Assembly (NCBI GenBank): GCA_035275345.1
Contig: DATEMY010000298.1
Span: 1,290-65,289, forward strand
Direction of reading: 5' to 3'
DNA: 64,000 nucleotides
DNA from: Blastocatellia bacterium
GTDB lineage: Bacteria; Acidobacteriota; Blastocatellia; RBC074
Shown here: positions 1 through 64,000 of the stretch, in pieces
Numbering within the stretch: the first letter of the stretch is position 1
Layout of the letters: every line of letters begins with the position of its first letter
Notes under the pieces: model-generated
Database searches by the model: none
What the model was told of the DNA's origin: nothing
What the model saw: only the letters and a program-made list of their open reading frames with translations
Translations under genes and position numbers: made by a program

Positions 1-669
1 AATCGCGGACTGGCGCGTTATCAACTGGGCGATTACGAGGGCGCGATCGCCGATTGCAACCGCGCGATCTCGATCAATCCGCGTCTTTCCGACGGCTACA
101 ACACTCGCGGGCTGGTTCGCTTCATACAGAAAGATTACGACGGCGCGCTCCTTGATTTCGACCGCGCGATCGCGATCAGCGCGCGTGACCCCGAAGTTTA
201 CAACAATCGCGGCAATGCTTATGCGGAGAAGAATGATCTTGATCGGGCCATCGCCGATTTTGATCGATCCATCGCGCTCAACCCGCGCCTCACCGCGGTC
301 TATTACAATCGAGGTCACGCGCGGCGCAGGAAAGATGACGCCGACGGAGCGATGAAAGATTTCAACAAGGCTCTTACGCTTGATCCTCGTTTCGCCTCTG
401 GATACTACGGCCGCGCGGTAGCGCTATTCGACAGAAATGAATTGGATCGCGCGATCAACGAATTCAACCGCGCAATCGAACTCGATCCGCGCTTCGCTCT
501 GGCATACGGGAACCGCGGGCTCACCTTGTTGCGGCAAGGCAAGGACGCCGAAGCGGAAAAGGATTTCGAGCGTGTCGCCGCGCTCGATCCGGCGTTGAGG
601 ATCGAGGTGGAATTGCGCATCGAGAAAGTGAAGAAATGGAGGCAAGCGAGCCGCGCGGGAACAAATTGA
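1..669 (+). CDS. TPR-repeat protein, 5'-truncated by the window edge
   Basis: Frame 1 is open from nt 1; the listed ORF 352..669 is only its last Met. Translation gives about 6 tandem 34-aa TPR units with recurring 'Y(N/Y)NRG...A...D...AI.L(N/D)PR'. Confidence 0.85.
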   Translation, partial: NRGLARYQLGDYEGAIADCNRAISINPRLSDGYNTRGLVRFIQKDYDGALLDFDRAIAISARDPEVYNNRGNAYAEKNDLDRAIADFDRSIALNPRLTAVYYNRGHARRRKDDADGAMKDFNKALTLDPRFASGYYGRAVALFDRNELDRAINEFNRAIELDPRFALAYGNRGLTLLRQGKDAEAEKDFERVAALDPALRIEVELRIEKVKKWRQASRAGTN

Positions 670-740
670 GCTTTTTGTGAGCGGCGTGCGATTCCGGTAG
701 ACTACTTCGCGTCCCTCATATTTTCGCGAGGAGAATCAAG

Positions 741-2612
741 ATGAGGCGAGAAGTATTTGCGCGCTCCCTGCTCTATCTGGCGATCATTTCCTTCCTTCTG
801 TTCGATCAATCGGCGACCGGAGCGTCCACCAGTTCATCGTCAAATTGGTCGTCCAAATTCGATGGCAAAGTGAGGTTCCATCAGACGACCGAACTCGGCG
901 CATTGATCGTCGGAACTGAAAAATCGGTCTACGCCGTTGACGGCGAAACGGGCGAGGTCTTATGGCGCCGCAAAGACGCTCGCCTTGATGAAGCCGACAT
1001 CGCGCCTGTCGTTGGGACCGATCTATTGCTGTTGAGTTTTGAAAAAGGCGGGAAGACTCGCGTCGAAGCCGTTGACCTGATCGCGGGCAATACGCTGTGG
1101 CGTAGCGATAAGATCAAAGGCGGCGTGATGCAGATGGCCGTCGACCCGGAGAACGATCTGGCGGCCGTCGTTTTCGTACGTGACGCGAAAGACCAGCCTG
1201 GAGAGGGCTTCAAACGGCGCCCGACGGTCTACATGTTGAACCTGGCCACAGGCGAGGATTTGTGGAAGCGCGATCTGGACAGCGAGATCGAGATGACGCC
1301 CGCGCAATGGGGCGGAGACGGCGACGAGGCATTTTACACGCTCGACAATTACCGCGCCCCGTTCTTCCTGGACGGCCGGTTGTGGCTCTTTTATGAGGGC
1401 GTGACTTCGCTTGACGCTCGCACGGGGAAGGAGGGAATCAGGGAGAAATTTCGCGTCAACGAAGAAGGATTGGCGTTGACCGAAGCCGATCCGGTCGTTG
1501 ACGACCGCCACATCTATGTTTCGGGGCGAGGGCGTGTACGGGCGATCTCACGCGAGACGGGGCGCGAGGTTTGGGAGGCGAAAGACCTGGGCTTGACGCC
1601 GGAACTGATTCTGGCCAACGGCCTGCTTTTCGTCCGAACCGGCGGGCAATTTACACGATTGAAAGATGGCGACGTCGTCGAGCGCGGGCCTTACGGCGTC
1701 AGCGCGATTGATCCATCCAACGGCAAAACCCTCTGGCGCTACCGCGGCGCCGACAAAGGCATTACCAACATCGCACTCGCGAACGAGAGAACGGCGCTCA
1801 TCGCCGACCGCGACGAGTTGATTGCGATTGACACTTCGAACGGGAAGGTCGTCAATCGTCTTAAACACCGCATTGACCGCTCGGCGTTCGTCTTGATCAA
1901 TGAATTGGGGCAGGCCGTAATCGGCGGGCGCAATGAGATCGCCGGATTCGACCTCTCTCGCGGCGGCGAGGCTGTCTGGCGGGCTCGTCACAACCCTCCG
2001 GGACGCGGCGTATTGCGAACAATCGGAGCGATCACGGCGCGCGCCGCATCGATCTATTTTCGTTACGGCGGAGTCGCCACGACAGCGTTTCGCGGCGTTC
2101 AACTCGCGCGTGGCGTGAGCGCGCTCCGGTGGTCGGGGCTGGCCTCGCGCGCAGTTCTGCCGAACCTGACCGATTACGCCGCGGGCGCCGCTCGTGAATA
2201 CGTCACTTCGCAAATCAAGAGCTACGGCGTCATATCGCGCGCCGACCTCGCCCGGCGGACGGTTCGCGCGGCGCGGTCGCGGACGATCACACCGCAAATT
2301 TCAATCGATGTAGATGTCGAAGAGAGGTTGATGGATCGGCTCGATCCCGCGCATCAACTCGACAAGCTGTCGCGTTTTCTGGGGCGGCGAAGGCAACTGG
2401 CCGCTCTCCGCGGCCAGTTTATGTACTTTTACACCGAGCTGAAGCCGGAAGGCGGAAGAGGCTTGGCCGGCGTCAACCTGAACACCGGCCAGACCGAGCG
2501 AACCGTCGTGCTGGAGGACCTCGATTACCGGTTTTCAAACGACGAAATCGCCGGACTGATTTACGTCGCAAAAGACAATCGTTTGACGTCCCATAAAATC
2601 AGTACGAGATGA
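741..2612 (+). CDS. secreted PQQ-like beta-propeller repeat protein
   Basis: 623 aa with a hydrophobic N-terminal signal-like segment. Blade motifs recur: GEVLWRRKD, GNTLWRSDK, GEDLWKRDL, GREVWEAKD, GKTLWRYRG. Confidence 0.7.
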   Translation: MRREVFARSLLYLAIISFLLFDQSATGASTSSSSNWSSKFDGKVRFHQTTELGALIVGTEKSVYAVDGETGEVLWRRKDARLDEADIAPVVGTDLLLLSFEKGGKTRVEAVDLIAGNTLWRSDKIKGGVMQMAVDPENDLAAVVFVRDAKDQPGEGFKRRPTVYMLNLATGEDLWKRDLDSEIEMTPAQWGGDGDEAFYTLDNYRAPFFLDGRLWLFYEGVTSLDARTGKEGIREKFRVNEEGLALTEADPVVDDRHIYVSGRGRVRAISRETGREVWEAKDLGLTPELILANGLLFVRTGGQFTRLKDGDVVERGPYGVSAIDPSNGKTLWRYRGADKGITNIALANERTALIADRDELIAIDTSNGKVVNRLKHRIDRSAFVLINELGQAVIGGRNEIAGFDLSRGGEAVWRARHNPPGRGVLRTIGAITARAASIYFRYGGVATTAFRGVQLARGVSALRWSGLASRAVLPNLTDYAAGAAREYVTSQIKSYGVISRADLARRTVRAARSRTITPQISIDVDVEERLMDRLDPAHQLDKLSRFLGRRRQLAALRGQFMYFYTELKPEGGRGLAGVNLNTGQTERTVVLEDLDYRFSNDEIAGLIYVAKDNRLTSHKISTR

Positions 2613-2631
2613 TCTTACGCAACAATGCGCC

Positions 2632-4983
2632 TTATGCGGCTTTGGGAAGAGTCAACCGCTTAGCCAGATCGGGGATTGCTGCGGCGAGCACATCCTCGAC
2701 CCGCTCGGCGAAGACGAACTCCATCTCGGCGCGCGCATTGTCGGGCAATTCGCGCAGGTCCTTCTGGTTCTCCTTGGGGAGAATGGCGCGGCGTACGCCG
2801 GCGCGGCGCGCGGCCAACACTTTCTCTTTCACCCCTCCGATCGGCAACACGAGTCCGGTCAGAGTGATTTCGCCGGTCATTGCCGTGTCGCTGCGCACGG
2901 GCGTGTTGGTGTAGATCGACGCGAGAGCCGTCGCCATAGTGATGCCCGCCGAAGGGCCGTCTTTCGGGATAGCTCCTGCCGGGACGTGGATGTGAACGCC
3001 TGAACGGCGGACGAGGTTTGGGTCAATGCCCATCCGCTCGGCGTGCGCCCAGATAAAACTCTGCGCGGCCTTGGCCGATTCCTGCATGACCTCGCCCAGG
3101 TGACCTGTCAGCGTCATCCCGCGTCCGGCTGGCAGCAGCGTGGCTTCGATGTACAACACGTCGCCGCCGGTCTCGGTCCAGGCCAGTCCGGTCGCAACGC
3201 CCGCAGGCAACTGTTTACGCGTCATCTCGAACGAGAAGCGTTCGGGTCCGAGCATCTCAACGAGGTCTTCGACCCGGACGGTCACGGCCGTCGTGTCGCC
3301 TTCGGCAAAGCGGAGCGCGACGCGACGCGTCAGGCTTCCGATGGCGCGTTCAAGCTGGCGTACCCCCGCTTCCCTCGTGTATCGCCCGATGACCTGGTTC
3401 AGCGCTTCATCGGTCAGGATGAACTGCTGATCCGTCAATCCGCTCTCTTTCAACTGGCGCGGGATCAGATAGCGATGCGCTATCTCAACCTTCTCTTCCG
3501 CGCTGTAACCGCTCAGGCGCAGCATCTCCATGCGATCCAGCAATGGCGACGGAACTGTGTCGGTGGTGTTCGCGGTGGTGATGAAGAAAACCTTGGAGAG
3601 GTTGAAGGGAAGATCCAGATAGTTGTCGCGGAAAGTGTGGTTCTGCGCCGGGTCCAATATTTCCAGCAGCGCCGCCGCCGGATCACCGCGAAAATCGCGT
3701 CCCAGTTTGTCCACCTCGTCGAGCATCAACACCGGGTTGTTCGATTCGGCGCGGCGCATCGCTTGAATAATGCGACCCGGCATCGCGCCGATGTAAGTGC
3801 GGCGATGGCCGCGCAGTTCGGCTTCGTCGTGCATTCCTCCGAGCGAGATGCGCTCGAATTTGCGCCCGAGCGAACGCGCGATAGATTGTCCGAGCGAAGT
3901 CTTGCCGACGCCCGGCGGACCCACGAAACAGAGGATCGGGGCGTTGGCTGTCGGATTGAGTTTGAGCACGCCCAGATGTTCGAGGATTCGCTCCTTGACG
4001 TCCTTCAAATCGAAATGGTCTTCGTCGAGCACCTGCCTGGCGTGCGCCAAGTCGAGGTTGTCTTCGGTGCTCTTGGCCCAGGGCAGTTCGAAGACCATCT
4101 CCAGATATGTGCGGATGACGTGATAATCAGGCGAAGCTTGCGGCAACTTCTCCATCCGCGACAATTCGCGCTCGGCCTCTTTGCGAACGCCTTCTGGCAA
4201 CTGGGCTTCATCCATTTGCTTGCGCATCATCTCGGCGTCGGCCTGTTCGGGGTTGGTCTCGCCCAATTCTTCCTGGATGGCGCGCAGTTGCTGGCGAAGC
4301 AGATATTCACGCTGCTGGCGTTCCATCTCGCCCTGCGCCTGGGTGTTGATCTGGTTGCGCAGTTCCAGCACCTGCAGCTCATGCAGCAGGTATGAATGGA
4401 GCAGTCGCAGCGCGTCCAGACGCGATGGGGCTTCGAGCAGTCCCTGCTCTTTCTCGACCGGCAAACCGAGCACCGATCCGATCAGGTAAGTGAGCTGTAG
4501 CGGCTCTTCGTTCTCGGCGAGCATCTGCGTCACCTCGATCGGAGCGTTTGGCTGCGCAAGTTGGATGGCTCGAGCTGAGAGCTCCAGGATCGCGCGGCGC
4601 ATCGCCTCGATCTCAGTATTCGTCTCGTCCGGCACGGGCGCGATGCGGACGCGCGCCCTGATGTATGGCTCGAGCTGCTCGATCTTGACCAAAACCACGC
4701 GCTCCACGCCTTGCACTATCAGGTTCACCGCGCCGTCCTGACGCCGCATCATCCGTTTGACCACGGCCTTGGTCCCGATGGTGTAAAGGTCCTCAGCGCC
4801 GGGCGTTTCGATTGATGTGTCACGTTGCGTGATGATCAGCAACTCTTTGTCTTCGTTCGCCAGCGCCGCGTCGATCGCGGCGATCGAGGTGGGGCGCCCC
4901 GCTGTAAGCGGCATTAACAGTCCCGGAAACAGCACGCTGTTCTTGATCGGCAATATGGGCAGGCTTTCAATCTGTTCGTTCAT
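2632..4983 (-). CDS. lon: ATP-dependent Lon protease (endopeptidase La)
   Basis: 783 aa. Has an N-terminal LON domain, Walker A GPPGVGKTS, and the proteolytic-domain motif PKDGPSAGITMATAL with the catalytic Ser. Confidence 0.97.
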   Translation of the reverse strand: MNEQIESLPILPIKNSVLFPGLLMPLTAGRPTSIAAIDAALANEDKELLIITQRDTSIETPGAEDLYTIGTKAVVKRMMRRQDGAVNLIVQGVERVVLVKIEQLEPYIRARVRIAPVPDETNTEIEAMRRAILELSARAIQLAQPNAPIEVTQMLAENEEPLQLTYLIGSVLGLPVEKEQGLLEAPSRLDALRLLHSYLLHELQVLELRNQINTQAQGEMERQQREYLLRQQLRAIQEELGETNPEQADAEMMRKQMDEAQLPEGVRKEAERELSRMEKLPQASPDYHVIRTYLEMVFELPWAKSTEDNLDLAHARQVLDEDHFDLKDVKERILEHLGVLKLNPTANAPILCFVGPPGVGKTSLGQSIARSLGRKFERISLGGMHDEAELRGHRRTYIGAMPGRIIQAMRRAESNNPVLMLDEVDKLGRDFRGDPAAALLEILDPAQNHTFRDNYLDLPFNLSKVFFITTANTTDTVPSPLLDRMEMLRLSGYSAEEKVEIAHRYLIPRQLKESGLTDQQFILTDEALNQVIGRYTREAGVRQLERAIGSLTRRVALRFAEGDTTAVTVRVEDLVEMLGPERFSFEMTRKQLPAGVATGLAWTETGGDVLYIEATLLPAGRGMTLTGHLGEVMQESAKAAQSFIWAHAERMGIDPNLVRRSGVHIHVPAGAIPKDGPSAGITMATALASIYTNTPVRSDTAMTGEITLTGLVLPIGGVKEKVLAARRAGVRRAILPKENQKDLRELPDNARAEMEFVFAERVEDVLAAAIPDLAKRLTLPKAA

Positions 4984-5351
4984 CTCTTTTCCTCCTCATC
5001 CTGATTCAATTTCACGCGCACGAGCAGTAATCCTTCGTGATATTCAGTCGAAACGCTGGCGCGCTCCAGGTTGCATGGCAGTTCAATCGTCCGCTCGAAG
5101 CGACTGTAAGCGATCTCCATCGAATAATGACTCCATCCCTCTTCGACGAACCGGTCGCGGCGAACTCCGCTGACGAAAAGCTCGGAGCCGCTCGCGAGGA
5201 CATTGATTTCTTCCGGCCGCACGCCCGCCAACTCCATTTTGACGACCCAGCCATCCGCTGTGCGGTATATATCCGCCGAAGGCCGCCACGCCATCGCGGC
5301 CCCCGCCTCGGCGGAGATGAAGAAAAGCGACATTGGTTTCGTTTCTGGCAA
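4980..5351 (-). CDS. Hsp20/alpha-crystallin small heat-shock protein
   Basis: 123 aa with an alpha-crystallin core (WRPSADIYRTADGWVVKMELAGVRPEEI). The TTG start follows AGGAGG by 6 nt. The stop overlaps the lon start by 4 nt. Confidence 0.9.
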   Translation of the reverse strand: MPETKPMSLFFISAEAGAAMAWRPSADIYRTADGWVVKMELAGVRPEEINVLASGSELFVSGVRRDRFVEEGWSHYSMEIAYSRFERTIELPCNLERASVSTEYHEGLLLVRVKLNQDEEEKR

Positions 5352-5370
5352 AACTTAATCCTCCTGCGGA

Positions 5371-5460
5371 ATGGGATTTATGGGACTTTTGGGATTTATG
5401 AGACTTATGGGACAACTATCCCATAAGTCCCATGAGTCCCATAAATCCCATAAGTCCCAT
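5371..5460. repeat. imperfect hairpin with arms made of tandem 9-nt units (TATGGGAYT / ARTCCCATA)
   Basis: Left arm 5371-5413 is atgggatttatgggacttttgggatttatgagacttatgggac. Right arm 5420-5460 is cccataagtcccatgagtcccataaatcccataagtcccat. It fills the clpB-hsp20 gap. Confidence 0.85.
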
Positions 5461-5467
5461 TTCCCAA

Positions 5468-8116
5468 TCATGACGCCCCCTTGGCGACTCTGGTCTGCGG
5501 CCCTTCCAATTGAGCGGTGAAATTTAATTTGCCGCTCGCCTGGTCGAAATCAACAAGTACAGTCTGGCCGTCACGAACCTCGCCTTTAAGAATGCGGCGT
5601 CCAAGGGGCGTTTCGATCTCGCGTTGGATCGCGCGTTTGAGCGGGCGCGCGCCATAGTTCGGATCGAAGCCCGCGCGAACCAAATGCGTGCGCGCTGAGT
5701 CGGTCAGCTCCAGATTGATGTGACGTTCGGCCAGGCGTTGTCGGAGCCTGTCTAGCTGTATCTCGACGATCTCTTTCAGGTGTTCTTCCGAGAGCGCGTG
5801 GAAGACAATGATCTCGTCGACGCGGTTAAGAAATTCGGGCCGGAAATACCGGCGCATCTCGTCCAGCACGGTCACCTTCATTCGCTCGTATTCGGCGCCC
5901 TCGAATGCTCCGCGGTATTCCAGAATGCGATGGCTGCCGATGTTCGAAGTCATGATCACGATCGTGTTTTTGAAATCCACGACGCGTCCCTGTCCATCGG
6001 TCAATCGGCCGTCGTCCAGAATTTGCAGCATGACGTTGAATACGTCGTGATGAGCCTTCTCGATCTCGTCGAAGAGGATCACAGAATAGGGGCGCCGACG
6101 GACGGCCTCGGTCAATTGCCCGCCCTCTTCGTAACCGACATAACCGGGCGGAGCGCCGACAAGGCGCGCCACGGTGTGCTTCTCTTGATACTCCGACATA
6201 TCAATGCGGATCATGGCGTGTTCGTCGTCGAAGAGGAATTCGGCCAGCGCTCGCGCCAGCTCAGTTTTGCCGACGCCGGTCGGTCCCAGAAAAATGAACG
6301 AGCCGATCGGCCGGTTCGGGTCTTTCAATCCTGAACGAGCTCTGATGACGGCTTCGGCCACCGCCGTCACGGCCTCATCCTGGCCGATCACGCGGCGATG
6401 GAGTTCATCTTCGAGCGTCAACAGCCGCTGCAATTCGCCTTCGAGCAATTTTGTGACCGGCACGCCCGTCCATCGGCTGACGACCTCGGCGATGTCTTCC
6501 TCACTGACCTCCTCTTTGATCAACCGCGTCTGTCCCTGTTTCTTCGCCAGCAGCTCTTCTTCAGCTTGAAGTCGCCGCTCAAGCTCAGCCAGTTTGCCAT
6601 AGCGCAATTCGGCGGCGCGATTGAGGTCGTACTGGCGTTCCGCCTGCTCGATCTCGATGCGAGTCTGTTCGATCTGCTCGCGCAGGTTCCGCAGGCGCTG
6701 CACTCCCTGTTTCTCCGATTGCCACTGAGCGCGTAGCGCATCGGCTGACGCGCTTAAATCGGCCAGCTCTTTTTCGAGCTTCTTCAATCGGTCGCGGGAA
6801 ACCTGGTCGGATTCCTTCTTCAACGCCTCGCGTTCGATTTCGAGTTGCATCACGCGGCGCGAAATTTCATCGAGGTCGGTAGGCATCGAATCAATCTCGG
6901 TCCGCAATTTCGCGGCGGCTTCGTCCACCAGGTCAATCGCTTTGTCCGGCAGGAAGCGATCACTGATATAGCGGTTCGAAAGCACGGCGGCGGCGACCAG
7001 CGCCGAGTCCTTGATCCGCACGCCATGATGCACTTCGTAGCGCTCCTTCAGTCCGCGCAGGATCGAAATCGTGTCCTCAACCGTCGGCTGCTCGACCAAC
7101 ACCGGCTGGAAGCGGCGTTCGAGCGCGGCGTCTTTCTCGATGTGTTTACGATATTCGTCGAGAGTCGTTGCGCCGATGCAATGCAACTCGCCGCGCGCGA
7201 GCATAGGTTTGAGCAGGTTGCCCGCGTCCATCGCGCCTTCGGCCCGCCCGGCGCCGACCACCGTGTGCAACTCGTCAATAAAAAGGATGACGCCGCCCGC
7301 CGATTCCTGAACCTCTTTGAGCACGGCTTTCAATCGCTCTTCGAATTCTCCGCGGTATTTCGCGCCGGCGATGAGCGCGCCCATATCGAGCGAGATGATC
7401 CTTTTGTCTTTCAGACTTTCGGGCACGTCGCCGCGCACGATCCGTTGGGCCAGTCCCTCGACGATCGCGGTTTTGCCCACGCCGGGTTCGCCGATCAGCA
7501 CGGGGTTGTTTTTGGTGCGGCGCGAAATCACCTGGATTGTGCGGCGGATCTCGTCGTCGCGCCCGATGACCGGATCGAGCTTGCCCTGTTCAGCGAGCTT
7601 CGTCAGGTCACGTCCATATCGTTCCAGAGCCTCGTAGGTCGCCTCCGGGTTTTGCGAAGTGACGCGATGGCTGCCGCGCGCCTCCTGAAGCGCCCGCATC
7701 AATCGTTCGCGCGTGACGCCGAATTCACGGAAGATGCGCCCTGTCGCGCCCAGGTCATCGGTCATTGCGAGCAACAGATGCTCGACCGAGACATAATCGT
7801 CCTTGAGTTTCCTGGCCTCGTCTTCGGCCTCGCCCAACAGGCGGTTGAGCCGTCCCGTGACGTAAATTTGATCAGGCGCGCCTCCGGACGCTGAAACTTT
7901 CGGCAGGCGTTGCAACTCCTGCTCGACACGATGTTTGATCGCGTCCACGTTGATTTCGGCTTTGCCAAGAACCGAGGCGGCCAGCCCGCGCTCCTGCTCC
8001 AGTAGCGCAACGAGCAGGTGCTCGACGTCAACCTGCTGATTGCCGTAGCGCGCGGCTTTCGATTGCGCAGCGCTCAATCCTTGCTGGACACTCTCTGTGA
8101 AACGATTGATATCCAT
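5468..8116 (-). CDS. clpB: ClpB disaggregase (AAA+ chaperone)
   Basis: Two AAA+ modules ([18 protein letters not shown]), a long coiled-coil middle domain and a Clp_N domain. I moved the start to ATG 8116 (MDINRFTE...). The 32 upstream ORF codons ([16 protein letters not shown]...) are translated hairpin repeat. Confidence 0.97.
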
Positions 8117-8131
8117 AATGCATTCGTTTCC

Positions 8132-8217
8132 ATGGGACGAATGAGACTTATGGGACTTATGGGGCTTATGGGACTTATGTCTCATAAGTCCCATAAGTCC
8201 CATAAGTCCCATACGTC
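8132..8217. repeat. hairpin of tandem 9-nt units (TATGGGACT family)
   Basis: The centre is gggacttatg-tct-cataagtccc (8170-8192). The arms extend about 30 bp with one bulge. It lies exactly between the clpB start (8116) and the upstream gene's stop (8218). Confidence 0.85.
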
Positions 8218-8553
8218 CTATCTCTCAAGCCTTTGCAGCCGTTCGACCTCTTTCTCCAATCTGCTTATCCGGTCGAGCAGATCGAGGATCACCGCGACGC
8301 TGGCCAGGTTCGCGCCAAGGTCGTGACGCAACCGTACGATCTTGCGAACCCGGACGACGCAATCAAGCTCGAAAAGCAATCGCGCGCCCATCCGTTCCGA
8401 CGGCTCTACCAATCCGTATTCGACAAACTGTTCGATCAGAGTCGGGTGGATTCCCGTCTGTTCGGCTAGACCTTCCAGCGTCAATTGCTCGCGCCTGATC
8501 CGCCCGATCCGCCCAAACTCGTAGATTGTGATCTGACGCCCGGTTTCATTCAT
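8218..8553 (-). CDS. MerR-family protein, CbpM-like chaperone modulator or HspR-like regulator
   Basis: 111 aa with a MerR-type HTH ([28 protein letters not shown]). The C-terminal [30 protein letters not shown] resembles E. coli CbpM (recalled from memory). The start overlaps the stop of the DnaJ-like gene. Confidence 0.7.
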
Positions 8554-9602
8554 TATCCGCCTCCATTCATCAAATCGCGGGGATTGAACCGCGATTCGGC
8601 GGCAAGCCGCTCGAACAACTCTCTCTCTCTCTGCGTCGGTTTTGTTGGGGTGACGATCTTCAACCTGACATATTCATCGCCGCGGCCTCCGCTTCGGCGG
8701 TTGAGTCCCTGGCCGCGCAGCCGCAATCGCTGGCCGCCCTGCGCGCCCGCAGGGATGGTCATTTCAACCGATCCGTCGAGCGTCGGGACGCTGACGCGCG
8801 CGCCGAGCGCCGTCTCCCAGGGCGCCACTGGCAGATCAATTTGAACATCCCCTTCGGAGGTGACGTTGAACAGCCGGTGAGGTTTTAATCGCAGGCGCAG
8901 CAGCAGGTCGCCGGAGGGCGCATTGCCCGAACCAGGCTCTCCCTGTCCCGCAAGCCGGATCACCGAACCTTCACGCACACCGGCCGGAATAGTGACGTCG
9001 AGCGTTTTCGGTCGCGTCACGACGCCCGCGCCGCGGCACGTCGGGCAAGGCTTATTGTTGACCTCGCCTGAGCCTTTACAGGCGGCGCAGGATTCCTGAG
9101 ACCGAATCGTAATCGTCCGGGACGACCCGCGATGAGCGTCTTCAAGGCTGATCTCAATCTCGGCTTCGATGTCCTGACCGCGCATTGCGAAAGGAGCGCC
9201 GCGAGCCGCGCCTCGCCTGGCCCCGAAGAGGGTTTCAAAGAAATCGCTGAATCCTCCTCCTCCGGCCCTTCCGCCGAAAATATCTCTGAGGTCGCCGTAC
9301 TCGACCCTCACGCCCTCCCATTCTCCGGCGCCATATGGCCTCCATCCGGGAGGCGGCGTGAAATCGGCCCCGGCCTTCCAGTTGGCGCCGAGTTGATCGT
9401 AGCGTTGGCGTTTTTCCGGATCGGAGAGGGCTTCGTAAGCCTCACTAATTTCCTTGAATTTTTCTTCCGCCGATTTATCGTTTGGATTTACGTCAGGGTG
9501 GAATTTGCGCGCGAGTTTTCGATACGCCTTCTTAATATCGTCCGTGGTTGCGGCGCGAGCGACGCCCAGGGTTTGGTAATAGTCGTGAAACTTAACTGCC
9601 AT
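8553..9602 (-). CDS. DnaJ-family co-chaperone with a half-size zinc-finger region
   Basis: 349 aa. Has a J domain with HPD ([14 protein letters not shown]), a Gly-rich linker, only two CxxCxG motifs ([16 protein letters not shown]), and DnaJ C-terminal domains. Confidence 0.88.
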
Positions 9603-9606
9603 AAAG

Positions 9607-9687
9607 AGTGGTTAGTGGACAGCGGGAAGCGGGCAGCGGATTACAGTTCATCAACTGCCCACCGCCCACTGCGCACTGCTCACTACT
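9607..9687. repeat. weak imperfect inverted repeat with periodic G-rich and C-rich arms
   Basis: The segment agtggttagtggacagcgggaagcgggcag faces ctgcccaccgcccactgcgcactgctcactact. Only the inner 6 bp are perfect. It lies between grpE and the dnaJ-like gene, and the right arm overlaps the grpE stop. Confidence 0.4.
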
Positions 9688-10198
9688 TCGCCACGTGTAC
9701 ACGCGCCGGACGCAGCACCTCGCCGTTCCAGAAGTATCCGGGGCTCACTTCGTCAAGCACCGTTCCAGGTTTGCCGTTGCTGGCTTCGATTACTCCTACT
9801 GCTTCGTGCAGCGCCGGATCGAACTCGCGTCCCACGGTCTCGATCGGCGTTACGCCTTGTTTCTCGATCACGTCCGCCATCCGTTTATGGATGGCGCGCA
9901 AGCCGGCGACGACCGCATTAGGCGCTTGGCCAGCGTGTTCGAGCGCGCGGTCGAAATCATCCATCAATTCCAGGAGCGAAAGAATGACGGCGCGTTTGCC
10001 CGACAGCGCCGCCGATGCCCGCTCGCGCTCGACGCGCTTGCGATAGTTGTCGAAATCGGCCAGCGCGCGTATCCGCAATGCGCGTTCACGTTCCAGCTCA
10101 TCCAAGAGACTTTTGACCTCGGCCGATGTTAGAAGGTTTTCGACCTCGGACTCTGGCCCCCCAGTGCTTTCACTCCTACTTTCCTTTGCCTTTGTCAT
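9683..10198 (-). CDS. grpE: nucleotide exchange factor GrpE
   Basis: 171 aa with the GrpE signature (ALADFDNYRKRVERE ... GYFWNGEVLRPARVHV). It sits between dnaK and the dnaJ-like gene. Confidence 0.92.
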   Translation of the reverse strand: MTKAKESRSESTGGPESEVENLLTSAEVKSLLDELERERALRIRALADFDNYRKRVERERASAALSGKRAVILSLLELMDDFDRALEHAGQAPNAVVAGLRAIHKRMADVIEKQGVTPIETVGREFDPALHEAVGVIEASNGKPGTVLDEVSPGYFWNGEVLRPARVHVAK

Positions 10199-10505
10199 CG
10201 CTTCACCGAATTAGGAAATGTCGTTTTCATGCGATCCCTTAGGACATTGTGAATTCATCGCAAACACAGCGTGATTCAAGTCCTCTGATCACCGCATTCG
10301 CGAAATTTGGATAGCAGACTATGCCGCTCGCCAAAGTTCCACTAATTGATGACCTAACTTTATTTCTCGCAATGGCTGTGCCTTTAGAGCTTATTGAAAA
10401 TCATGGAGGAGCTGACCTGCCTGCGGGCCGCTGGCGCTCGCGTATAAGCCCAATCCTGGGCGACATGCAGGTCGGCTCCTACCATCCACGCAATAGCAAA
10501 CCGCT

Positions 10506-12425
10506 CTAAGATTGCGGTTTGAATTCCGCGTCAATCACATCCTCCGGTCCGCCTGACGCGCTTCCCGGCGGGCCTTGGGCGCTGGGACCTTGGGGGCCGC
10601 CAGACGCTCCGCCTGCCGCGGCGCGCGTATAACCGGTCGCCGACAACCCCGAAGCCAGTTGCTGAAGGTCGCTCGACAATTGGCGGAGCCGTGAGATGTC
10701 GGTCGAGTTGTTTTTGACCATCTCCCGGACCTCACTGATCATCGCTTCGGCGCGCGCGCGTTCATTAGTAGGAGCGCGGTCGCCTAGTTCGCCGATCTGA
10801 CGTTCGACTTGATAGGCGATCGAATCAGCTTGATTGCGAGCGTCAACCTCTTCGCGCCGGCGCCGGTCCTCATCGGCGTGACTTTGCGCGTCGGTGACCA
10901 TGCGCTCGACCTCATCTTTGGAGAGTTGGGTCGAGCCGGTGATTGTGATGCGTTGTTCTTTTCCGGTGGCTTTGTCCTGAGCCGACGCTGTCAGGATTCC
11001 GTTGGCGTCTATGTCGAAACTGACCTCGATCTGCGGCAATCCGCGTGGCGCCGGCGCGATGCCTTCGAGCCGGAAATGGCCCAGCGTGCGGTTGTCGCGC
11101 GCCAATTCGCGTTCGCCCTGCAGTACGTGGACATCAACCGCGTTCTGATTGTCTTCGGCAGTCGAAAAGATTTCCGAACGACGCGCGGGGATGGTTGTAT
11201 TACGTTCGATCAGTTTGGTCATTACGCCGCCGAGCGTCTCCACACCGAGTGAAAGCGGCGTGACATCGAGCAGCACGACGTCCTTAACCTCACCCGCCAG
11301 GACGCCCGCCTGAATCGCCGCGCCGATGGCCACAACCTCATCCGGATTGACCGTTTGATTCGGCTCTTTGCCGCCAGTCAACCTGCGAACCAGGGACTGA
11401 ACCGCAGGGGTGCGCGTCGCGCCGCCCACCAGCACAACCTCGTCGATGTCACGGTCGGTCAGCTTGGCGTCCTGAAGCGCCTGTTTGACGGGACCCTCGC
11501 AACGTTCGACCAAATCAGCCGTCAGTTGATCGAACTTCGCGCGTGTCAGCTTCATTTCCAGATGCTTCGGTCCACTCGCGTCCGCCGTGATGAAAGGCAG
11601 GCTGATGGTGGCCTCGGTCACGCTCGACAATTCGATCTTGGCTTTCTCGGCGGCCTCGGTCAGGCGTTGCAACGACTGGCGGTCGGCGCGGAGATCAATC
11701 CCCTGATCCCGTTTAAATTCCTCGGCCAGCCAATCCACGATGCGTTTGTCAAAATCGTCGCCGCCGAGGTGAGTGTCGCCGGCAGTGGATTTGACTTCAA
11801 AGACGCCCTCCCCGACTTCGAGGATCGAGACGTCGAATGTGCCGCCGCCCAGATCGAAGACCATCACCGTTTCATTACCTTTCTTGTCCAGGCCGTAGGC
11901 GAGCGCGGCGGCCGTCGGTTCGTTGATGATCCTGAGCACGTTGAGACCGGCGATCTTGCCGGCGTCTCTGGTGGCCGTGCGCTGCGCGTCGTTGAAGTAT
12001 GCGGGAACGGTAATTACGGCGTCAGTCACCTTTTCGCCGAGATATTTCCCGGCATCGTCGGCCAATTTGCGAATCACCTGCGCCGAAATCTCTTCAGGCG
12101 CATACTGCTTGCCCTGGATTTCAAAGCGCACCGCGTCATTCGGCCCCGCGACTACTTTATACGGAACGTTCTTGATCTCGCTTTGAACCTCGCCGTATCG
12201 ACGCCCGATGAAGCGTTTGGCCGAATAGATTGTATTTTCGGGGTTGAGCACGGCTTGCCGGCGCGCGATTTGCCCGACCAGCCGTTCACCGTTTTTGGTA
12301 TAGGCCACGACGGACGGAGTCAGACGACTGCCCTCAGAGTTGATGACGACAGTCGGTTTGCCGCCTTCCATCACCGCCACCACCGAGTTAGTTGTTCCCA
12401 GGTCGATTCCTACTGCTTTTCCCAT
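10506..12425 (-). CDS. dnaK: molecular chaperone DnaK (Hsp70)
   Basis: 639 aa with Hsp70 signatures [16 protein letters not shown] and [10 protein letters not shown]. Confidence 0.98.
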
Positions 12426-12538
12426 AATCTACCTTTACCGACAAGCCCAGGCTTGCGGTTACCTGATCAGAATGCTTTTTCACTTTCAGCGTCCCGCTAG
12501 CTAAAGACGCGGCGATCGGACGGTTTGCCGGACGTCAT

Positions 12539-13123
12539 TCAATGACTCGGCGCCATTCGAGGCTCTTGTGGCGCCCGTCCACCTGTGTCGCGCAATGAGC
12601 GCATTTTGAACCCAAGCATAATCATCAAAATGCCCAGGGCGAATGCAAAAGTCCCGATCATCCATAGAACTGAAAGCGCGCCCACCCCAGGGAAGATCAC
12701 CAGGAATATGCCGAACATGATCAAAAGAACTCCGGCCAACGCGTCCAGCCATTCGCCTGGGACTATGCGCCGCAACCTGATGGCGGTGATGAGTTCGAAG
12801 AACCCGACCATGATCGCCCAGAACGCGATCATAAAGAGCAGTCCCATTGCGGTCAGCCCGGGCCAGAAAAATGTCAGAATTCCGATGCCGATGCCTAATA
12901 TGCCGCCGACCAAGTACGCCCACCATGGTTGCTGCCGATCCTCGTCATGCCTGAACGCGGCGAATACCGAGAAGATGCCGTCCACCAGCGCATACGCGCC
13001 GAATAGCGCCACCAGCGCGGCTAACGTGATTCCAGGCCAGGCGAATGTGGCGATTCCGAACAGCAAAGCGACTACCCCGCGCAACGCCAGCGCCCACCAG
13101 TTTTGGGTCATCAAATTGAACAT
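12539..13123 (-). CDS. HdeD/DUF308-family membrane protein
   Basis: Has the repeated TM pattern WWALALRGVVALLFGIATFAWPG. I chose the ATG at 13123 (MFNLMTQNWW) because it is preceded by GGAG. The ORF extends to 13213. Confidence 0.8.
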   Translation of the reverse strand: MFNLMTQNWWALALRGVVALLFGIATFAWPGITLAALVALFGAYALVDGIFSVFAAFRHDEDRQQPWWAYLVGGILGIGIGILTFFWPGLTAMGLLFMIAFWAIMVGFFELITAIRLRRIVPGEWLDALAGVLLIMFGIFLVIFPGVGALSVLWMIGTFAFALGILMIMLGFKMRSLRDTGGRAPQEPRMAPSH

Positions 13124-13380
13124 AGCGATCTCCTTCCAATAATTTAAAACTGAGACTGAACAGCTTGTTTCAGGCGCTTGCTCATTTTGAATGAACAAAT
13201 TCTCCTGAGACATATTCAGCCGTGTCTCGAATGCGCTGTCGTTATTCGGGCAATTGATATGCCGGGTCGGCGTCGCGGAGGAAAGACCGTACGCTATATT
13301 TCATTGATGAGTGAGCTTTACCTCGTCCAGCTTTTCGGAGTCGCTCCACCCTTAACCATGGCGCCCAACTGATGAGGGAA

Positions 13381-13479
13381 AAGAGAGATTACGGAACAAA
13401 CGGAAATAACGGAACAGACTGAAAAAACCGAAAATCTTCAGTCTGTTCCGTTATTTCCGTTTGTTCCGTAATCTCTCTT
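13381..13479. repeat. perfect 43-bp-stem hairpin with periodic arms (ACGGAACA/ACGGAAAT units)
   Basis: Segment 13381-13423 (aagagagattacggaacaaacggaaataacggaacagactgaa) is the exact reverse complement of 13437-13479. The loop is 13 nt. Confidence 0.95.
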
Positions 13480-13542
13480 CGACCTGGTCTGAATCAGCGT
13501 CGATGCTTCATGCCAAACAGCAAATGGCAAATGGCAAGATAA

Positions 13543-14772
13543 TTATCTTATGACCCATTCCTGTTTAAACTTCCTGGTCTCGCCGCCGGGCAGGCTGACG
13601 ACGATCTTGTCCCCCTCGACGGCCTTGACCTTGACCTCTCCGTATGCGGGCAATTTGACCACGTCGCCCGGCCTGATGCGCGACTCCGCCTGCTGATGGT
13701 AAGCGAAGAGCAGGTCAATGAAATCGGGTTTGGCCAGGCCTTCGGAGGCGCGCGACCGCTCGGCCGCCGGCCGGGAGCAATTGTCGCAATGGCCGCACTC
13801 CTTCAAAACCGTCCGTCCCTCTCGCGGGGCGACTTCGGCGCCAACATAATCGAGCATCAGCTTCCACCGGCATTCGGGGCTTTGGGCGTAAAGGGTCATA
13901 CGTTCGAGTCTTTGACGGTCGCTCGCGCCTTTGCTCGTATATTCGCTCGCCAGGCGTATCATTTCTCGCTCGCTGAGGTCCCGCTTCAACAGCGTGAAAC
14001 GCGCGCCTCGGCGCTCTTTTATAAATCCCATGTTTTTGAGCAGCGAAAGGATCGCGCGCACTTTGATCCTGGCCACCTCGCCCGCGCTGGTTTGGATTTG
14101 TTCAAGCGGCGCGGACGCGAGATCGGCTCCGAGCAGTTTCAGCGTTTCGTAGACCGCGATTACTTCTTCCGGCTTCGGAGCCCTTCCGCTCATACAGAAT
14201 AACTGTGTGCGCCGGTCGGCGATCTGGAAGAGCAGCGTGCAGCGGGCCGGACAGCCGTCGCGTCCCGCGTGTCCGGTTTCACGATAATACGCTTCAATCG
14301 AGATCGGCAGGTCGAAATGAATCACGAACCTGATGTCGGGCTTGTCAATCTCCATGTGCTCTGGCGAGGCCAAAGCGTCAGAGGCCATCTCGGAGGCGCC
14401 GGTTGCGACTATCGCCTTCAGGTTGCCAGCCATGAACCGATCACGGTTCCGGCGCCGTTCAGTTGCGCTCAATTGCCCATGGTATGGCGCGACATCGAAT
14501 CCGACGCTGCTGAGGTAATCAACGCTGGCTTTGACATCTCGGACTGTCGTGGCGTAGATGACTCCTCTCCCCTCGTTTTCTCTCAGCAACCTGACCAGCG
14601 ATAGTTGCTTCTCGCCCTCGTTGCTGACACGTTCCACTTCATAGTTCAGATTCGGGCGGTAGACGCCAGGTTTGACGCTGGGATGGCCCTTTTCGAAAGT
14701 ATCATTCGTAGTTCCATTTGAATCAGAAATACTATTGATCATAACCACATTCCTTAGCACATTCCTTATCAA
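13543..14772 (-). CDS. RecQ-family helicase fragment lacking ATPase lobe 1 (possible gene remnant)
   Basis: 409 aa starting at the RecQ 'RPNLxYxV' block. Has helicase-C motifs (YHGQLSATERR, HAGRDG) and the Zn motif CGHCDNC. No Walker A or DEAH is present. An insert disrupts 'ATxAFGMGIDKPD'. Confidence 0.65.
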   Translation of the reverse strand: MIRNVLRNVVMINSISDSNGTTNDTFEKGHPSVKPGVYRPNLNYEVERVSNEGEKQLSLVRLLRENEGRGVIYATTVRDVKASVDYLSSVGFDVAPYHGQLSATERRRNRDRFMAGNLKAIVATGASEMASDALASPEHMEIDKPDIRFVIHFDLPISIEAYYRETGHAGRDGCPARCTLLFQIADRRTQLFCMSGRAPKPEEVIAVYETLKLLGADLASAPLEQIQTSAGEVARIKVRAILSLLKNMGFIKERRGARFTLLKRDLSEREMIRLASEYTSKGASDRQRLERMTLYAQSPECRWKLMLDYVGAEVAPREGRTVLKECGHCDNCSRPAAERSRASEGLAKPDFIDLLFAYHQQAESRIRPGDVVKLPAYGEVKVKAVEGDKIVVSLPGGETRKFKQEWVIR

Positions 14773-15105
14773 TTACTTTTGTTCTTTCTTTGTACACAAC
14801 TGTAGCTCTTCGGGTCATCCTGACCAGACAATAGGACGCGCGGGCGGGGGCATTCGGTCTCCAGCAAACGGAATGCAGAAGCGCGTTGATCTTCAAGATT
14901 TACTTTTACGCGGCCATCCGCCACAACGTTTGTTGCCTGAAGCTACGCGGCGTGACCGCCGCGCTTTGACTGCGAATCGATGCGATGCGGAATGAGAATT
15001 GATTGCGGGATAATGGCGCGTGCGCTTCAGACAGGGCGGCAGGCGCGGGCCTACGCTGGTTCTGTCTGTGCGATTGCGGATTATTATTTCAATGGGGTGC
15101 AAACG

Positions 15106-15390
15106 ATGAGAGAGAAGAAGAAACAGGACAATTCAACGGACGAAACGCTGGAAACCCGAGCGTCCTCATCAGCTATCAGAGAGAGACGAGTTTCCGCCGG
15201 GGAACCGGACGACGAGCAGAACCTCTTGAGCGAGCTGATCGCGCGGCGGGCTTATGAAATTTACGAGGAACGTGGCCGGAGCGACGGCGAAGACATGAAT
15301 GACTGGCTCAGAGCCGAAGCCGAGATAAAGTCCGCATTTACGGCGAAAGAGCCGAGGCCCATGGCGTCACGCGTCAGGGCGCGACAGTAA
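15106..15390 (+). CDS. DUF2934-like small protein
   Basis: The segment LIARRAYEIYEERGRSDGEDMNDWLRAEAEI matches the DUF2934 pattern as I recall it. The start is uncertain; the ORF opens at 14980. Confidence 0.55.
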   Translation: MREKKKQDNSTDETLETRASSSAIRERRVSAGEPDDEQNLLSELIARRAYEIYEERGRSDGEDMNDWLRAEAEIKSAFTAKEPRPMASRVRARQ

Positions 15391-15460
15391 CGCCAGCTCA
15401 GGTCTCAAACCGAAGCCGGTCTCAGTAGATCAGGAACAGGAGCTTCATTTTCCAGATCGG

Positions 15461-15518
15461 ATTTGTCATTTGTCATTGCCTGAGCCAATCTTTCAATGAC
15501 AAATGACGAATGACGAAT
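15461..15518. repeat. hairpin with 7-nt periodic arms (TTGTCAT / ATGACAA)
   Basis: atttgtcatttgtcattg (15461-15478) faces caatgacaaatgacgaatgacgaat (15494-15518). The right arm overlaps the first possible treZ start. Confidence 0.8.
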
Positions 15519-15523
15519 ATCAA

Positions 15524-17488
15524 ATGAATATTCACATCGGAGCTGGGGTATTGCCCCAGGGAGGAACATATTTTCGCGTTTGGGCGCCGCGCCGCCGTAC
15601 GGTCGAGGTGGTGATCGAGGGCGTGGCCGAGAAGGATCGGAATGGCCGAACATCCCTGGAATTGACGCCGGAAGGCGCAGGCTATTTCTCCGGTCTGATC
15701 CAAGAGGTCGGCGCCGGAGATCTCTACCGCTATCGTCTGGACGGGGAAGACCGGCTTTACGCCGACCCGGCTTCGCGCTATCAGCCCGAAGGCCCGCACG
15801 GCCCGTCACAGATCGTTAATCCAGCCCGATTCGAATGGACTGATCACGACTGGCGAGGAGTGGAGTTGCGCGGCCAGGTGATTTACGAAATGCACATCGG
15901 TACGTTTACGCGCGAAGGCGTGTGGTCGGCGGCCATGCAGGAACTCAACGAACTTGCCCGCCTGGGGATAAGCTTGATCGAAGTTATGCCGATAGCCGAT
16001 TTTCCCGGAAGGTTCGGCTGGGGTTATGACGGCGTGAATCTTTTTGCGCCGTCGCGGCTCTACGGCTCGACTGATGACTTCAGGCGCTTCGTTGATCGCG
16101 CTCACGCGATTGGAATCGGCGTGATTCTCGATGTCGTTTACAACCATCTGGGGCCGGATGGGAATTACCTGAGGGAGTTCGCCGAGGATTACTTCACCGA
16201 CCGTTACGTGACCGATTGGGGCGCCGCGATTAATTTCGATGGGGCGAACGCCGGGCCCGTGCGCGAATATTTCATCGCCAACGCCGGGTATTGGATTGAT
16301 GAGTTTCATCTCGACGGATTGCGGCTTGACGCGACACAGAACATCTACGATTCGTCGGACGATCATATCCTGGCGGCCATTAGCCGCCGTGTTCGTGACG
16401 CCGCGCGTGGACGCGCGACTATTCTCATCGCCGAGAACGAGCCGCAGGAGACGATCCTTGTCCGGGCGCCTGAGGAAGGCGGTTATGGGATTGACGCGCT
16501 CTGGAACGACGATTTCCATCACAGCGCGATGGTGGCGATGACCGGACGCAATGAAGCCTACTACACCGATTATCTGGGTAAGCCGCAGGAATTCGTCTCG
16601 GCCATCAAATACGGCTACCTTTTTCAAGGCCAGTGGTACAAGTGGCAGAAGAAACCGCGGGGGACCCCAGGTCTGAAGATTCAACCACCGGCCTTCGTTA
16701 CCTTCATTCAGAACCACGACCAGGTCGCGAATTCGGGGCGTGGCGAGCGATGTCATCAATTGACCAGCCCCGGGCGATATTGCGCAATGACCGCCCTGAC
16801 GCTGCTCGGGCCCGGCACGCCGATGCTCTTTCAGGGGCAGGAATTCGCCGCGGACAGCCCGTTTTTCTACTTCGCCGATCACAATCAGGAGCTGGCGGAT
16901 CTGGTCCGCAAAGGCCGCTCAGCGTTCCTCTCGCAATTCCGCAACCTCGCGACGCCCGGAATTCAGGCCGTTCTGGTCAACCCCGGCGACCTCCAGACGT
17001 TCGAACGATCGAAACTCGATCTGTCCGAGCGCGAAACTCATTCGGCGATCTACGAAATGCATCGCGATCTGTTAAGGCTGCGGCGCGAAGACCCGACCTT
17101 CGCCGCACAGCGCATGGGAGCGGTTGACGGAGCCGTTCTCGGCGATGAAGCCTTCGTCTTGCGGTTCTTCGGCGAAGACGATGACGACCGTTTGCTGCTG
17201 GTCAATCTCGGCGTAGACCTGCGCCTCGACATCGCGCCGGAACCGTTGCTTGCGCCGCCTGAAGGGACGGAGTGGCGCATATTGTGGTCGAGCGAAGACC
17301 CGCGGTACGGCGGACTGGGCATCGCGCCGCTCGATACCGAAGAGAGCTGGCATTTGCCCGGCCACGCGGCGTTGGCGCTCGGTCCAGCGCCGAAACCGGA
17401 AGAGAAGATTCTGGCGGCCCAGCGCCGAAAAGAAGCTGAATGGAGAGGAGACATTCATCTCACAGTGGACGACGCTAAGAAACAATGA
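15524..17488 (+). CDS. treZ: malto-oligosyltrehalose trehalohydrolase (GH13)
   Basis: GH13 blocks VILDVVYNHLG, GLRLDA, IAENE and FIQNHD are present, with an N-terminal E-set domain (YFRVWAP). The start is ATG 15524 or 15503. Confidence 0.88.
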   Translation: MNIHIGAGVLPQGGTYFRVWAPRRRTVEVVIEGVAEKDRNGRTSLELTPEGAGYFSGLIQEVGAGDLYRYRLDGEDRLYADPASRYQPEGPHGPSQIVNPARFEWTDHDWRGVELRGQVIYEMHIGTFTREGVWSAAMQELNELARLGISLIEVMPIADFPGRFGWGYDGVNLFAPSRLYGSTDDFRRFVDRAHAIGIGVILDVVYNHLGPDGNYLREFAEDYFTDRYVTDWGAAINFDGANAGPVREYFIANAGYWIDEFHLDGLRLDATQNIYDSSDDHILAAISRRVRDAARGRATILIAENEPQETILVRAPEEGGYGIDALWNDDFHHSAMVAMTGRNEAYYTDYLGKPQEFVSAIKYGYLFQGQWYKWQKKPRGTPGLKIQPPAFVTFIQNHDQVANSGRGERCHQLTSPGRYCAMTALTLLGPGTPMLFQGQEFAADSPFFYFADHNQELADLVRKGRSAFLSQFRNLATPGIQAVLVNPGDLQTFERSKLDLSERETHSAIYEMHRDLLRLRREDPTFAAQRMGAVDGAVLGDEAFVLRFFGEDDDDRLLLVNLGVDLRLDIAPEPLLAPPEGTEWRILWSSEDPRYGGLGIAPLDTEESWHLPGHAALALGPAPKPEEKILAAQRRKEAEWRGDIHLTVDDAKKQ

Positions 17489-17495
17489 AAATCGC

Positions 17496-17576
17496 CCCAG
17501 GGAGGGTCGATGAGACTAATGGAACTTGTGAGACTAATGGACATAAGTCCCATTAGTCCCATCGACCCTCCCTGGG
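17496..17576. repeat. hairpin, TATGGGACT-family variant (GAGACTAATGG units)
   Basis: cccagggagggtcgatgagactaatgg... faces ...ccattagtcccatcgaccctccctggg. It lies between the treZ stop (17488) and the GDE start (17603). Confidence 0.85.
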
Positions 17577-17602
17577 ATTTTCGCAGTAGAGGGAAGGAAC
17601 TA

Positions 17603-19642
17603 ATGAACACGCCTATCCGACGCATCGAGTGGCCCGGAAAGCAGGAGACCGAAGGATTTCTCAGGAAAGAATGGCTGGTCACGAACGGTCTAGGCGGTTA
17701 CGCGTCAGGCACGGTCTCCGGCGTCGTGACAAGGCGCTTTCACGGGTTGCTCATCGCGGCGCTGCCCGCTCCCCTCGGACGCACGATGATGCTCAATCAT
17801 TTGGTCGAGCGGTTGCGCCTGCCCGACGGTTCGGTTGTTCAGCTTTGCGCAGAGGAGCACAGGCCCGACGAGGTGGAGATGTACTGCGCCGATATTCTGG
17901 CTGAATTCCGGCTGGAAATGGGACTGCCGGTCTGGCGGTTTGAATTTGGGGACGTGGCGATCGAAAAGCGTCTGCTGATGCCTCACCTCCAGAACACGGT
18001 TTACATCAGTTACCGATTGGTTTCCGGGAGCGGGCCGGCGCGGGTTGAATTACGCCCGGCGATCCATTTCCGCCCGCACGAAGGGCGGGTCAGTGATCCG
18101 CCGGGCGAGCCTTACACGCTAATGATCGTAGAGGACCGCTACGAGATTATCGGCGCCCCCGATCATCCGCGGTTGCGGATGCGATTGCTCGGCGAAGACG
18201 CTTCATTGACTCTCGACCGCGGCATCATCAAAGACCACTTCTATCGCGTGGAGGAGCGGCGGGGTTACGACTCGCAGGGCGTGTTGTGGAGTCCTGGCTT
18301 CTTCAACGTCACCGTCAAGCCTGATCAGGACGCCACGCTGATCGCTTCGACCGAATCGTGGGCGACGATTTTCGCGCTCTCGCCGGGCGAATCGTTGCCC
18401 GCCGAGACCGAGCGCCGCGAGCGGTTGCTTTCGACGGCGGCGGCTTCGGCGCAGACCGGCTTCGGCGCCGAAATGACTCTGGCCTCGGATCAGTTCATCA
18501 TCATTCCCGCGGGACGCGTCGAGGAGGCTGCGCGGGCGCGCGCCGCCGGCGACGAGGTACGCACCGTGATCGCCGGTTATCCCTGGTTCACCGACTGGGG
18601 CCGCGACACCATGATCAGCCTCGAAGGATTGACGCTCGCCACGGGGCGTTTCAACGAGGCCAGATGGATTCTCCGGACCTTCGCTCATTACGTCCGCGAA
18701 GGATTGATCCCCAATATGTTCCCGGAAGGCGAAAGGGAAGGGCTCTATCATACGGCCGATGCGACTCTATGGTTCTTTCATGCGCTCGATCGTTACCTCC
18801 ATGCGACCAGCGACCGCGAGACTCTGCGGCTGATTCTGGGCGTCTTGCGCGAGATCGTAAGGCGTCACATTCAGGGCACGAGATTCGGCATCGGCGTTGA
18901 TCCGCGCGACGGCCTGTTGCGTCAGGGCGCGCCTGGTTACCAGCTGACCTGGATGGACGCCAAGGTCGGCGATTGGGTGGTCACGCCACGCCGCGGCAAA
19001 GCCGTCGAGATCAACTCTCTCTGGTACAACGCGCTCCGGCTGCTCGCTGAATGGGTGAGTGAAGAAAGCGGTTCAAACGAAGCTGAGGCGGAATCGCTCG
19101 TCGAGCGGGCCGAAAAATTTCGCCAATCGTTCAATCGGCGGTTCTGGTACGCGGAGGGCGGCTATCTCTACGACGTGGTTGACGGTGAAAATGGAGACGA
19201 CCCTGCATGCCGTCCCAACCAATTGCTCTCCTTCTCGCTCAAATATCCGGTCCTGGACGAAATAAGATGGAAACCCGTGCTCGATGTGGTCACCGACCGG
19301 CTCTTAACCCCGGTCGGTCTGCGCTCGCTCGCGCCGGGGTCTCCCGACTACAAGCCGACCTACGACGGCGACCTGCGCTCCCGCGACGCGGCTTATCACC
19401 AGGGGACGGTCTGGGCCTGGCTGATCGGACCTTTCATCGACGCTTGGCTCAAAGTCTATCCGGGACAGTACCGGGACGCGGGACGATTCCTCGATGGATT
19501 CGAATCACACCTGAGCGAAGCATGCGTCGGTTCGATCAGCGAGATTTTCGACGCCGAAGGGCAATACGCGCCGCGCGGCTGCATCGCTCAGGCGTGGAGC
19601 GTCGCGGAAGTCCTGCGGTGCTACGTGAAAACGGCGCATTAG
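17603..19642 (+). CDS. glycogen debranching enzyme family protein (amylo-alpha-1,6-glucosidase type)
   Basis: Motifs EWLVTNGLGGYASGTVSGVVTRRFHGLL, GYPWFTDWGRDTMISLEGL and AYHQGTVWAWLIGPF are present. I moved the start to ATG 17603, which follows GGGAAGGA. The upstream ORF codons are hairpin repeat. Confidence 0.85.
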   Translation: MNTPIRRIEWPGKQETEGFLRKEWLVTNGLGGYASGTVSGVVTRRFHGLLIAALPAPLGRTMMLNHLVERLRLPDGSVVQLCAEEHRPDEVEMYCADILAEFRLEMGLPVWRFEFGDVAIEKRLLMPHLQNTVYISYRLVSGSGPARVELRPAIHFRPHEGRVSDPPGEPYTLMIVEDRYEIIGAPDHPRLRMRLLGEDASLTLDRGIIKDHFYRVEERRGYDSQGVLWSPGFFNVTVKPDQDATLIASTESWATIFALSPGESLPAETERRERLLSTAAASAQTGFGAEMTLASDQFIIIPAGRVEEAARARAAGDEVRTVIAGYPWFTDWGRDTMISLEGLTLATGRFNEARWILRTFAHYVREGLIPNMFPEGEREGLYHTADATLWFFHALDRYLHATSDRETLRLILGVLREIVRRHIQGTRFGIGVDPRDGLLRQGAPGYQLTWMDAKVGDWVVTPRRGKAVEINSLWYNALRLLAEWVSEESGSNEAEAESLVERAEKFRQSFNRRFWYAEGGYLYDVVDGENGDDPACRPNQLLSFSLKYPVLDEIRWKPVLDVVTDRLLTPVGLRSLAPGSPDYKPTYDGDLRSRDAAYHQGTVWAWLIGPFIDAWLKVYPGQYRDAGRFLDGFESHLSEACVGSISEIFDAEGQYAPRGCIAQAWSVAEVLRCYVKTAH

Positions 19643-19656
19643 ATTGGATTTCAGAA

Positions 19657-21327
19657 TCACTCCGGTTTCGTCAGCAGGAACCAGTAAAAGCCGTACTCAT
19701 TGAGCGCGAGCTGATAAGGTTGATCCTCGATCTGCGGGAACGGCACCCGGTATTGCAAGTCGACCGGCGTCATTTCCCGGTAATTGCTCAGATCGAGCCG
19801 GACTGGCTGCGATGACCGCGCCAGATTGTAGACGCAGAGCACGGTTTCGCCGGCGTAACTCCTCGTGAAGGCCAGGACTTTTCTGTTCTCCGGATGTAGG
19901 AATTCGAGCGATCCACGGCCGAAGACCGGATGCTTTTTTCGCGACAGGATCATCTGGCGCATCCAGTGAAGGAGCGATGTCGAATGGCGCTGTTGCGCTT
20001 CGACGTTGACCGATTGATAGCCGTAAACCGGGTCCATATTCACCGGAAAATACAACTGCGCGAAATCGGCTTTTGAAAACCCGGCGTTGCGATCAAGCGA
20101 CCATTGCATCGGCGTGCGGACGCCGTCGCGGTCACCCAGGTAGATGTTGTCGCCCATGCCGATTTCGTCTCCGTAATACATAAACGGACTCCCCGGCAAA
20201 CTGAAGAGCAGGGCGTTGAGCAACTCGATTCGCCGGCGACCATTATCCATGAGCGGCGCCAACCGGCGGCGGATGCCAAGATTGAGCCGCATTCGACGGT
20301 CATTCGCGTACTCGTTGTAAAGGTAATCGCGCTCTTCGTCCGTCACCATCTCCAGCGTCAACTCGTCGTGATTGCGCAGGAAGAGCCCCCACTGCGTGGT
20401 TTCGGGGATGGCCGGAGTGCGGTTCAGAATCTCGACAATCGGGAGGCGGTCCTCCTGACGCAGCGCCATGTAGATTCGCGGCATGATCGGGAAGTGATAA
20501 CACATGTGGCATTCATCGCCCTGTCCGAAATAGGCCACCACGTCTTCGGGCCATTGGTTGGCTTCCGCCAGCAGCAGCCGACCGGGGTAGTGTTCGTCAA
20601 CGAATCTTCGCAGGCGTTTGATGAAAGCGTGCGTTTCAGGCAGGTTTTCGCAATTCGTGCCCTCGCGCTCGTACAGATAAGGGATCGCGTCGAGCCTGAA
20701 ACCGTCAATGCCTAGATCGAGCCAGAAACGAACGATGTCGAGCATAGCCTGCTGCACTTCGGGGTTGTCGAAGTTCAGATCGGGCTGGTGGCTGAAAAAT
20801 CGATGCCAATAAAAATGACCTGACTGTTCATCCCAGGCCCAGTTGGATCGCTCGGTGTCGAGAAAAATTATCCTCGCGCCGGTGTATCTCAGATCCGTCT
20901 CGCTCCAGACATACCAATCGCGCTTGGGCGAATCGACCGAACTGCGGGAGTCGCGAAACCACGGGTGCTCGTTGGAGGTGTGGTTGAGCACCAGGTCTGT
21001 GATCACCCGCAGGCCGCGCGCGTGCGCCGCCGCGAGGAAGTCCTTGAAGTCTTCGAGCCCGCCGTATTCAGGCAGGATCGAGTAGTAATCCTCGATGTCA
21101 TAGCCGCCGTCGCGCAAAGGCGAAGGGTACATCGGCAACAGCCACAGGCAATCAATCCCCAGCCATTTCAGATAATCGAGCTTCTCGGTCAGGCCGCGAA
21201 AATCGCCAATTCCGTCGCCGTTCGAGTCGCGGAATCCTCTGACATATATTTCGTAAAAGACCGCGTCTTTGTACCACAGTGGGTTGGAATGAATTGCGCT
21301 TTCAACACTCATACTTCGAACGCTCAT
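19657..21327 (-). CDS. treS: trehalose synthase / maltose alpha-D-glucosyltransferase (GH13)
   Basis: 556 aa with [50 protein letters not shown] and [12 protein letters not shown]. There is no fused maltokinase. Confidence 0.88.
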
Positions 21328-21345
21328 CTCTCGCTCTAAACTGTC

Positions 21346-24300
21346 CTAAACACGTTCAAGCAGCGCCACCGGCAGATGCGCGAGCGCTTCGGCCAATGGC
21401 AGCTCATGGCCATCCTCATGGGCGCCGGGACGCGCTCGCGTCCGGACGGTCCTGCCTGTAAAAACATCGCGGTAACAGCCGGAAAGTTTATCGTTCATCA
21501 GGACCGCCGTGGCGCCCCATACATCGCTTCCTATTGGCAAGCCGGGCGCCAGTCTGATGAAAAATCGAGGCGCCACAACTATCGCAGTCTTCGCGCCGAT
21601 CCTGCGCGCGAAGCTGATGACATGGCGTTCGCGCTCGCCCGCCGGTTGGAGCGGCAGGTATTCCCCCTGCTCGAATAGCTCGCGGTGGTTTCGGCGGTAG
21701 TTGAGCGCGCCGGTCGTGACGAACATCTTGATCCGTCCGTCTGGGGCTGAGCGCAGCAGTTCGGAGGCCAGAGACTCCACCTCTTTGTCTTGCAAAGAAT
21801 CGAGCAGTCGTCGGCGATGTTCGTAGTCAACGGGCCGGCGGTTGTCGGGGTCAACCAGGCTGAAATCCCAGATTTCGGTCCCCTGGTAAAAATCGGGGAC
21901 GCCGGGAGAAGTGATTTTCAAGAGAGTCTGCGAAAGCGAATTGAACATTCCGGCCCGCGAGATCGGGGACTGGAATTCAGCGAAGTCTCTTATAAACGCG
22001 CCATCAAATCCGCCGGTTGGGGACAAAATCTTCGAGATGAAATCGCGAAGGGCCTGTTCGTACTCTTCGTCGGGGTTGAGCCAGCTCGAATGAACCTTGG
22101 CCTCTCTGAGGGCTTTGATCATGTACTCCTGGATTCTTCGGACGAAGGATTCCGGCGCCTGTTCTCGAGGGGCAATGGCAGGGTCGAGGGCTGGCTCAGG
22201 GGCGGTTTCGAGAGGCCACGCGCCGACGAGCGTCTGATAGAGCAGATACTCTTCGTTGACGTCAGGCGCCGCCCGGTCTTCGATCATCGTCTTGAGGTCG
22301 CGGTTTGTCTTCTGCCACCGGCGCACGGCGCGGAACCAGCGGGCGGGAATTTCCGAGAGCGCGTTGATCCTCGCGCGGGCGTCCTCGCTGCGTTTGGCGT
22401 CGTGAGTCGAGCTGGCGAGCATCGCGTGGGGCCAGAGCGACATGCGTTCGCGGTTGAGCCGGTGAAATGTCCCCGGCGAGACGCCGAACCGCGCCGGTTC
22501 GCCTCCGACCTCGCACAGCGACGCCAGCGGATAGAAGCGGTAGAAGGCCGTGTCCTCGATCCCTTTCGCCGCCACCGGCCCGGTCAGTTGCTGGAAGCGC
22601 ATGACGAACTCGCGGCGCTCTCGCCGCCTTTCGTCGTCGATTCCTTCAGGATCGCGGAGCAGCAACAGCGATTCGATGAAGTCGAAGGTCGACGAGCTGA
22701 TCGTCGTGGCGCGGCGTTTGGCGTTGCGGATGGATTTTGAAATGTGGCGGCGATCCTCCTCGCCAACCTCGTCCGCATTCGGCCGGTTCCGGTCCCCCCG
22801 GTTTTCGCCGGGACGGTTCCTGCCCAGATGGATATAGCTGCGGTAGACGGGAAAACAGGCGATCACTTCGCCCAGCGCGGATTGCAGGCTATTGAGCGTA
22901 AAATCGCGCGTGTCACGACTTTGTTCCGAAATCCGGTCGAGCCGGCGCGCCAGCACATGCAGCTCGCTCGACATCGCCGTCTGTAAGATCAGCTTCTTGC
23001 TCCGGTAGGCCACGTCGACGAAGTCACTCTCGACGCCGGCCAGCCGCCGGTAGAGGTTGCGGAACGTCTCCGCATTCTGCGATTCGATGAAGACGCCGTT
23101 GAGTAGATTCAGAAAATCGTAGCCCGTCGTTCCGAACGCCGCCCAGCTTTCGCGCAACCGCTCATCGTGCCCCAGAATCTTTTCAACTACGACGTAGCAG
23201 GGGCGTTCGATTGCGGATTGCGGATCGGGACTCTGGGATTGCGGATTGCGGATTGCGGATTGCCCGGTAGCGGCCGCGGTGGCGGCTGAACGGCGCAGCG
23301 CCCTGCGACAGCCTCCCTGCAAATGGCGCAGGTATTGTTCCGGATCGTAGAGACCGTCAATATGATCAATCCGTAAGCCGGTGATGTGGCCTTCCTTCAT
23401 CAAACGGAAAATTAGTTCGTGAACCGAGGCGAAGACTTCGGGCTCCTCGACGCGGATCGCGGCCAGCTCGTTGATGTCGAAGAAGCGGCGATAATTGATC
23501 TCGTCGGCCGCCACGCGCCAGAAACAGAGCCGATAGGACTGTTCGGCCAGCAACTCTTCGAGGCGATCGAAGCTGCGGGCGTCGCCCCTTTTGCCATTGA
23601 ATTCCCTGACGATTTTTTTGAGGGCGCCGCTGATCTCGCGGCTCTGGGCGACGAGCGCGGCCAGCCGGCGTTTGGAGACCTCTTTCTCACGCAGGCGCTC
23701 GCGCACTTTTTCAGGATCGGTCTCGGTGCGCGGCGGCAGATGCGACAGCGCGGTGATGATGCTTTCCAACTCGAGCCGGTGAGGATGAGCCTCGTCCAGC
23801 GTGGTTTTCAGCTCATCGAGCGCGGCGTTGAGAATTTGAATTGAAGTCCGCGGCGTGATCGGCAGCCGGGTTTCGTAGTAGTTCACAAAGAAAGCGCCGC
23901 GCTGATAAACGAGTTGGATTTCCTGGTTTTCGAGCACGCGGCCGTATTGGTCGCCGAGCGCGGGCAGCAGCGTCTTGTTCGCGAGGTTCTGCTTCGGCGG
24001 GCGCCAATCAATGTCGAAGAAAGCCGCGTAAGGCGAACTCGGGCCGTTTTCGAGAACGTCATTCCACCACTGATTGCCCGAACCGCCGATGCACATGTGA
24101 TTGGGAACGACATCCATCATCAACCCCATTCCGCGCTGTTTGAGCATCACAGAGAACTCGTTGAAATCTTCCCGCGTCCCCAGTTCAGGGTTAAGTTTCG
24201 AAGGATCAATTACGTCATAACCGTGCAGACTGCCTTTCCGCGCCATCAACAACGGCGAGGCGTAACAGTCGCTGATTCCCAGGTCGTGGAGATAATTCAG

Positions 24301-24378
24301 AATCGCCGCGGCCTGTCTAAAGGTGAACAAATGATTGAATTGCAACCGATAAGTCGCCGTGGGGATTCGCGCAGACAT
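21346..24378 (-). CDS. treY: malto-oligosyltrehalose synthase (GH13)
   Basis: Motifs [46 protein letters not shown] and [10 protein letters not shown] are present. The start is taken at ATG 24378 ([13 protein letters not shown]); the ORF extends to 24435. Confidence 0.9.
23209..23263. repeat. tandem heptamer (GATTGCG) blocks inside the treY coding sequence
   Basis: The sequence is gattgcggattgcggat-cgggactctgg-gattgcggattgcggattgcggattgc. On the coding strand it encodes [18 protein letters not shown] and stays in frame. Confidence 0.9.
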
Positions 24379-24648
24379 TATTTCCAATTTTCTTCCTGTT
24401 TTATTGGCCGTATTAATGCGCCGCAGATCGTACAACCTGCGGATGACTCAAAATTAGCCATTTATTCGCCATCAAGCGGCCTGCTTACGATGCCCCCAGA
24501 TTAGAGAGCCTGCGGTCCACATTATTGTCCAGATTAACTTTTGCAATCGGCGCGCCGATCGAACACGATTATATATGAGAGAGAGAGTACGGAAAGGCGC
24601 CGACAATTTGAAAATTAGCCGATAGAAGAATAGCGCCAGGAGAATGAG

Positions 24649-25086
24649 ATGTTCACGCGGTTTCTGCTTTATGGATTCTTGGGCTGGTGCGTGGAAGTAT
24701 TCTGGTCGGCGATCGAGGAAAGTTGGTTGAGAGGGGAACGGGATTGGCGATTAAAAGGCCACTCGTACCTTTGGAGCTTCCCGCTATACGGAATGGCTGC
24801 GTTCCTGTTCGAGCCGTTGCACGACGCCATACGTCATCTGCCGTGGGTGGCGAGAGGAATGATCTATGTCGCATGCATCTGGGCCATCGAATTTCTTGCC
24901 GGGTGGGCGTTGAGACGCAGTGTGGGCGCCTGCCCCTGGGATTACACCAACTGCCGCCATCACGTTAAAGGATTGATAAGCTGGGACTACCTGCCCATCT
25001 GGTTTATCTTCGGATTTATCTTGGAGTATCTGCACGACAGATTCGTCGCCATCACTCCTCACATCATAGCTATCTTCAGTTTCTGA
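24649..25086 (+). CDS. small polytopic membrane protein (PF06541 'ABC-transporter type IV'-like)
   Basis: 145 aa with YGFLGWCVEVFW ... PWDYT...H.KGLIS, which fits that family as I recall it. Confidence 0.55.
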   Translation: MFTRFLLYGFLGWCVEVFWSAIEESWLRGERDWRLKGHSYLWSFPLYGMAAFLFEPLHDAIRHLPWVARGMIYVACIWAIEFLAGWALRRSVGACPWDYTNCRHHVKGLISWDYLPIWFIFGFILEYLHDRFVAITPHIIAIFSF

Positions 25087-25440
25087 AATGGATTGAGTCC
25101 GTCCGGCGCATTTTTTACCTGTATTGGTGTATCGTGTGGCGTACACCCTGTAATTGGTTGATACAAGCCTTCGTCTTTATTCTGTTCGGCGACTGTCCTA
25201 TGGATATGCTCTAAGCCGGCTTCGGCGCGCTAATCTCTCGGCAGCGATAAGAAATTAAGATAAGCGATTCATAGATTTATGAGAAGACTCACTCTAATTT
25301 GGCTAATCCTGAGTTTCTGGCGCGCCGATTGCAAATTTCAACGGCGTGAGAAGTTACTGATTCTCATCCCGCACGACGATGAAGCAGGGACATCTGCCGA
25401 GGGCTGTTGGGGAGCAGACCTCGCAACGTGTCGGGGTTTA

Positions 25441-25499
25441 GACTGTCCGGGTTGTTATGGCCTTGGGGGAGGCGGCTAATCCGGACAGTCTTTTTCTTT
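25441..25499 (+). terminator. candidate intrinsic terminator
   Basis: The stem is gactgtccgg (25441-25450) paired with ccggacagtc (25481-25490), followed by tttttcttt. The 30-nt loop is unusually large. Confidence 0.35.
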
Positions 25500-25526
25500 G
25501 TACGCCTTGAAAATAAGAAATCGAGC

Positions 25527-25636
25527 TTACTGGGATCGCGCGCATCCCTGCGTGCGGAATTTAGCCCTACGACCGATCAACCCTCAGCTCATTACCTACC
25601 ACCGCTCGCACGTAGGGATACGCGCGATCCCAGTAA
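25527..25636. repeat. 30-nt-arm inverted repeat
   Basis: ttactgggatcgcgcgcatccctgcgtgcg (25527-25556) faces cgcacgtagggatacgcgcgatcccagtaa (25607-25636), with 2 mismatches. Confidence 0.85.
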
Positions 25637-25977
25637 TTAAAGCCATCATTTGCTTAAATCTTCTGTCCGCAGCCGTACCGACAACAAACGGGTAGGCGCA
25701 TATGATGCGATTGCTCGTTTGAGGGTGAGGGAAGAGGTGATGGGAACAAGGATCATTCCAGCCGCAATGGGATGTGAACGCGTTGGCAAGACGCGTTAGG
25801 CGACGGTTGAAATATCTTTCCCCCTCACCTCTGACCGCACATTTTGTCCCCATTTCCCCGCCAATTCCGACGCGACTTGCCGAAAACCAACCCTGCGGAC
25901 GCCACAATCAGGATAAATAGATTTGTCGAGTGATCCGTAAGCAATCGAAATCTCACCTGAAATTTCAAGGAAAAGAA

Positions 25978-26991
25978 ATGGTCCATGAGCCATCCGTTTC
26001 AACAGCAAGACCAGCCTATGCCCCAACTATTGCAAAAATGCGCGCCGCCGTCATCGCGGGGTCACAAAGAGTGGAAATCTGCGAGGCGGCGATCCCCGAA
26101 CCGTCCGCTCACGAAGTCCGCGTGCGAATCGAGGGATGCGGCGTCAGCGAGTCGAACATGACCGTGTGGGAGGGCCGGAGCTGGTTCAATTACCCGCGGG
26201 CTGCAGGAGTGCCGGGTCGCGAAGCCTGGGGCGTAGTTGACGCTGTCGGGAGAGAGGTTAAAAAACTGGCGGCCGGTGATCGAGTCACGATGCTTTCTTA
26301 CCACGCCTTCGCGGAATACGACCTGGCCAGGGCCGACGAAGTCGCGCTACTCCCCGATTCGTTAAACGGGAAAGCTTTTCCCGGCCCTGCATTAGCATCT
26401 GCGATGAATGTTTTCCGGCGCGCCGAGGTCCGGCCCGATCAGACTGTGGCGATTATCGGGATTGGCTTTCTAGGCGCGTTGCTAACGCAATTAGCCTCCG
26501 GCGCCGGCGCGCGGGTGATCGCAATTTCGCCCGGGTCCGATGCGCTGGAGGTCGCGCGTTGGGCCGGAGCCGCAGTGACGATTCCAATGAGCAACCACAG
26601 ACGGATTATAGAAGAAGTGGTCGAACTGACCTCCACCGAGGGATGTGACCGTGTGATCGAAGTCATTGGCGAACAATGGCCGCTCGATCTGGCCGCTGAA
26701 TTAGCGCGCGAGCGCGGACGACTGGTCATCGCCGGTTATCACCAGGACGGCCCTCGACAGGTCAACCTGCAATTGTGGAACTGGCGCGGATTGGACGTCA
26801 TCAACGCCCACGAACGCGACCCGCGCGTTTGCGTAGCAGAAATGCGCGAGGCGGTCGGCGCCGTTGCGCAAGGGCGACTCAATCCGGAGCCGCTTTACAC
26901 GCACAACTTTGAGCTTGAACGAATTGACCAGGCAATGAAGATGATGCGCTGCCGCCCTGATGGCTTTCTCAAGGCCCTGGTCACAATCTAA
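25978..26991 (+). CDS. zinc-type alcohol dehydrogenase / MDR-family oxidoreductase
   Basis: Has a GroES-like N-terminal domain (HEVRVRIEGCGVSESN...GREAWGVV) and a Rossmann motif IIGIGFLGALL. Possible starts are 25978, 26038 or 25930. Confidence 0.8.
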   Translation: MVHEPSVSTARPAYAPTIAKMRAAVIAGSQRVEICEAAIPEPSAHEVRVRIEGCGVSESNMTVWEGRSWFNYPRAAGVPGREAWGVVDAVGREVKKLAAGDRVTMLSYHAFAEYDLARADEVALLPDSLNGKAFPGPALASAMNVFRRAEVRPDQTVAIIGIGFLGALLTQLASGAGARVIAISPGSDALEVARWAGAAVTIPMSNHRRIIEEVVELTSTEGCDRVIEVIGEQWPLDLAAELARERGRLVIAGYHQDGPRQVNLQLWNWRGLDVINAHERDPRVCVAEMREAVGAVAQGRLNPEPLYTHNFELERIDQAMKMMRCRPDGFLKALVTI

Positions 26992-27109
26992 GGACAATGA
27001 AAATATGGGACGACTTTAGACTGTCCACATATTACCTGAAACAGGAGGCCCCATGAGAGTGTTCAGCGCTCCCAATTTACTTGAAGATGAGGCGCTTCGA
27101 GAAGCGCCA

Positions 27110-28201
27110 ATGGAAATTGTCATCCTTGGGTTATCAATAACTTCATCGTTGGCCAATAGCCATGCGGCGAATTACCGAGGGTTGACGCGCGCGCTGTCCC
27201 GCCGCGGCCACAGCGTACTTTTCCTCGAACGCGACCAGCCGTCGTTCCGCGACGATCGCGATCTGCCCTGTCCGCCTTACTGCCAGACTGAAATTTATTC
27301 GAGCCTCGAAGAGCTGAAAGACCGATTTACCAGCAGCGTGCGCCAGGCCGATCTGGTAATCGTCGGGTCTTGCGTCCCCGCGGGCGGCATGATCGGCCAT
27401 TGGGTGACCGGGGCCGCGCAGGGCGCGACGGCCTTTTACGATATGGACACTCCAGTGACCCTCGCCAAACTCAAACGAGGCGACCTCGATTATCTCTCTT
27501 ACTCGCTGATCCCTCGTTACGACCTTTACCTCTCTGGCGTCGGTGGTCCGATCCTCGATCTGATAGAGCATAAACTCGGATCACCGATGGCTCGCGCGCT
27601 CTACTGCTCAGTTGATCCCGAGCTTTATTACCCGGAAGGGCCTGAATCGGGCGACCCGCAGTGGGATTTGGGTTATTTGGGGAATTACAGCGACGACCCC
27701 CAGCCCGTCCTCGATCGGTTGATGTTGGATCCGGCGCGTTGGTGGAAACAGGCGCGAATGGTCATCGCCGGATCTGAATACCCGAAAACGATCAAGTGCC
27801 CGCCCAATGTGACACTGACGCCGCGTCTCACCCCTGACATGCGCCGAGCCTTATACAACGCCCAACGCTTCACGCTCAACGTCACTCGCCCCGAAATGGT
27901 CGCCGCGGGATATTCGCCCAGCCTGCGATTGTTCGAAGCCGCCGCGTGCGCCACGCCGATCATCAGCGATTGGTGGAACGGGCTGGAGACTCTCTTCGAG
28001 CCGGGCGAGGAGATTCTGATCGCGCACGACACCGAAGACACGCTCTGTTATCTGCGCGATCTGCCGGAGGAGATCCGGATCGAGACGGGCCAGCGCGCGC
28101 GCGCGCGCGTCATGTCCGCTCACACAGCCGCGCATCGCGCCGTCGAGCTTGAAACGCACGCGCTTCTGGCCTTGATGAACAAATCTTCCATGAAGGTGTG
28201 A
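27110..28201 (+). CDS. CgeB-like glycosyltransferase (DUF3880 + Glyco_trans_1_2-like)
   Basis: MEIVILGLSITSS.. is followed by the C-terminal RFTLNVTRPEMVAAGYSPSLRLFEAAACATPIISDWW. The family was assigned from memory. Confidence 0.6.
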   Translation: MEIVILGLSITSSLANSHAANYRGLTRALSRRGHSVLFLERDQPSFRDDRDLPCPPYCQTEIYSSLEELKDRFTSSVRQADLVIVGSCVPAGGMIGHWVTGAAQGATAFYDMDTPVTLAKLKRGDLDYLSYSLIPRYDLYLSGVGGPILDLIEHKLGSPMARALYCSVDPELYYPEGPESGDPQWDLGYLGNYSDDPQPVLDRLMLDPARWWKQARMVIAGSEYPKTIKCPPNVTLTPRLTPDMRRALYNAQRFTLNVTRPEMVAAGYSPSLRLFEAAACATPIISDWWNGLETLFEPGEEILIAHDTEDTLCYLRDLPEEIRIETGQRARARVMSAHTAAHRAVELETHALLALMNKSSMKV

Positions 28202-28318
28202 GGAAGGCGATAAAACAAAGCGTTGGGACTGTAGCGCCCCTCAGGCATGATGATTGCCTTAACTCATCCTGAAAGTCGAATAAGAAATCCATTGAAGGAT
28301 CTAAAACCTGGAGGATTT

Positions 28319-29104
28319 ATGTATCAAATAAGAAATATGGGTGAGGCTATTTGGCAATCGTTCACTCAGGCGCTCAGCGTGTTTATGAGTTTCCTGCCCG
28401 CGTTGATGGGCGCGGTCATTGTGCTGATTGCCGGCTGGTTTATCTCCAGTTTTCTGGCGCGGTTGATCGAGCGTGGCCTCAATGCGATCGGGTTGGAGCG
28501 GGCGGCCGAGCGTTCCGGGATCAGGCGTTTCATCGAACAGTCTGGATCGCAGTGGACTGTTTCCGGCATTATTGCGACGTTGATCAAGTGGTCAATCTTC
28601 CTGATCTTTATTCAAGCCGCGGCGTCGCTGTTCGGCATGGCGCAGATCACGGCGATTATCAACAGCGTTATCCTCTTCATTCCAAAATTGATTGTGGCGC
28701 TGGCCATTATTGTCATAGGATCACTGATCGCGAAGTTCCTGGCGGGGGCGGTGCGCGGGTCTCTATCCGAGATGGATGCGCCCAACGCCGGATTGTTCGC
28801 CAGGGTGACGCAATATGCGGTAATAGGGTTTGCGATTGTTGCGGCCTTCAACCAGATCGGCATCGCCCAAACCGTAGTTAACACATTGCTGGTCGGATTG
28901 GTTGGGGCGCTGGCGCTGGCGCTCGGGCTGGCCTTTGGCCTCGGAGGGCGTGAAGTCGCCGCGCAGATTACGCAATCCTGGTACAACAAGGGGGCCAGCC
29001 TGGCCGACAAAATCAAACAACGCTCCGAAGATTTTCCGCATAGCGACTTCTACCGCTCGCCTGGAAGAGAGCCGGGGCAGTTTGAACCGCGTCTGGGCGA
29101 TTGA
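28319..29104 (+). CDS. membrane protein with 'conserved TM helix' repeats
   Basis: Has repeated TM plus amphipathic units (LPALMGAVIVLIAGWFISSFLARLIERGL...). The start is uncertain; the ORF opens at 28247. Confidence 0.6.
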   Translation: MYQIRNMGEAIWQSFTQALSVFMSFLPALMGAVIVLIAGWFISSFLARLIERGLNAIGLERAAERSGIRRFIEQSGSQWTVSGIIATLIKWSIFLIFIQAAASLFGMAQITAIINSVILFIPKLIVALAIIVIGSLIAKFLAGAVRGSLSEMDAPNAGLFARVTQYAVIGFAIVAAFNQIGIAQTVVNTLLVGLVGALALALGLAFGLGGREVAAQITQSWYNKGASLADKIKQRSEDFPHSDFYRSPGREPGQFEPRLGD

Positions 29105-29157
29105 GAATCGGTTGCTGGAGCTACGGTAGCGGCGACGATCAAAGGAGTTTTTAGGAT

Positions 29158-29535
29158 ATGGCGCAAGCGACTCAACAGGAATCAGTGCGCAGAGTGACTG
29201 CTGAAGAGGTAATGCGGCGGCTGGATCGCGGCGAAGCTGTGGTCTTCGTTGACTCACGCAATCCGCAAGCGTGGAGTCAATCGAAGGAAAAACTGCCAGG
29301 CGCGATCCGAATTCCCGCTGGCGAAGTCGAGCAGCATTTAAAAGAAATACCGAAAGCTTGCCTAGAAGGCGGCCCGGAAGGCTGTTGGATAATTACCTAT
29401 TGCACCTGACCGCAGGAAGCATCGAGCGCCAGTCTGGCGCAAGAATTAATCCGGCGCGGTTATCGTGACGTTTATCCGCTCCAGGGCGGAATGGACGCGT
29501 GGTGGCATGCGGGTTTCCCGCTCGAACAAAAATGA
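29158..29535 (+). CDS. single-domain rhodanese-like protein interrupted by an in-frame TGA (selenocysteine candidate or pseudogene)
   Basis: The protein reads ...WIITYCT-TGA(29407-29409)-PQEASSASLAQELIRRGYRDVYPLQGGMDAWWHAGFPLEQK. The same frame continues through the rest of the rhodanese fold to TGA 29533-29535. A hairpin, gcgccagtctggcgc, lies at 29426-29440. Confidence 0.6.
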
Positions 29536-29642
29536 AATAGTTGGGAGTTCCGCATTCATGCGGTCAGGTTGAATGAACTAGACAATCCGCGTGAAGGCCG
29601 AACTCCAAACGGGAACCAAACGCTTACTTGGAAATGTGGGGG

Positions 29643-30200
29643 ATGAAGACGCGCACTGCGGTTTTTTCGATGGCGTTAATCGCGCTTGTTTTGTTCGGCT
29701 CTGGTTGCGACACTGCGGAACGAGATACCGCGACAGCGCCGGCAATGACCGCGACGCCAACGATTACGCCGATGATCACTCCTATAACATCTCCGGCGCC
29801 GGCGGCTTCGCCTGTCGCCCCGGAGTGGTTAGCCGACGGCGCCACACATAGCGTGGCTGGCGTCACCGGCGCTCCGAAGGCCCTGATCGGCAAAACTGTG
29901 ACCGTCGTCGCGGAGATTGAGGAAGTCTACGACTCGCGCTCTTTCGAGCTTGATGGAGGCGACTCTCTGACTGGCGGCAGTAAGAAGGACCTGCTGACGC
30001 TGGTTCCCAAAGTCGGCGGTTTTCCATACATTGACGAGCAGTGGAAGAACAGCCGGACGCGAGTGACCGGCGTCATCCAATGGATGGATCCCAAAACCGT
30101 CGAACGCGAAATCGGCTGGGAATTGCCGCGGAGTTTGGAAGCCAAATTCAAAGGCCAGCCCGTGCTGATCGCCCGTTCGGTCGAACGACTTGAGAGGTGA
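29643..30200 (+). CDS. lipoprotein of unknown function
   Basis: Has a signal peptide with a lipobox (ALIALVLFGSGC) followed by a Thr/Pro/Ala-rich linker. Confidence 0.6.
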   Translation: MKTRTAVFSMALIALVLFGSGCDTAERDTATAPAMTATPTITPMITPITSPAPAASPVAPEWLADGATHSVAGVTGAPKALIGKTVTVVAEIEEVYDSRSFELDGGDSLTGGSKKDLLTLVPKVGGFPYIDEQWKNSRTRVTGVIQWMDPKTVEREIGWELPRSLEAKFKGQPVLIARSVERLER

Positions 30201-30226
30201 TCAGGTGGGGCAGAGGAACATCGGAA

Positions 30227-31552
30227 GTGGAGATTCTATTTATCATACTTTTGCTGATCGCCAATGGAGTCTTCGCGATGTCGGAGATGGCGATCGTTTC
30301 ATCGCGGCGGGTGCGGTTGCAGCATCGAGCCGAAAAGAACGACATCGGAGCGCGCGCAGCCCTTGAACTGGCCGACGCGCCGGATCGTTTTCTATCGACG
30401 ATTCAGATCGGCATTACGCTGATCGGCATTCTGGCCGGGGCCTTCGGCGGCGCGACTATCTCAAAGCAAATGACGGACCAACTCAGCCGCATTCCCGCGC
30501 TCGCTCCCTACAGCGAAGCCATCAGCCTGGTCGTCGTGGTGGTGGCGATCACTTACCTTTCGTTGGTCGTGGGAGAACTGGTTCCGAAACGGCTGGCGTT
30601 GAACAATCCCGAACAGATCGCTTCGCGAGTCGCCAGGCCGATGCAGTTTCTATCACGTCTGGCTTCGCCCGCAGTGCGCATACTCAGCGCTTCATCCGCT
30701 TTTTTGTTGCGGATGTTGAGGGTCAAACCTCCCGCCCATCCGCCCGTTACCGAAGAAGAGGTCAAAATAATGATTGACCAGGGAATGCAGGCCGGCGTGT
30801 TTGAAGTGGCCGAGCACGATCTGGTGGACAATATTTTTCGCCTGGCCGATCAAAAGATTCCGCAACTGATGACGCCGCGTCCGGATGTCCTCTGGCTCGA
30901 CACCAAATCGCCGGTCGAGGAGATTCGCCAGCAAATTATCAACAGCCCTTACTCTCGAATGCCGGTTTGCGAGGGGACGCTCGATAATGTCCTGGGCGTG
31001 GTCAAGGCCAGAGACCTGTTAGCGAGAATCCTTTCCGGCGAGCCGCTCGATCTGCGCGCTACGCTGCGCCAGCCGCTTTATGTGCCGGAGACCACAACCG
31101 GTTTGCAGTTGCTGGAATTGTTCAAAGGTTCGACGACGCATATTGCTGTGGTCGTTGATGAACACGGCGCGATGGAAGGGCTGGTGACGATGAATGATGT
31201 GCTGGAAGCCATAGTCGGCGGCCTGCCACCACAGCCAGGACAGGCTGAAAGCTACGCCGTCCGGCGAGAGGACGGATCCTGGTTGCTCGACGGCCGATTG
31301 CCCATCGCAGACTTCAAGGAGATATTTTCGCTCGGCAAGCTGCCCAGGGAAGAGGAAGGCGCTTACTATACCCTGGCCGGATTCATCATGACATACCTTG
31401 GTCGATTGCCATCAGCCTCCGATTATTTCGTCTGGAACGACCTTAGAGTCGAAGTCGTGGACATGGATCGCCGACGCGTGGACAAAGTCCTGGTCAACCG
31501 CCTTGAGACAGAGGAAGAGAGACGGGGGGACAGGGGGACAAGGGGACAGTGA
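30227..31552 (+). CDS. CNNM/DUF21-CBS-CorC_HlyC family protein (hemolysin/TlyC-like)
   Basis: Has a DUF21 TM domain (FAMSEMAIVSS...FLSTIQIGITL), a CBS pair and a CorC_HlyC C-terminal domain. A GTG at 30227 gives the canonical N-terminus; the ORF opens at 30197. The last 15 codons lie in a repeat arm. Confidence 0.88.
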   Translation: MEILFIILLLIANGVFAMSEMAIVSSRRVRLQHRAEKNDIGARAALELADAPDRFLSTIQIGITLIGILAGAFGGATISKQMTDQLSRIPALAPYSEAISLVVVVVAITYLSLVVGELVPKRLALNNPEQIASRVARPMQFLSRLASPAVRILSASSAFLLRMLRVKPPAHPPVTEEEVKIMIDQGMQAGVFEVAEHDLVDNIFRLADQKIPQLMTPRPDVLWLDTKSPVEEIRQQIINSPYSRMPVCEGTLDNVLGVVKARDLLARILSGEPLDLRATLRQPLYVPETTTGLQLLELFKGSTTHIAVVVDEHGAMEGLVTMNDVLEAIVGGLPPQPGQAESYAVRREDGSWLLDGRLPIADFKEIFSLGKLPREEEGAYYTLAGFIMTYLGRLPSASDYFVWNDLRVEVVDMDRRRVDKVLVNRLETEEERRGDRGTRGQ

Positions 31553-31630
31553 GACAGAGAGACACAGGGGCTAAGTAACGCTCCGTCTCCCTGTCCCCCC
31601 GTCTCCCTGACCCCCTGTCTCTCCGTCTCT
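31506..31630. repeat. G-rich versus C-rich periodic inverted repeat (GGGGACA / TGTCCCC units)
   Basis: gacggggggacagggggacaaggggacag... faces ccgtctccctgtccccccgtctccctgaccccctgtctc. The arms are complementary in several registers. Confidence 0.65.
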
Positions 31631-31665
31631 TCCGTTATTTCCGTTTGTTCCGTATTCTCTCTTCC
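31630..31665. repeat. solo copy of one arm of the 13381-13479 hairpin
   Basis: ttccgttatttccgtttgttccgtattctctcttcc matches 13447-13480 (ttccgttatttccgtttgttccgtaatctctcttc) with 1 change. Confidence 0.9.
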
Positions 31666-31688
31666 CAATCTCCTACGGAAAAACTCAA

Positions 31689-32543
31689 ATGGCTATCGAG
31701 ATTCGACCTGTCAAAACGCAAGAGGAATATCACGATGTTGAGCGACTCCAGCGCGAAATCTGGGGAGCGCAGGATATAGAGATAATCGGTTTCGAGACGT
31801 TGATGACCGCGCACAAGAATGGCGGCGTGATGCTGGGCGCGTTCGACATTGTTGAAGACCGAGAACAAATGGTCGGTTTCGTCTTCGGCTTTGTCGGCCT
31901 GACGGCGGATGGCCGCGTCAAGCATTGCTCGCACGTCGCGGGCGCGCTGCCGGCATACCGAGACCGGGGCGTAGGTTACGCGCTGAAACTGAGACAGCGC
32001 GAGATAGTATTGGCGCAAGGAATCGATCTGATCACCTGGACTTTCGATCCGCTCGAAAGCCGCAACGCAAGGTTCAACTTCCACAAACTCGGCGCGACCT
32101 GCCGTGTCTACCTGCGAAATTTGTATGGCGCGATGCGTGACGCTATGAACGCCGGATTGCCGAGTGACCGCTTCCAGGTTGATTGGCGTATCGCCGATCC
32201 ACGCGTCGAGGCGAGGCTCTGGGACGAGCGTGTAGACGCGACCCCTCCGTCTCCCTTTTCGTTATTGATGGCTGATGGCGTTCCGACGATCAACCCTCTG
32301 GTCGCGAGCGAGTCGCTTCTTTCATCAGAAGAGGTGGGAACCCTGCCGGAACGGCTGCTCGTTGAAATACCCTCCGATTTTCAAAGTCTCAAAGCCGCCG
32401 ACAAAGATCTGGCGCTGGATTGGCGGTTGCGCACGCGCAATTTATTTGAAGAGACCTTCTCCAAAGGCTATGTCGCGACCGACCTGCTCCTGGACGGCGG
32501 GCGGAGTTATTACCTGCTGGAGAGAGAAAGTGTACTCAGCTAG
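31689..32543 (+). CDS. GNAT-like acetyltransferase family protein (COG3375-like)
   Basis: 284 aa with ...GALPAYRDRGVGYALKLRQREI...ITWTFDPLESRNARFNFHKLG. The family was assigned from memory. Confidence 0.65.
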   Translation: MAIEIRPVKTQEEYHDVERLQREIWGAQDIEIIGFETLMTAHKNGGVMLGAFDIVEDREQMVGFVFGFVGLTADGRVKHCSHVAGALPAYRDRGVGYALKLRQREIVLAQGIDLITWTFDPLESRNARFNFHKLGATCRVYLRNLYGAMRDAMNAGLPSDRFQVDWRIADPRVEARLWDERVDATPPSPFSLLMADGVPTINPLVASESLLSSEEVGTLPERLLVEIPSDFQSLKAADKDLALDWRLRTRNLFEETFSKGYVATDLLLDGGRSYYLLERESVLS

Positions 32544-32624
32544 GGCGATTGGCGATTCAACCGCCATCCGCTCTAAATCAAAATAGGAAAAATTGGCCCA
32601 CCGAATGAAACTGCAGAATTGCCT

Positions 32625-32845
32625 GACGGCGTATAGAGTACCGCCTTTAGGCCAATGGCGTTAAGTTAAGCCTTGGGGGCTGGATTTCCTTGACCATTTC
32701 GCATCGCCCATTGCCAATTGACTTGCAGAGAAGAGTTGGGGATAGACCTCACTGCAAAACAATGGGCAATGTGAAATTGGCAATGGGCAATGTTCTTGTC
32801 CTAACTTAACCTCATTGGCCTAAAGGCGGTACTCTATACGCCGTC
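32625..32845. mobile_element. 221-bp MITE-like element or long structured hairpin with perfect 33-bp terminal inverted repeats
   Basis: Segment 32625-32657 (gacggcgtatagagtaccgcctttaggccaatg) is the exact reverse complement of 32813-32845. Inner complementary pairs are gttaagtta/taacttaac and cccattgccaattg/caattggcaatggg. It has no coding capacity. Confidence 0.55.
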
Positions 32846-33341
32846 CGCTGAAGCCACAGTTCCTTTGGAATGCGCCAATCCCGGCTGTTCTGATTTAGGT
32901 TACCAATTGGCCTTTTAGCGAAGAGATCAAGAGGGTTTTGCGGGCGTTCGAGTCGCTCATCACCGGCAGCAAAATGCTGTTTTCGGCCGGTTCTTCTGAG
33001 CGTTGGCTTCATTGTTCTCGGAGGCCACATGTAACGTCAAGAACAGAGTCCATTCAGGCGGCCGAATCTGTGGCAGGCGCGAGAGTATCAAAACTATTAA
33101 TTCGTCAGCAAGGCTTTTGTCGAGACTCCACGGAAAGAGTAGCGCAACCTGCCGAGCATTGGTTTCTACACAAATTTCAGTCCTCGGAGCGGACGACAGA
33201 GTAAAGCCCAGAGTGGATCGCCTGCTCAGAGAGTCTTCGGAACTTGTATAGATGCCAATGCTCGGCAAGTTGCGCTACGCTTCTCCCCTCTGTGCTCGCT
33301 GTGCTCTCTGTGGCTGATGTTCCTAAGTAGTGTGGTCTGAT

Positions 33342-33884
33342 TTAGTGAGGAACTATTTCACCGCCGCGCTTACGCCATTCGTCTTCGATCAGCGTGGCTT
33401 CTTCATCATTGTGTGGGACCACGCCTATCAGGATGCCGCCTTCTCCGATCATCCGTTCGAGTTCTTGAATTTTTTCCTCTGGGATGCTGGCGCCGTAAAG
33501 CGCGCCGAGCGCGCCGCCGACCATTCCGCCCGCGCCTGCCAATGACGCCGCCAGGGGCCCGGCGACAGCCAGACCCAATCCGGGGATGATTACCACCGCG
33601 CCGACAGCCGCGATTGCGCCTAATGTGGCGCCCAGTCCGCCGCCGATGGCCGCGCCGGTTTCGAGCCCTTTCACTGAAGCATCTTCGGTGGCCTCTAGTT
33701 TAGCCTGCTCCGGGTAATGGTACTTATGCCGCGTTTCTTCCGACATCAGCAGGTGGACCTCATCGCTGCTGTAACCATAGTCCAACAGCCATGCATACGC
33801 CGAATCAGCGTCCTCTATCTTTTTGAAAAGCGCTGTCTCTGACCGCGGGTTCGCCGCCATTGATGTCGAATAAGATGCCGCCAT
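33342..33884 (-). CDS. glycine-zipper membrane / general-stress-like protein
   Basis: 180 aa with a central Gly/Ala zipper (GAAIGGGLGATLGAIAAVGAVVIIPGLGLAVAGPLAASLAGAGGMVGGALGALYG) flanked by soluble domains. Confidence 0.5.
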   Translation of the reverse strand: MAASYSTSMAANPRSETALFKKIEDADSAYAWLLDYGYSSDEVHLLMSEETRHKYHYPEQAKLEATEDASVKGLETGAAIGGGLGATLGAIAAVGAVVIIPGLGLAVAGPLAASLAGAGGMVGGALGALYGASIPEEKIQELERMIGEGGILIGVVPHNDEEATLIEDEWRKRGGEIVPH

Positions 33885-33908
33885 TTTCTACCTCCGTTTA
33901 CAGCATTG

Positions 33909-33957
33909 CGCGCGTAAGCAATCGTCGCCTCACGGCGTGGCCGCTTGCTTACGCGCG
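33909..33957. repeat. 13-bp-stem hairpin (CGCGCGTAAGCAA core)
   Basis: cgcgcgtaagcaa (33909-33921) pairs with ttgcttacgcgcg (33945-33957). Confidence 0.8.
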
Positions 33958-34064
33958 GCTATCTACCATCCACAAAATGTAATCTGCAACTCCCATACCA
34001 TTGACACAAGTTACCGGTAACAGAGATGATGATCGGACTCTCATCTAAATCAGAACACGTGAGG

Positions 34065-34142
34065 CCGGTACAGTACCGCGCGCATAAGCAAGCGGCCGTC
34101 TCATCGGTCAGCCGCTTGCTTACGCGCGCGGTGCTGTACTGG
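34065..34142. repeat. 32-nt-arm hairpin sharing the GCGCGYATAAGCAAGCGGC core
   Basis: ccggtacagtaccgcgcgcataagcaagcggc (34065-34096) faces gccgcttgcttacgcgcgcggtgctgtactgg (34111-34142), with 2-3 mismatches. Confidence 0.85.
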
Positions 34143-34230
34143 TGTCCCAATGTTGCCTGGTTCGATTTAGGTCAACGACGACTCAATAAAAAGACTTGCC
34201 GGTCAAATAGGCCGGTTGAATAAAATTGAT

Positions 34231-37134
34231 ATGAGGAAAATATCAATGTCAGATACGAGCAGACTGATCAAAATCGCGCTAGCCTTCGCGCTCCTCTCCG
34301 GCCTGGCCGTCTCGCGGGCGACTGCGGCGTGGGGGAGAATCGAACGCGCCGAGTCGCAGGCGCCCGTTCAAGCCGGCGCGATGGAGGAATTTTTTGAGAA
34401 GAAGATTCGCCCGATCTTTGCAAATAGTTGCCAGCGTTGCCACAACTCCAAGGCTAAGGTCGCCGGATTGGACCTGACTACCGCCGAAGCGTTCCGGCGC
34501 GGCGGCGACAACGGCCCGCTTATCAACAGAGAGAAACCGGAAGAGAGCCGTCTGCTCAAGGTCATCGGCTATGACGGCGAGATAAAGATGCCGCCTTCGG
34601 GCAAATTGAAAGATCATGAGATTACCGCGCTGGCCGAGTGGGTGAAGATGGGCGCGCCATGGCCTGGCGCAGTTCCACAAGCGGCTCCAGAAAGCGGGTC
34701 GAAGAATCCGACCGCCAGATCGTTCACCGAAGAGGAGAAGGGGTTCTGGGCATATCAACCTGTTAAAGACGCCGCGCCGCCACAAGTGAAGGACGAAGCG
34801 TGGGCGCAATCGCCGATTGACCGCTTCATTTTGCAAAAGCTGGAGGAAAAGAAACTCAAGCCCGCTCCGCCCGCCGACAAGCTGACGCTCCTTCGGCGAG
34901 CGACATTTGACTTGACCGGGCTGCCGCCAACTGAAGCGGAGATGCGCGATTTTCTCGCTGATCAATCTTCGGACGCGTTCAAAAAAGTAGTCGAGCGTTT
35001 GCTCGCCAGTCCTCGATATGGCGAACGCTGGGGAAGGCACTGGTTGGACGTTGCGCGTTACGCCGATTCGACCGGCAACGATGAAGATCACCGCTACCCT
35101 TACGCCTGGAAATACCGCGATTACGTCATCGAATCGTTCAACGCCGGCCTGCCTTACGATCAATTCATTCGCGAACAGGTGGCGGGCGACCTGTTTCCCG
35201 CGCCCGGGTCCGCCAGTGGCGCCGGAGAAGTCAACCGCCGAGGCGTCATCGCCACCGGCTTTCTGGCGTTAGGGCCGAAAGCCATCGCGCAACAGGACAA
35301 GAAGAAGATGCTTTACGATGTCTACGATGAACAGGTCGACGTCACTACCAGAGCGTTTCTCGGCTTGACTGTTTCCTGCGCTCGTTGCCACGACCACAAA
35401 TTCGATCCGATCCTGACCAAGGATTACTACGCGATGATCGGGATGTTCGCCTCGACGCGCAGCTTCACCAACCCCGATTCACATGTCTCTGACGTGCTCG
35501 AAAAACCGCTCGTGCCCAGGGAAGAATTCGAACGATACAAATCCGCTAGGAAAGCGCATCAGGCGAAAGAGATCCGTGTCAGAGTCGCAATTGAAGAGAT
35601 TGTGGACGATGTGAAAGAGAGCGCGGTTAAACAGCATTTGCCCCGTCTAGCCGATTATTTCCTGGCCGCGCGCAAAGTTTATAAGGACGGCGCTACATTA
35701 TTCGACGCTGCGCGCCAGCCGGAATTGAACGAGGAGGCGTTGAAGCGCTGGGTTGATTTCCTGAAGCCGGGCCCCGAAGTCCGCGGCTATCTGAACGAAT
35801 GGAACGCCGCATCGCCCGAAAAGCTCGCCGCGACCGCGCAAACCTATCAGGAGCTCTTCCAGAAGCGTTTCGCCGAGTGGCAAGAGAAGATCGGCAAGTG
35901 GCGCGCAGAATATCGAAAGGCTCAGGCCGAGAATAAACCTCTTCCCGACAAACCCAAATTCGAGCCGGGCGATGATCGGTTCTTCAACGACGTCTATTTT
36001 GCGGGCGGGCCTTTGGCAGTGGGTGAGAAGGACCAGAATCGTTTTGCGACCGGACAATGGTCGCGGCTTGCCGAGCTTCGCAAGGAGCTAGCGGAGTTGA
36101 AGGCGTCCGCCCCCAAGGAGCCCGAAATGGCCTGCGCGATTGAAGACGGCGACGTGATGGAGCAGAAGGTCTTCGTCCGAGGCGATTACAACAACCCTGG
36201 CGAACCCGCGCCTAAAGCGTTCCCGGCGATCCTCGCGCGATTCGACACTAAGCCGTCATTCACAGGCAGCGGACGATTGCAGCTTGCCGAATGGCTCACG
36301 CAGCCGCGTCATCCGTTGACCGCGCGCGTGATGGTCAATCGTATATGGCAATGGCATTTCAGCGATGGACTGGTCCGCACGCCGGACAATTTCGGCAAGA
36401 TGGGTGAGCGGCCCACGCACCCCGAACTGCTCGATTATCTGGCTACGCAGTTCGTCAAAAACGGGTGGTCAATGAAGACGATCAGCCGGATGATCATGCT
36501 GTCGAGCGCTTACCAGATGGCGTCGGTCAATCCGAACATCGCTGAAGACGCCGATCCGGACAATCGCTTGTTGACGCGTTTCAACCGCCGCCGCCTTTCG
36601 ATCGAAGAAATGCGGGACGGTTTGCTGGCGATCGACGGGACGCTCGACCTGGCGATGGGCGGGACGCTGCAAACCGGGCGCGGCACCGATGGGGAGAACA
36701 ATCAGGGCAGGCTGAGCCTCAACCCCGAAAAGCTGAAACGCCGCACGGTTTACTTGCCGCTGCGACGAGCGAATCTGCCAACGCTCTTGAACCTCTTCGA
36801 TTTCGGCGACGCGACCACGACCTCGGGCAAACGCCAGTTGACGAATGTGGCGACGCAGGCGCTCTTCTGGCTCAATAGCGAATTCCTTAACGAACGCGCG
36901 CAGAGCGTTGCGGGATCGTTGCTGGCGCAAAAGGAATTGAGCGATGCGGCGCGAGTCGAGATTGCGTACGCGCGCATCCTCAATCGCAATCCGGGCAAGG
37001 ATGAAGTTGATCAGGCAGTGAACTATGTCGCCGGCTTCAAACAGAAGTTCGCGGGCGAAAAAGCCGATCAGAAGGCGTGGCAGAGCTTGTGCCGCGTTCT
37101 GATGTCGTCGAATGATTTCGTTTATGTTGACTGA
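34231..37134 (+). CDS. PSCyt1/DUF1549/DUF1553 domain protein
   Basis: Has CQRCHNSKAKVAGLDLTT (CxxCH), DUF1549-type GERWGRHWLDVARYADS and DUF1553-type CARCHDHKFDPI, plus a signal peptide. Possible starts are 34216, 34231 or 34246. Confidence 0.9.
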   Translation: MRKISMSDTSRLIKIALAFALLSGLAVSRATAAWGRIERAESQAPVQAGAMEEFFEKKIRPIFANSCQRCHNSKAKVAGLDLTTAEAFRRGGDNGPLINREKPEESRLLKVIGYDGEIKMPPSGKLKDHEITALAEWVKMGAPWPGAVPQAAPESGSKNPTARSFTEEEKGFWAYQPVKDAAPPQVKDEAWAQSPIDRFILQKLEEKKLKPAPPADKLTLLRRATFDLTGLPPTEAEMRDFLADQSSDAFKKVVERLLASPRYGERWGRHWLDVARYADSTGNDEDHRYPYAWKYRDYVIESFNAGLPYDQFIREQVAGDLFPAPGSASGAGEVNRRGVIATGFLALGPKAIAQQDKKKMLYDVYDEQVDVTTRAFLGLTVSCARCHDHKFDPILTKDYYAMIGMFASTRSFTNPDSHVSDVLEKPLVPREEFERYKSARKAHQAKEIRVRVAIEEIVDDVKESAVKQHLPRLADYFLAARKVYKDGATLFDAARQPELNEEALKRWVDFLKPGPEVRGYLNEWNAASPEKLAATAQTYQELFQKRFAEWQEKIGKWRAEYRKAQAENKPLPDKPKFEPGDDRFFNDVYFAGGPLAVGEKDQNRFATGQWSRLAELRKELAELKASAPKEPEMACAIEDGDVMEQKVFVRGDYNNPGEPAPKAFPAILARFDTKPSFTGSGRLQLAEWLTQPRHPLTARVMVNRIWQWHFSDGLVRTPDNFGKMGERPTHPELLDYLATQFVKNGWSMKTISRMIMLSSAYQMASVNPNIAEDADPDNRLLTRFNRRRLSIEEMRDGLLAIDGTLDLAMGGTLQTGRGTDGENNQGRLSLNPEKLKRRTVYLPLRRANLPTLLNLFDFGDATTTSGKRQLTNVATQALFWLNSEFLNERAQSVAGSLLAQKELSDAARVEIAYARILNRNPGKDEVDQAVNYVAGFKQKFAGEKADQKAWQSLCRVLMSSNDFVYVD

Positions 37135-37144
37135 AAGCCTGTTC

Positions 37145-37234
37145 AGGAGGTACACGGATTTAACGGATCGCTACGGATCGTCACAGATCAATCCGTGGAA
37201 ATCCGTAGCGATCCGTTAAATCCGTGTACCTCCT
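37145..37234. repeat. perfect 34-bp-stem hairpin with periodic arms (ACGGATYN units)
   Basis: Segment 37145-37178 (aggaggtacacggatttaacggatcgctacggat) is the exact reverse complement of 37201-37234. Confidence 0.95.
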
Positions 37235-37270
37235 TGTCTAACTTTACGCAGGCTGCCTATCGTAAAAAAT

Positions 37271-38716
37271 ATGAACCGAATTCAACACCTCTATCAAAAG
37301 CTTGAAAAGCCAGTGTCACGCCGCTCGTGGTTGCGCGCCGCCGGATGCGGTTTCGGCTATCTAAGTCTGTCGGCGTTGCTGGCCGATGAATTCAAGGCGC
37401 TGGCCGCGGCGCAGGATAACCCGCTCACCGTCCGCCAGCCGCATTTCGAACCGAAAGCCAAGCGCGTGATCTTTCTGTTCATGCACGGCGGCCCGTCTTC
37501 GATTGACACATTCGATCCGAAAGAACGCCTGTCGCGCGACCACGGCAAGCCGTTGCCCATTAAACGACCGCTCGCTTTCGCCGACGGCCCCGTCGGACCT
37601 TTGATGAAACCGCTATGGGAGTTCAAGCCCGGCGGCAAGAGCGGCATACCGGTCAGCGACCTCTTCCCGCATATGCGTGAATGCGCGGATGACCTGTGCG
37701 TCATTCGTTCGATGGTGGGCGAAGGCGTGGATCACGGCGCGGCGTTGTTGCAGACCTTCACCGGCACTTCGACATTCATCCGCCCGAGCATAGGGTCGTG
37801 GGTGGTTTACGGACTGGGGACCGAGAATCAAAACCTGCCCGGTTACATCACGATCAAACCTGCGCTCTCGCACGGCGGCGCGAAGAACTGGTCGTCGGCG
37901 TTCCTGCCCGGCGTTTACCAGGGCACGGCCATCGGGAATTCTGGGCTGAAAGTGGACGATATCAAGAACGAGCCGATTGAATACCTGCTCGGCAAACACT
38001 TCTCGCCCGATGAGCAGCGCTACGAACTGGAGATGCTGCGGAACATCAACAACCGTCACAAAGCCCTGCGCAAGCAGGACGGGCAACTCGAAGCTCGCAT
38101 CCAGGCCTTTGAGTTGGCGTTCCGCATGCAGGCGCAGGCGCCGGAAGCCTTTCAGGTCGAGAAAGAGTCCGAAGCGACGAAGAAACTTTATGGGCTGGAT
38201 GATCCAATCACACAGGATTTCGCCTGGCAATGCATCCTGGCCCGCCGCCTGGCGGAACGCGACGTGCGTTACGTCCAATGCACGCACAGCTACAAATGGG
38301 ATCAGCACAGCGACCTCTACAACCTCCACACCAAGAACGCCCGCGAAGTCGACAAGCCCATCGCCGGGCTTCTGAAAGACCTCAAAGCGCGCGGTCTGTT
38401 GAAAGACACGCTGGTCATCTGGGCCGGCGAATTCGGGCGAACGCCGGTCAGCGAGAGTGGCGACGGACGCGACCACAACCCTTACGGCTATTCGATCTGG
38501 ATGGCCGGCGGCGGCCTCAAAGCCGGATTCGTCTACGGCGCTACAGACGACATCGGCTACCACGCCGTCGAAGACCGCATGCATATCCACGATTTCCATG
38601 CGACCGTGCTGCATCTGCTCGGACTCGATCACGAGCGATTGACCTACCGGTACAGCGGGCGCGATTTCCGGCTGACTGATGTGGCCGGAGTTGTGGCGAA
38701 GAAAATCATCGCATAA
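37271..38716 (+). CDS. DUF1501 (sulfatase-fold) protein with Tat-type signal
   Basis: 481 aa with SRRSWLRAAG, FLFMHGGPSSIDTFDPK, GEFGRTP and [10 protein letters not shown]. Confidence 0.9.
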   Translation: MNRIQHLYQKLEKPVSRRSWLRAAGCGFGYLSLSALLADEFKALAAAQDNPLTVRQPHFEPKAKRVIFLFMHGGPSSIDTFDPKERLSRDHGKPLPIKRPLAFADGPVGPLMKPLWEFKPGGKSGIPVSDLFPHMRECADDLCVIRSMVGEGVDHGAALLQTFTGTSTFIRPSIGSWVVYGLGTENQNLPGYITIKPALSHGGAKNWSSAFLPGVYQGTAIGNSGLKVDDIKNEPIEYLLGKHFSPDEQRYELEMLRNINNRHKALRKQDGQLEARIQAFELAFRMQAQAPEAFQVEKESEATKKLYGLDDPITQDFAWQCILARRLAERDVRYVQCTHSYKWDQHSDLYNLHTKNAREVDKPIAGLLKDLKARGLLKDTLVIWAGEFGRTPVSESGDGRDHNPYGYSIWMAGGGLKAGFVYGATDDIGYHAVEDRMHIHDFHATVLHLLGLDHERLTYRYSGRDFRLTDVAGVVAKKIIA

Positions 38717-38791
38717 GTGGGCTGAGAGCGCAGCGACTGCGGAATACGCGAACGCGAAGTGAGAGCAATGAAAACAGCGGTCACGGAGCGG

Positions 38792-39070
38792 ATGATGGAT
38801 GTTGGTTTTGTTTGGGACGAAACAAAATATCAGACTGTTATCAAGCAGCATAACGTCAATTTTTACGAGGTTGTCGCCGCTTTTGACGACCCTGCCGGAT
38901 ACGAAGCGCCAGGGCTGGCTGAACACGAAGATCGCTGGCTATGGATAGGCCGGACACCCTGGGATCGTTTGCTGATGATTGTGTATACTGATCAAGACTT
39001 ACCGTTGCTTCGAATTATCACCGCGTTTGACGCGGAAGGGAGATGGGTTGATGAATACTATGGAAGATGA
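38792..39070 (+). CDS. brnT: BrnT-family (DUF497) toxin
   Basis: Reads FVWDETKYQTVIKQHNVNFYEVVAAFDDP...RLLMIVYT...LRIITAFDAEGRWVDEY. ATG 38792 follows GGAG; the ORF opens at 38759. Confidence 0.72.
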   Translation: MMDVGFVWDETKYQTVIKQHNVNFYEVVAAFDDPAGYEAPGLAEHEDRWLWIGRTPWDRLLMIVYTDQDLPLLRIITAFDAEGRWVDEYYGR

Positions 39071-39383
39071 GGATTTTGATTATCAGACATATATGCGGGA
39101 AACGCCGCCAGACCCGGCGCAGATTCGGCGCGGGACCGCCGCCCGCCAGCAACGCCTGGATGCGGCGCTCAGACGACAGGCGATCCGCATTGACCCGGAT
39201 ATTCTTCAACAGTTCAGCCAACTTGCCTCCGAGGGACAAAGCGCTGAGCAGTTGATCAATCAAGCCTTGCGTCAATGGCTCGCCGCCGATGGAATCAGAG
39301 AAATGGTACGCGCCGAAATTCAACTGGCCGTCCGGCAATCGCTGTCCGCTACTCAGCCTACCCAGGAATCGCCGCCAGCTTAA
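39051..39383 (+). CDS. brnA: BrnA-like antitoxin
   Basis: The start overlaps the brnT 3' end by 20 nt. The C-terminal IRIDPDILQQFSQLASEGQSAEQLINQALRQWL fits the BrnA pattern as I recall it. Confidence 0.68.
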   Translation: MNTMEDEDFDYQTYMRETPPDPAQIRRGTAARQQRLDAALRRQAIRIDPDILQQFSQLASEGQSAEQLINQALRQWLAADGIREMVRAEIQLAVRQSLSATQPTQESPPA

Positions 39384-39399
39384 CCGCCAACGATTGATG

Positions 39400-39782
39400 T
39401 CGAGCAATCGAGGCAGGCGAAGACCTAGGCGGCGCTGGTCCGCGACTTGAAACGGCGTGGGTTGCTGGACTAGACGCTGGTCATCTGGGCCGGCGAATTC
39501 GGGCGCACGCCGGTCAGCGAGAGCGGCGACGGACGCGACCACAATCCTTACGGCTATTCGATCTGGATAGCCGGCGGCGGCATCAAGGCCGGATTCGTCT
39601 ACGGCGCCACGGACGACATCGGCTACCACGCCGTCGAAGACCGCATGCACATCCACGATTTCCACGCGACCGTGCTGCATCTGTTGGGATTGGATCACGA
39701 GCGTTTGACTTACTGATACGGCGGGCGCGATTTCCGGCTGACTGACGTGGCCGGATTCGTGGCGAATAAGATTATTGCCTGA
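39400..39782 (+). pseudogene. degraded duplicate of the DUF1501 C-terminus
   Basis: Segment 39474-39782 aligns by eye to 38408-38716 at roughly 85-90% identity. Two in-frame stops are present: gac-tag at about 39469 and tac-tga at about 39711. Confidence 0.85.
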
Positions 39783-40017
39783 CTGCCTTTAGTGTGTGAG
39801 GCTGAAGTCTTGAATTGAACCAGCCACACTGCTTGGTAGCGGAAAGCAGCTTCTGTCTAATGGCGGGAAGAAGGCTCTACCTACTATTAGGTGAAAATGG
39901 TTACTATCGGGAAGCGATGTCAAGTAGTGGCCATCTTAGTCACCAGCATATCTGTGGCTGGGGAGGCATAAGGAGATCACAAGGCAGAATCTATTCTAAT
40001 CAACATCGAACTAAGCT

Positions 40018-40410
40018 ATGAAGGTTGAGATAACAGACAAGGATACGTGCGATATATTTATAGTGGATGATGAGCCTGTTATAGTAGACCTTATTTGTTA
40101 TTTGCTTCGAGAATACTTTCCTTCAATTCGGATCGAATTCGCGTTTAATGGCCAAGATGCCTACACGAGAATGGAGAAGATTAAACCTAAAATCGTTTTG
40201 ACAGATTTGGCAATGCCCGTGATGAACGGTTGGGATCTAATTAAGATCATCAAACTAGATCCTAATCTGAAAGAAACTAAGATTGTTGTTTTAAGCGCAC
40301 ATAGCCGTAGTGAAGATAGAATAAAAGGCATGCAGTTGGGTGCGGATCGGTATCTTTGTAAGCCATGTGAACCAGAGGAGATATTCGTTGCCATTCGACA
40401 ATTGTTATAA
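40018..40410 (+). CDS. stand-alone CheY-like response-regulator receiver domain
   Basis: 130 aa with an acidic pocket (VDDE), phospho-acceptor (VLTDLAMP), VLSAH and CKP. Codon usage is AT-rich. Confidence 0.9.
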   Translation: MKVEITDKDTCDIFIVDDEPVIVDLICYLLREYFPSIRIEFAFNGQDAYTRMEKIKPKIVLTDLAMPVMNGWDLIKIIKLDPNLKETKIVVLSAHSRSEDRIKGMQLGADRYLCKPCEPEEIFVAIRQLL

Positions 40411-40454
40411 ATTCGAGTGCTAATTCTGAGACCCGCAAACTGAGTTAAAACACT

Positions 40455-41672
40455 ATGTCGCAGCCAAGCATACTAATTGTTTTTAGCAATCCTGAAGACT
40501 CGGGGCGATTAAGACTTGATCGAGAACAAAGGATTCTGGACGAGATACAACGAAAATATAATACTAAAGACACGATTCGTATTTTGTCAGCAGCCACGAT
40601 CGAGGACCTTATTAACTCATTAAGACAACCTTTCCTTCGGATTGTTCACTTCTCTGGGCATGGCTCTCCACATGGTGTTTATTTTGAGGCATCTCCTACC
40701 TCAGGCACGGGGGTTGAATTGGCTTCAGATAAACTTGCAGGACTTATCAACTCACATGCTCCTCAGGTGGAGGCTCTAATACTTGCATCTTGTTATTCTG
40801 CTGACAGCAATCTTGTTTTAAGGCAAGCCGCCCCTTACGTCATTACTGTTGAAGGGCCAGCAGATGATAACGCAGCTATCAAATTTACAAAATCCTTCTA
40901 CGAGAATTTTTTCGAGTCGCAATCTGTAGAAATATCATTGACAAGAACGCAAATTGAACTACAAAGTCTCGAGTTAGACGAGGGATTGCAAATATATGTG
41001 ACGCGCCGAGGAGAGTATTTATCGAAAGACCGTGTGACACTTCAATCAATCAAGCGCACTTTTGATGAAGAAACGTTCCTTATTGATGTAACAGATATAA
41101 ATGATCAAATTGACAAGCTAGACATGCCTAAGGGTAAATTTCTTTCTTTACTTGCTAACAAAATATACATTCACAAGTGGCTTTATTATAGCTCGTTTGA
41201 TATGGAATATGCTGTTTTCCCCATCGGCAAGTATTTCGCCATATTTTCTTGGAAGCATGGCATGGATCTACTTGTATGTCGTCGTATACTGCGATTGAAA
41301 GAAAAAGTGCCTGATGAGCAGTGTGACCTGTGGATGCGATTAAGTTTCCGATATTGTCAATTATTTTCCTTGCAATATCGTAGAGAGCGGCAAGCCATCT
41401 ATCCAGGCATAAACAAGAAGCTAGAGTTTGCAATCCGGCAATTTGGTAGTTGCGTAACTAGCTTTTTTGAGAATCGGGAATCTTTGTCGCACCTTAAGAA
41501 CATAATTCCAGAGCAAATCAAAATGGCGGTCCCTCTTTTAATTGAAAACTATAATGCTGCCCAAGAATCTTTACACCAAGAGGATTACTCTCAAGTGATC
41601 GTCCACCTTGAAACGACGCTATCGTTGATTCATGGCATTTTGGATGGCCTGGTTGATGAATTAGCAGCTTGA
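40455..41672 (+). CDS. CHAT (caspase-like) domain protein with an uncharacterised C-terminal half
   Basis: 405 aa. The N-terminal 175 aa read ILIVFSNPEDSGRLRLDREQRIL...IVHFSGHG (His)...ALILASCYSA (Cys)...DDNAAIKFTKSFYENF. I recognise no motif in the remaining 230 aa. Confidence 0.7.
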   Translation: MSQPSILIVFSNPEDSGRLRLDREQRILDEIQRKYNTKDTIRILSAATIEDLINSLRQPFLRIVHFSGHGSPHGVYFEASPTSGTGVELASDKLAGLINSHAPQVEALILASCYSADSNLVLRQAAPYVITVEGPADDNAAIKFTKSFYENFFESQSVEISLTRTQIELQSLELDEGLQIYVTRRGEYLSKDRVTLQSIKRTFDEETFLIDVTDINDQIDKLDMPKGKFLSLLANKIYIHKWLYYSSFDMEYAVFPIGKYFAIFSWKHGMDLLVCRRILRLKEKVPDEQCDLWMRLSFRYCQLFSLQYRRERQAIYPGINKKLEFAIRQFGSCVTSFFENRESLSHLKNIIPEQIKMAVPLLIENYNAAQESLHQEDYSQVIVHLETTLSLIHGILDGLVDELAA

Positions 41673-41684
41673 TCTTGAGTAAAC

Positions 41685-42578
41685 ATGATCACACATGTCA
41701 CATCACGCCGCGCCTTCCTGTTCACTTCAATAGGATTGGCAGCAACAAAGATCATACGCCCGCAGGCCGCGCAGACACTCACCGCCGGGCAAGTGATCGA
41801 CCGCATCAAAGCACACGTCGGCATTCCGTGGCGCGCGCAGACCGTTGATAACATCATTGCCGGCTCGGCTGAGACGCCAGTCAAAGGGATTGCGACGACG
41901 ATGATGGCGACGCTCGATGTGGTTCGGCGCGCGGCCGCGAGCGGGAAGAATATGGTGATCACACACGAGTCAACCTTCTTCTCGCATCAGGATCGGACCG
42001 AGCAACTCCTGCAGGATCCCACCTACCAGTTCAAGCTCGATTACCTCAACCAGAACAACATGGTCGTGTTCCACTTCCACGATCATTGGCACGGACGAAA
42101 GCCGGACGGAATCGCCGTTGGGATGATGCGCGAATTGGGTTGGGAGAAATACGCCGACCCGCAAAATCCGAAAAGTTTTACGTTTCCCGAAATCCCGCTG
42201 GCGCAACTGGCCAGGGAGATGGAGACGAAGCTGAAGATTCGTACGATGCGTGTGGTGGGCGATCCGAAGCTGCCGGTCAAGCGAGCGCTGGCGAGCTGGG
42301 GCAATGTGGGCCAAATGCCAGGCATCCCGTTTTTTGCGCGGACCGAAGTTGACGTTCTTGTGATAGGGGAGACGCATGAATGGGAATTGGTCGAGTATGC
42401 GCAGGACGCGATAGCGTCGGGCAAAAAGAAGGCTCTGATCATACTGGGCCACGTAGTGTCAGAGCAGGCTGGGATGAAATATTGCGCCGAATGGCTCAAG
42501 GAGTTTATCAAAGAGGTTCCGATCGAGTTCATCGCGGCGGCGGAACCGTTCTGGCGTCCCGACAAGCCCGTACGATGA
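41685..42578 (+). CDS. Nif3-like dinuclear-metal-centre family protein with Tat-type signal
   Basis: Has TSRRAFLF and His clusters [11 protein letters not shown] and FHFHDHWH. Size and layout fit the NIF3 family. Confidence 0.7.
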
Positions 42579-42724
42579 ACTCGCGCCGCAAGACGGGGAA
42601 TGCCAAAACTCTTCCCACGAATATTTTTTCACCGCTTGATCCTTTTTTACCTTTGGTTACGCGTGATGAGAAGGGGGCAATTACTAAACGTCCCTCGAAA
42701 ACTTTAACCAAGAAGGAAAATGAC

Positions 42725-43459
42725 ATGAACACCAAAGTGACCGAAATTGCCCCATCTGTGTACCGAATCTCCACGTTTCATCCTGACTTCGGCATACAAT
42801 TCAACCAATTCCTTATTAAAGATGACGAGCCATTCCTGATGCACACGGGATTCAGGAAGATGTTCTCCATCACGTTTGAAGCTGTCTCTTCCATCATCGA
42901 TCCATCGAAGCTACGATGGATCGGGTTCAGTCACTTCGAGTCTGACGAATGCGGGGCCTTGAACGAATGGCTGGGGATTGCGCCACACGCGCAGGCTGTG
43001 TGTAGTTTCGTCGGCGCGACGGTGACGGTGGATGATTTCGCCGACCGCCCGGCTCGCGCGCTCAGCGATAATGAGACGCTCGAAATTGGGAGTCATCGTC
43101 TTCGGTTTCTAGCGACGCCTCATGTCCCGCATTCCTGGGACGCGGGGCTTTTCTTCGAGGAGAATGACCGGACGCTTCTGTGTTCCGATCTGTTCTTTCA
43201 TCCCGGAGATCCCGAGCCGATGATCGAGTCGGGCGTCGTGGAACGCGCGCGTGAATCCATCATCGCGGGCATGGCTGGGCCTCTGGCGAAGGACATGCCT
43301 TATACGCCTTATACGGATAGCGCGCTTCAACGGCTCGCCGCGCTTGAACCGCAGACTCTCGCGTTGATGCATGGGTCGAGCTTCCGGGGCGACGGTCGCG
43401 CGGCGATTATAAGTCTTGCGGAGATAATCAGGGAGATGATAGGTAAGCCCCAGTCTTGA
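42725..43459 (+). CDS. MBL-fold metallo-hydrolase-like protein
   Basis: Reads FLMHTGF...[12 protein letters not shown]...[12 protein letters not shown] 42725 follows AAGGAA. The upstream ORF part (from 42380) overlaps the Nif3-like gene. Confidence 0.7.
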
Positions 43460-43612
43460 GTTGGACTCAGAGTGGAATCCAGGCGCGAAAGATGGTTTTC
43501 CTGGAGAGTTGGGATGAAGACAATAGGGGACGTAAACTGTATCGGGCCAGAGTCAACGGCTGAGTATTAATTGTTACCGTAAGAATTGCAGTCTGATAAG
43601 AGGAATTAGCCC

Positions 43613-44149
43613 ATGTTTTGCCCGACCTGCGGTAAGGAAAATTCACTCGGACGGAAGTTTTGTGCGGCCTGCGGAACTAATCTTGAGGCTGTCTCCCAGG
43701 CATTGTCTGGAAGCAAAACCGACTTTTTTACCAAGATCGATACGGCGTTGGATCAATTGATAGCGAAGTATGCTGAGCATGTCTTCAAAGATGCGCCAGC
43801 AAATACCGTTGATGCGAAAGTAAGCAAATCTTGGAAGCTTCTTGGTCAGGGCGTGCTGGCTTCGTGGATGGACATAATCCTTTTCAGTCTGATGTGGAAC
43901 ATTTTTCCGCTTAGATTCATGATTCTACTGATCTCCTCGCCTATCAGGCTGCTCTACGAGCGAAGCAATCGTCAGAAGACCATAAAAGCGGAGATTGAAG
44001 GACAAGCAGAGCTTAAACTGCTCGCCTCGGAGACAAACGATATGCTACCTAAATCGGTGTCAAGTATTAGTGAGCATACGACTGAGAGGCTGCAAGAGTA
44101 TCGGCGCCAAGAGCAAATGCAGGTTGCGGAACCGAAGACTCCGAAATAG
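43613..44149 (+). CDS. zinc-ribbon membrane protein
   Basis: Has an N-terminal CPTCGKEN...CAACGTNL zinc ribbon followed by TM segments. Confidence 0.6.
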   Translation: MFCPTCGKENSLGRKFCAACGTNLEAVSQALSGSKTDFFTKIDTALDQLIAKYAEHVFKDAPANTVDAKVSKSWKLLGQGVLASWMDIILFSLMWNIFPLRFMILLISSPIRLLYERSNRQKTIKAEIEGQAELKLLASETNDMLPKSVSSISEHTTERLQEYRRQEQMQVAEPKTPK

Positions 44150-44167
44150 CTTTGCTGAAAGTAGGCT

Positions 44168-45400
44168 ATGGGCCAGTCCAAGCAGGGAATACGCCAAATC
44201 CGGGCTACCTGTTGCGTTGTCGGCGGCGGGCCATCTGGAATGATGCTTGGGCTGCTGCTCGCCCGCGCTGGCGTCGAAGTAATCGTGCTCGAAAAGCACG
44301 CGGACTTCTTCCGCGATTTTCGTGGCGACACCATCCATCCCTCCACGTTGGAGCTGATGCATGAGCTGGGGATGCTCGATGAATTCCTGCGGCTGCCGCA
44401 TCAGGAACTGCGCCGGGTGAAGATCAAGTTCGAGGACGAGGAGATCGCCGGTCCCGACTTTTCGCATCTGCCGACGCGGTGCAAATACATCGCCATGATG
44501 CCGCAATGGGATTTCCTGAACTTCCTCACGACGCAGGCGAAGCGTTACCCGACATTCCAACTGCTGATGAAGGCCGAGGCCACCGGGCTGATAGAGGATG
44601 GTGAGCGGATTGTCGGCGTGAGAGCGAAGACGGAACAGGGCGAATTGGATGTGAGGGCCGATCTGGTCGTAGGCGCCGACGGGCGGGATTCTCTTCTGCG
44701 TGAGCGAGCCGGAATGGAGGTCGAGGATTTTGGCGTGCCCATTGACGTGTTGTGGTTTCGAATCGCGAAGAGCGCAGAGGATGCCGAACCGGCGTTGGGA
44801 CGGATCAGGGACGGGAAGATGATGGTCACAATCAATCGTGGGGATTATTACCAATGCGGCTACATCATTCGCAAAGGCGCTTTTGAAGGGATCAAGCGGA
44901 GAGGGCTGGAGGCGTTCCGCGATGAGATTGTGGGCGTCGCGCCCTTTCTGAGAGATACGGCGCCCGAGATTGATGATTGGGATAAAGTCAAACTGCTGAC
45001 CGTGCAAGTGAACCGTCTTCTCCAATGGTATCGACCGGGGCTATTGTTCATCGGCGACGCCGCGCATGCGATGTCTCCCGCGGGCGGCGTTGGCATCAAT
45101 CTGGCGATACAGGATGCGGTGGCGTCGTCCAACCTGCTCGCTGACAAACTCCGCCGGGGGAATTGCGGGACCAATGATCTCCGCCTGGTGCAGCAAAGGC
45201 GGGAGTGGCCGGCGCGCATGACCCAGGCGATTCAGATCTTTATTCATCGCCGCATGTTCGGGTCGAGGTCCGATCCGGGCAGGGCTCTCTCTTTCCCGTG
45301 GCCAGCGCGAACGCTTCTCTGGTTATTGACTCCTCTGTTGCGCCGCGTCGCTGCGCGTGTGATCGGTATCGGATTTCGCGCGGAACACATACGCGGTTAA
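44168..45400 (+). CDS. FAD-dependent monooxygenase (UbiH/aromatic hydroxylase family)
   Basis: Motifs VVGGGPSGMMLGLLLARAGVEVIVLEK, GADGRDS and GDAAHAMSPAGGVGINLAIQDA are present. Confidence 0.85.
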   Translation: MGQSKQGIRQIRATCCVVGGGPSGMMLGLLLARAGVEVIVLEKHADFFRDFRGDTIHPSTLELMHELGMLDEFLRLPHQELRRVKIKFEDEEIAGPDFSHLPTRCKYIAMMPQWDFLNFLTTQAKRYPTFQLLMKAEATGLIEDGERIVGVRAKTEQGELDVRADLVVGADGRDSLLRERAGMEVEDFGVPIDVLWFRIAKSAEDAEPALGRIRDGKMMVTINRGDYYQCGYIIRKGAFEGIKRRGLEAFRDEIVGVAPFLRDTAPEIDDWDKVKLLTVQVNRLLQWYRPGLLFIGDAAHAMSPAGGVGINLAIQDAVASSNLLADKLRRGNCGTNDLRLVQQRREWPARMTQAIQIFIHRRMFGSRSDPGRALSFPWPARTLLWLLTPLLRRVAARVIGIGFRAEHIRG

Positions 45401-45406
45401 CCGGCT

Positions 45407-46141
45407 GTGGATCATCCTCTTCGGATAGTGGCGGTTGTTTTTGAGCTGTTGGGGCCGCAATTTCCCGGCGTCACCGACACATACCTGGGCCGCGCGCTGA
45501 TGCATTCCGATGAAGTCACGCTGGCGGAGATGCTTTCGTCAGCGGGTTACGCGACCGGCATCTTCGGCAAATGGCATCTGGGCGATAATCATCCGATGCG
45601 CCCGATTGATCAGGGCTTTCATCAATCGCTGACGCTCAACGGCGGCGGCATCGGGCAGCCTTCCGACCCTCCGGGCGGCGAAAGCTATTTCGACCCGATC
45701 CTGTTTCGTAACGGCGAGCCCGAAAAGACGAAGGGATACGTCGAAGTGACTGGCAGGCGTGATTACTCCGACAACGGCGTGTCGCGGATCTTCATCGGCT
45801 CGCCGCGGGAAGACGTATCGCGATTGACGCGGCAGGATTGGCGTGGGCCGCAGGCCGGATGGACGCCACAGAGCGTCGGGTATTGGGAGGTCAATGTCGC
45901 CCACGCGGGCGCGTACCGAATTTCAGCGCGATTGAATAAACTTGACAAGGCCGCCGTTGCGCGGTTTTCATCTGGCGGGTTGTCGTTTCAAAAAGATATC
46001 TCGGCAGGCGCCGAGCGGGTTGTGTTTGACGATGTTCGATTGCCCCGAGGCGCCAGGCGGATCGAATGTTTCGTTGAACAGGGCGGCGTGAAGACCGGCG
46101 TACGCGACCTCGAAGTTAAAAGGATAGAGGCGGGAAAGTGA
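45407..46141 (+). pseudogene. sulfatase remnant (N-terminus and central part missing)
   Basis: Retains [51 protein letters not shown]. It has no CxPxR active-site region and jumps to a C-terminal domain. It starts 7 nt after the upstream stop. Confidence 0.55.
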
Positions 46142-46160
46142 AGCCATCGTGAGTATGTAA

Positions 46161-46373
46161 AACGCGTACATTCCTTTTCTAGAGGTCTTGCCGGCATATC
46201 AAGGCCAGGGTGTGGGAAAAGAGCTGGTCAGAAGGATGTTGGAAAGGTTGAGTGATTTGTACGCCGTTGATTTACTATGTGATCCGGAATTACAGTCTTT
46301 CTACGCGAGCTTGGGGATGTGGCAAGCTCACGGAATGATGATTCGTAACTACGAGCGCCAGACAGGCAAGTAG
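46161..46373 (+). pseudogene. C-terminal fragment of a GNAT acetyltransferase
   Basis: The frame opens just after TAA 46158. It reads NAYIPFLEVLPAYQGQGVGKELVRRMLERL (acetyl-CoA loop), and no N-terminal half is present. Confidence 0.55.
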
Positions 46374-46558
46374 CGCTTCAGGTAGCTGTGAGCAACAGGT
46401 AATTATCCACAAAGTGACACGAAGGGGCGCAGGGATTTTACTTCCTTTGTGATTTTTCGGGTTCTTTGTGGACGGTTTTTCCGCAGGAATAGTGAAAACT
46501 TTTGGCGCCGCGGGGCGCGGCGCGGAGTTCGGGTCATAACGAAGTGACAAGCAAATAC

Positions 46559-48094
46559 ATGGTGAAAACAATGAAACGATTTCTAAGAAGTTTTCTGGTG
46601 TCATTCGGCGCGCTCTTGACCGTCACGGCCAATGTTGCAACGGCAGTGTACGCCGATATCAAACTACCCTCGATCATCTCTGAGGGCATGGTTTTGCAAC
46701 AGGGAATCAATGTGCCGCTGTGGGGCTGGGCAGATGAAGGAGAATCGGTCGCCATTGAATTTCAGGGCCAGAAATTCACCACAATGGCGAAAGGTGGCAA
46801 ATGGATGGTTCGACTGAAGCCGCTCAAAGCGGGCGGCCCGTTTACTCTCAGCTTGAGCGGCAAAAACAGAATCGAATTTAAGAATGTGCTGGTCGGCGAG
46901 GTCTGGATCTGCGGTGGTCAATCGAACATGGGGTGGCGGCTCAACCAGTCCGACAACGCCGACGCCGAGATCGCGAGCGCGAAATACCCTATGATCCGGC
47001 TCTTCAGCGTGCCGCGCGCGGAAGTTGACACGCCAGTGATCGACGTGAAGGCCGAATGGAAAGAATGCTCACCGGAGACCGCCGCTACATTTTCAGCCGT
47101 CGGCTATTATTTCGGACGCGACTTGCACAAAGCGCGCAACGTGCCGATCGGTTTGATCAACAACGCCGTCGGCGGCTCGCCCGCGGAATCGTGGATGAGC
47201 GCCGTGGTTCTCGACGCCGACACCGAGTACAAACAGTTCAACCCGGATTACCAGAAACGGATGGAACTGTACGAGAAGGCGATGGAGAAGCAGAGGGAAG
47301 ACGCCGAGAAGGCGAAGGCCGAAAACAAGCCTGCGCCGCGCGCCCCTGGCAAACCGTGGATGCCATCGGGGTTGTATAACGGGATGCTCGCGCCGCTTGC
47401 TCCTTATGGGATCAGAGGCGCGATCTGGTATCAGGGTGAATCCAACGCCGGGCGCGCTTATCAATATCGTCGTTTATTCCCGACGATGATCACCAACTGG
47501 CGCGCGCTTTGGGGGCAGGGGGACTTCCCGTTCCTGTTTGTGCAGCTTGCGGCGTTCGGCCCCAATTCGCCGAAGCTTGGCGAAAGCGATTGGGCTGAGC
47601 TGCGCGAGGCGCAGTTGATGACGCTCAGCGCTTTGCCGAAGACCGGGATGTCCCTGGCGATTGATGTCGGGACTTATGACGACATTCATCCTCGAAATAA
47701 GCAGCCGGTCGGATCGCGTCTTGCCCTGAGCGCGCGCGCCATAGCCTACGGCGAGAAGATCGTTCACTCCGGCCCGGTCTATCAATCAATGAAGGTTGAA
47801 GGCGGTAAGGTCTCACTCAACTTTAACCACATCGGCGGCGGTTTGGAAGCGCGCGGCGGCGAGCTGAAAGGCTTCATCATCGCCGGTGATGACAAGGTCT
47901 GGCGCGAAGCGAAGGCCGAGATCAAAGGCGATCACGTGATTGTGTCCAGCGCCGAAGTGACGAATCCAGTAGCCGTGCGCTACGCCTGGATGAAATTCCC
48001 GACCTGCAATCTGTACAACAAAGAAGGGCTGCCCGCCACGCCGTTCAGGACCGATGATTGGCCGGGCGTCACGCAAACGAAGGTGGCCCCATAG
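46559..48094 (+). CDS. sialate O-acetylesterase-like (SASA/DUF303) carbohydrate esterase
   Basis: Has a signal peptide and the [10 protein letters not shown] catalytic motif. The start is 46559 or 46571. Confidence 0.82.
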
Positions 48095-48114
48095 CTGGCC
48101 AAACCCGGTTTTTA

Positions 48115-48199
48115 AACACAAAGGGTCAAAGGGACAAAGGGACAGAGATTTACTTTAGAAGTATTTCTTCGACCCTTTGACCCTTTGACCCTTCGTGTT
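48115..48199. repeat. hairpin with 8-nt periodic arms (AAAGGGTC / GACCCTTT)
   Basis: aacacaaagggtcaaagggacaaagggac (48115-48143) faces gaccctttgaccctttgacccttcgtgtt (48171-48199), with 3 mismatches. Confidence 0.88.
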
Positions 48200-48230
48200 G
48201 ATAAGATAGCTCGGAGAGGTATCCAACGAA

Positions 48231-50075
48231 ATGTCTCGAGTTGATCAGTCTAAAGACGCGCCGTTGAGGGCGGACATTCGCCGTTTGGGCGATTTACTGG
48301 GCGAAACGCTCAGAAGGCTTGGTGGCGAGCGCCTTTTTGAAATCGAAGAGAATGTCCGCGCGTTTTGCAAACGACTCCGCAGCGAGCATCCTGACAAAGG
48401 GGCGGGGAAGAGGGCGGCCACTACCGAGCGGGAGCTAAGACGGTTGCTTCAACGCCTGAGCCTCGATGAAACAATAGGGGTGATCCGAGCCTTCTCGGTC
48501 TACTTTCAACTCGTCAACATAGCTGAGCAGCGTCACCGCATTCGTCGCAAGCGATTTTACGACCTTCACACTCCTGATCAGCCTCAACGAGGCTCGATTG
48601 CAGAGACGCTGAGAAGTTTGAGGCGCAATTTTTCCGATACGGGCTTGTTACAGGGCGTGATCGATCGTTTGGAGATCGTGCCGGTGATGACCGCGCATCC
48701 GACCGAAGCCGCGCGGCGGACTCTGCTCGAAAAACATCGCCGCATCGCTGAATTGCTCGCCGATTTCGATGATCAAGACCTGGCCCCGCGAAGTCGGGCC
48801 GAATTGCAGTCGCGGCTTGCCGCCGAGGTCGAATCGGTCTGGCAGACTGACGAGGTGCGCCACACACAACCGACTGTGCTCGATGAAGTCAATCATGGAC
48901 TTTATTACTTCGACGCGACCTTGTTCGACGCCGCGCCCGCGCTGCTCGATGAGCTGGAGCGGGGGTTGGAAGAGAATTTTCCCGGAGTCGAATTGCGCGA
49001 CGGCGCGTCGCCGCTGCGGTTCGGATCGTGGATCGGCGGCGACCGCGACGGCAATCCATTCGTCACGCCCGAAATCACCTGGGAGACGCTGAGGCTGCAA
49101 CAGCGCCTGGTCTTGCGAAAATATCGCGACGCCGTGGCCGAGCTGGGCCGCCGTCTGAGCGAATCGTCGCGCTTCGCCCCGCCGACCGGCGAGCTAAGGA
49201 CTTCGCTGACTCGCGACGCAAAACAATTGCCCGGAGTGGCGACGGAGGTCGTCGCGCGAAACGCCGAAGAGCCTTACAGGCAGAAGCTCTCCTACATCTA
49301 CACGAGAATCGAAAACACGCTCCGCCGCAACCGCGCCCTCGCTTCGGCGCTGCGTCTAACCGAACAGCATACGCTGATTTCAATTCGGCCGGGATTGCCT
49401 GTTATCGCCGCGCTCACCGGCTCTGACACTCATCAGGCCAATGTATACCGGGCCGGCGCAGAATTGTGGGAAGATTTAAGGCTCATACGTGACGGCTTAC
49501 TCGCGGGCAAGGCCGTTTACGCGGCGCGCGCGGTCGACCGGTTGATGCGGCAAGTGACGGTGTTCGATCTGCATCTGGCGAAGCTCGACCTGCGACAGCA
49601 CAGCGAGCGTCACACGGCGGCCTTGTCCGAAATCACGCGCGCGCTCGGATTGCGCGATTACGCGCGGATGAGCGAAGAGGAGCGGGTCGAGTGGTTGACG
49701 CGAGAGCTGACCACTCCGCGTCCCCTTGTGGCGACCGATTCGTATTACAGCGCCGAGACGACCGAAACATTGAATGTTTTCCGAGCCGCCCGCCGCGCGC
49801 TCGACGAGATCAGCCCAAACGCGATCGGCGCCTATATCATCAGCATGACGCGTGATGTCAGCGATCTGCTCGCGGCGCTCGCGCTGGCAAAGGAAGCGGG
49901 AATGGTGGAATGCGGAATGCGGAATGCGGAATGCGGATTGACAGCTCCGGACCGTGGAATGCGGAATGCGGAATGCGGATTTGATCAGGGCTCCGCATTC
50001 CGCATTCCGCATTCCGCATTCCGCATTCATCAGCCTCCAATAATTCCCGCCACACCGCATTGCACACAGCGATAG
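48231..50075 (+). pseudogene. ppc: phosphoenolpyruvate carboxylase, C-terminal third missing
   Basis: VMTAHPTEAARRT, GSWIGGDRDGNPFVT and YIISMTRDVSDLLA are present. Homology ends near 49903 (LALAKEAGM), where the heptamer repeat starts. The C-terminal PEPC blocks (FHGRGG, the C-terminal NTG) are absent. Confidence 0.72.
49907..50028. repeat. heptamer-array hairpin (GGAATGC x4, x3, then inverted GCATTCC x5)
   Basis: Direct blocks lie at 49907-49937 and 49956-49979. The inverted block is at 49992-50028. Confidence 0.92.
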
Positions 50076-50272
50076 AGAGTGCCAGAGCGTTCGGGGAACA
50101 CCTGCACACGCGCCCAACCACAGGTATGCTCGGCTTCGATCTCAAATAGCGTGTAATACTGATCGTCGCGAATGGACATCAGCGCGTCGACGATAGACTG
50201 TTCGGCGGTTGTGTTGCGGTCGACCGCCTGAAAAAAATCGATTTCATAATCGTTATCTTCTTCCGTCATCAA
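50030..50272 (-). CDS. small acidic Cys-containing hypothetical protein
   Basis: 80 aa. GGAGGA lies 5 nt upstream of the ATG. The gene is co-oriented with and 33 nt downstream of the M20 peptidase gene. Contains CGW...CVQCG. Confidence 0.45.
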   Translation of the reverse strand: MMTEEDNDYEIDFFQAVDRNTTAEQSIVDALMSIRDDQYYTLFEIEAEHTCGWARVQVFPERSGTLYRCVQCGVAGIIGG

Positions 50273-50305
50273 TCCTCCAATTAATTAATTTGACATCGCG
50301 GGGTT

Positions 50306-51541
50306 TCAAACGATTCCTGTCATGGCCAGCGCCAGCAACAATGCGCGTTTGTATCCGGCCTCCCGTCCCGCCGGATCGTACCATTCACCCAGTCGGTGCG
50401 AATCGCCCGAGACGCCGCCGGCGCCGATGGTAATGGCGGGAATTCCCAGACTGATCGGGATGTTTGAATCGGTCGAGGCCCGGTTGAGAACCGGCGCCAC
50501 GCCCATTGCGCGCGACGCTTCAATGGCGGTGCGAACCAGCAGGCTTTCGCGTGGAGTCTCGCCCGACGGCCGGTTGCCGATCATCGTCAGTTCGGCCAGG
50601 AGTTTATGGCCGGAAGACGCGCGGGCGGCGTTCTCGTCGCGCGTCGCGCGGTCAACAGCCGCGAGCAGGAATTCTTCCAGTCGCGCCAGCTCGAGTTCCG
50701 AAACCGAGCGCAGATCAACGTCCATCGAAGCTGATTGCGGAATGACGTTGACCGACTCCCCGCCTTCGACGCGCCCGATGTTGTATGTCGTGCGCGGGTC
50801 CTGCGGCGCGCGGTAATCGGCCATCTGCGCTATCACGCGACCCATCGCGTGGACCGGATTGACCACGCCGAAATCGCCCCAACTGTGCCCGCCCGGGCCT
50901 TTCAACATCACGCGGTAACGCCGCGACCCCAAAGCCTGATGAGTTATGAACTCAATCGTTGTTCCATCGAAGGAGACAAAGGCCGAGACGCGACCCGCCA
51001 ATCGTCCTTCGCTGAACAGATGCCGCACGCCTCGCAGGTCGCCTTCGCCTTCTTCGCCGACTGTGGCCACGAAGGCTATCGAGCCGCGCAAACCCACCTC
51101 GCCCGCGTTCAGCGTCTGAATCAACCCGACCAGAGCGGCCAGCCCCGCCGCGTCATCGGCTATGCCGGGCGCGCACAGTCGCGAACCGACACGGCGGACT
51201 TTGACATCCGTCCCTTCGGGGAAGACCGTATCCAGGTGGGCCGACATTACCAGGAGCGGCTCTTCGCTCTGGCCGCGGTAAAAACCGATCACGTTTCCCT
51301 CGCTGTCGGTGTGAACGTCGGCCAGCCCCAACTCGGTGAAACGCGCGGCGAAATACAGCCCGCGCCCCCGTTCCTTGAACGGCGGGGCCGGGATTTCGCA
51401 GATGCGAACCAGTTCGGCGGTAAAGCGCGAATGTGATGAATCAATGAAATCGAAGGCGCGCGCGACCCGATCATCGCGCAGTAATTCGGCGATTGTTTCA
51501 GGTCGGCGATGATCAGCAAGGTTGATGATTGAAGCGGGCAT
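50306..51541 (-). CDS. M20-family metallopeptidase
   Basis: 411 aa with metal ligands in [17 protein letters not shown] and [11 protein letters not shown]. Confidence 0.85.
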
Positions 51542-51738
51542 CGAGTGTTCCTCGTCAAATCGGTTTCACGACAAGTTGATTGTTCAATCACTCAGGGCAA
51601 ATTGCAAATTCAATCAGAGGTTACCGCCTCTATATTGTACCGGAGGGGGAATCCGCTTTCTTGCGCGCTCATGCATTTTGGTGTAGAAGGTGAGCCGCAA
51701 AACAGCGTAAAGATGGAATGTAGAAAGGAATCGAAGAA

Positions 51739-52317
51739 TTGGAACGTAATTCTGGCGACTCGGGCTGGATCGAAGTCATCACCGGCTCGATGTTCAGCGG
51801 TAAGAGCGAGGAGTTGATTCGCCGTTTGCGCAGGGCGCAGATCGCGAGGCAGAAAGTTCAGATATTCAAGCCCGCAATCGATCTTCGTTATTCGGATCAT
51901 CACATCATTTCGCATTCCGAAATGAAGATCGCGTCGCAGTCGGTCAAGTCGGCCAACGAGATTCTGGCGGCGGTCGAAATTGACACCAACGTAGTGGGTA
52001 TTGATGAAGGACAGTTCTTCGACCAGGACCTGGTCAGAGTCGCGAACATTCTGGCCGATCAGGGCAAACGCGTAATTGTCGCCGGCCTGGATATGGATTA
52101 CCTCGGACGCCCGTTCGAGCCGATGCCTCTGTTGCTGGCCGTCGCCGAAGACATCACCAAGACGCGGGCGATCTGCGTGTGTTGCGGCGGCCCGGCGACT
52201 TATACACAGCGGCTGATCGCGAGTCGCGAACGAGTGGTGGTCGGCGCCGCCGAAGCTTACGAGGCCCGTTGTCGCGGATGCTTCGATCCGCATTTGTCAG
52301 AGAAGGCCGGAGATTGA
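51739..52317 (+). CDS. tdk: thymidine kinase
   Basis: Has P-loop [19 protein letters not shown] and a C-terminal Zn ribbon (CVCCG...CRGC). The start codon is TTG. Confidence 0.92.
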
Positions 52318-52324
52318 AAATAGT

Positions 52325-52424
52325 ATGGGATTATAGGACGTATGGGATGTATGGGACTTATAGGACGTATGGGACTGATCGGTCCCATACGTCCTATAAG
52401 TCCCATACATCCCATACGTCCCAT
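52325..52424. repeat. hairpin with perfect 40-bp stem, TATGGGACT-family 9-nt periodic arms
   Basis: Segment 52336-52375 is the exact reverse complement of 52382-52421. The loop is tgatcg. It lies between tdk and glpX. Confidence 0.95.
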
Positions 52425-52449
52425 TGATTTTCCGCAGGGGGATAGAGCC

Positions 52450-53499
52450 ATGAACACCGGACGTCCGATGGAGCACGATCTGCTCTTCGATTTTCTGCGT
52501 GTCGTCGAGGCCGCCGCGATCGAGGCCGCGCGCACGATGGGAAGGGGTGACCGCAAATATTCCGATCATGTCGCGGTCGAGAAGATGCGCGAAGTGATGG
52601 ACACGATCCCCATGGACGGCACAGTCGTCATCGGCGAGGGCGAACGCGACGAAGCGCCGATGCTCTACATCGGCGAACGTGTGGGGATGGGCGCGAAAAA
52701 CGCTAACGCCCGTGGCTATCCCGAAGTTGACATCGCCGTTGACCCGCTCGAAGGCACGAACCTGTGCGCCACGGGCGCGGCCAACGCGATTGCCGTGCTG
52801 GCCGCGGCCGAGCGCGGAGGATTACTCCACGCCCCTGACATTTATATGAACAAGATCGTCGTCGGCCCTTCGGTCAAAGGCGCCGTGGACATTGACGCTC
52901 CCGTCAAGGAGAATCTTAACGCCATCGCCTCACGGTTGCGACGGAGAGTGGAAGATTTAACGATCATAGTGCTGGACCGTCCCCGCCATAGCAAACTGAT
53001 TCAGGATATTCGTGACGCCGGCGCGCGCATTCGTTTGATCAGCGATGGCGATTTGTCGGCCGGGATCTCGGCGGCCGTAGCCGGGTCGGGCGTTCACGCG
53101 CTGATGGGCATCGGCGGCGGCCCAGAAGGAGTAATCACCGCAGCCGCCATGAAATGTTTGAACGGCGAAATCCAGTCGCGCTTCGTTTTGAAAGAGCAAC
53201 TGGAACAGCCTGAAGACCGCGCGAAGATTCCCGACGGCCTGCTCGAGCGGATGCAGGCTATGGGAATCAGCGATCCGGCGCGCGTTTACCACACCAACGA
53301 TCTGGCCCCGGGCGACAAGATCATCTTCGCCGCATGTGGTGTGACGGACGGCACGCTCCTTCGCGGCGTCAGGTTTTTCGGCGCCGGCAAACGCACGCAG
53401 TCGCTGGTCATGACGACCGAAACGATGCACGTGCGGTTCGTTGACACCGTTCACGTCGAAGGCGGGCCGGATGCTTTTGTGAGGTTTGACAGGATGTAG
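52450..53499 (+). CDS. glpX: class II fructose-1,6-bisphosphatase
   Basis: Motifs [29 protein letters not shown] and AVDPLEGT are present. The start is ATG 52450; the upstream ORF codons are hairpin repeat. Confidence 0.92.
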
Positions 53500-54098
53500 C
53501 CCACAGCAGCGACAACGAAGCCACCGACATCCTGCTCAAGAAGGTCGGGGCGGGGAACGTGACCGCGACCATGCGCTCGATGGGATTGAATAACATCCGC
53601 GTTGACCGCACCACGTTCGAACTGATCCGAGATTACCTTGGTTTCATGGACGAGAACGCGCGCGGCAAGACCTACCATGAGATTATTTCCACGTCGCGAG
53701 CGGCTCCGGCCACGCCGGAAAGACAGGCCGCGGCTGAACGCGAGTTCGCAAAAGTGATGAAGGACGTTTCGTCGCCCCGCGACATGACCCGGTTACTCGA
53801 AAGGATTTACAACGGCGAAGCGGCGAGTAAAGAGTCAGGCCGGATGATGATGACCATTCTGAGCCAGCAAATGTTCAACCAACGATTGCCGCGTTATCTG
53901 CCTGAATCGTCCCGAATGGCGCACAAGACAGGAACCATCGGCTCAACGACCAACGACGCGGGCGTCATGTTCGTCCGCGGAAATCCGATTGCGATCGCCG
54001 TCTTCACGGTTGACAAGCGGATCTCTCGCGGCGAGGTCGAAGAGCTGATGGGACGACTGACGCGCGCGGTTTACGATTTCTTCGACGCCGTCAAATAG
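53499..54098 (+). pseudogene. class-A beta-lactamase-like serine hydrolase lacking its N-terminal third
   Basis: The frame opens at 53490. It begins at the SDN motif ([13 protein letters not shown]) and has KTG (HKTGTIGS). No SxxK region is present, and it abuts or overlaps the glpX stop. Confidence 0.6.
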
Positions 54099-54193
54099 TC
54101 AACGGCGCCGGCCTGACATTTTCACGCGCCTCATTTCCCAGCTCTGAGTGACCGGCGGGAAATTAGCGCGGGAAATTATGGAAAGCGGAGTAA

Positions 54194-54700
54194 ATGAGGA
54201 TCACGGCGAGACGCGATGCGATGATCGTTTACGCGGCCCTGGTGGCGCTGTCCGTTTTTTGGATAGGGTTGATCCTGGCGGCGCCGTGGTTGATGGCGGA
54301 GCGACATTTCCGCGCTTCGGCCTCCATCTATCAGTGGCTCTCGGCCGTGTGCCATCAGTCGCCGGAACGTTCGTATTACTTTCATGGGTACCCGATGGGC
54401 GTCTGTTCGCGTTGCGCGAGCATTTACGCAGGCTCGGTCATTGGTCTGCTGTTCTACCCGTTCCTCCGAGATATTCGAGAGGACGCGTTTCCGCCTCGGT
54501 GGATATTGATCGGCGCCGCCATTCCAATGTTGATTGATTTCACAGGTGGGGTTTTGGGACTGTTCGCGAACACCTTTCTCTCGCGAACCTTGACCGGAAT
54601 TTTATTCGGAGCGATCTCCGCATTTTACATAACGCCGGGTCTCGTCTCGGCGCTCAACGATTGGCGCTCAGGCTTTGCGAAACCGAAGGCGGATTGCTGA
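54194..54700 (+). CDS. DUF2085 membrane protein
   Basis: Contains CHQSPERSYYFHGYPMGVCSRCASIYAG. Confidence 0.8.
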   Translation: MRITARRDAMIVYAALVALSVFWIGLILAAPWLMAERHFRASASIYQWLSAVCHQSPERSYYFHGYPMGVCSRCASIYAGSVIGLLFYPFLRDIREDAFPPRWILIGAAIPMLIDFTGGVLGLFANTFLSRTLTGILFGAISAFYITPGLVSALNDWRSGFAKPKADC

Positions 54701-54760
54701 GGCCGGCGCTTCTACTAACCTCACGATGTAGTAAGAGCAAACCATGGAGGGTGACTGTTT

Positions 54761-55348
54761 ATGAATGAACTCGATTGGAAACAGCCGGCGCTGTTCGGCG
54801 GGTTGATTGCAGGACTTCTCTCGGTGATTCCCGGAGTCCAACTGGCTAATTGCTGTTTTTGCGCCTGGCTGCTGGTCGGAGGCGGCGTCGCTGCGAAGAT
54901 GTTGATCAATCGGACGCCTCGGCCTGTCAAAAGCGGAGAGGGCGCGAAGGTCGGCGCAATGGCCGGACTGATCGCCTCCGGCATTTATCTGGTCATCACC
55001 ATCCTGGTGACTTTGTCGGCTTTTGGAGCGGATTTTCAACGGGATATACTCGAGCGAATTAGAGAATCAGTCAATAATCCTGATTTTCAGGAGACGCTAC
55101 AAAAGCTCATAGAAGCGAGCGTAAATCAGACTCCGGCGCAACGACTCATCTCCTCGCTGCCAGGCTGGATTGTGTTTGCCGTTTTATATGTAGGATTTTC
55201 AACGCTCGGCGGATTACTCGGAGTCGCTTTGTTCGAAAAGCGCAGGGATCAACCCCCGCCACCGCAATATCCTTCAGGTTATCCGCCAAACTACCCGCCG
55301 CAATCAGGCGGTCCGGGCGGAGGTCCGGACGCATGGCCTCAAGCATAA
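54761..55348 (+). CDS. membrane protein with Pro/Gly-rich C-terminal tail
   Basis: 195 aa with about 4 TM segments and the tail PPPPQYPSGYPPNYPPQSGGPGGGP. Confidence 0.5.
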   Translation: MNELDWKQPALFGGLIAGLLSVIPGVQLANCCFCAWLLVGGGVAAKMLINRTPRPVKSGEGAKVGAMAGLIASGIYLVITILVTLSAFGADFQRDILERIRESVNNPDFQETLQKLIEASVNQTPAQRLISSLPGWIVFAVLYVGFSTLGGLLGVALFEKRRDQPPPPQYPSGYPPNYPPQSGGPGGGPDAWPQA

Positions 55349-55538
55349 GCTTGCAACCGAGTTCGATTGAAATGGGAGTATGAGAGGAGCCGCCTCTCAT
55401 ACTCTTTTTGCCATCTCCCAAAAAAGAACTAGCCAGCCCCGGCCTCAGTGAATATAATGCGCGCGGTATTTGGCGCGGATCATTAAAACGCGCCGCTATC
55501 AGTTGCGATGCGAATATCGCATCCTCACAATGGAATGA

Positions 55539-55620
55539 ATAAAAGATAGATCTAAATAGTGTAGATCTATCTAGATCAAGATAGATAAAGTATAGATAAG
55601 TTAAAGATAGACGATAGACT
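55539..55620. promoter_or_regulatory. AT-rich array of GATAGA motifs with embedded palindromes
   Basis: At least 6 GATAGA copies occur in about 80 nt, along with palindromes TAGATCTA and ATCTAGAT. It lies 300 nt upstream of the 55923 gene. Confidence 0.3.
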
Positions 55621-55922
55621 GGCGCGTACGCGCCACAATCTCGCGGCTAGCCTCACGACTACCGTCCGCGTGAATTCCGAATGAAAAAAACTTCGGCGGG
55701 TTAGCCTTCGCGGCGATTGATCGCGAAATTCGGCGCCCGGCGTTTTCCGACCTCGAATATCGTGGCGTATAGATCTGCACGTCAAAGCGTTCAGCCAATG
55801 CGTTCAGGTTGATCTGACCACTGTATCCGAAAGCAGACGCCAACGCCGGATTTAAACTACACACAGACGCTCACGGGGCGTCCGGACTTCTCACTGGTCC
55901 GCAATCTGCTCCAGGATAAAAA

Positions 55923-57230
55923 ATGAAAGCTCTATCTCCCAATTCGCCGATAATTGCGGCGAAGTTCGCTTTGCCTCCATCCTTACAACTCTCACTGTGG
56001 AAGACGAGGATCGAAAATAGCGACGCGCAATCTCTCTGGCGCAGTCTCCACCGTTTGGTTTCGGCTCATCCGCTGGCGCGCACCGCCCTCGGTTTCTCGC
56101 AGTCCTCCGTCCATCAAACTCCTTCGTCGTCGCTCAGCGATTTAACGCAAGACCTTTACCTCCTCCTCCTGCAGAAAGGGCGATTCAATCACTACATTAT
56201 TTCGCAAATGTCGGACGCGGAAATCGAGCGTGAAATCTTCCAGATCGAATTGACCAACCTGTTGATCGGCAATCTGCGCCGCCGCCGCCCCGAAAATTAC
56301 CGGATCGCGCGCAGGGTCAGCGGCGTTCTGGAAAACGACCCGCGGTTTCGCCAATTCAAACATCGTGACGGGCGCATTGCGCGCTACCGCCACGCGGCCG
56401 AGGCCGTCTACGGTCTGAGCGGGTGGGGTGACAATAAAGCGGTCAAAGACAGCGGCGCGTTCAATGATTTGATCAATCACGTTCCGATACGCATGCGCAA
56501 CCAGCGCCGGGTTGGTTGTACAGGCGACACGCAGGTCATCATCAGCAACCATGCGCTGGTTGAATTGCTGGTGGAGATCTTCGAGGCGATAGACTCCCCC
56601 GCGCCGCTGCGCGCGCTTCGGCAGCTCGCGCTTTCGAAATTGCCTGTCTGCGATCCCGAGATGACCGCCATTGAGGATGAGGTCAACGAAGAGTGGCAGG
56701 GAATCAATTACGACTGGATCGCCTCGTCTGAAGCCAGCCCGGAGCAGATTGCCATGATGAGAGAGCAGGAGAAGGAAGCGCGTCGCGTCGCGACGGAATT
56801 TCTGAATCGTCTCAGCCTGTTGGTCCGCTCAAACCCGCAGCGGACCGAGCGGATGTGGCGCGTCTTGTGGCATTGCTTCCTCGATCCGGATGAGCCATCG
56901 CAACTGGAGATCGCTGAAATGGTCGGTCTCTCCGATTCTTCCGTCAGCGATTATCGCCGCAAGATCGAAACAGAATTGCGCAAATTGAATTTCACCACGG
57001 AGCAGGTCAGCGCTTTTGCGGAAGAACTCGATGAGCAATTGCGATGGCGGTTGCCGTTAAATGCGGGACGAGCCTTGGCCTGCCCACAGCCGGGGCAGAC
57101 CAATATTCGTCCCCAATTTTCAGATGGGCAAAATAGCAAAGCTCACGAGTTTGTTTCGGTCGCTCAGGCGATCCGATTGAAAATAGAAAGTTTACCCATC
57201 AGCCTTTGCCTTGAATCCAATCCTTGCTGA
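55923..57230 (+). CDS. hypothetical protein with sigma-70 region-4-like HTH
   Basis: 435 aa. [18 protein letters not shown] is region-2-like and [30 protein letters not shown] is region-4-like, with a long insert between them. Confidence 0.45.
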
Positions 57231-57404
57231 AGCTATCATCAGCCTTCCTTGACGCAACAGAAGAGCTTGACGCTCCGTGGCGGCGCTCCATCCGTTCCGG
57301 CCCCGTTGCGCTATTTATCCGAAGTTGCCTAACAATCACCAAAGCGCCAATTGACAATACGGATAGCCTTAAGCCAGACTCAGGTCATAAATCGCGACAT
57401 TCGT

Positions 57405-58652
57405 ATGAAGTTGCTTTATCTCGCTCACCGTATTCCATATCCGCCGAAAAAGGGCGACAAGATTCGCTCATATCATGAGCTTCGGGCGTTACTCGAGCGG
57501 GGCCACGAAGTCCATCTGTTCGCCTTCGCCGACGACCTGAACGATCTGAACTATCAGGTTGATCTGGCGCGGATGTGCGCGTCGGTCGAGATCGTTCCGC
57601 TGCGACGCGCTGGAGCCGGCGCGCGCGCTCTCATCAATCTGGCCTCCCGGCGCAGTCTCTCGCTCGGCTATTTCGGGTCGCGGAAGTTCCGACGGTTGGT
57701 TGATCGCGCGGTCTCCGACCATGATTTCGATGCGGTCTTCGTCTATTCCTCCACGATGGCGCAATATGTCCCGCGCAGGCTGGCTTCGCGCACGGTGGTT
57801 GACCTGGTTGATATTGATTCCGAGAAGTGGAGCGATTACGCCGGCAGAGCCAACCGGTTGATGTCACGGCTCTATTCGATCGAATCGAAAAGGCTGCGCG
57901 AATATGAATACAAGACCGTGACCCGCTTTGCGAACACGATTGTGACGACTCGGCGCGAGGCCGCTCTGCTCGACCGCCTTGACGAATTCACGCGGCGCGC
58001 GCGGCTGCGTGTGATCGCCAATGGCGTGGACCTGGATTATTTTCAGCCTTCGACTCAGCCGCCTGACACGATTTCGCCGCGTCTGGTTTTCATCGGGGCG
58101 ATGGACCATTTCGCCAACGCCGAGGGCGCGCGATATTTCGCCGAGGAGGTCTTTCCGCTTATCCGCTCGCGCGAATCGCGGGCGAAATTCTCGATCATCG
58201 GCGCCAATCCGACCGCCGAAGTGAAAAAACTGGCGCGGCACCCGGGCGTCACCGTCACGGGGTTCGTCCCTGATGTGAGACCGTACCTGCGTGAGGCGAC
58301 GGTCTGCGTCGTCCCGCTGCGGATTGCGCGCGGAGCGCAGAACGGGGTCCTGGAAGCCATGGCCGCCGGCAAGGTCGTCATAGCCTCTCCCGAATCCGTG
58401 GCCGGATTGCGCGTCGTTGATGGCGAGGAATTGATCATCGCCGAAACGCCCGAAAGATTCGCCGACGCGGCGCTCGATGTCATTCGCGACGCAAGCCTGC
58501 GCGAGAGTCTGGAAATTCGAGCGCGCCATCTTGTCGAAGCCGAGCACAACTGGAAGCCACTACTTCAGAAGCTGGTCGAGCTGGTAGAAACCGTCGGAAG
58601 AAATCAGAACAAGCCAGGAAAGTCCGATAGCCGCGCGATCGCGAATAATTGA
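57405..58652 (+). CDS. GT4 glycosyltransferase, PEP-CTERM/EpsH1-associated type
   Basis: MKLLYLAHRIPYPPKKGDKIRSYH is typical of that subfamily as I recall it. A GT-B C-terminal motif, GAQNGVLEAMAAGKVV, is present. Confidence 0.78.
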   Translation: MKLLYLAHRIPYPPKKGDKIRSYHELRALLERGHEVHLFAFADDLNDLNYQVDLARMCASVEIVPLRRAGAGARALINLASRRSLSLGYFGSRKFRRLVDRAVSDHDFDAVFVYSSTMAQYVPRRLASRTVVDLVDIDSEKWSDYAGRANRLMSRLYSIESKRLREYEYKTVTRFANTIVTTRREAALLDRLDEFTRRARLRVIANGVDLDYFQPSTQPPDTISPRLVFIGAMDHFANAEGARYFAEEVFPLIRSRESRAKFSIIGANPTAEVKKLARHPGVTVTGFVPDVRPYLREATVCVVPLRIARGAQNGVLEAMAAGKVVIASPESVAGLRVVDGEELIIAETPERFADAALDVIRDASLRESLEIRARHLVEAEHNWKPLLQKLVELVETVGRNQNKPGKSDSRAIANN

Positions 58653-58829
58653 GGAACGTTATACGCGTCCTGGATTATTCATTGCCGCGCTTCATCGGGT
58701 CGCGTCGCGTTATCTCAGTATTTATCGCGACTCGATAGCCAACATACGCTTCGCTAATAACTTCATCAGTGAGAGATATGGGTACTCGCTCACGGCTGGT
58801 TCTTACTTGTTTTGGAAACGCATGGTTGA

Positions 58830-59732
58830 ATGAAGGAGCGGATGAAGATCAGCGTGCTGATATGTACGCGCAATCGCGCGCAATCGCTCGAAATGACCCT
58901 GCGGCGGTTTTATGAGCAGCGGTTCGCCGGCGAATACAGTTACGAGTTAATCCTCGTCGACAACGCTTCGACCGATGGGACCAACGAGGTCATTGAGCGT
59001 TGTGTCGCGCTGCGTCCCGAAACGACGCGCCATTTGTTTGAGGGCCGGCGCGGGCTGAGCTATGCGCGCAACACCGCGGTCGCCGCTGCGAGTGGCGATT
59101 GTATAGTCTTCACGGACGACGACGTATTGGTGAGCGAGGACTGGCTGGATGAGATTTACCGCGAATTCAGCGCCGATCCCCTCCTGCGCATTCTCAGCGG
59201 AAAGGTGCTGCTTGCTAACGAGAGATTGCAGCGCGTGGCGATGCACGCCTACGACGAGCGACAATATTTCAAGTTTCCTGACAGCGGCAATTTCGTAATG
59301 GGCGCAAATATGGCTTTCCGGCGCGATCTTTTCGACCGCGTCGGCCTGTTCGACGTGCGACTGGGAGCGGGCAGATTCTTCGCCGGCGCCGATGAGGTCG
59401 AATTGATCTATCGCGGTTTGAAAGCCGGCTTGCGGATGCTTTACGCGCCGAATGTGCTGGTCTACCACGACCACGATCGTTTTACTTTAGAACAGGCCTG
59501 CCGATTGGAGTACGGTTATTCGAAAGGCTCAGCCGCTTATCTGGTCAAACACGCGCTCACCGGTGATCGCTACGCCCTACGAATGCTTTACTGGACGCTC
59601 CGCGCCATACCAGGACGATGGCGGCGGCGGAATGAGACCAGCGACGTTGTCGCTCGTCGTCGCTGGCAGGCCAGAGGGATATTGCTCGGCTTTTTGATTG
59701 CCCCTTTCGTGATGTGGGGGGACGGTTCCTGA
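58830..59732 (+). CDS. GT2 glycosyltransferase
   Basis: Motifs [26 protein letters not shown] and FTDDD are present. Confidence 0.85.
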
Positions 59733-59792
59733 ATGAGCGCCGCGAGTGGTAGCGGGAGTTCTTGAATCAATAGCGTACGTTTCCTCGGCCAA

Positions 59793-59852
59793 ATGTCCTT
59801 ACATACGCGCTCTTGTGTCCGCATGTCCTTACATACGCGCTCTTGTGTCCGC
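59793..59852. repeat. perfect 30-bp tandem duplication
   Basis: atgtccttacatacgcgctcttgtgtccgc occurs twice, at 59793-59822 and 59823-59852. Confidence 0.95.
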
Positions 59853-59932
59853 TATGGCACATATGTTGCTAGAAGAATTAACTAGCGATTTCATTTATAC
59901 TAGGAAAAATTCAGTCATTTAGAAGGTGGTTT

Positions 59933-60172
59933 ATGAAAACACCGAGAGAGAAGAATCCCATACTCACGCTGCGCGATACGTTGAAAAGGTTTATTGCCGA
60001 ATACAGGAATTTCGACATGGCAACTCAGCTCAGCGCTGATTATTGCATCACCGCCGAAGGACTTGGCGCGTTGACAGAGAGCACTCTGAAGCGCAAGGAA
60101 TCAAAATCACGTCTGACGTTCATTATCCGATCTGGTAAAGATGCGGAAGAAGCTCTCCTTGCTTCTCCATAA
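59933..60172 (+). CDS. hypothetical small protein
   Basis: 79 aa. AAGGTGG lies upstream of the ATG. GC content is lower than in the neighbouring genes. Confidence 0.4.
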   Translation: MKTPREKNPILTLRDTLKRFIAEYRNFDMATQLSADYCITAEGLGALTESTLKRKESKSRLTFIIRSGKDAEEALLASP

Positions 60173-60356
60173 TCGTCATACGCCGGTAAGAAGCTCAGCC
60201 GGTTTATTCTTTATGGTTTGGGATACAATCTAATAATTCCAACCGATAAGTGAGAGGCGCGCAAATTCCGATTGCGAAGCTGGCGAAAGGCGCGTAGAGT
60301 ATGCGCGCGCTGATTTACTCCCTCCTTAACACTCCTCAACTTCTAATCTGAAATAT

Positions 60357-61280
60357 ATGCCGAATCCCGTCAGCGTCATTATTCCAGCGTACAACGTCGC
60401 GCCCTACATTGCCGAAGCGCTCGAGTCGTTGTTTGCCCAAACTCATCAGGATTTTGAAGCCATCGTGATCAACGATGGCTCAACGGATGAGACCGAAGAG
60501 AAGCTTGCGCCGTATCGCGACCGCATCGTTTACATCAAGCAGGAGAATAGCGGCGTGATGTCGGCGCGGAACGCCGGGCTGCGAGTTGCGCGGGGGCGCT
60601 ACATCGCGTTGCTCGACGGCGATGACCTGTGGGCGCCGAGGTTTCTGGAAAGACTCCTTGAAATGCTGGAGTCAGACGAGAGCTTGAGCGCGGCCTATCC
60701 GAATGCGATCTTTCTCGGTTCGCCCAAATTCTCAGGCCGGCTATATCAAGAAATCTTTCCGGCGACTGAACCAGTGACGTTCGACGGCGTGCTTCGGCGT
60801 AAATGTCACATCTTCGGCTCGTTGGTCATAAGGCGCGATGCGCTGGATGACGCGGGCTGGTTCGATGAAACCCTGGAAGGACAAGGCGCCGAAGATTTCG
60901 AACTTTGGTTGCGAATGTTGCAACGGGGGCATCGTTTCAGATTCACATCGGAGTCGCTGGCGAAATACCGCTGGCGTCACGATTCGCTCTCAAACACCGG
61001 GATCGGATCGCTCAGTTGCCTGATCTCGGTTTACGAAAAATTTCTGGCGAACGAACTGACGGCTGAAGACAACCGCGACTGGATAAAATCCCGATTGCCT
61101 GAGCTGCGCGCGCAGTTGAATTATGCGCAGTTTAAGGACGCCACAGCGAGGAACGATTTCAAGCAGGCGGCCAGGTATCTGGCGAACGCCAATAGATATT
61201 ACCGACGCCCAAAATTGATGGTTGCCCAAATCATTATGAAGCTGGCGCCGCGCCTGGTGGCAAAGATCGCGACTCCCTGA
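60357..61280 (+). CDS. GT2 glycosyltransferase
   Basis: Motifs [26 protein letters not shown] and LLDGDD are present. Confidence 0.87.
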
Positions 61281-61391
61281 AACAATGAAAAACATCCTCG
61301 AAGTCACACGAAGAAACACGAATGAAAAGAGAATATCTTCGCGCCTCCTGGTGTGGCTTGGCGGATGTTTTCCCGCAGGAGGAATAACGAA

Positions 61392-63221
61392 GTGGGAAAC
61401 ATTTTTGCCGTTATATCTCCCGACGAGTCCGAATCGAAATCGGAGGAATTATTCAAGGCGGGGTTGAGATGCGCGCAACGAATTAAATCTCAATCGCCGA
61501 AAAACAGAATTGATGACGCCTGCGCTCGCGCCGCTTCCTTCGCGCGGCGGAACGGGTCGGGCGGCAATCTGGCGACTGACGCCGCGACCGGATGCTGGCT
61601 GATGGCCGCAGGGTCATGGTTTCACTCTGACGGTTACGGAGCCGGAGACGAGGAATGGCTGCTTCAGCGCTTGCTTGAAGTTACCGTGACGCGCGTGGCG
61701 CCTGACCTGGAGGGATTTTTTGTCATCATCTTTTGTGACTCGCGCGCGCGCGAGGTCTTCGTGGTCACCGATCTGATTGGCAGCAGGCATTGTTTCATGC
61801 GCGCCATCGGCGACTGCGTGGCTTTGTCCACCTCATCGTTATTGCTCGCGGCTTTGGACGAAGCCACGCCCGACTCGCTGGCTTGCGAGGAGTTTTTGCG
61901 CACGGGGGCGATTTACGAAGACCGCACGCTCTTTCGGGAGGTCAAGAAACTCGCGCCCGCCACGATCTACCGTTTTGCTGATGGGGCCCTGGTTGATGAA
62001 ATCTGTTATTGGCGGATGTCCGATCTCGATCCCGAGGCGTATGATGGCGAAGACGCCGCGCACGTCCTGGGCGAAGATTTGATCCGCGTGGCCGAGCGGA
62101 TCACCGCGGTGTATCGGCGCCCGGTCTGCGATCTGACCGGCGGTTACGATTCGCGGTTGGTGGTGGCCGCTTTTTTTAACGCCGGAATCGGGTTCGAAAC
62201 AACCGTCACAGGTTATGACACCGATCCCGACGTGGTTATTTCAAAAGGGCTGTCGAAGTTGATCGGCGCGCCGAACAGGCGTTTCAGTCCCGGCGAACCG
62301 GTGCGGCCCGAGCGGCTTAAAGAGGCGCTGCGATTGACCGACGGCGAATGCGATCTGATTCAGTATGCGCGCGTCCATTTGTTGAGCAACCGTCTTTCGG
62401 CCGAATTCGACGTGAGCGTCAATGGGTCGTATGGAGAAATCGCGCGCGGCTATTGGTGGAACCTGCTCTTCCCGAAGATGGGCAGACGCGAACAGATAGA
62501 TTCCCGCCGACTGGCGGCCAAACGTTATGCGGTTGATCCATGCTGTCCCGATCTCTATCCTCCTGACGCCGGCCTGGCGGACGGCGGTTCGGACTTCGTC
62601 GGGCATCTGGCCACGGTCATCGGCCGTTTGAATGAGGGACTGGAGGGATGGCCGAACACGGCGCAGATGGACCATGCCTATCTGATGCTGCGAATGCAGC
62701 GGTGGCAGGGAAGGGTCGCCAGCGCCACCGACCAGATCTGGCCTTGCCTCTCGCCGTTTATGTTTCGCTCGGCGCTCGAGACGTCGCTCCAGACGACCGT
62801 CCGTACGCGCAAACACAGCCGCCTCGTTCGCAGTCTGATGACGATGATGAGCCAGCAACTGGCCGCCTATCCGCTCGAACATGGACATCCGGCGGCGCCG
62901 CTGACTTTGAAGTATTTGCCGCAATTTGCGCTCGCAGCCTGGCGTTACGCTCCAAAAGCCTTTAGCGACGCCTTTCAGCGATGGCTTGATCGTCCCGACA
63001 CATCGTCGGAAACTAAGCCGGACCGTTTGCGGTTGTTGGACGATGAAGAGATTCGTGAAACCCTCGATCCCGCAAACATGAGATTGAGTCGTTTGATCGA
63101 CCCGCTGCGGTTGCGTGATTTTCTCGAATCGTCGCAGCAGGCCTGCTTCGCTTTCGATCAGCAATGGCGCCGCGTGTTGGCCGCCGAGATGACGCTGAGA
63201 TTCGTCAACGGTAGTCAGTGA
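61392..63221 (+). CDS. asparagine-synthase-family protein lacking the N-terminal Cys nucleophile
   Basis: GTG 61392 follows AGGAGG by 8 nt, giving the N-terminus (M)GNIFAV instead of MCGI. The synthetase domain has PVCDLTGGYDSRLVV (PP-loop-like). Confidence 0.72.
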   Translation: MGNIFAVISPDESESKSEELFKAGLRCAQRIKSQSPKNRIDDACARAASFARRNGSGGNLATDAATGCWLMAAGSWFHSDGYGAGDEEWLLQRLLEVTVTRVAPDLEGFFVIIFCDSRAREVFVVTDLIGSRHCFMRAIGDCVALSTSSLLLAALDEATPDSLACEEFLRTGAIYEDRTLFREVKKLAPATIYRFADGALVDEICYWRMSDLDPEAYDGEDAAHVLGEDLIRVAERITAVYRRPVCDLTGGYDSRLVVAAFFNAGIGFETTVTGYDTDPDVVISKGLSKLIGAPNRRFSPGEPVRPERLKEALRLTDGECDLIQYARVHLLSNRLSAEFDVSVNGSYGEIARGYWWNLLFPKMGRREQIDSRRLAAKRYAVDPCCPDLYPPDAGLADGGSDFVGHLATVIGRLNEGLEGWPNTAQMDHAYLMLRMQRWQGRVASATDQIWPCLSPFMFRSALETSLQTTVRTRKHSRLVRSLMTMMSQQLAAYPLEHGHPAAPLTLKYLPQFALAAWRYAPKAFSDAFQRWLDRPDTSSETKPDRLRLLDDEEIRETLDPANMRLSRLIDPLRLRDFLESSQQACFAFDQQWRRVLAAEMTLRFVNGSQ

Positions 63222-63389
63222 AAATTCGGAACGGATTGACGGAATTTTTCAGAATTTGTGATGGGACCTAAACGCGTTGCGACGCCCTGAAACTCAGCGT
63301 GCCTTGCATGGATCAAAGACCGGATTAAGAACCCACGCACGCTGGAAGCGATGCGTACCCAGGGATTTTCTATAGCGGTTTTCATTTGC

Positions 63390-63509
63390 GTGTACAGGTT
63401 AATGGAACGCGGATGACGCGGATCAAGCGGATGATCGCGGATACACCCTAAGAAAGATCAGCGTAAATCCGCTTGATCCGCGCCATCCGCGTTCTATTAG
63501 CCCGTACAC
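63390..63509. repeat. hairpin with 43-nt periodic arms (GCGGATSA units)
   Basis: gtgtacaggttaatggaacgcggatgacgcggatcaagcggat (63390-63432) faces atccgcttgatccgcgccatccgcgttctattagcccgtacac (63467-63509), with about 5 mismatches. Confidence 0.88.
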
Positions 63510-63539
63510 TGTTATGAAAATCGGTATAAGGAGGCTGTT

Positions 63540-64000
63540 TTGAGAATCACTCGTGTCTATACCAAGAGCGGCGACGCCGGCGAGACATCGCTGGTTGACG
63601 GAAGCCGCGTCAGCAAAGCAGATGCGCGCGTCGCCGCATACGGCGATGTCGACGAATTGAATTCACTGCTTGGAATCGCGCGAGTCGGCGCGCCCGACCA
63701 GCAATTGAATGACGCGCTCGGCAAAATTCAAAATGAATTGTTCATAGTCGGCGCCGATCTGGCCAGCCCACTGGAGATTCAGGTTCCCCGAATCGGAGAG
63801 GAACACGTCTCCCAAATGGAACAACTGATTGATCTGTTGATGGAAGAACTGGAGCCGCTGCGTGAATTCATCCTTCCCGGCGGAACGCAATTGGGCGCTA
63901 CACTGCATCTGTCCCGCGCCGTCTCTCGCCGCGCCGAACGATCGGTCGTTGCGCTGGCCGCGCAATCAGGGATCAACAATCACGCGCTGATCTATCTCAA
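63540..64000 (+). CDS. PduO-type ATP:cob(I)alamin adenosyltransferase, 3'-truncated by the window edge
   Basis: The TTG start follows AAGGAGG. Motifs [26 protein letters not shown] and FILPGG are present. This gene is not in the supplied ORF track. Confidence 0.85.

Follow-up and report, generated by a model that had tools for sequence, protein, structure and literature searches.

Short tandemly repeated repetitive sequences (STRR) of cyanobacteria were reportedly described by Mazel et al. in 1990 and long-unit simple-sequence repeats (SSRs) of prokaryotes by Mrazek et al. in 2007. Rickettsia palindromic elements (RPE), described by Ogata et al. in 2000, are said to be 100–150 nt long and to fall into defined sequence families. 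STRR and long-unit SSRs are many-copy intergenic tandem heptamers, with 7 nt the commonest unit, for which slippage has been proposed as the origin (PMC4679880). Rehm et al. (2015, PLoS One) described 70–75 convergent, stem-loop-capable pairs of GGGAATC arrays per Xanthomonas genome, and for heptamer repeats a preference for four units and G-quadruplex (G4) formation in vitro (PMC4692102). The Nostoc heptamer is GGGGA(C/T)T, and only a few inverted pairs are found there (PMC4692102). REP, BIME and REPIN palindromes, with their RAYT transposases, form a further group (Di Nocera et al. 2013, PMC3733652; Bertels & Rainey 2011, PMC3116915). The periodic hairpins described below are a richer variant of the Xanthomonas "inverted repeat pairs" (PMC4692102). 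The remark of an earlier note on this DNA, which did not know this exact architecture as a described class, therefore holds only in part.

Periodic hairpins in the window

The window, the whole 64-kb stretch analysed, belongs to a contig of a Blastocatellia metagenome-assembled genome (Acidobacteriota) from a soil bacterium. Tandem arrays with a period of 7, 8 or 9 were called by TRF, with a reverse-complement array then following 3′. All 11 loci that the earlier note had listed as a tandem array followed by its reverse complement were recovered at the coordinates it gave (11/11), and 9613-9685 was added as a twelfth hairpin. Its count of at least 15 loci sharing this architecture agrees with the 15 periodic loci in the window, but only 12 of these are hairpins, the others being two unpaired arrays and one half-copy. 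The arms are mirrored arrays of 7–9-base units, and hairpin density is about one per 5 kb. An arm holds a median of 3.9 units, typically 3–5 units of 7–9 nt, counts that could include assembly error, all sequences being from metagenome assemblies. The G-rich strand comes first: the G-rich arm was the 5′ arm in 49 of 58 compositionally skewed cases. The loci are as follows (window coordinates; no strand is assigned).

5365..5466: hairpin, unit ATGGGAYTT (9 nt, ~5 units per arm); arms 48 nt, 83% complementary; -62.5 kcal/mol, z -9.7; clpB-hsp20 spacer, beginning 1 nt past the clpB stop, with 13 nt left between its end and the hsp20 start
8132..8221: hairpin, unit ATGGGACTT; arms 43 nt, 88% complementary; -61.5 kcal/mol; hspR(merR)-clpB spacer, overlapping the hspR stop and ending 15 nt before the clpB start
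9613..9685: imperfect hairpin, unit YAGYGGG (7 nt); -44.4 kcal/mol, z -4.9; grpE-dnaJ spacer
13381..13479: perfect 43-bp hairpin (13381-13423/13437-13479, 43/43), heterogeneous units ACGGAACAA/ACGGAAATA/ACGGAACAG; -81.1 kcal/mol, z -16.2
15461..15518: hairpin, unit ATTTGTC (7 nt); -26.9 kcal/mol; upstream of a glgX-like gene
17496..17576: hairpin, non-periodic outer stem (CCCAGGGAGGGTCG) and inner ATGRRACTW array; -61.3 kcal/mol; between the glgX-like and GDE genes
23209..23263: unpaired direct GGATTGC arrays (2 + 4 units, 55 nt) within treY-like ORF 21346-24435, which runs through them unbroken
31505..31630: hairpin, unit GACRGGGG (8 nt); -82.2 kcal/mol; the CNNM stop codon (31552) falls within the left arm
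31631..31665: half-copy of the 13381 element, matching its right arm (13445-13479) at 33/35 bases, heterogeneous units included
32760..32792: unpaired CAATGGG array (7 nt), flanked by 44-nt inverted repeats 32625-32668 and 32802-32845
37145..37234: hairpin, core ACGGAT every 9-10 nt; stem 34/34 perfect (37145-37178/37201-37234; 44 nt at 91%); -70.9 kcal/mol, z -15.7; PSCyt-DUF1501 spacer
48110..48204: hairpin, unit ACAAAGGG (8 nt); -50.7 kcal/mol; SASA-PEPC spacer
49907..50028: (GGAATGC)4, spacer, (GGAATGC)3, loop, (TCCGCAT)5; -85.1 kcal/mol; inserted in frame in PEPC, directly after LAKEAG
52323..52424: hairpin, ATGGGAC unit family (ATGGGAYNT/ATAGGACGT), perfect stem of heterogeneous units (52336-52375/52382-52421, 40/40); -83 kcal/mol, z -14.1; TK-glpX spacer
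63371..63528: long hairpin, arms 72 nt (81% complementary), inner part periodic (GCGGATnn, 63407-63442); -86.6 kcal/mol; ends 11 nt before a cob(I)alamin adenosyltransferase gene

Several stems are perfect over 34–43 bp, as had been claimed, and several hairpins, including 17496-17576 and 63371-63528, have non-periodic outer stems. Ten window hairpins had at least 20 matched pairs and seven had at least 30; none of this kind arose in 20 dinucleotide-preserving shuffles of the window, which upholds the expected excess over such a control. Predicted RNA folding energies of the 12 hairpins lay between -27 and -87 kcal/mol (z-scores -4.9 to -16.2, 12/12), and 0 of 200 shuffles folded equally well. 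Under identical settings, six periodic hairpins were found in the 64 kb of the window, compared with five in 1.36 Mb covering 80 ClpB loci from other phyla. Co-oriented neighbouring genes flank 11 of the 12 hairpins, which bears out the placement given in the earlier note; the element at 49907-50028, listed there as well, is within the PEPC gene and not intergenic. Within the heat-shock operon, hairpins start -8 to +1 nt from the preceding stop and end 13–15 nt before the next start.

The periodic hairpins are not assembly artefacts, since the same hairpins are found within contigs (L081, L082, L084 and L087) of an independent ENA assembly, and other samples have them at orthologous sites. The right arm of the PEPC element, 49992-50028, falls where the contig joins two loci that are separate in independent assemblies. 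Here the window contig switches to an MFS/M20 locus, and it is probably chimeric at this point.

Changes between strains and relatives

Over ~55 kb compared with a 99.8–99.98% identical assembly, the only structural differences were in the 13381 hairpin, whose loop (13424-13436) is reverse-complemented in a 99.8% identical strain, and in the 31505 hairpin, which has one additional 8-nt unit at 31608 in a near-identical strain. Unit slippage and loop inversion were thus seen directly between strains at 99.8–99.9% identity.

Between relatives at 77–89% nucleotide identity, elements were gained, lost and replaced at the same sites, and about half of the compared sites were lineage-specific. Among these relatives, the clpB/hsp20 and SASA/PEPC hairpins occur in the window only. 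The former is missing in relative L097 and in L001, the latter in L085, L086 and L208, where the SASA-PEPC gap is 3 nt. The treY-upstream and treY-internal hairpins occur in L104 only, which carries a (GATCGAG)n hairpin where the window has the array 23209..23263. At the grpE/dnaJ site, L124 has the YAGYGGG unit of the window and L097 a far larger hairpin, with 66-nt arms of ~9 CAGGTGT/CAGGTTC units each. The unit family is kept at hspR/clpB in L097 and L124, with differing unit numbers, and at TK/glpX in L150, L162 and L167. The design of 17496..17576, an outer stem with an inner array, recurs in L108, L113, L150, L162 and L167. In the PSCyt/DUF1501 spacer of L085, L086 and L208, a GTAG-REP doublet takes the place of the 37145 hairpin. 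Orthologous sites are thus polymorphic for the presence of an element, even between close relatives.

One codon position of PEPC holds hairpins of different units (GGAATGC in L087, GGATTGC in L086, GACGGGGC in L208), and L209 has a GTAG-REP doublet at exactly this codon. The L086 element consists of an array, a loop, the inverted array and an array tail, in that order; in L085, a strain of the same species, the PEPC hairpin has collapsed. Across 120 homologues, this PEPC loop has 0 to ~43 extra residues.

The within-arm period score was 0.62 at 13381, 0.50 at 37145 and 0.81 at 52336, and the arms were 100% complementary in all three. Since units within an arm are only 50–81% alike, the two arms mirror each other's unit variants, which fits the fold-back duplication suggested in the earlier note.

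Unit families and dispersal

The window holds at least eight unit families, of 7, 8 and 9 nt. The claim that unit sequences differ at every locus is contradicted by families with several members: the ATGGGACNN unit is common to four loci (5365, 8132, 17496, 52323), the GGAATGC/GGATTGC unit (GGAWTGC family) occurs at 49907 and 23209, and the ACGGAA pattern at 13381 and 31631. Beyond the window, unit families are common to many contigs, with a different unit number in every copy, and ATGGGACNN hairpins occur in Blastocatellia and in one Thermoanaerobaculia-like contig. Heterogeneous-unit copies are present at unrelated sites and in distant genomes, the 30-nt heterogeneous array of 31631-31665 being found also in distant L209. 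In the stretch 31505-31665, with AAGAGAGA at 31514, the 8-mer hairpin seems to sit inside a copy of the ACGGAA hairpin. When filled sites were compared with matching empty sites, the empty sites contained no local seed.

Local fold-back duplication agrees with the mirrored variants, the L086 array order, slippage and loop inversion. Because one heterogeneous array is found at two loci of the window and again in a distant genome, and empty sites lack a local seed, purely local generation is an incomplete account. The recurrence of unit families and of the 30-nt pattern goes beyond slippage and fold-back alone and hints at a dedicated mobilising activity or a sequence-specific function.

The hairpins could be MITE- or REPIN-like mobile elements that are non-autonomous and depend in trans on an enzyme whose gene lies elsewhere, for example an HUH/Y1 transposase acting on single-stranded hairpins, with slippage only remodelling them after insertion. 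Such movement would suit the seedless filled and empty sites, the dispersed arm copy and nested arrangement at 31505-31665, the pattern shared with L209 and the spread of unit families over many contigs. RAYT-associated GTAG-REP doublets occupy the same PEPC codon and the same PSCyt/DUF1501 spacer, and REPs within ORFs are on record (PMC3733652). The periodic hairpins, however, carry no target-site duplication, conserved termini or GTAG/CGTC tag, and their unit number varies at every copy. At least eight unit families per genome would demand many cognate enzymes, or one reading structure only, and no transposase domain was found in 40 window ORFs scanned against Pfam. We consider this explanation rather unlikely.

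Tests of RNA-level and DNA-level function

Stem mismatches comprised 13 that were G:U-compatible in sense RNA, 19 in antisense and 21 others; no sense-strand G:U bias was found among these only 53 mismatches. None of the window hairpins was followed 3′ by a T-run, and none matched an Rfam family. Canonical terminators were rarer in the window than in shuffles (13 vs 22).

The earlier note had proposed selection on structure, with a REP-like stability or attenuator role. The hairpins would then be selected elements of polycistronic transcripts, namely REP-like stabilisers, RNase III sites, or T-tract-less terminators or attenuators that tune neighbouring cistrons. Their co-oriented neighbours and extreme folding stabilities are consistent with this, as is the scarcity of canonical terminators, where another 3′-end signal may be needed. 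Some hairpin is retained at grpE/dnaJ, hspR/clpB, PSCyt/DUF1501 and TK/glpX while its sequence changes, and Xanthomonas repeats are mostly transcribed (PMC4692102). Against such a role are the missing G:U bias and T-tracts, the turnover of elements and the in-frame copies in PEPC and treY, genes in which an RNA barrier would do harm; arm perfection, moreover, comes from the youth of copies and not from compensatory change. The proposal is not supported, and we regard it as improbable.

Alternatively, the hairpins may act as DNA, forming G-quadruplexes (with i-motifs opposite) or arrays of protein sites with an effect on nucleoid structure, supercoiling or replication. Every unit contains GGG at 7 of 13 loci, ATGGGACTT x4 fits G3N6 spacing, and the median unit number is close to the four-unit preference of the G4-forming repeats of Rehm et al. 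The core ATGGGAC, a conserved 7-mer accompanied by two variable bases, resembles a recognition site. Yet five unit families (ACGGAA, ACGGAT, GCGGAT, GGAATGC and ATTTGTC) have only GG or no G-run, pairing of the complementary arms works against G4 formation, no protein is known to bind the elements, and close relatives do without them. This explanation is very improbable.

Proposed origin of the hairpins

The evidence points to DNA-level dynamics over selected RNA structure, on account of the loop flip and unit change between strains, the gain, loss and replacement of elements, the in-frame copies, the G-first arm, and the lack of a sense G:U bias and of T-tracts. Arrays gain and lose units, loops flip, and elements turn over between close relatives. 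We give an about even chance to the explanation that the hairpins are palindromic long-unit SSRs, fast-evolving selfish or neutral DNA and not selected RNA elements. Each would be a short tandem array joined to its own inverted copy, the inverted arm having been made by strand-switch (snap-back) copying of the existing array. Intra-palindrome template switching of a similar kind may maintain arm complementarity, and new sites may be seeded by copying from other loci. Selection would act mainly as a filter, with survivors in the spacers that separate a stop codon from a ribosome-binding site, or in frame in tolerant gene loops; the placement in the heat-shock operon fits such a tolerance filter.

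Transcribed hairpins must form very stable stem-loops, which would suit RNase III cleavage or block 3′-exonucleases. Such RNA effects are probably side consequences and not the reason for the elements' existence. Structure could be needed at hspR/clpB and TK/glpX, which keep their unit family across about 85–89% nucleotide divergence, and at two further sites that keep "some hairpin" despite sequence replacement. The G-first chirality needs an extra assumption if the hairpins are palindromic SSRs.

Comparison with known systems

Like RPE, which reportedly also lie in frame in coding genes and are translated as extra loops, the hairpins enter genes (here PEPC and treY); RPE are said not to be tandem arrays and belong to an unrelated lineage. 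Intergenic tandem heptamers in many copies are a feature shared with STRR and long-unit SSRs. The latter two are described as direct arrays, however, and the paired inverted arrangement is outside their definition.

With REP, BIME and REPIN elements the hairpins share abundance as extragenic palindromes, often as inverted doublets, placement behind stop codons where the neighbouring genes are co-oriented or convergent, and occasional in-frame occurrence within ORFs (PMC3733652). In relatives, REPs occupy the very sites of the window's periodic hairpins. REPs, by contrast, are fixed sequences of 20–40 nt that bear a GTAG or CGTC tag and lack internal periodicity, whereas the periodic hairpins are untagged and variable in unit number; no RAYT gene was seen in the window.

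The closest likeness is to the Xanthomonas and Nostoc heptamers (PMC4692102), which are tandem 7-nt G-rich units, often about four per array. The Xanthomonas inverted pairs are likewise convergent arrays with the same G-first chirality, and the repeats are intergenic, mostly between co-oriented ORFs near stop or start codons, transcribed and variable in unit number (PMC4692102). The host phylum differs (Acidobacteriota here), and so does diversity: Xanthomonas has one dominant unit per genome (PMC4692102), whereas the window has its many families of three unit lengths, many units without G3 runs, and stems near-perfect over 34–43 bp. The window elements are unstable between relatives, compared with 83% conserved between Xcc and Xac (PMC4692102). 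In-frame coding copies, loop flips and the dispersal of heterogeneous arrays, found in the window and its relatives, are not reported for Xanthomonas (PMC4692102) and set the present hairpins apart.

Periodic hairpins in the window

The earlier note had described hairpins whose arms are tandem arrays of 7-9-nt units, each array being followed by a short loop and the reverse-complement array. Such hairpins proved real at the loci named there: TRF recovered arrays of period 7, 8 or 9 with copy numbers of 2.4-10.4, and an inverted-repeat search paired each array with its reverse complement. At 12 loci, designated here by their start positions, a second array of the complementary unit lies convergent to the first. 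The median number of units per arm was 3.9 (66 hairpins). Three loci have stems of 34, 40 and 43 bp free of mismatches, and non-periodic outer stems occur at 17496 and at 63371-63528 (72-nt arms). In the shuffle control, 10 window hairpins had at least 20 matched pairs and 7 had at least 30, while 20 dinucleotide shuffles yielded none. Folding of all 12 hairpins as RNA gave energies of -27 to -87 kcal/mol (z of -4.9 to -16). Under the same settings we found 6 periodic hairpins in the 64 kb of the window, compared with 5 in 1.36 Mb comprising 80 ClpB loci from many phyla; these five came one each from Acidobacteriota, Ardenticatenaceae, Chloroflexota, Anaeromyxobacter and a verrucomicrobial sequence.

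That unit sequences differ between loci, as the note also had it, does not stand as a universal statement, since several loci have families in common.

Unit families common to several window loci (window coordinates)
5365, 8132, 17496 and 52323: hairpins with unit ATGGGACNN
49907 and 23209: hairpin and unpaired array, respectively, with unit GGAATGC/GGATTGC
13381: hairpin with the ACGGAA pattern; a copy of its right arm, matching at 33/35 bases, lies at 31631-31665

Four G3 tracts per array are present at the ATGGGACNN, GACRGGGG, ACAAAGGG and AGCGGGM loci, and missing at the ACGGAA, ACGGAT, GCGGAT, GGAATGC and ATTTGTC loci. By eye, GATC lay in or near the loop of four window hairpins (52376, 37145, 63443 and the PEP carboxylase (PEPC) hairpin); as a feature of the apex it was dropped, being found in 8/66 loops of the larger set and not more commonly than other 4-nt palindromes. 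Another contig, L107, has at 25-250 a nested hairpin in which GTGAGTG units form the outer arms and ATGGGACNN the inner ones.

Gene context

The window has a G+C content of 57%. Its minus strand carries a dnaK-grpE-dnaJ-hspR-clpB-hsp20-lon operon, and the remaining genes include those for glycogen and trehalose, PSCyt/PSD1/DUF1501 genes, PEPC, glpX and glycosyltransferases. The 614-aa PEPC product is identical to HKQ75698.1. The same organism is represented, at 99.8-100% identity, in the independent ENA assembly ERZ27257057 (contigs L081, L082, L084 and L087). ClpB proved too conserved to pick out close relatives: those among the matches listed have at most 80% protein identity and belong to other acidobacterial families. 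Exact protein matches and the DNA pattern scan supplied the close relatives used here.

The placement between co-oriented genes claimed in the earlier note was borne out for 11/12 hairpins. They lie -48 to +149 nt from the stop codon, and the next start is as near as 11-15 nt. In the heat-shock operon, hairpins start between 1 nt past and 8 nt inside the end of the upstream gene and end 13-15 nt before the next start codon; thus they take up the room between the stop and the ribosome-binding site.

Several further features of the window were recorded.

Other features of the window
13543-14772: apparent gene fragment, a RecQ-like ORF with Helicase_C and Zn-binding domains and without a DEAD domain; ENA contig L081 ends and diverges just within the recQ 3' end
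32625-32668 / 32802-32845: 44-nt inverted repeat (95%) in a convergent intergenic region, its 133-nt spacer holding a CAATGGG array and a small hairpin
34065-34142 (L086 989-1022; L208 502-583): non-periodic palindrome (ACCGGTACAGTACCGCG...) upstream of the PSCyt/PSD1 gene, conserved in sequence across relatives, in contrast to the periodic hairpins; possibly an operator
38408-38712 and 39474-39778: 305-nt direct repeat (92%) of the DUF1501 3' end around an insertion with a BrnT-toxin gene
40000-44150: neighbouring low-G+C (0.48) block with CHAT, NIF3 and ODP genes, missing from relatives L085 and L086
53559-54098: apparent gene fragment, a beta-lactamase ORF covering only profile positions 105-214
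59793-59852: perfect tandem duplication of a 30-nt unit (ATGTCCTTACATACGCGCTCTTGTGTCCGC) between two glycosyltransferase genes

Tests of a role in RNA

For nine hairpins of known transcript direction, stem mismatches compatible with G:U pairing numbered 13 in the sense and 19 in the antisense reading (21 were of other kinds), with no sense bias; nothing in the G:U test indicates that RNA pairing is selected. T-runs do not follow any of the hairpins: none is among the 13 terminator-like sites of positions 1-20000, and elsewhere none has a T-run 3' of its stem. Hence they are not intrinsic (Rho-independent) terminators. Across the whole window, an Rfam scan returned 0 matches at the gathering score and a tRNA scan found none. 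The REP-like mRNA-stability role suggested in the earlier note is therefore unsupported by the sequence tests (G:U, T-run, Rfam), and transcript mapping alone could exclude it. In annotation, none of the hairpins should be called a terminator or a regulatory RNA unless transcripts have been mapped.

Sites resembling canonical terminators, with a stem and a T-run, were fewer in positions 1-20000 than in shuffles (13 versus 22 +/- 4.7), and classical intrinsic terminators may be rare in this organism. A heat-shock RNA thermometer or a HAIR/CIRCE operator was considered for the three hairpins of the dnaK-clpB-lon operon and rejected by inspection, because the stems have energies of -44 to -62 kcal/mol and the identical architecture recurs all over the window.

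Perfect arms co-occur with heterogeneous units, arm complementarity reaching 100% at period scores of 0.50-0.81. This combination argues for recent inverted copying, or for conversion of one arm by the other, and against compensatory evolution.

Turnover among strains and relatives

About 23 single-base differences separate the four ENA contigs from the window, and about half of these fall close together in the final 150 nt of L081; structural changes number only two. In the contigs, the 13381 hairpin has its 13-nt loop turned into the reverse complement, with 1/13 bases also changed, and an extra 8-nt unit lies in the right arm at 31608. The hairpins are the fastest-changing feature among near-identical strains.

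We also compared relatives with 77-89% nucleotide identity to the window (L097, L124, L104, L085/L086, L208 and L150/L162/L167).

Periodic hairpins at orthologous sites (spacers named by flanking genes)
clpB/hsp20: hairpin in the window; missing from L097 and L001
SASA/PEPC: hairpin in the window; missing from L085, L086 and L208
Upstream of treY: none in the window; ATGGGAC hairpin in L104
Inside treY (site G): none in the window; GGATTGC hairpin, in frame, in L104
hspR/clpB: ATGGGACNN in the window; same family with different unit numbers in L097 and L124
TK/glpX: ATGGGAC family in the window; same family in L150, L162 and L167
grpE/dnaJ: YAGYGGG in the window and L124; CAGGTGT/CAGGTTC with 66-nt arms in L097
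MFS spacer: GGAATGC in the window; GGATTGC in L162
PSCyt/DUF1501: ACGGAT hairpin in the window; GTAG-REP doublet in relatives

The CAGGTGT unit found between grpE and dnaJ in L097 also forms a hairpin elsewhere in L104. In the latter contig, CACAGAG and CAGGTGT hairpins (7370-7520 and 8380-8470) lie on either side of a stretch of about 0.9 kb that is missing from the window (19630-19670).

A contig join in the PEPC hairpin

Confinement of the elements to contig joins would have marked them as assembly artefacts. For the class this is ruled out, since they are found in independent assemblies and at orthologous loci; the PEPC hairpin (49907-50028) is the sole one at a join, and the others lie inside independent contigs. 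In the window, the match of the PEPC ORF to PEPC ends after LAKEAG, precisely at the start of (GGAATGC)n. L087 is identical to the window through 50028 and then continues with VSPLFETIED into a full 997-aa PEPC, in which the hairpin is translated as 43 extra residues. L082 follows the window from 57973 back to 49992 and then enters the MFS gene via a (GGAATGC)3-loop-(TCCGCAT)5 hairpin of its own. The window contig fuses, at 49992-50028, the 5' 60% of PEPC to the MFS/M20 locus. Because L087 and L082 keep the two loci apart, and only a 37-nt (TCCGCAT)5 array is common to them, the window is probably chimeric at this point. A separate partial PEPC C-terminus (P0121) has an accession in the HKQ series, consistent with an origin in the same MAG. 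Look-ups of P0121, of the 614-aa PEPC product and of the amyA product returned no record.

Hairpins inside genes

Among 120 PEPC homologues, the loop from LAK(E/Q)AG to VSPLFET ranges from a basal AGLSRLAV form to about 43 extra residues, and many of the inserts read as periodic, palindrome-encoded peptides. The loop is a recurrent insertion site: at the DNA level, four element types occupy one codon, all in frame.

Elements at the PEPC codon
L087 11670-11800: GGAATGC hairpin, 43 extra residues
L086 11680-11753: perfect (GGATTGC)4-loop-(TCCGCAA)4, 24 extra residues
L208 11677-11767: GACGGGGC hairpin, 34 extra residues
L209 7679-7744: perfect 29-bp GTAG-REP doublet

The loop of the L086 element is approximately the reverse complement of that of the window PEPC element, a second loop flip. 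Its order of array, loop, inverted array and array tail is that expected from a strand switch in an existing array. In L085, which is 99.8-100% identical to L086, the PEPC hairpin has collapsed to one unit with a frameshift. The PEPC homologue P0012 has only LVDCGLRIAV at the insertion site, which, back-translated from protein, is compatible with three direct GGATTGC units without an inverted arm. Lesions were also noted in these PEPC genes, namely a 48-nt in-frame deletion in a conserved segment of L086 (near 12742, compared with L085 12669-12716) and the collapse and frameshift of L085; they are either assembly errors or signs of a decaying gene.

The treY insert of L104 is missing from the window. 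Hairpins add 20-40 residues to conserved enzymes. The PEPC and treY inserts behave like Rickettsia RPEs, in-frame palindromic repeats in conserved proteins that are missing from orthologues; the likeness is in behaviour only, the sequences being unrelated.

Chirality, recurrence and origin

Of 65 deduplicated periodic hairpins from all loci, 49 had a G-rich and 9 a C-rich 5' arm, and in 7 the 5' arm was neutral. G-first and C-first hairpins stood at 31:2 within the ATGGGAC family and at 18:7 outside it. A palindrome has the same chirality whichever strand is read, so that the direction in which it is transcribed or replicated cannot be the cause. G-first chirality would follow if snap-back occurs while the G-rich strand is nascent, or if selection works against C-rich 5' arms, which might for instance load Rho.

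Arrays also recur between genomes. A metagenome scan for (ATGGGACTT)x2.8 matched at least 120 contigs; among the matches examined closely, the array was in hairpin form at 32/80 loci, all with a G+C of 0.51-0.66. For one hairpin-bearing contig (L143), the nearest proteins were from Acidobacteriota and Thermoanaerobaculia MAGs (84-87% identity). A 30-nt heterogeneous array, TTCCGTTATTTCCGTTTGTTCCGTATTCTC, is identical at 31631-31660 of the window and in L209, a contig with a PEPC of only 67% identity. Four pairs of filled and empty sites gave no target-site duplication, conserved termini or seed in the empty alleles. Recurrence without a seed or target duplication implies that some copying route between loci or genomes exists, with or without a dedicated enzyme. 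No transposase domain, and so none of the RAYT (Y1/HUH) type cognate to REPs, was found in the 40 ORFs scanned in these 64 kb. A phage link was rejected, the ATGGGACTT array being present in one viral contig and the ACGGAA pattern in none.

Palindromic long-unit SSRs are the best reading of the hairpins, which would be selfish or neutral DNA that slippage, strand switching and arm-to-arm inversion shape and that the tolerance of operon spacers and protein loops filters. Slippage plus the fold-back duplication raised in the earlier note does not explain the G-first chirality and the recurrence. Telomerase-like, independent synthesis of the two arms is ruled out by the exact mirroring of heterogeneous unit variants. 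We consider it improbable that the hairpins are written by an unrecognised, structure-reading and possibly enzyme-dependent process, by which short G-rich arrays would be copied or synthesised at DNA ends or hairpin targets and joined head to head. Such a writer would account for the fixed G-first chirality common to Acidobacteriota and Xanthomonas, for new sites being seeded again and again with no target duplication (the PEPC codon, with at least four element types, among them), and for identical heterogeneous arrays in distant genomes. If real, it would give bacterial genomes a new way to change, one by which protein loops are diversified as well.

Significance and comparison with known repeats

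At about one element per 5 kb, roughly a thousand palindromes of 30-45 bp would be expected in a typical-size genome of the group, a load that amounts to much DNA prone to secondary structure. The hairpins break or mis-join metagenome assemblies, as seen in the one window join and in the many PEPC gene calls that stop at the element. The unexplained chirality and the recurrence of units across genomes offer handles on how such repeats arise and spread.

Cyanobacterial STRRs and Rickettsia RPEs form a related repeat background. REP/REPIN elements have a GTAG/CGTC tag and a fixed 20-40-nt imperfect palindrome, found in none of the periodic hairpins of the window; true GTAG doublets do occur in relatives (GTAGTCCCGCCTTCAGGCGG) and are clearly distinct from them. 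MITEs, with terminal inverted repeats and a target-site duplication, also differ from the hairpins. REPs, intragenic ones included, have been described (PMC3733652). In the summary of Mrazek 2007 given in PMC4679880, 7 nt is the commonest unit of long-unit SSRs. A full-text literature search with six of the unit strings gave a single, unrelated paper and none with the strings in a relevant context.

The closest description is that of the GGGAATC arrays of Xanthomonas, which favour four units and form 70-75 convergent "inverted repeat" pairs per genome (Rehm et al. 2015, PMC4692102). According to the same study, these arrays lie between aligned ORFs, are transcribed and form G4 in vitro, their function being unknown. 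The window hairpins resemble these pairs in their head-to-tail arrays, convergent G-first pairing and intergenic, co-oriented placement, and their median of 3.9 units per arm agrees with the four-unit preference. Unlike those of Xanthomonas, they comprise many 7-9-nt unit families in one genome, many without G3 runs, and hairpins of this type show high turnover, coding copies, loop flips and dispersed heterogeneous arrays. In conclusion, the hairpins belong, as a richer variant, to a kind of repeat known before from Xanthomonas, and they widen a phenomenon of one unit there to numerous unit families in a major soil phylum.

Follow-up and report, generated by a model that had tools for sequence, protein, structure and literature searches.

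The 64,000-nucleotide stretch of DNA analyzed here (the window) carries, at positions 29158 to 29535 of the forward strand, a coding sequence that very likely specifies a rhodanese selenoprotein. From the ATG at 29158, the frame runs to an in-frame TGA at 29407-29409, and the resulting short open reading frame (ORF; 29158-29409) comprises 83 residues that end in CWIITYCT. Beyond this TGA, another 41 codons (PQEASSASLAQELIRRGYRDVYPLQGGMDAWWHAGFPLEQK) follow in the same frame up to a second TGA at 29533-29535, which is the true stop codon in the translation of the complete gene; coordinates and translation agree with those of the initial annotation, which had been made from the DNA letters alone. 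The read-through product is a single-domain protein of 125 residues, in which the first TGA corresponds to a predicted selenocysteine (Sec) at position 84. Two codons upstream, the TGC at 29401-29403 encodes Cys82, the partner of Sec84 in a C-x-U motif, and its alignment column is invariant apart from a single locus described below. A Shine-Dalgarno-like AAGGAG, proposed from inspection of the upstream region, is located at 29142-29147 on the same strand, 10 nt 5' of the ATG. A promoter and terminator scan of positions 28950 to 29700 returned nothing relevant. The gene is flanked by genes for an MscS-type protein with transmembrane helices (28247-29104), a lipoprotein-like ORF (29628-30200), and a CNNM/CBS/CorC transporter (30197-31552). 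These were considered as conserved operon partners and rejected, since their conservation does not extend beyond the genus and they show no functional link.

The read-through protein matches the Pfam family Rhodanese (PF00581) over residues 14 to 117 with 47.2 bits (gathering threshold, 22.2), which bears out the earlier claim that the remainder of a rhodanese fold lies past the TGA. An AlphaFold2 (AF2) model, for which an alignment of 10 sequences served as input, adopts a rhodanese domain (pLDDT, 87.1; pTM, 0.81), and the top Foldseek matches of this model in the Protein Data Bank (PDB) were all rhodanese domains, with TM-scores, normalized to the query length, of 0.71 or less. The elements modeled past the TGA are a helix (residues 85 to 99), a strand (residues 105 to 108), and a further helix (residues 111 to 117). 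Full-length homologues with Cys align straight across the TGA position. Residues 66 to 77 (29353-29388) of the window protein contain an 8-residue insertion (KACLEGGPEGCW) where the usual form is K/R-D-R-x. This insertion (ACLEGGPE) precedes the strand that bears the C-x-U motif and is accompanied by two additional cysteines, Cys68 and Cys76, which are absent from those close homologues whose sequences were read (e.g., P0003, with GGPEGGPEGRW).

A GC-rich hairpin (GCGCCAGUCUGGCGC) is found at 29426-29440 of the forward strand, within codons Ser90 to Gln95, and its first base is 16 nt past the TGA; sequence and folding thus coincide with what had initially been described. Its core can be written as GCGCC(A)-GUC-(U)GGCGC. 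The minimum free energy (MFE) of the hairpin alone is -8.7 kcal/mol (z = -3.35 versus shuffled sequences), and values of -10.4 and -11.9 kcal/mol were obtained for 29422-29444 and 29407-29446, respectively. The published model of the bacterial selenocysteine insertion sequence (SECIS) (PMC13188914, Fig. 2 legend) specifies (i) an apical loop of 3 to 9 nt and an upper stem of 4 to 16 bp, (ii) a G in the first two loop positions, with the pattern N1-G-[G/U]-N-N2, and (iii) a UGA-to-loop spacing of 16 to 37 nt and an MFE of -7.5 kcal/mol or lower. The hairpin in the window has the loop A-G-U-C-U of 5 nt (3 nt with the A-U pair closed), a stem of 5 to 6 bp, a spacing of 21 to 22 nt, and an MFE of -10.4 to -11.9 kcal/mol, all of which lie within these limits, and the initial assignment of a GU-containing loop to the range of bacterial SECIS elements was correct. 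A possible lower extension of 2 bp (U16-A38 and C17-G37; 29422-29444, forward strand) is predicted across a 2x2 internal loop but weakly supported, with partial conservation; among 55 loci with TGA, the first of these pairs is present as U-A or U-G in 47 and the second as C-G in 27. The MFE fold of the larger segment 29400-29470 predicts a long-range pairing of UGACCGC with GCGGUUA (z = -1.87), which we left outside the SECIS. A search of 29100-29650 against Rfam (E <= 10), which holds no model for this type of bacterial SECIS, retrieved no SECIS or other relevant family, and a miRNA match in this search, on the opposite strand, was rejected as a chance hit.

To compile homologues, 5.8 billion proteins were searched, and 149 homologous proteins were retrieved. 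One class consists of proteins of approximately 110 amino acids that read ITYCTCP[HN]EASSA and consequently possess a Cys at the position of the TGA, in accordance with the motif YCTCPxE that the initial annotation had given for related rhodaneses. The other class is formed by fragments of 68 to 95 amino acids, mostly 79, and every truncated homologue whose sequence was read ends exactly at YC[T/S]. NCBI entries exist for several of these fragments under the name "rhodanese-like domain-containing protein."

We subsequently compared 80 homologous loci at the DNA level, which derive from different Acidobacteriota genomes labeled Blastocatellia, Pyrinomonadaceae, Chloracidobacterium, or Terriglobales. 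Codon 84 is TGA in 59 and TGT or TGC in 21 of these loci, a recurrence of TGA that greatly exceeds what chance would produce, and the Sec/Cys pairs that the initial annotation had proposed to look for in relatives are thus abundant. In every locus with TGA, the frame 3' of this codon is open to a conserved C terminus with the pattern P-x-E-[AG]-S-S-A ... G-[YWF]-[KR] ... GG[FLM][DE]AW ... P; in the alignment with the homologues, P85, E87, S89, L97, G101, L108, G111, A114, and W115 are among the invariant residues, and the downstream variation is concentrated at third codon positions. Orthologues in the three same-genus genomes G001, G006, and G007 are 72 to 75% identical and contain one TGA each. 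According to a maximum-likelihood tree, the Sec/Cys state changed at least three times, and two of these changes are forced by well-supported branches. Cys forms are nested within Sec-bearing clades, and a clade dominated by Terriglobales is uniformly of the Sec type (17 of 17). Cys82 is conserved in all loci except one (L027:3232-3240; JAJVID010000065.1; same-genus, G003:C2:7072-7434), in which the codons TAC TGA ACC TGA CAG correspond to a U-x-U motif. This sole U-x-U case among the 80 loci has the same hairpin (GCGCCAGUGUGGCGC) 19 nt past the second TGA and an intact downstream frame; it may represent a double-Sec variant that relies on a single SECIS, or else an error or a pseudogene.

The conservation of the hairpin was assessed in 55 TGA loci and 16 Cys loci that encode the near-identical peptide S-S-A-x-[VL]-A-Q. 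The cells of the 5-bp stem were paired in 273 of 275 cases in the TGA loci versus 48 of 80 cases in the Cys loci. Of the TGA loci, 53 of 55 had the full stem, compared with only 3 of 16 Cys loci (Fisher P = 9e-10, a value that overstates independence, since there are only about 2 to 3 independent Sec/Cys transitions). The four synonymous sites within the hairpin are fixed or nearly so in the TGA genes, with C at column 24 (55/55), U at column 27 (51/55), and G at columns 30 (55/55) and 33 (50/55), whereas these four columns vary freely in the Cys genes; the third positions that flank the hairpin (columns 15, 18, 42, and 45) are variable in both sets. The five TGA sequences with an A at column 33 have a U at column 21, which is a compensatory change from C-G to U-A; this covariation concerns a single pair, and the remaining pairs are invariant, which by itself is uninformative on pairing. 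Of the loop positions, G26 never varies and U27 hardly does, which holds for TGA genes exclusively. Three Cys-form loci (L041:3193-3252, L045:3193-3252, and L070:3220-3279) have retained the whole 5-bp stem and lost the G-U of the loop, which reads AAUGU, GAGGU, and GAAGU, respectively; by their sequences, these loci seem to have switched from Sec to Cys recently, with their SECIS elements in decay.

The source assembly is a metagenome-assembled genome (MAG) of 11.6 Mb in 703 contigs, with 89% completeness and 4.3% contamination. It contains a tRNA-Sec gene (selC), which was identified with Rfam RF01852 (65.3 bits; cut-off, 47) and called by ARAGORN as tRNA-SeC with the anticodon tca; a tRNA scan of the window found none, and the gene is located on another contig. 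selA (555.8 bits), selB (340.2 bits), and selD (355.5 bits) were detected in the same assembly. All four genes, for which the initial annotation had recommended a search, are therefore present with scores above the curated cut-offs, and it is MAG binning that links them to the organism of the window contig. The selD gene (G000:C294:26899-27825; L106) has one in-frame TGA of its own, in the N-terminal segment MVDCAG-U-ASKLSP, and therefore encodes a Sec-containing SelD. A genome-wide reassignment of TGA was considered and rejected: TGA is the commonest stop codon of the long ORFs in the window, terminating 21 of 37, which indicates that the codon has not been reassigned genome-wide.

Taken together, the presence of the Sec machinery, the TGA/Cys pairs, the coding conservation downstream, the fit to the SECIS model, and the retention of the stem along with the TGA make it very likely that TGA 29407-29409 is a selenocysteine codon. 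We estimate a probability of roughly 90% that positions 29158 to 29535 are one gene that encodes a cytoplasmic, single-domain rhodanese selenoprotein of 125 residues in or next to the catalogued C-x-U (form 3) family. The data support the standard mechanism of SelB/SECIS recoding and no new mechanism. During translation, the hairpin at 29426-29440, 21 to 22 nt beyond the UGA, would present its small G-U loop, SelB carrying Sec-tRNA(Sec) would bind to it, and the UGA at 29407-29409 would be decoded as selenocysteine instead of causing termination, with selC, selA, selB, and selD being provided by the genome.

Several other readings of the TGA have to be weighed against selenocysteine insertion. 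UGA read-through by Trp or Cys tRNAs occurs in bacteria, and the codon could in principle be recoded by a near-cognate tRNA that inserts Trp or Cys or by a genome-wide reassignment. We consider this quite improbable, as TGA ends more of the long ORFs in the window than any other stop codon and is also the true stop of this very gene, the assembly has a full Sec pathway that includes a Sec-containing SelD, the hairpin conforms to the model of a SelB-binding SECIS and has decayed in the Cys lineages, and the position alternates specifically with Cys. It is very improbable that the TGA is a genuine terminator and that the 83-residue N-terminal fragment is functional, with or without a separate C-terminal peptide. 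Gene callers and GenBank do list entries of 79 to 83 amino acids as "rhodanese-like domain-containing protein," but such a fragment would be devoid of the active-site loop and of the last helix-strand-helix of the AF2 model, the next in-frame start past the TGA, Met112, leaves merely 14 codons, and in-frame conservation of the 41 codons that follow the TGA extends to every TGA locus.

The probability of a pseudogene or of a sequencing or assembly error, in which a dead or miscalled gene has acquired TGA in place of the Cys codon TGT or TGC, is close to negligible. One substitution suffices for a change from TGC to TGA, and Cys-bearing homologues exist; however, the same TGA recurs in the 59 independent genomes mentioned above, which span Blastocatellia, Pyrinomonadaceae, and Terriglobales, the frame beyond it remains open to the conserved C terminus with third-position variation, and the presence of the hairpin tracks that of the TGA. 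The conservation of the codon across dozens of independent assemblies excludes a sequencing error, and on the basis of the TGA/Cys counts, the open frame, and the pattern in the tree, we consider a recent pseudogene to be excluded as well.

Several alignments place Sec84 at the site of the catalytic cysteine of rhodanese domains. HMMER aligns residues 84 to 123 without gaps to residues 65 to 103 of Escherichia coli GlpE, with Sec84 on Cys65, which we take to be the catalytic residue of GlpE. In the family profile, position 84 falls on the catalytic Cys of domain 2 of 1yt8 (NCAGRTRS) and of both domains of 6mxv (YCGGGFRS). Residue 84 and the conserved Gly101 are 17 residues apart, as are the Cys and Gly in 3tp9 and, presumably, in GlpE. 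Cys82, by contrast, is the residue that aligns with the Cys of BH2092 (PDB code 3NHV; ITYCWGPACNG) without a gap and with that of 3tp9 across a gap of 2 residues. A helix begins at residue 85 of the AF2 model. Sec84 probably occupies the canonical catalytic-Cys position, at the start of the active-site loop U-P-Q-E-A-S-S. The initial annotation was thus right that the TGA replaces a Cys, whereas its placement "next to" the active-site loop has to be revised, in that residue 84 is most likely the catalytic position itself.

With Cys82 two residues ahead of Sec84, the protein has a C-x-U motif, and all 80 loci possess either Sec or Cys at position 84. The loop of the family, U-P-[QHN]-E-[AG]-S-S, is acidic and contains neither Arg nor Lys. 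For this reason, a role in redox reactions or as a chalcogen carrier, with involvement of an Se-S bond, seems likelier than that of a classical thiosulfate:cyanide sulfurtransferase. The selenolate probably carries or transfers an S or Se atom, in the form of an Se-S or Se-Se adduct, and Cys82 and Sec84 may cycle through a selenenylsulfide. A more far-reaching proposal, which we advance only tentatively and consider rather doubtful as a whole, is that the C-x-U rhodaneses of Acidobacteriota form a distinct, phylum-wide subfamily with multiple paralogues, in which Sec is ancestral and Cys was derived at least twice, and in which Cys82-x-Sec84 would be a selenenylsulfide redox or Se/S-trafficking center rather than the site of a thiosulfate sulfurtransferase; on this view, the U-x-U gene of a same-genus genome would encode a double-Sec version that depends on one SECIS.

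The genome from which the window derives encodes four more rhodaneses that resemble the NCBIfam family NF041203, all of which have N-terminal extensions. Two of them have a TGA at the C-x-U position, namely, G000:C628:15106-15435 (reverse strand; L104) and G000:C216:24236-24565 (forward strand; L107), with the motifs LYCT-U-PHE and AYCS-U-PAE and a hairpin of the type GCGCC...GGCG[CU] at +19. The other two, G000:C12:10887-11234 and G000:C366:11001-11333, are Cys paralogues without the hairpin. In the C216, C12, and C366 paralogues, the extension resembles a signal peptide, that of C216 having a lipobox-like AIGC, and these three proteins are therefore probably exported, unlike the window protein. 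A second set of neighbors was observed in one group of 16 to 21 homologous loci that are mostly labeled Pyrinomonadaceae (e.g., L036:5-2956). As judged by reading their sequences, three ORFs upstream on the same strand are molybdopterin-oxidoreductase-like, GAF-domain (free-Met-sulfoxide-reductase-like), and pirin-like, and the ORF downstream is methyltransferase-like, which may hint at an oxidative-stress or redox neighborhood.

The gene, along with hundreds of orthologues from soil Acidobacteriota, has been deposited in the form of truncated "rhodanese-like" proteins of 68 to 95 amino acids. The data also support a wide use of Sec in aerobic soil Acidobacteriota, with three Sec-rhodanese paralogues and a Sec-containing SelD in this genome, and the replacement of Sec by Cys followed by SECIS decay provides a clean natural experiment on the upkeep of a SECIS within a coding sequence. 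No paper that describes this clade in Acidobacteriota was found within the searchable literature. The novelty is modest: this is a genuine gene with conserved counterparts among soil Acidobacteria, but its type of selenoprotein has already been catalogued.

Predictions of rhodanese-type selenoproteins date back to the mid-2000s, to the Sargasso Sea and GOS surveys (PMC1088965, PMC2398784), and the rhodanese-like selenoprotein form 3 with the motif C-x-U is listed in two articles (PMC13188914, PMC9312934), both of which credit it to their bSECISearch reference; the remark in the initial annotation that such proteins had been reported is well founded. By a wide margin, the best NCBIfam match of the window protein is NF041203 (rhodanese_LYCAU, "rhodanese-related (seleno)protein"), with 96.8 bits. 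The match is end to end, with residues 3 to 125 covering positions 13 to 126 of the 126-position model. As in this family and form 3, there is a single rhodanese domain of about 110 to 125 residues, Sec and Cys members are mixed, Sec is found two residues past a conserved Cys (TYCTU in the window protein, LYCAU in the model), and, as in form 3, the SECIS is located directly downstream within the coding sequence. The window protein differs in its 8-residue insertion, and its score is below the equivalog cut-off of 115 bits, which precludes strict equivalog membership. Ten relatives and the C628 paralogue from the same genome have scores of 92 to 113.7 bits. Among 201 evenly sampled Acidobacteriota genomes, NF041203-like loci (59 to 118 bits) occurred in 67 and mostly had one in-frame TGA, but only one genome had a hit above the cut-off. 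By these profile comparisons, the gene is a new member of the catalogued form 3 C-x-U family NF041203 or of an immediate sister clade that, with scores under 115 bits, has been overlooked by NF041203 and by automatic annotation. A lower cut-off for NF041203 or an added sister model would recover what appears to be a common soil selenoprotein.

The protein shares with the rhodanese selenoprotein forms 1, 2, and 4 (UxxS, UxxG) and with TsoB (UxxxxU; NF045694) the location of Sec in or at the active-site loop, but these have other motifs and other architectures, and its match to NF045694 amounts to 28.6 bits (cut-off, 805). The prototype of single-domain thiosulfate sulfurtransferases, GlpE of E. 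coli (PDB code 1GMX), has the same fold and size as the window protein, a loop of equal length that ends in S-S (CYHGNSS in GlpE, UPQEASS in the window protein), and the motif GG[FM][DE]AW, although the sequence similarity is weak (E = 2e-4). The window protein differs from GlpE in having Sec in place of Cys, an additional conserved Cys at -2, and a loop with an acidic Glu and without basic or His residues. At the RNA level, the closest reference is the SECIS of E. coli fdhF, a sequence that matches fdhF of at least 5,413 E. coli records with 100% identity and the apex of which folds as GCA-GGUC-UGC with a bulged U. The likeness to this apex that the initial annotation had noted holds for the small G-U loop, which sits on a G/C stem with an A-U closing pair and is located within the ORF directly past the UGA, but it does not extend to the bulged U or to the exact spacing. 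The apex in the window, GCGCCA-GUC-UGGCGC, has no bulged U, its G-U is at nt 26 to 27 from the U of UGA compared to nt 23 to 24 in fdhF, i.e., 3 nt or one codon further, and its helix is a short, perfect stem of 5 to 6 bp that dispenses with the long lower stem of fdhF.

Follow-up and report, generated by a model that had tools for sequence, protein, structure and literature searches.

An acquired receiver–CHAT protease cassette in a Blastocatellia genome resembles a phosphorylation-controlled variant of protease-based bacterial immunity

Introduction

Why should a stand-alone receiver (REC) protein sit immediately upstream of a caspase-like protease in an AT-rich islet of an acidobacterial genome? 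The question is raised by two genes in a 64-kb stretch of DNA from a Blastocatellia bacterium (the whole of which is referred to here as the window), for which an original prediction had proposed that phosphorylation of the receiver licenses the protease, either in abortive infection or in regulated proteolysis. Caspase-like proteases have recently emerged as executioners of bacterial immunity, in the SAVED-CHAT/PCaspase branch of type III CRISPR, in type IV Thoeris and in Avs-Pepco/EACC1 systems. To our knowledge every characterised case of this kind takes its input from a nucleotide signal or from a STAND sensor.

Results

The islet and its borders

The features of the islet and its left flank are as follows, in window coordinates.

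38759-39070, + strand: brnT (PF04365, E 8e-14, 52 bits, above the cut-off)
about 39051-39383, + strand: brnA-like gene (PF14384, E 3e-4, 21.4 bits against a cut-off of 26.1)
39420-39782, + strand: pseudogene copy of the final ~120 codons of the DUF1501 gene (direct repeat, stops)
39783-41684, no strand assigned: AT-rich islet, a horizontally acquired two-gene cassette (G+C and GC3)
39815-40021, + strand: 68-aa ORF with a TTG start, overlapping the REC start (no profile match)
40018-40410, + strand: stand-alone REC protein, 130 aa (PF00072, E 5e-24)
40455-41672, stop codon included, + strand: CHAT plus C-domain protein, 405 aa (CHAT match)
40455-40982, + strand: caspase-fold CHAT domain, residues 1-176 (PF12770, SAVED-CHAT profile, Foldseek)
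40980-41669, + strand: family-specific C-terminal domain (C-domain), residues 176-405 (AlphaFold2 model, conservation)

With a G+C content of 41.1 per cent, against a window mean of 56.9 per cent (s.d. 3.2 per cent in 1900-bp windows), the islet is the lowest-G+C 1900-bp stretch of the whole 64 kb, and the shift in composition takes place within about 50 nt of its ends at 39783 and 41684. The sharp drop in composition that had been judged by eye is thus borne out, and the windowed G+C is matched by GC3, which is 0.389 in the REC gene and 0.374 in the CHAT gene as against 0.70–0.80 in the flanking genes. Both genes are foreign to the acidobacterial genome and, because they have the same low GC, were probably acquired together. 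A similar displacement is seen among homologues of the protease: of 19 loci that were tabulated, the window included, 10 have a homologue whose GC content is lower than that of a flank by 5 points or more, several of the remaining loci in that table having little or no flanking sequence.

By Pfam the neighbours of the islet are a DUF1501 fragment, brnTA and NIF3. The left border is the DUF1501 fragment, which had been listed as a gene fragment and can now be traced to the 3' end of the DUF1501 gene upstream (37271-38716), of which it is a copy: a 300-nt direct repeat (38378-38677 and 39444-39743) is 90 per cent identical, and the fragment carries three in-frame stops. The brnT/brnA-like toxin–antitoxin pair (38759-39383) adjoins the cassette and lies outside it; BrnT was rightly named, while BrnA scores below threshold. 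The possible 68-aa gene has fared less well, as this ORF begins with TTG and has no match in Pfam, PADLOC, NCBIfam or the REC profile, and it is probably not a gene.

The islet contains no gene for a kinase, TPR, NACHT or gasdermin protein, as had been observed, and a motif-level search of the 64-kb window found neither a second REC nor a histidine-kinase H-box or G2-box. No direct repeats were found flanking the cassette itself, no tRNA or Rfam family was found in the window, and neither an integrase nor a cas-type family is present among the 25 most frequent of its 77 ORF families. The DNA around the islet is housekeeping DNA and not a defence island, contrary to the accessory setting that had been suggested for it.

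The receiver

The REC protein has an acidic pair at D17/D18, a phospho-acceptor at D63 in the motif LTDLAMP (Asp63, 40204-40206), S93 in LSA and K115 in CKP, and these residues align with CheY D12/D13, D57, T87 and K109. The Pfam match and the CheY alignment together confirm the full set of phospho-transfer residues that had been read from the translation, and the receiver is predicted to be phosphorylation-competent. No close homologue was found among 5.8 billion proteins, the best being 41 per cent identical, and PADLOC gave only weak, non-specific matches to SduA and PDC-M60B. Because this receiver is without a close relative, co-inheritance of the islet's own REC–protease pair cannot be demonstrated.

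The CHAT domain

The protease gene begins 44 nt downstream of the REC gene in the same orientation, in agreement with the earlier description, and its 405-aa product is 100 per cent identical to an NCBI 'CHAT domain-containing protein' from a Blastocatellia MAG. The CHAT-type His/Cys dyad that had been proposed stands on several lines of evidence. Residues 8-174 match PF12770 (E 3.4e-11, 43.6 bits against a cut-off of 24), and the catalytic His69 (FSGHG, 40659-40661) and Cys113 (ASCYS, 40791-40793) are invariant in 19 diverse homologues, at least 90 per cent conserved in 56 representatives, and set in motifs that align with HFIGHG and NACC of the SAVED-CHAT structure 8tl0. The family profile matches 8tl0 over residues 5-184 (E 9e-27), and the same structure is the top Foldseek match of the AlphaFold2 model (pLDDT 81.6; E 1e-8), followed by weaker matches in the range E 1e-3 to 5e-2 that include caspase-4 and caspase-11 (E ~1e-3), separase and DdvA. 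No PADLOC model matches the protease, and its sole NCBIfam match is to HetF, far below the cut-off (E 4e-4). From sequence and model, the protein is predicted to be a catalytically competent caspase-fold CHAT protease.

The C-domain and the family it defines

The C-terminal half had been called unrecognisable, and so it has proved: the last 230 aa have no Pfam match (11 members) and no PDB sequence-profile match, and Foldseek searches of the C-domain against PDB and BFVD returned nothing below E 0.02. The AlphaFold2 model (pLDDT 82, pTM 0.80) consists of an alpha/beta subdomain and, C-terminal to it, a four-helix bundle. Its only likenesses are to generic four-helix bundles (FAT, PsbQ and designed bundles, all E >0.02), from which no fold could be assigned, and HPt, PRD, CheZ, SAVED, SLOG and Macro domains are absent from its top 50 structural matches. 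Conservation is concentrated in a handful of positions. H240 (41172-41174), W266 (41250-41252) and H393 (41631-41633) are invariant, C275, R309 and E386 are at least 90 per cent conserved in 56 representatives, and the last helix bears a conserved H-x-E...H stripe.

A profile of the C-domain recovered 140 representatives among 1.84 billion proteins (~140 clusters at 50 per cent identity), and a word-index search with a 56-sequence profile added almost no further members. Nearly all are ~400 aa long with the C-domain at about residues 175-405, which makes this a small, undescribed family of fixed architecture, an N-terminal CHAT domain followed by the family-specific C-domain. The family is patchily distributed and bears the marks of horizontal transfer. 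In IMG/VR no relative of the protease was found, and phage and plasmid records yielded no full-length member, only matches to the N-terminal CHAT domain in other architectures. Elsewhere, fusions to AbiTii, nSTAND2, NACHT and TIR domains occur among CHAT domains of this clade. One member (P0075) carries a TIR domain, a CHAT domain from which both dyad residues, His and Cys, are missing, and an intact C-domain, and because the C-domain is what such an effector swap leaves intact, we regard it as the regulatory part of the protein. H240 and H393 are invariant also in members that have no partner gene, so these residues must serve a function that does not need a linked partner.

Phospho-carrier partners

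A REC gene is directly adjacent to and co-directional with the protease gene in 11 of 27 distinct genomic contexts of the family (the window, L006, L010, L013, L098, L100, L105, L112, L113, P0089 and P0092; for the last two the neighbour is known from a precomputed Pfam label only). The gap between the two genes ranges from a 4-nt overlap to 48 nt in 10 of the 11, a 53-aa ORF intervening between REC and family gene in L112, where a histidine kinase lies immediately upstream of the REC; a TIR-swapped family member is placed behind a histidine kinase and a REC. Two tandem RECs, 62 per cent identical, are present in L100. The background is low: 7 RECs were counted in about 983 kb of other loci, and RECs make up ~0.7 per cent of control-locus genes. 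Even at an assumed chance of 4 per cent per context the adjacency has a naive binomial P of ~3e-9, which becomes ~6e-4 when no more than six events are taken as independent. Partner adjacency is therefore non-random.

These partners are far from uniform. They differ in type, lie on either side of the family gene and are only 19–47 per cent identical from locus to locus, and they are not orthologous; two are NarL-type (REC-GerE) transcription factors, and some are fusions. All nine partner RECs with readable sequence retain their acidic pair together with the phospho-acceptor Asp, and the T/S and Lys positions are clear except in the degenerate REC of L010, L112 standing outside that alignment. 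In three planctomycete loci (L014, L015 and L042) the gene directly downstream encodes PTS EIIA-2, accompanied in L015 by HPr, and the active-site His motifs of these neighbours are kept. Since the planctomycete partner is a PTS EIIA, the general theme would appear to be a phospho-carrier partner and not CheY as such.

At least eight contexts with sequence on both sides (L001, L004, L007, L020, L104, L106, L109 and L111) have no phospho-carrier, and the family members most similar to the window protein (70, 62, 50 and 47 per cent identity) have no canonical REC neighbour. Because these partnerless contexts include the nearest relatives, the partner must be dispensable for the core function. 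In L001 a convergent 142-aa ORF shows a weak N-terminal resemblance to a REC and has no Pfam hit, and it was left uncounted. The expectation that the REC–CHAT synteny would recur elsewhere thus holds for the family at large and fails for the closest homologues: the link is real but optional, and the pair recurs across phyla without being a fixed two-gene system.

Neither this family, with its CHAT domain and C-domain, nor the pairing of its members with REC or EIIA was found in the searchable literature. Kinase-less REC domains associated with caspase or trypsin peptidases have been noted in conflict systems (PMC7159879, PMC8195603).

Conflict genes near relatives

Several relatives lie among genes of conflict. 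One family member is found between hsdR and hsdM of a type I restriction system, and another context holds a Schlafen/AlbA_2-type gene, an HNH gene and an IS21 element, with a NACHT-Mrr gene ~6 kb upstream. A Trypco1/Pepco gene stands next to two members (L100 and L097; E 7e-26 and 1e-23), Pepco being a pore-former activated by proteases (bioRxiv 10.1101/2025.11.14.688446). TIR domains are both fused to the family protein and encoded two genes upstream in L112, and occur ~3 kb away from P0092. Integrases lie near some members and T4SS genes near another, and one (L013) neighbours an FHA-Ser/Thr kinase. These contexts make a defence or conflict role of the family plausible, and to that extent the defence reading of the islet stands, although the window itself offers only housekeeping DNA.

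Discussion

Relation to known systems

The CHAT domain is homologous to, and of the same clade as, that of SAVED-CHAT of type III-B CRISPR-Cas (8tl0; bioRxiv 10.1101/2023.06.23.546230), and the two proteins share a logic in which a caspase-fold protease is joined to a separate regulatory domain. The order of domains is however reversed, CHAT being N-terminal in the islet protein, which has no SAVED domain by Pfam and whose non-CHAT half has no match to 8tl0; the islet has no CRISPR, Cas10 or PCaspase partner; and where SAVED-CHAT responds to cyclic oligoadenylate, the islet offers a phospho-carrier protein as partner. In the same clade, a short CHAT gene elsewhere (L069) lies next to a REC-TCAD9 gene.

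A second likeness is to Detocs, which comprises a kinase (DtcA), a stand-alone REC buffer (DtcB) and a REC-effector (DtcC) (bioRxiv 10.1101/2023.01.24.525353), and which likewise places two-component phosphotransfer parts, including a stand-alone REC with an intact Asp, beside a cell-damaging effector. The L112 relative, with its kinase, REC and (TIR)-CHAT/C-domain gene, comes nearest to this layout, and effector swapping within the protease family is a further resemblance. Unlike Detocs, the window has no kinase, the effector protein of the islet has no REC of its own, and neither islet protein obtains a convincing PADLOC score; the effector types quoted for Detocs include PNP, REase, TOPRIM and TM (bioRxiv 10.1101/2023.01.24.525353), with no CHAT protease among those quoted.

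TIR genes near or fused to two family members recall type IV Thoeris (PsCaspase; bioRxiv 10.1101/2024.10.24.620036), in which a TIR-domain gene lies within one gene of the caspase-like gene. The islet, its flanks and most contexts of the family are devoid of TIR genes, and a plasmid search gave no relatives from Pseudomonas or E. coli. The Pepco neighbours of L100 and L097 fit the activation of a latent pore-former in protease–Pepco modules (PMC7159879; bioRxiv 10.1101/2025.11.14.688446), from which the window islet differs in having no Pepco. The vWA-MoxR/ternary and iSTAND systems are built round vWA-MoxR or STAND NTPases, and the islet has none.

A phospho-carrier-controlled protease and its alternatives

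There is reason to think, at a probability of roughly 0.45, that the islet is an acquired cassette in which a mobile conflict or defence protease has recruited a small phospho-carrier neighbour, as the family has done recurrently. Since no kinase lies nearby, the phosphorylation state of the partner would be set by an unlinked kinase or by acetyl phosphate; the partner would then bind the C-domain, or pass its phosphate on to it, and so control protease activity, whether by licensing or by restraining it; and the released protease would cleave cellular targets, with growth arrest or abortive infection as the outcome. In some relatives the released protease may cleave the adjacent Pepco pore-former. 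The window islet has no Pepco or other recognisable effector gene, so its protease would act directly on cellular proteins. The sequence data establish the identities of the domains, the catalytic residues, the foreign origin, the architecture of the family and the non-random adjacency of partners; the physical interaction between receiver and protease, the direction of gating, the substrates and the role in defence are inferred.

It is rather unlikely, by our estimate, that the C-domain itself senses a second messenger or a phage component and that the REC or EIIA neighbour is accessory only, a protein that might buffer phosphate or act as a safety catch in the way of DtcB, regulate transcription of the cassette, or serve as a switch that needs no kinase. 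Such a sensor would accommodate the many family members that have no phospho-carrier neighbour, and H240, W266, C275, R309, E386 and H393, conserved whatever the partner, would fit a ligand pocket. A sensor role has been proposed for the C-terminal domain of the type IV Thoeris caspase (bioRxiv 10.1101/2024.10.24.620036), the SAVED domain plays such a role in SAVED-CHAT, and the TIR genes of L112 and P0092 point in the same direction. Accessory roles for the neighbour are also easily imagined: the two REC-GerE partners could simply regulate transcription, receiver domains of conflict systems act independently of histidine kinases (PMC8195603), and DtcB is a stand-alone REC buffer in Detocs (bioRxiv 10.1101/2023.01.24.525353). 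However, no TIR, cyclase or Cas10 is present in the islet or in most contexts, and the C-domain has no detectable likeness to SAVED, SLOG, Macro or other known nucleotide sensors. Two chemically different phospho-carriers have been recruited independently with their phospho-sites intact, and the retention of these sites in both an Asp-type REC and a His-type EIIA/HPr argues for phosphorylation as the input and not as a side function. A second alternative is that the family has no part in immunity and is a regulatory protease comparable to HetF, DdvA or separase, one that processes or degrades two-component or PTS components in stress or developmental control, with the neighbouring REC or EIIA as a possible substrate and the islet as a transferred module. 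A dedicated substrate would be expected to be a conserved orthologue, which the partners are not, and the patchy phyletic spread with horizontal transfer and the members in restriction-modification operons or near integrases, IS elements and T4SS genes tell against it too, as do the Pepco neighbours and the TIR effector swap, features that typify conflict systems and not housekeeping regulators. We therefore hold this second alternative to be improbable, even though CHAT proteases with regulatory roles exist, HetF is the sole (and far sub-threshold, E 4e-4) NCBIfam match, the anti-sigma factor DdvA is among the Foldseek matches, the neighbours are largely of the signalling kind (REC, EIIA, HPr, histidine kinase and the FHA-Ser/Thr kinase of L013), and the window is housekeeping DNA. 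That REC and protease are adjacent by chance, or share no more than a fragment of DNA and have no functional link, might be suspected from the closest homologues (70, 62, 50 and 47 per cent), which have no canonical REC neighbour, and from the isolation of the window REC; yet 11 of 27 contexts against a chance of ~1.4–4 per cent per context (P ≤3e-9 naive; ~6e-4 for six events), the tight or overlapping gaps in a common orientation, and the anomalous GC that both genes share make this very improbable indeed.

A bolder version of phospho-control is, to our minds, distinctly doubtful. The C-domain might be a new phospho-switch in which the invariant histidines of its four-helix bundle, H240 and H393, accept phosphate or read the state of a relay protein, the donors being an Asp-phosphorylated REC or a His-phosphorylated EIIA/HPr. 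The cassette would then be a guard, a caspase-like executioner that watches over the charge of two-component or PTS relays and is set off once they are disturbed by infection or energy collapse. If true, this would be the first link between PTS or phosphorelay signalling and protease-based immunity.

Implications

Taken as an acquired protease that is controlled by a phospho-carrier, the cassette looks like a new phosphorylation-controlled variant of protease-based bacterial immunity. The family would add a different input logic to that field, namely the phosphorylation state of phospho-carriers drawn from two unrelated signalling systems, and it brings to light a new ~230-aa regulatory domain whose few invariant residues lend themselves to direct mutation. 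If this reading is true, the idea of a 'defensive two-component' system put forward for Detocs would be extended to proteases and to the PTS, and a compact two-gene system (~1.65 kb) would be at hand for learning how a caspase-fold enzyme is kept silent. Should the family prove to be non-immune, it would still tie phosphorelays to regulated proteolysis, in a way so far unrecognised, in Acidobacteriota, Planctomycetota and their relatives.

A low-GC cassette in housekeeping DNA

The AT-rich islet at 39783–41684 is a foreign two-gene cassette, in which a receiver predicted to be phosphorylatable is followed by a protease whose caspase-type dyad is intact and whose C-terminal domain (C-domain, residues 176–405) is conserved and novel. 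Its G+C content is 41.1 per cent against a window mean of 56.9 per cent, the lowest of all 1900-bp windows in the 64 kb (sd 3.2 per cent), and GC3 is 0.389 in the receiver gene and 0.374 in the protease gene versus 0.70–0.80 in flanking genes; the original estimate by eye was about 40 per cent against 60 per cent in the flanks. The compositional shift falls at most about 50 nt from the islet borders. The two genes are co-oriented and 44 nt apart, as had been described; the possible 68-aa gene said to overlap the receiver start has been dropped.

39815–40021, + strand: 68-aa ORF with a TTG start; matches in no library and is treated as spurious
40018–40410, + strand: receiver (REC); PF00072, E 5e-24
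40455–41672, + strand: 405-aa protease; CHAT PF12770, E 3.4e-11

A neighboring fragment (39420–39782), correctly recognized at the outset as part of a gene, duplicates the final ∼120 codons of the DUF1501 gene upstream, at 90 per cent identity, and is broken by stop codons. It contains the second copy (39444–39743) of a 300-nt direct repeat of 90 per cent identity whose first copy lies at 38378–38677. The brnTA pair sits exactly between the copies and the islet begins right after the second, and the repeat around brnTA resembles a scar left when an insertion arrived carrying its own substitute gene end. The BrnT half of this proposed pair was confirmed by profile, while the BrnA-like gene scores below threshold.

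The remainder of the window encodes housekeeping functions (glycogen enzymes, DnaK/DnaJ, ClpB, Lon, PEP carboxylase and glpX), and no recognizable defence system, tRNA or integrase was found in the 64 kb. The islet is therefore a small isolated insertion outside any defence island, contrary to the defence-island context first proposed. The islet had been read as kinase-free, and indeed no histidine-kinase motif, nor a second receiver, was found anywhere in the window.

Other features of the window include an inverted repeat at 37145–37234 (44 nt, 91 per cent complementary, 2-nt loop) between the DUF1553 (PSCyt/PSD) and DUF1501 genes, which occurs once in the window and has no Rfam match. Milder low-GC patches (0.47–0.50) lie downstream of the islet at 42600–43000, 43400–44200 and 46200–46800, the second of which holds a zinc-ribbon-like ORF of 178 aa (43613–44149). 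PADLOC matched one window protein to many DpdF models and single proteins to PsyrT and PDC-M37B (E down to 2e-47); these may all be one protein, probably a housekeeping helicase or ATPase and not a defence component, and further cross-matches come from the Lon, AAA and amylase genes.

A caspase-fold protease with a novel C-terminal domain

The CHAT assignment of the 405-aa protein and its His/Cys dyad both proved sound. PF12770 covers residues 8–174 with 43.6 bits (cut-off 24), and the two dyad residues, H69 (FSGHG) and C113 (SCYS), do not vary among 19 diverse members and reach at least 90 per cent conservation in 56 representatives. The family profile matches the CHAT domain of SAVED-CHAT (PDB 8tl0) with E 9e-27 over residues 5–184, and 8tl0 is also the best Foldseek match (E 1e-8) of the AlphaFold2 model (pLDDT 81.6), which caspase-4, caspase-11, separase and the CHAT anti-sigma factor DdvA match more weakly. 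By sequence and predicted structure the N-terminal domain is thus a putative caspase-fold protease; by every test that could be applied, the catalytic domain belongs to the CHAT/caspase-fold family. We regard the family assignment and the foreign origin as nearly certain.

The window sequence is identical to a protein of a Blastocatellia (Acidobacteriota) MAG, and a word-index search returned only 11 other full-length homologues (33–70 per cent identity). A profile of the C-terminal half, searched exhaustively against 1.84 billion representative proteins, collected 140 clusters, nearly all ∼400 aa long with the C-domain at about residues 175–405; they constitute one family with a fixed two-domain architecture. 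The C-terminal 230 residues were modelled with confidence (pLDDT 81.8, pTM 0.80): a small alpha/beta subdomain comes first, then a four-helix bundle. This half had originally gone unrecognized and still does: no Pfam family matches it in any of 11 members, no PDB sequence matches it, and Foldseek against PDB and BFVD gave nothing below E 0.02, only generic helical bundles. Across the 56 representatives the only invariant residues are A46 and, within the C-domain, H240, W266 and H393; C275, R309 and E386 are at least 90 per cent conserved. Because the invariants besides A46 all lie in the C-domain, constraint on it is at least as strong as on the catalytic dyad.

An R184–R185 pair (41004–41009) occupies the boundary between the two domains, just before a low-confidence linker (residues 185–189, pLDDT <50). 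R185 never varies among 19 homologues, 16 of which also have R184; by analogy with related bacterial caspases, which cleave after Arg, the pair could be a candidate autoprocessing or hinge site.

The locus L112 (1–4150) suggests how the two domains divide their labor. It encodes a TIR protein, a histidine kinase directly upstream of a REC, a 53-aa ORF and the 559-aa family protein P0075. P0075 carries an N-terminal TIR domain (E 4e-19) and a CHAT domain in which neither catalytic residue survives (FVGRG replaces FSGHG, and the Cys is missing), together with an intact C-domain in which H240, W266, C275, R309, E386 and H393 are all kept. It is an effector-swapped relative with full two-component input. 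Retention of the C-domain through a change of effector is what would be expected if the C-domain is the regulator or sensor and the N-terminus the output.

Phospho-carrier genes beside the protease

The window REC keeps the residues for phospho-transfer, as first noted: D17/D18, the acceptor D63 (LTDLAMP), S93 (LSA) and K115 (CKP) align with D12/D13, D57, T87 and K109 of CheY. No close homologue of it was found among 5.8 billion proteins. When 27 distinct genomic contexts of family members were scanned with the REC profile and Pfam, 11 of them, the window included, had a co-oriented REC gene directly adjoining that of the family member; the contexts are metagenomic contigs, several of them short, which makes the partner-less count uncertain.

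Receiver genes adjoining family genes
Upstream: window, L006, L098 (overlapping start), L100 (two RECs), L105 (REC-GerE), L112, L113 (pentapeptide-repeat-REC fusion)
Downstream: L010, L013 (REC-GerE), P0089 (overlapping stop), P0092

In 10 of the 11 contexts the REC and family genes overlap by as much as 4 nt or lie up to 48 nt apart, the exception being L112 with its intervening ORF; the neighbors of P0089 and P0092 are known from gene calls and precomputed Pfam labels alone. The acidic pair and the phospho-acceptor Asp are kept in all nine partner RECs with readable sequence, and the T/S and Lys positions are clear except in the degenerate REC of L010 (the L112 REC lies outside that alignment). 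In ∼983 kb of unrelated control loci, ORFs bearing a REC numbered only seven, or ∼0.7 per cent of genes. Eleven such contexts in 27 would arise by chance with a binomial probability of ∼3e-9, taking a generous 4 per cent per context, and still of ∼6e-4 if only six events are independent, kinship among contexts being handled crudely.

The adjacency, whose conservation in other genomes had been proposed as a check, thus recurs, but is non-obligatory: the four closest relatives of the window protein, at L012 (70 per cent), L001 (62 per cent), L004 (50 per cent) and L007 (47 per cent), have no canonical REC neighbor. Partner RECs of different loci are of several types and only 19–47 per cent identical to one another (62 per cent for the L100 tandem), which suggests that the receiver was repeatedly recruited, or turned over rapidly, beside a conserved core gene. 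Beside the 62 per cent homologue, a convergent 142-aa ORF (L001 7328–7756, − strand) starts 'VLIIEDD...IVDMM' and its likeness to a receiver is weak and confined to the receiver's first half; having no Pfam match, it was not counted as a REC.

The three members from planctomycetes, a single clade with 50–57 per cent mutual identity, have no REC beside them. Directly 3′ of the family genes, at −4 to +17 nt, are genes for PTS EIIA-2 (PtsN-type).

PTS genes beside planctomycete family genes
L014, 9197–10262: two EIIA genes
L015, 9203–10005: one EIIA gene, then HPr
L042, 9304–9801: one EIIA gene

All keep their active-site His motifs (G-x-A-x-P-H in EIIA, GLHMRP in HPr). REC and EIIA/HPr have neither fold nor chemistry in common; what they share is small size and a phosphorylation state that is read by binding partners or passed to a histidine. 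Convergence of these two unrelated kinds of phospho-carrier, seen in gene neighborhood, is the strongest argument that phosphorylation is the relevant input to the family protein. Association of the family with phospho-carrier proteins is statistically solid, and optional.

Genomic settings and known systems

At L100 (4620–7021) and L097 (936–1253), a convergent Trypco1/Pepco gene adjoins the protease (E 7e-26 and 1e-23); the L100 arrangement, REC-REC-protease with Pepco, lies between two FtsX/MacB permease genes. Work on Pepco has shown that this toxin forms pores and that its associated protease activates it (bioRxiv 10.1101/2025.11.14.688446). The 47 per cent homologue (L007 1–2108; L009 67–2512) is embedded in a type I restriction system, between the end of hsdR, assigned by reading the translation and not by profile, and a fragment encoding the HsdM N-terminus. 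Another member adjoins a Schlafen/AlbA_2-type gene, an HNH gene and an IS21 element, with a NACHT-Mrr gene ∼6 kb upstream, and others adjoin integrases or sit in a T4SS/conjugative region. G+C in the family gene falls short of that in a flank by 5 points or more in 10 of 19 tabulated loci, window included. Fusions of same-clade CHAT domains to AbiTii, nSTAND2, NACHT, AAA and TIR modules occur, and a Caldilineaceae locus (L069 1262–10612) encodes a REC-GAF-histidine kinase (1649 aa), REC-TCAD9/APH-like, a 220-aa stand-alone CHAT of that clade, NUDIX, and nSTAND1 with a winged helix; the CHAT there is linked to receivers within a conflict system of the 'ternary' type.

The window protein has neither the SAVED domain nor the CRISPR context of SAVED-CHAT. 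The cassette differs from Detocs in having no kinase, no REC within the effector and no convincing PADLOC match; from type IV Thoeris, at the level of the operon, in having no TIR gene; and in this window it is not a protease–Pepco module. A full-text literature search found no description of the CHAT + C-domain family or of its pairing with REC or EIIA, in keeping with the initial impression of novelty, and receiver domains lacking kinases are already known from conflict systems with caspase and trypsin peptidases (PMC7159879, PMC8195603).

Discussion

Beyond domain identity we infer function, and give a probability of about 0.45 to the following composite: a foreign cassette encoding a phospho-carrier-controlled caspase-like protease that causes growth arrest. 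The C-domain would keep the protease in check and take the input, and the adjoining REC (or EIIA/HPr) would modulate the C-domain or protease by its own phosphorylation state; phospho-REC could either license the protease, as first proposed, or restrain it. Charging of the window REC would have to come from an unlinked kinase or from acetyl phosphate. Once activated, the protease would cut cellular proteins, or Pepco in some relatives, leading to growth arrest.

Adjacency in 11 of 27 contexts is far above background, which argues that the link between REC and protease is not due to chance; a functional link is probable, and mere coincidence very improbable. The main rival, rather unlikely if plausible, is that the C-domain itself senses a ligand or phage component with the REC as an accessory, whether a buffer such as DtcB of Detocs, a transcriptional regulator or a kinase-independent switch, for which there is precedent (PMC8195603). 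The many partner-less members, and C-domain invariants that are conserved whatever the partner, favor such a sensor, and the C-terminal domain of the type IV Thoeris caspase has been hypothesized to be one (bioRxiv 10.1101/2024.10.24.620036); the convergence of two kinds of phospho-carrier favors the composite above.

A defence role is slightly favored by the conflict-type settings of relatives. Against it stand the PADLOC result (no model for the protease), the failure to find any full-length family member on phages or plasmids, and the housekeeping surroundings of the window. A signalling protease outside immunity is improbable. Protease-based conflict modules with exchangeable sensors and effectors are already known, and what the present family would add to them is a regulatory C-domain and an input from phospho-carriers.
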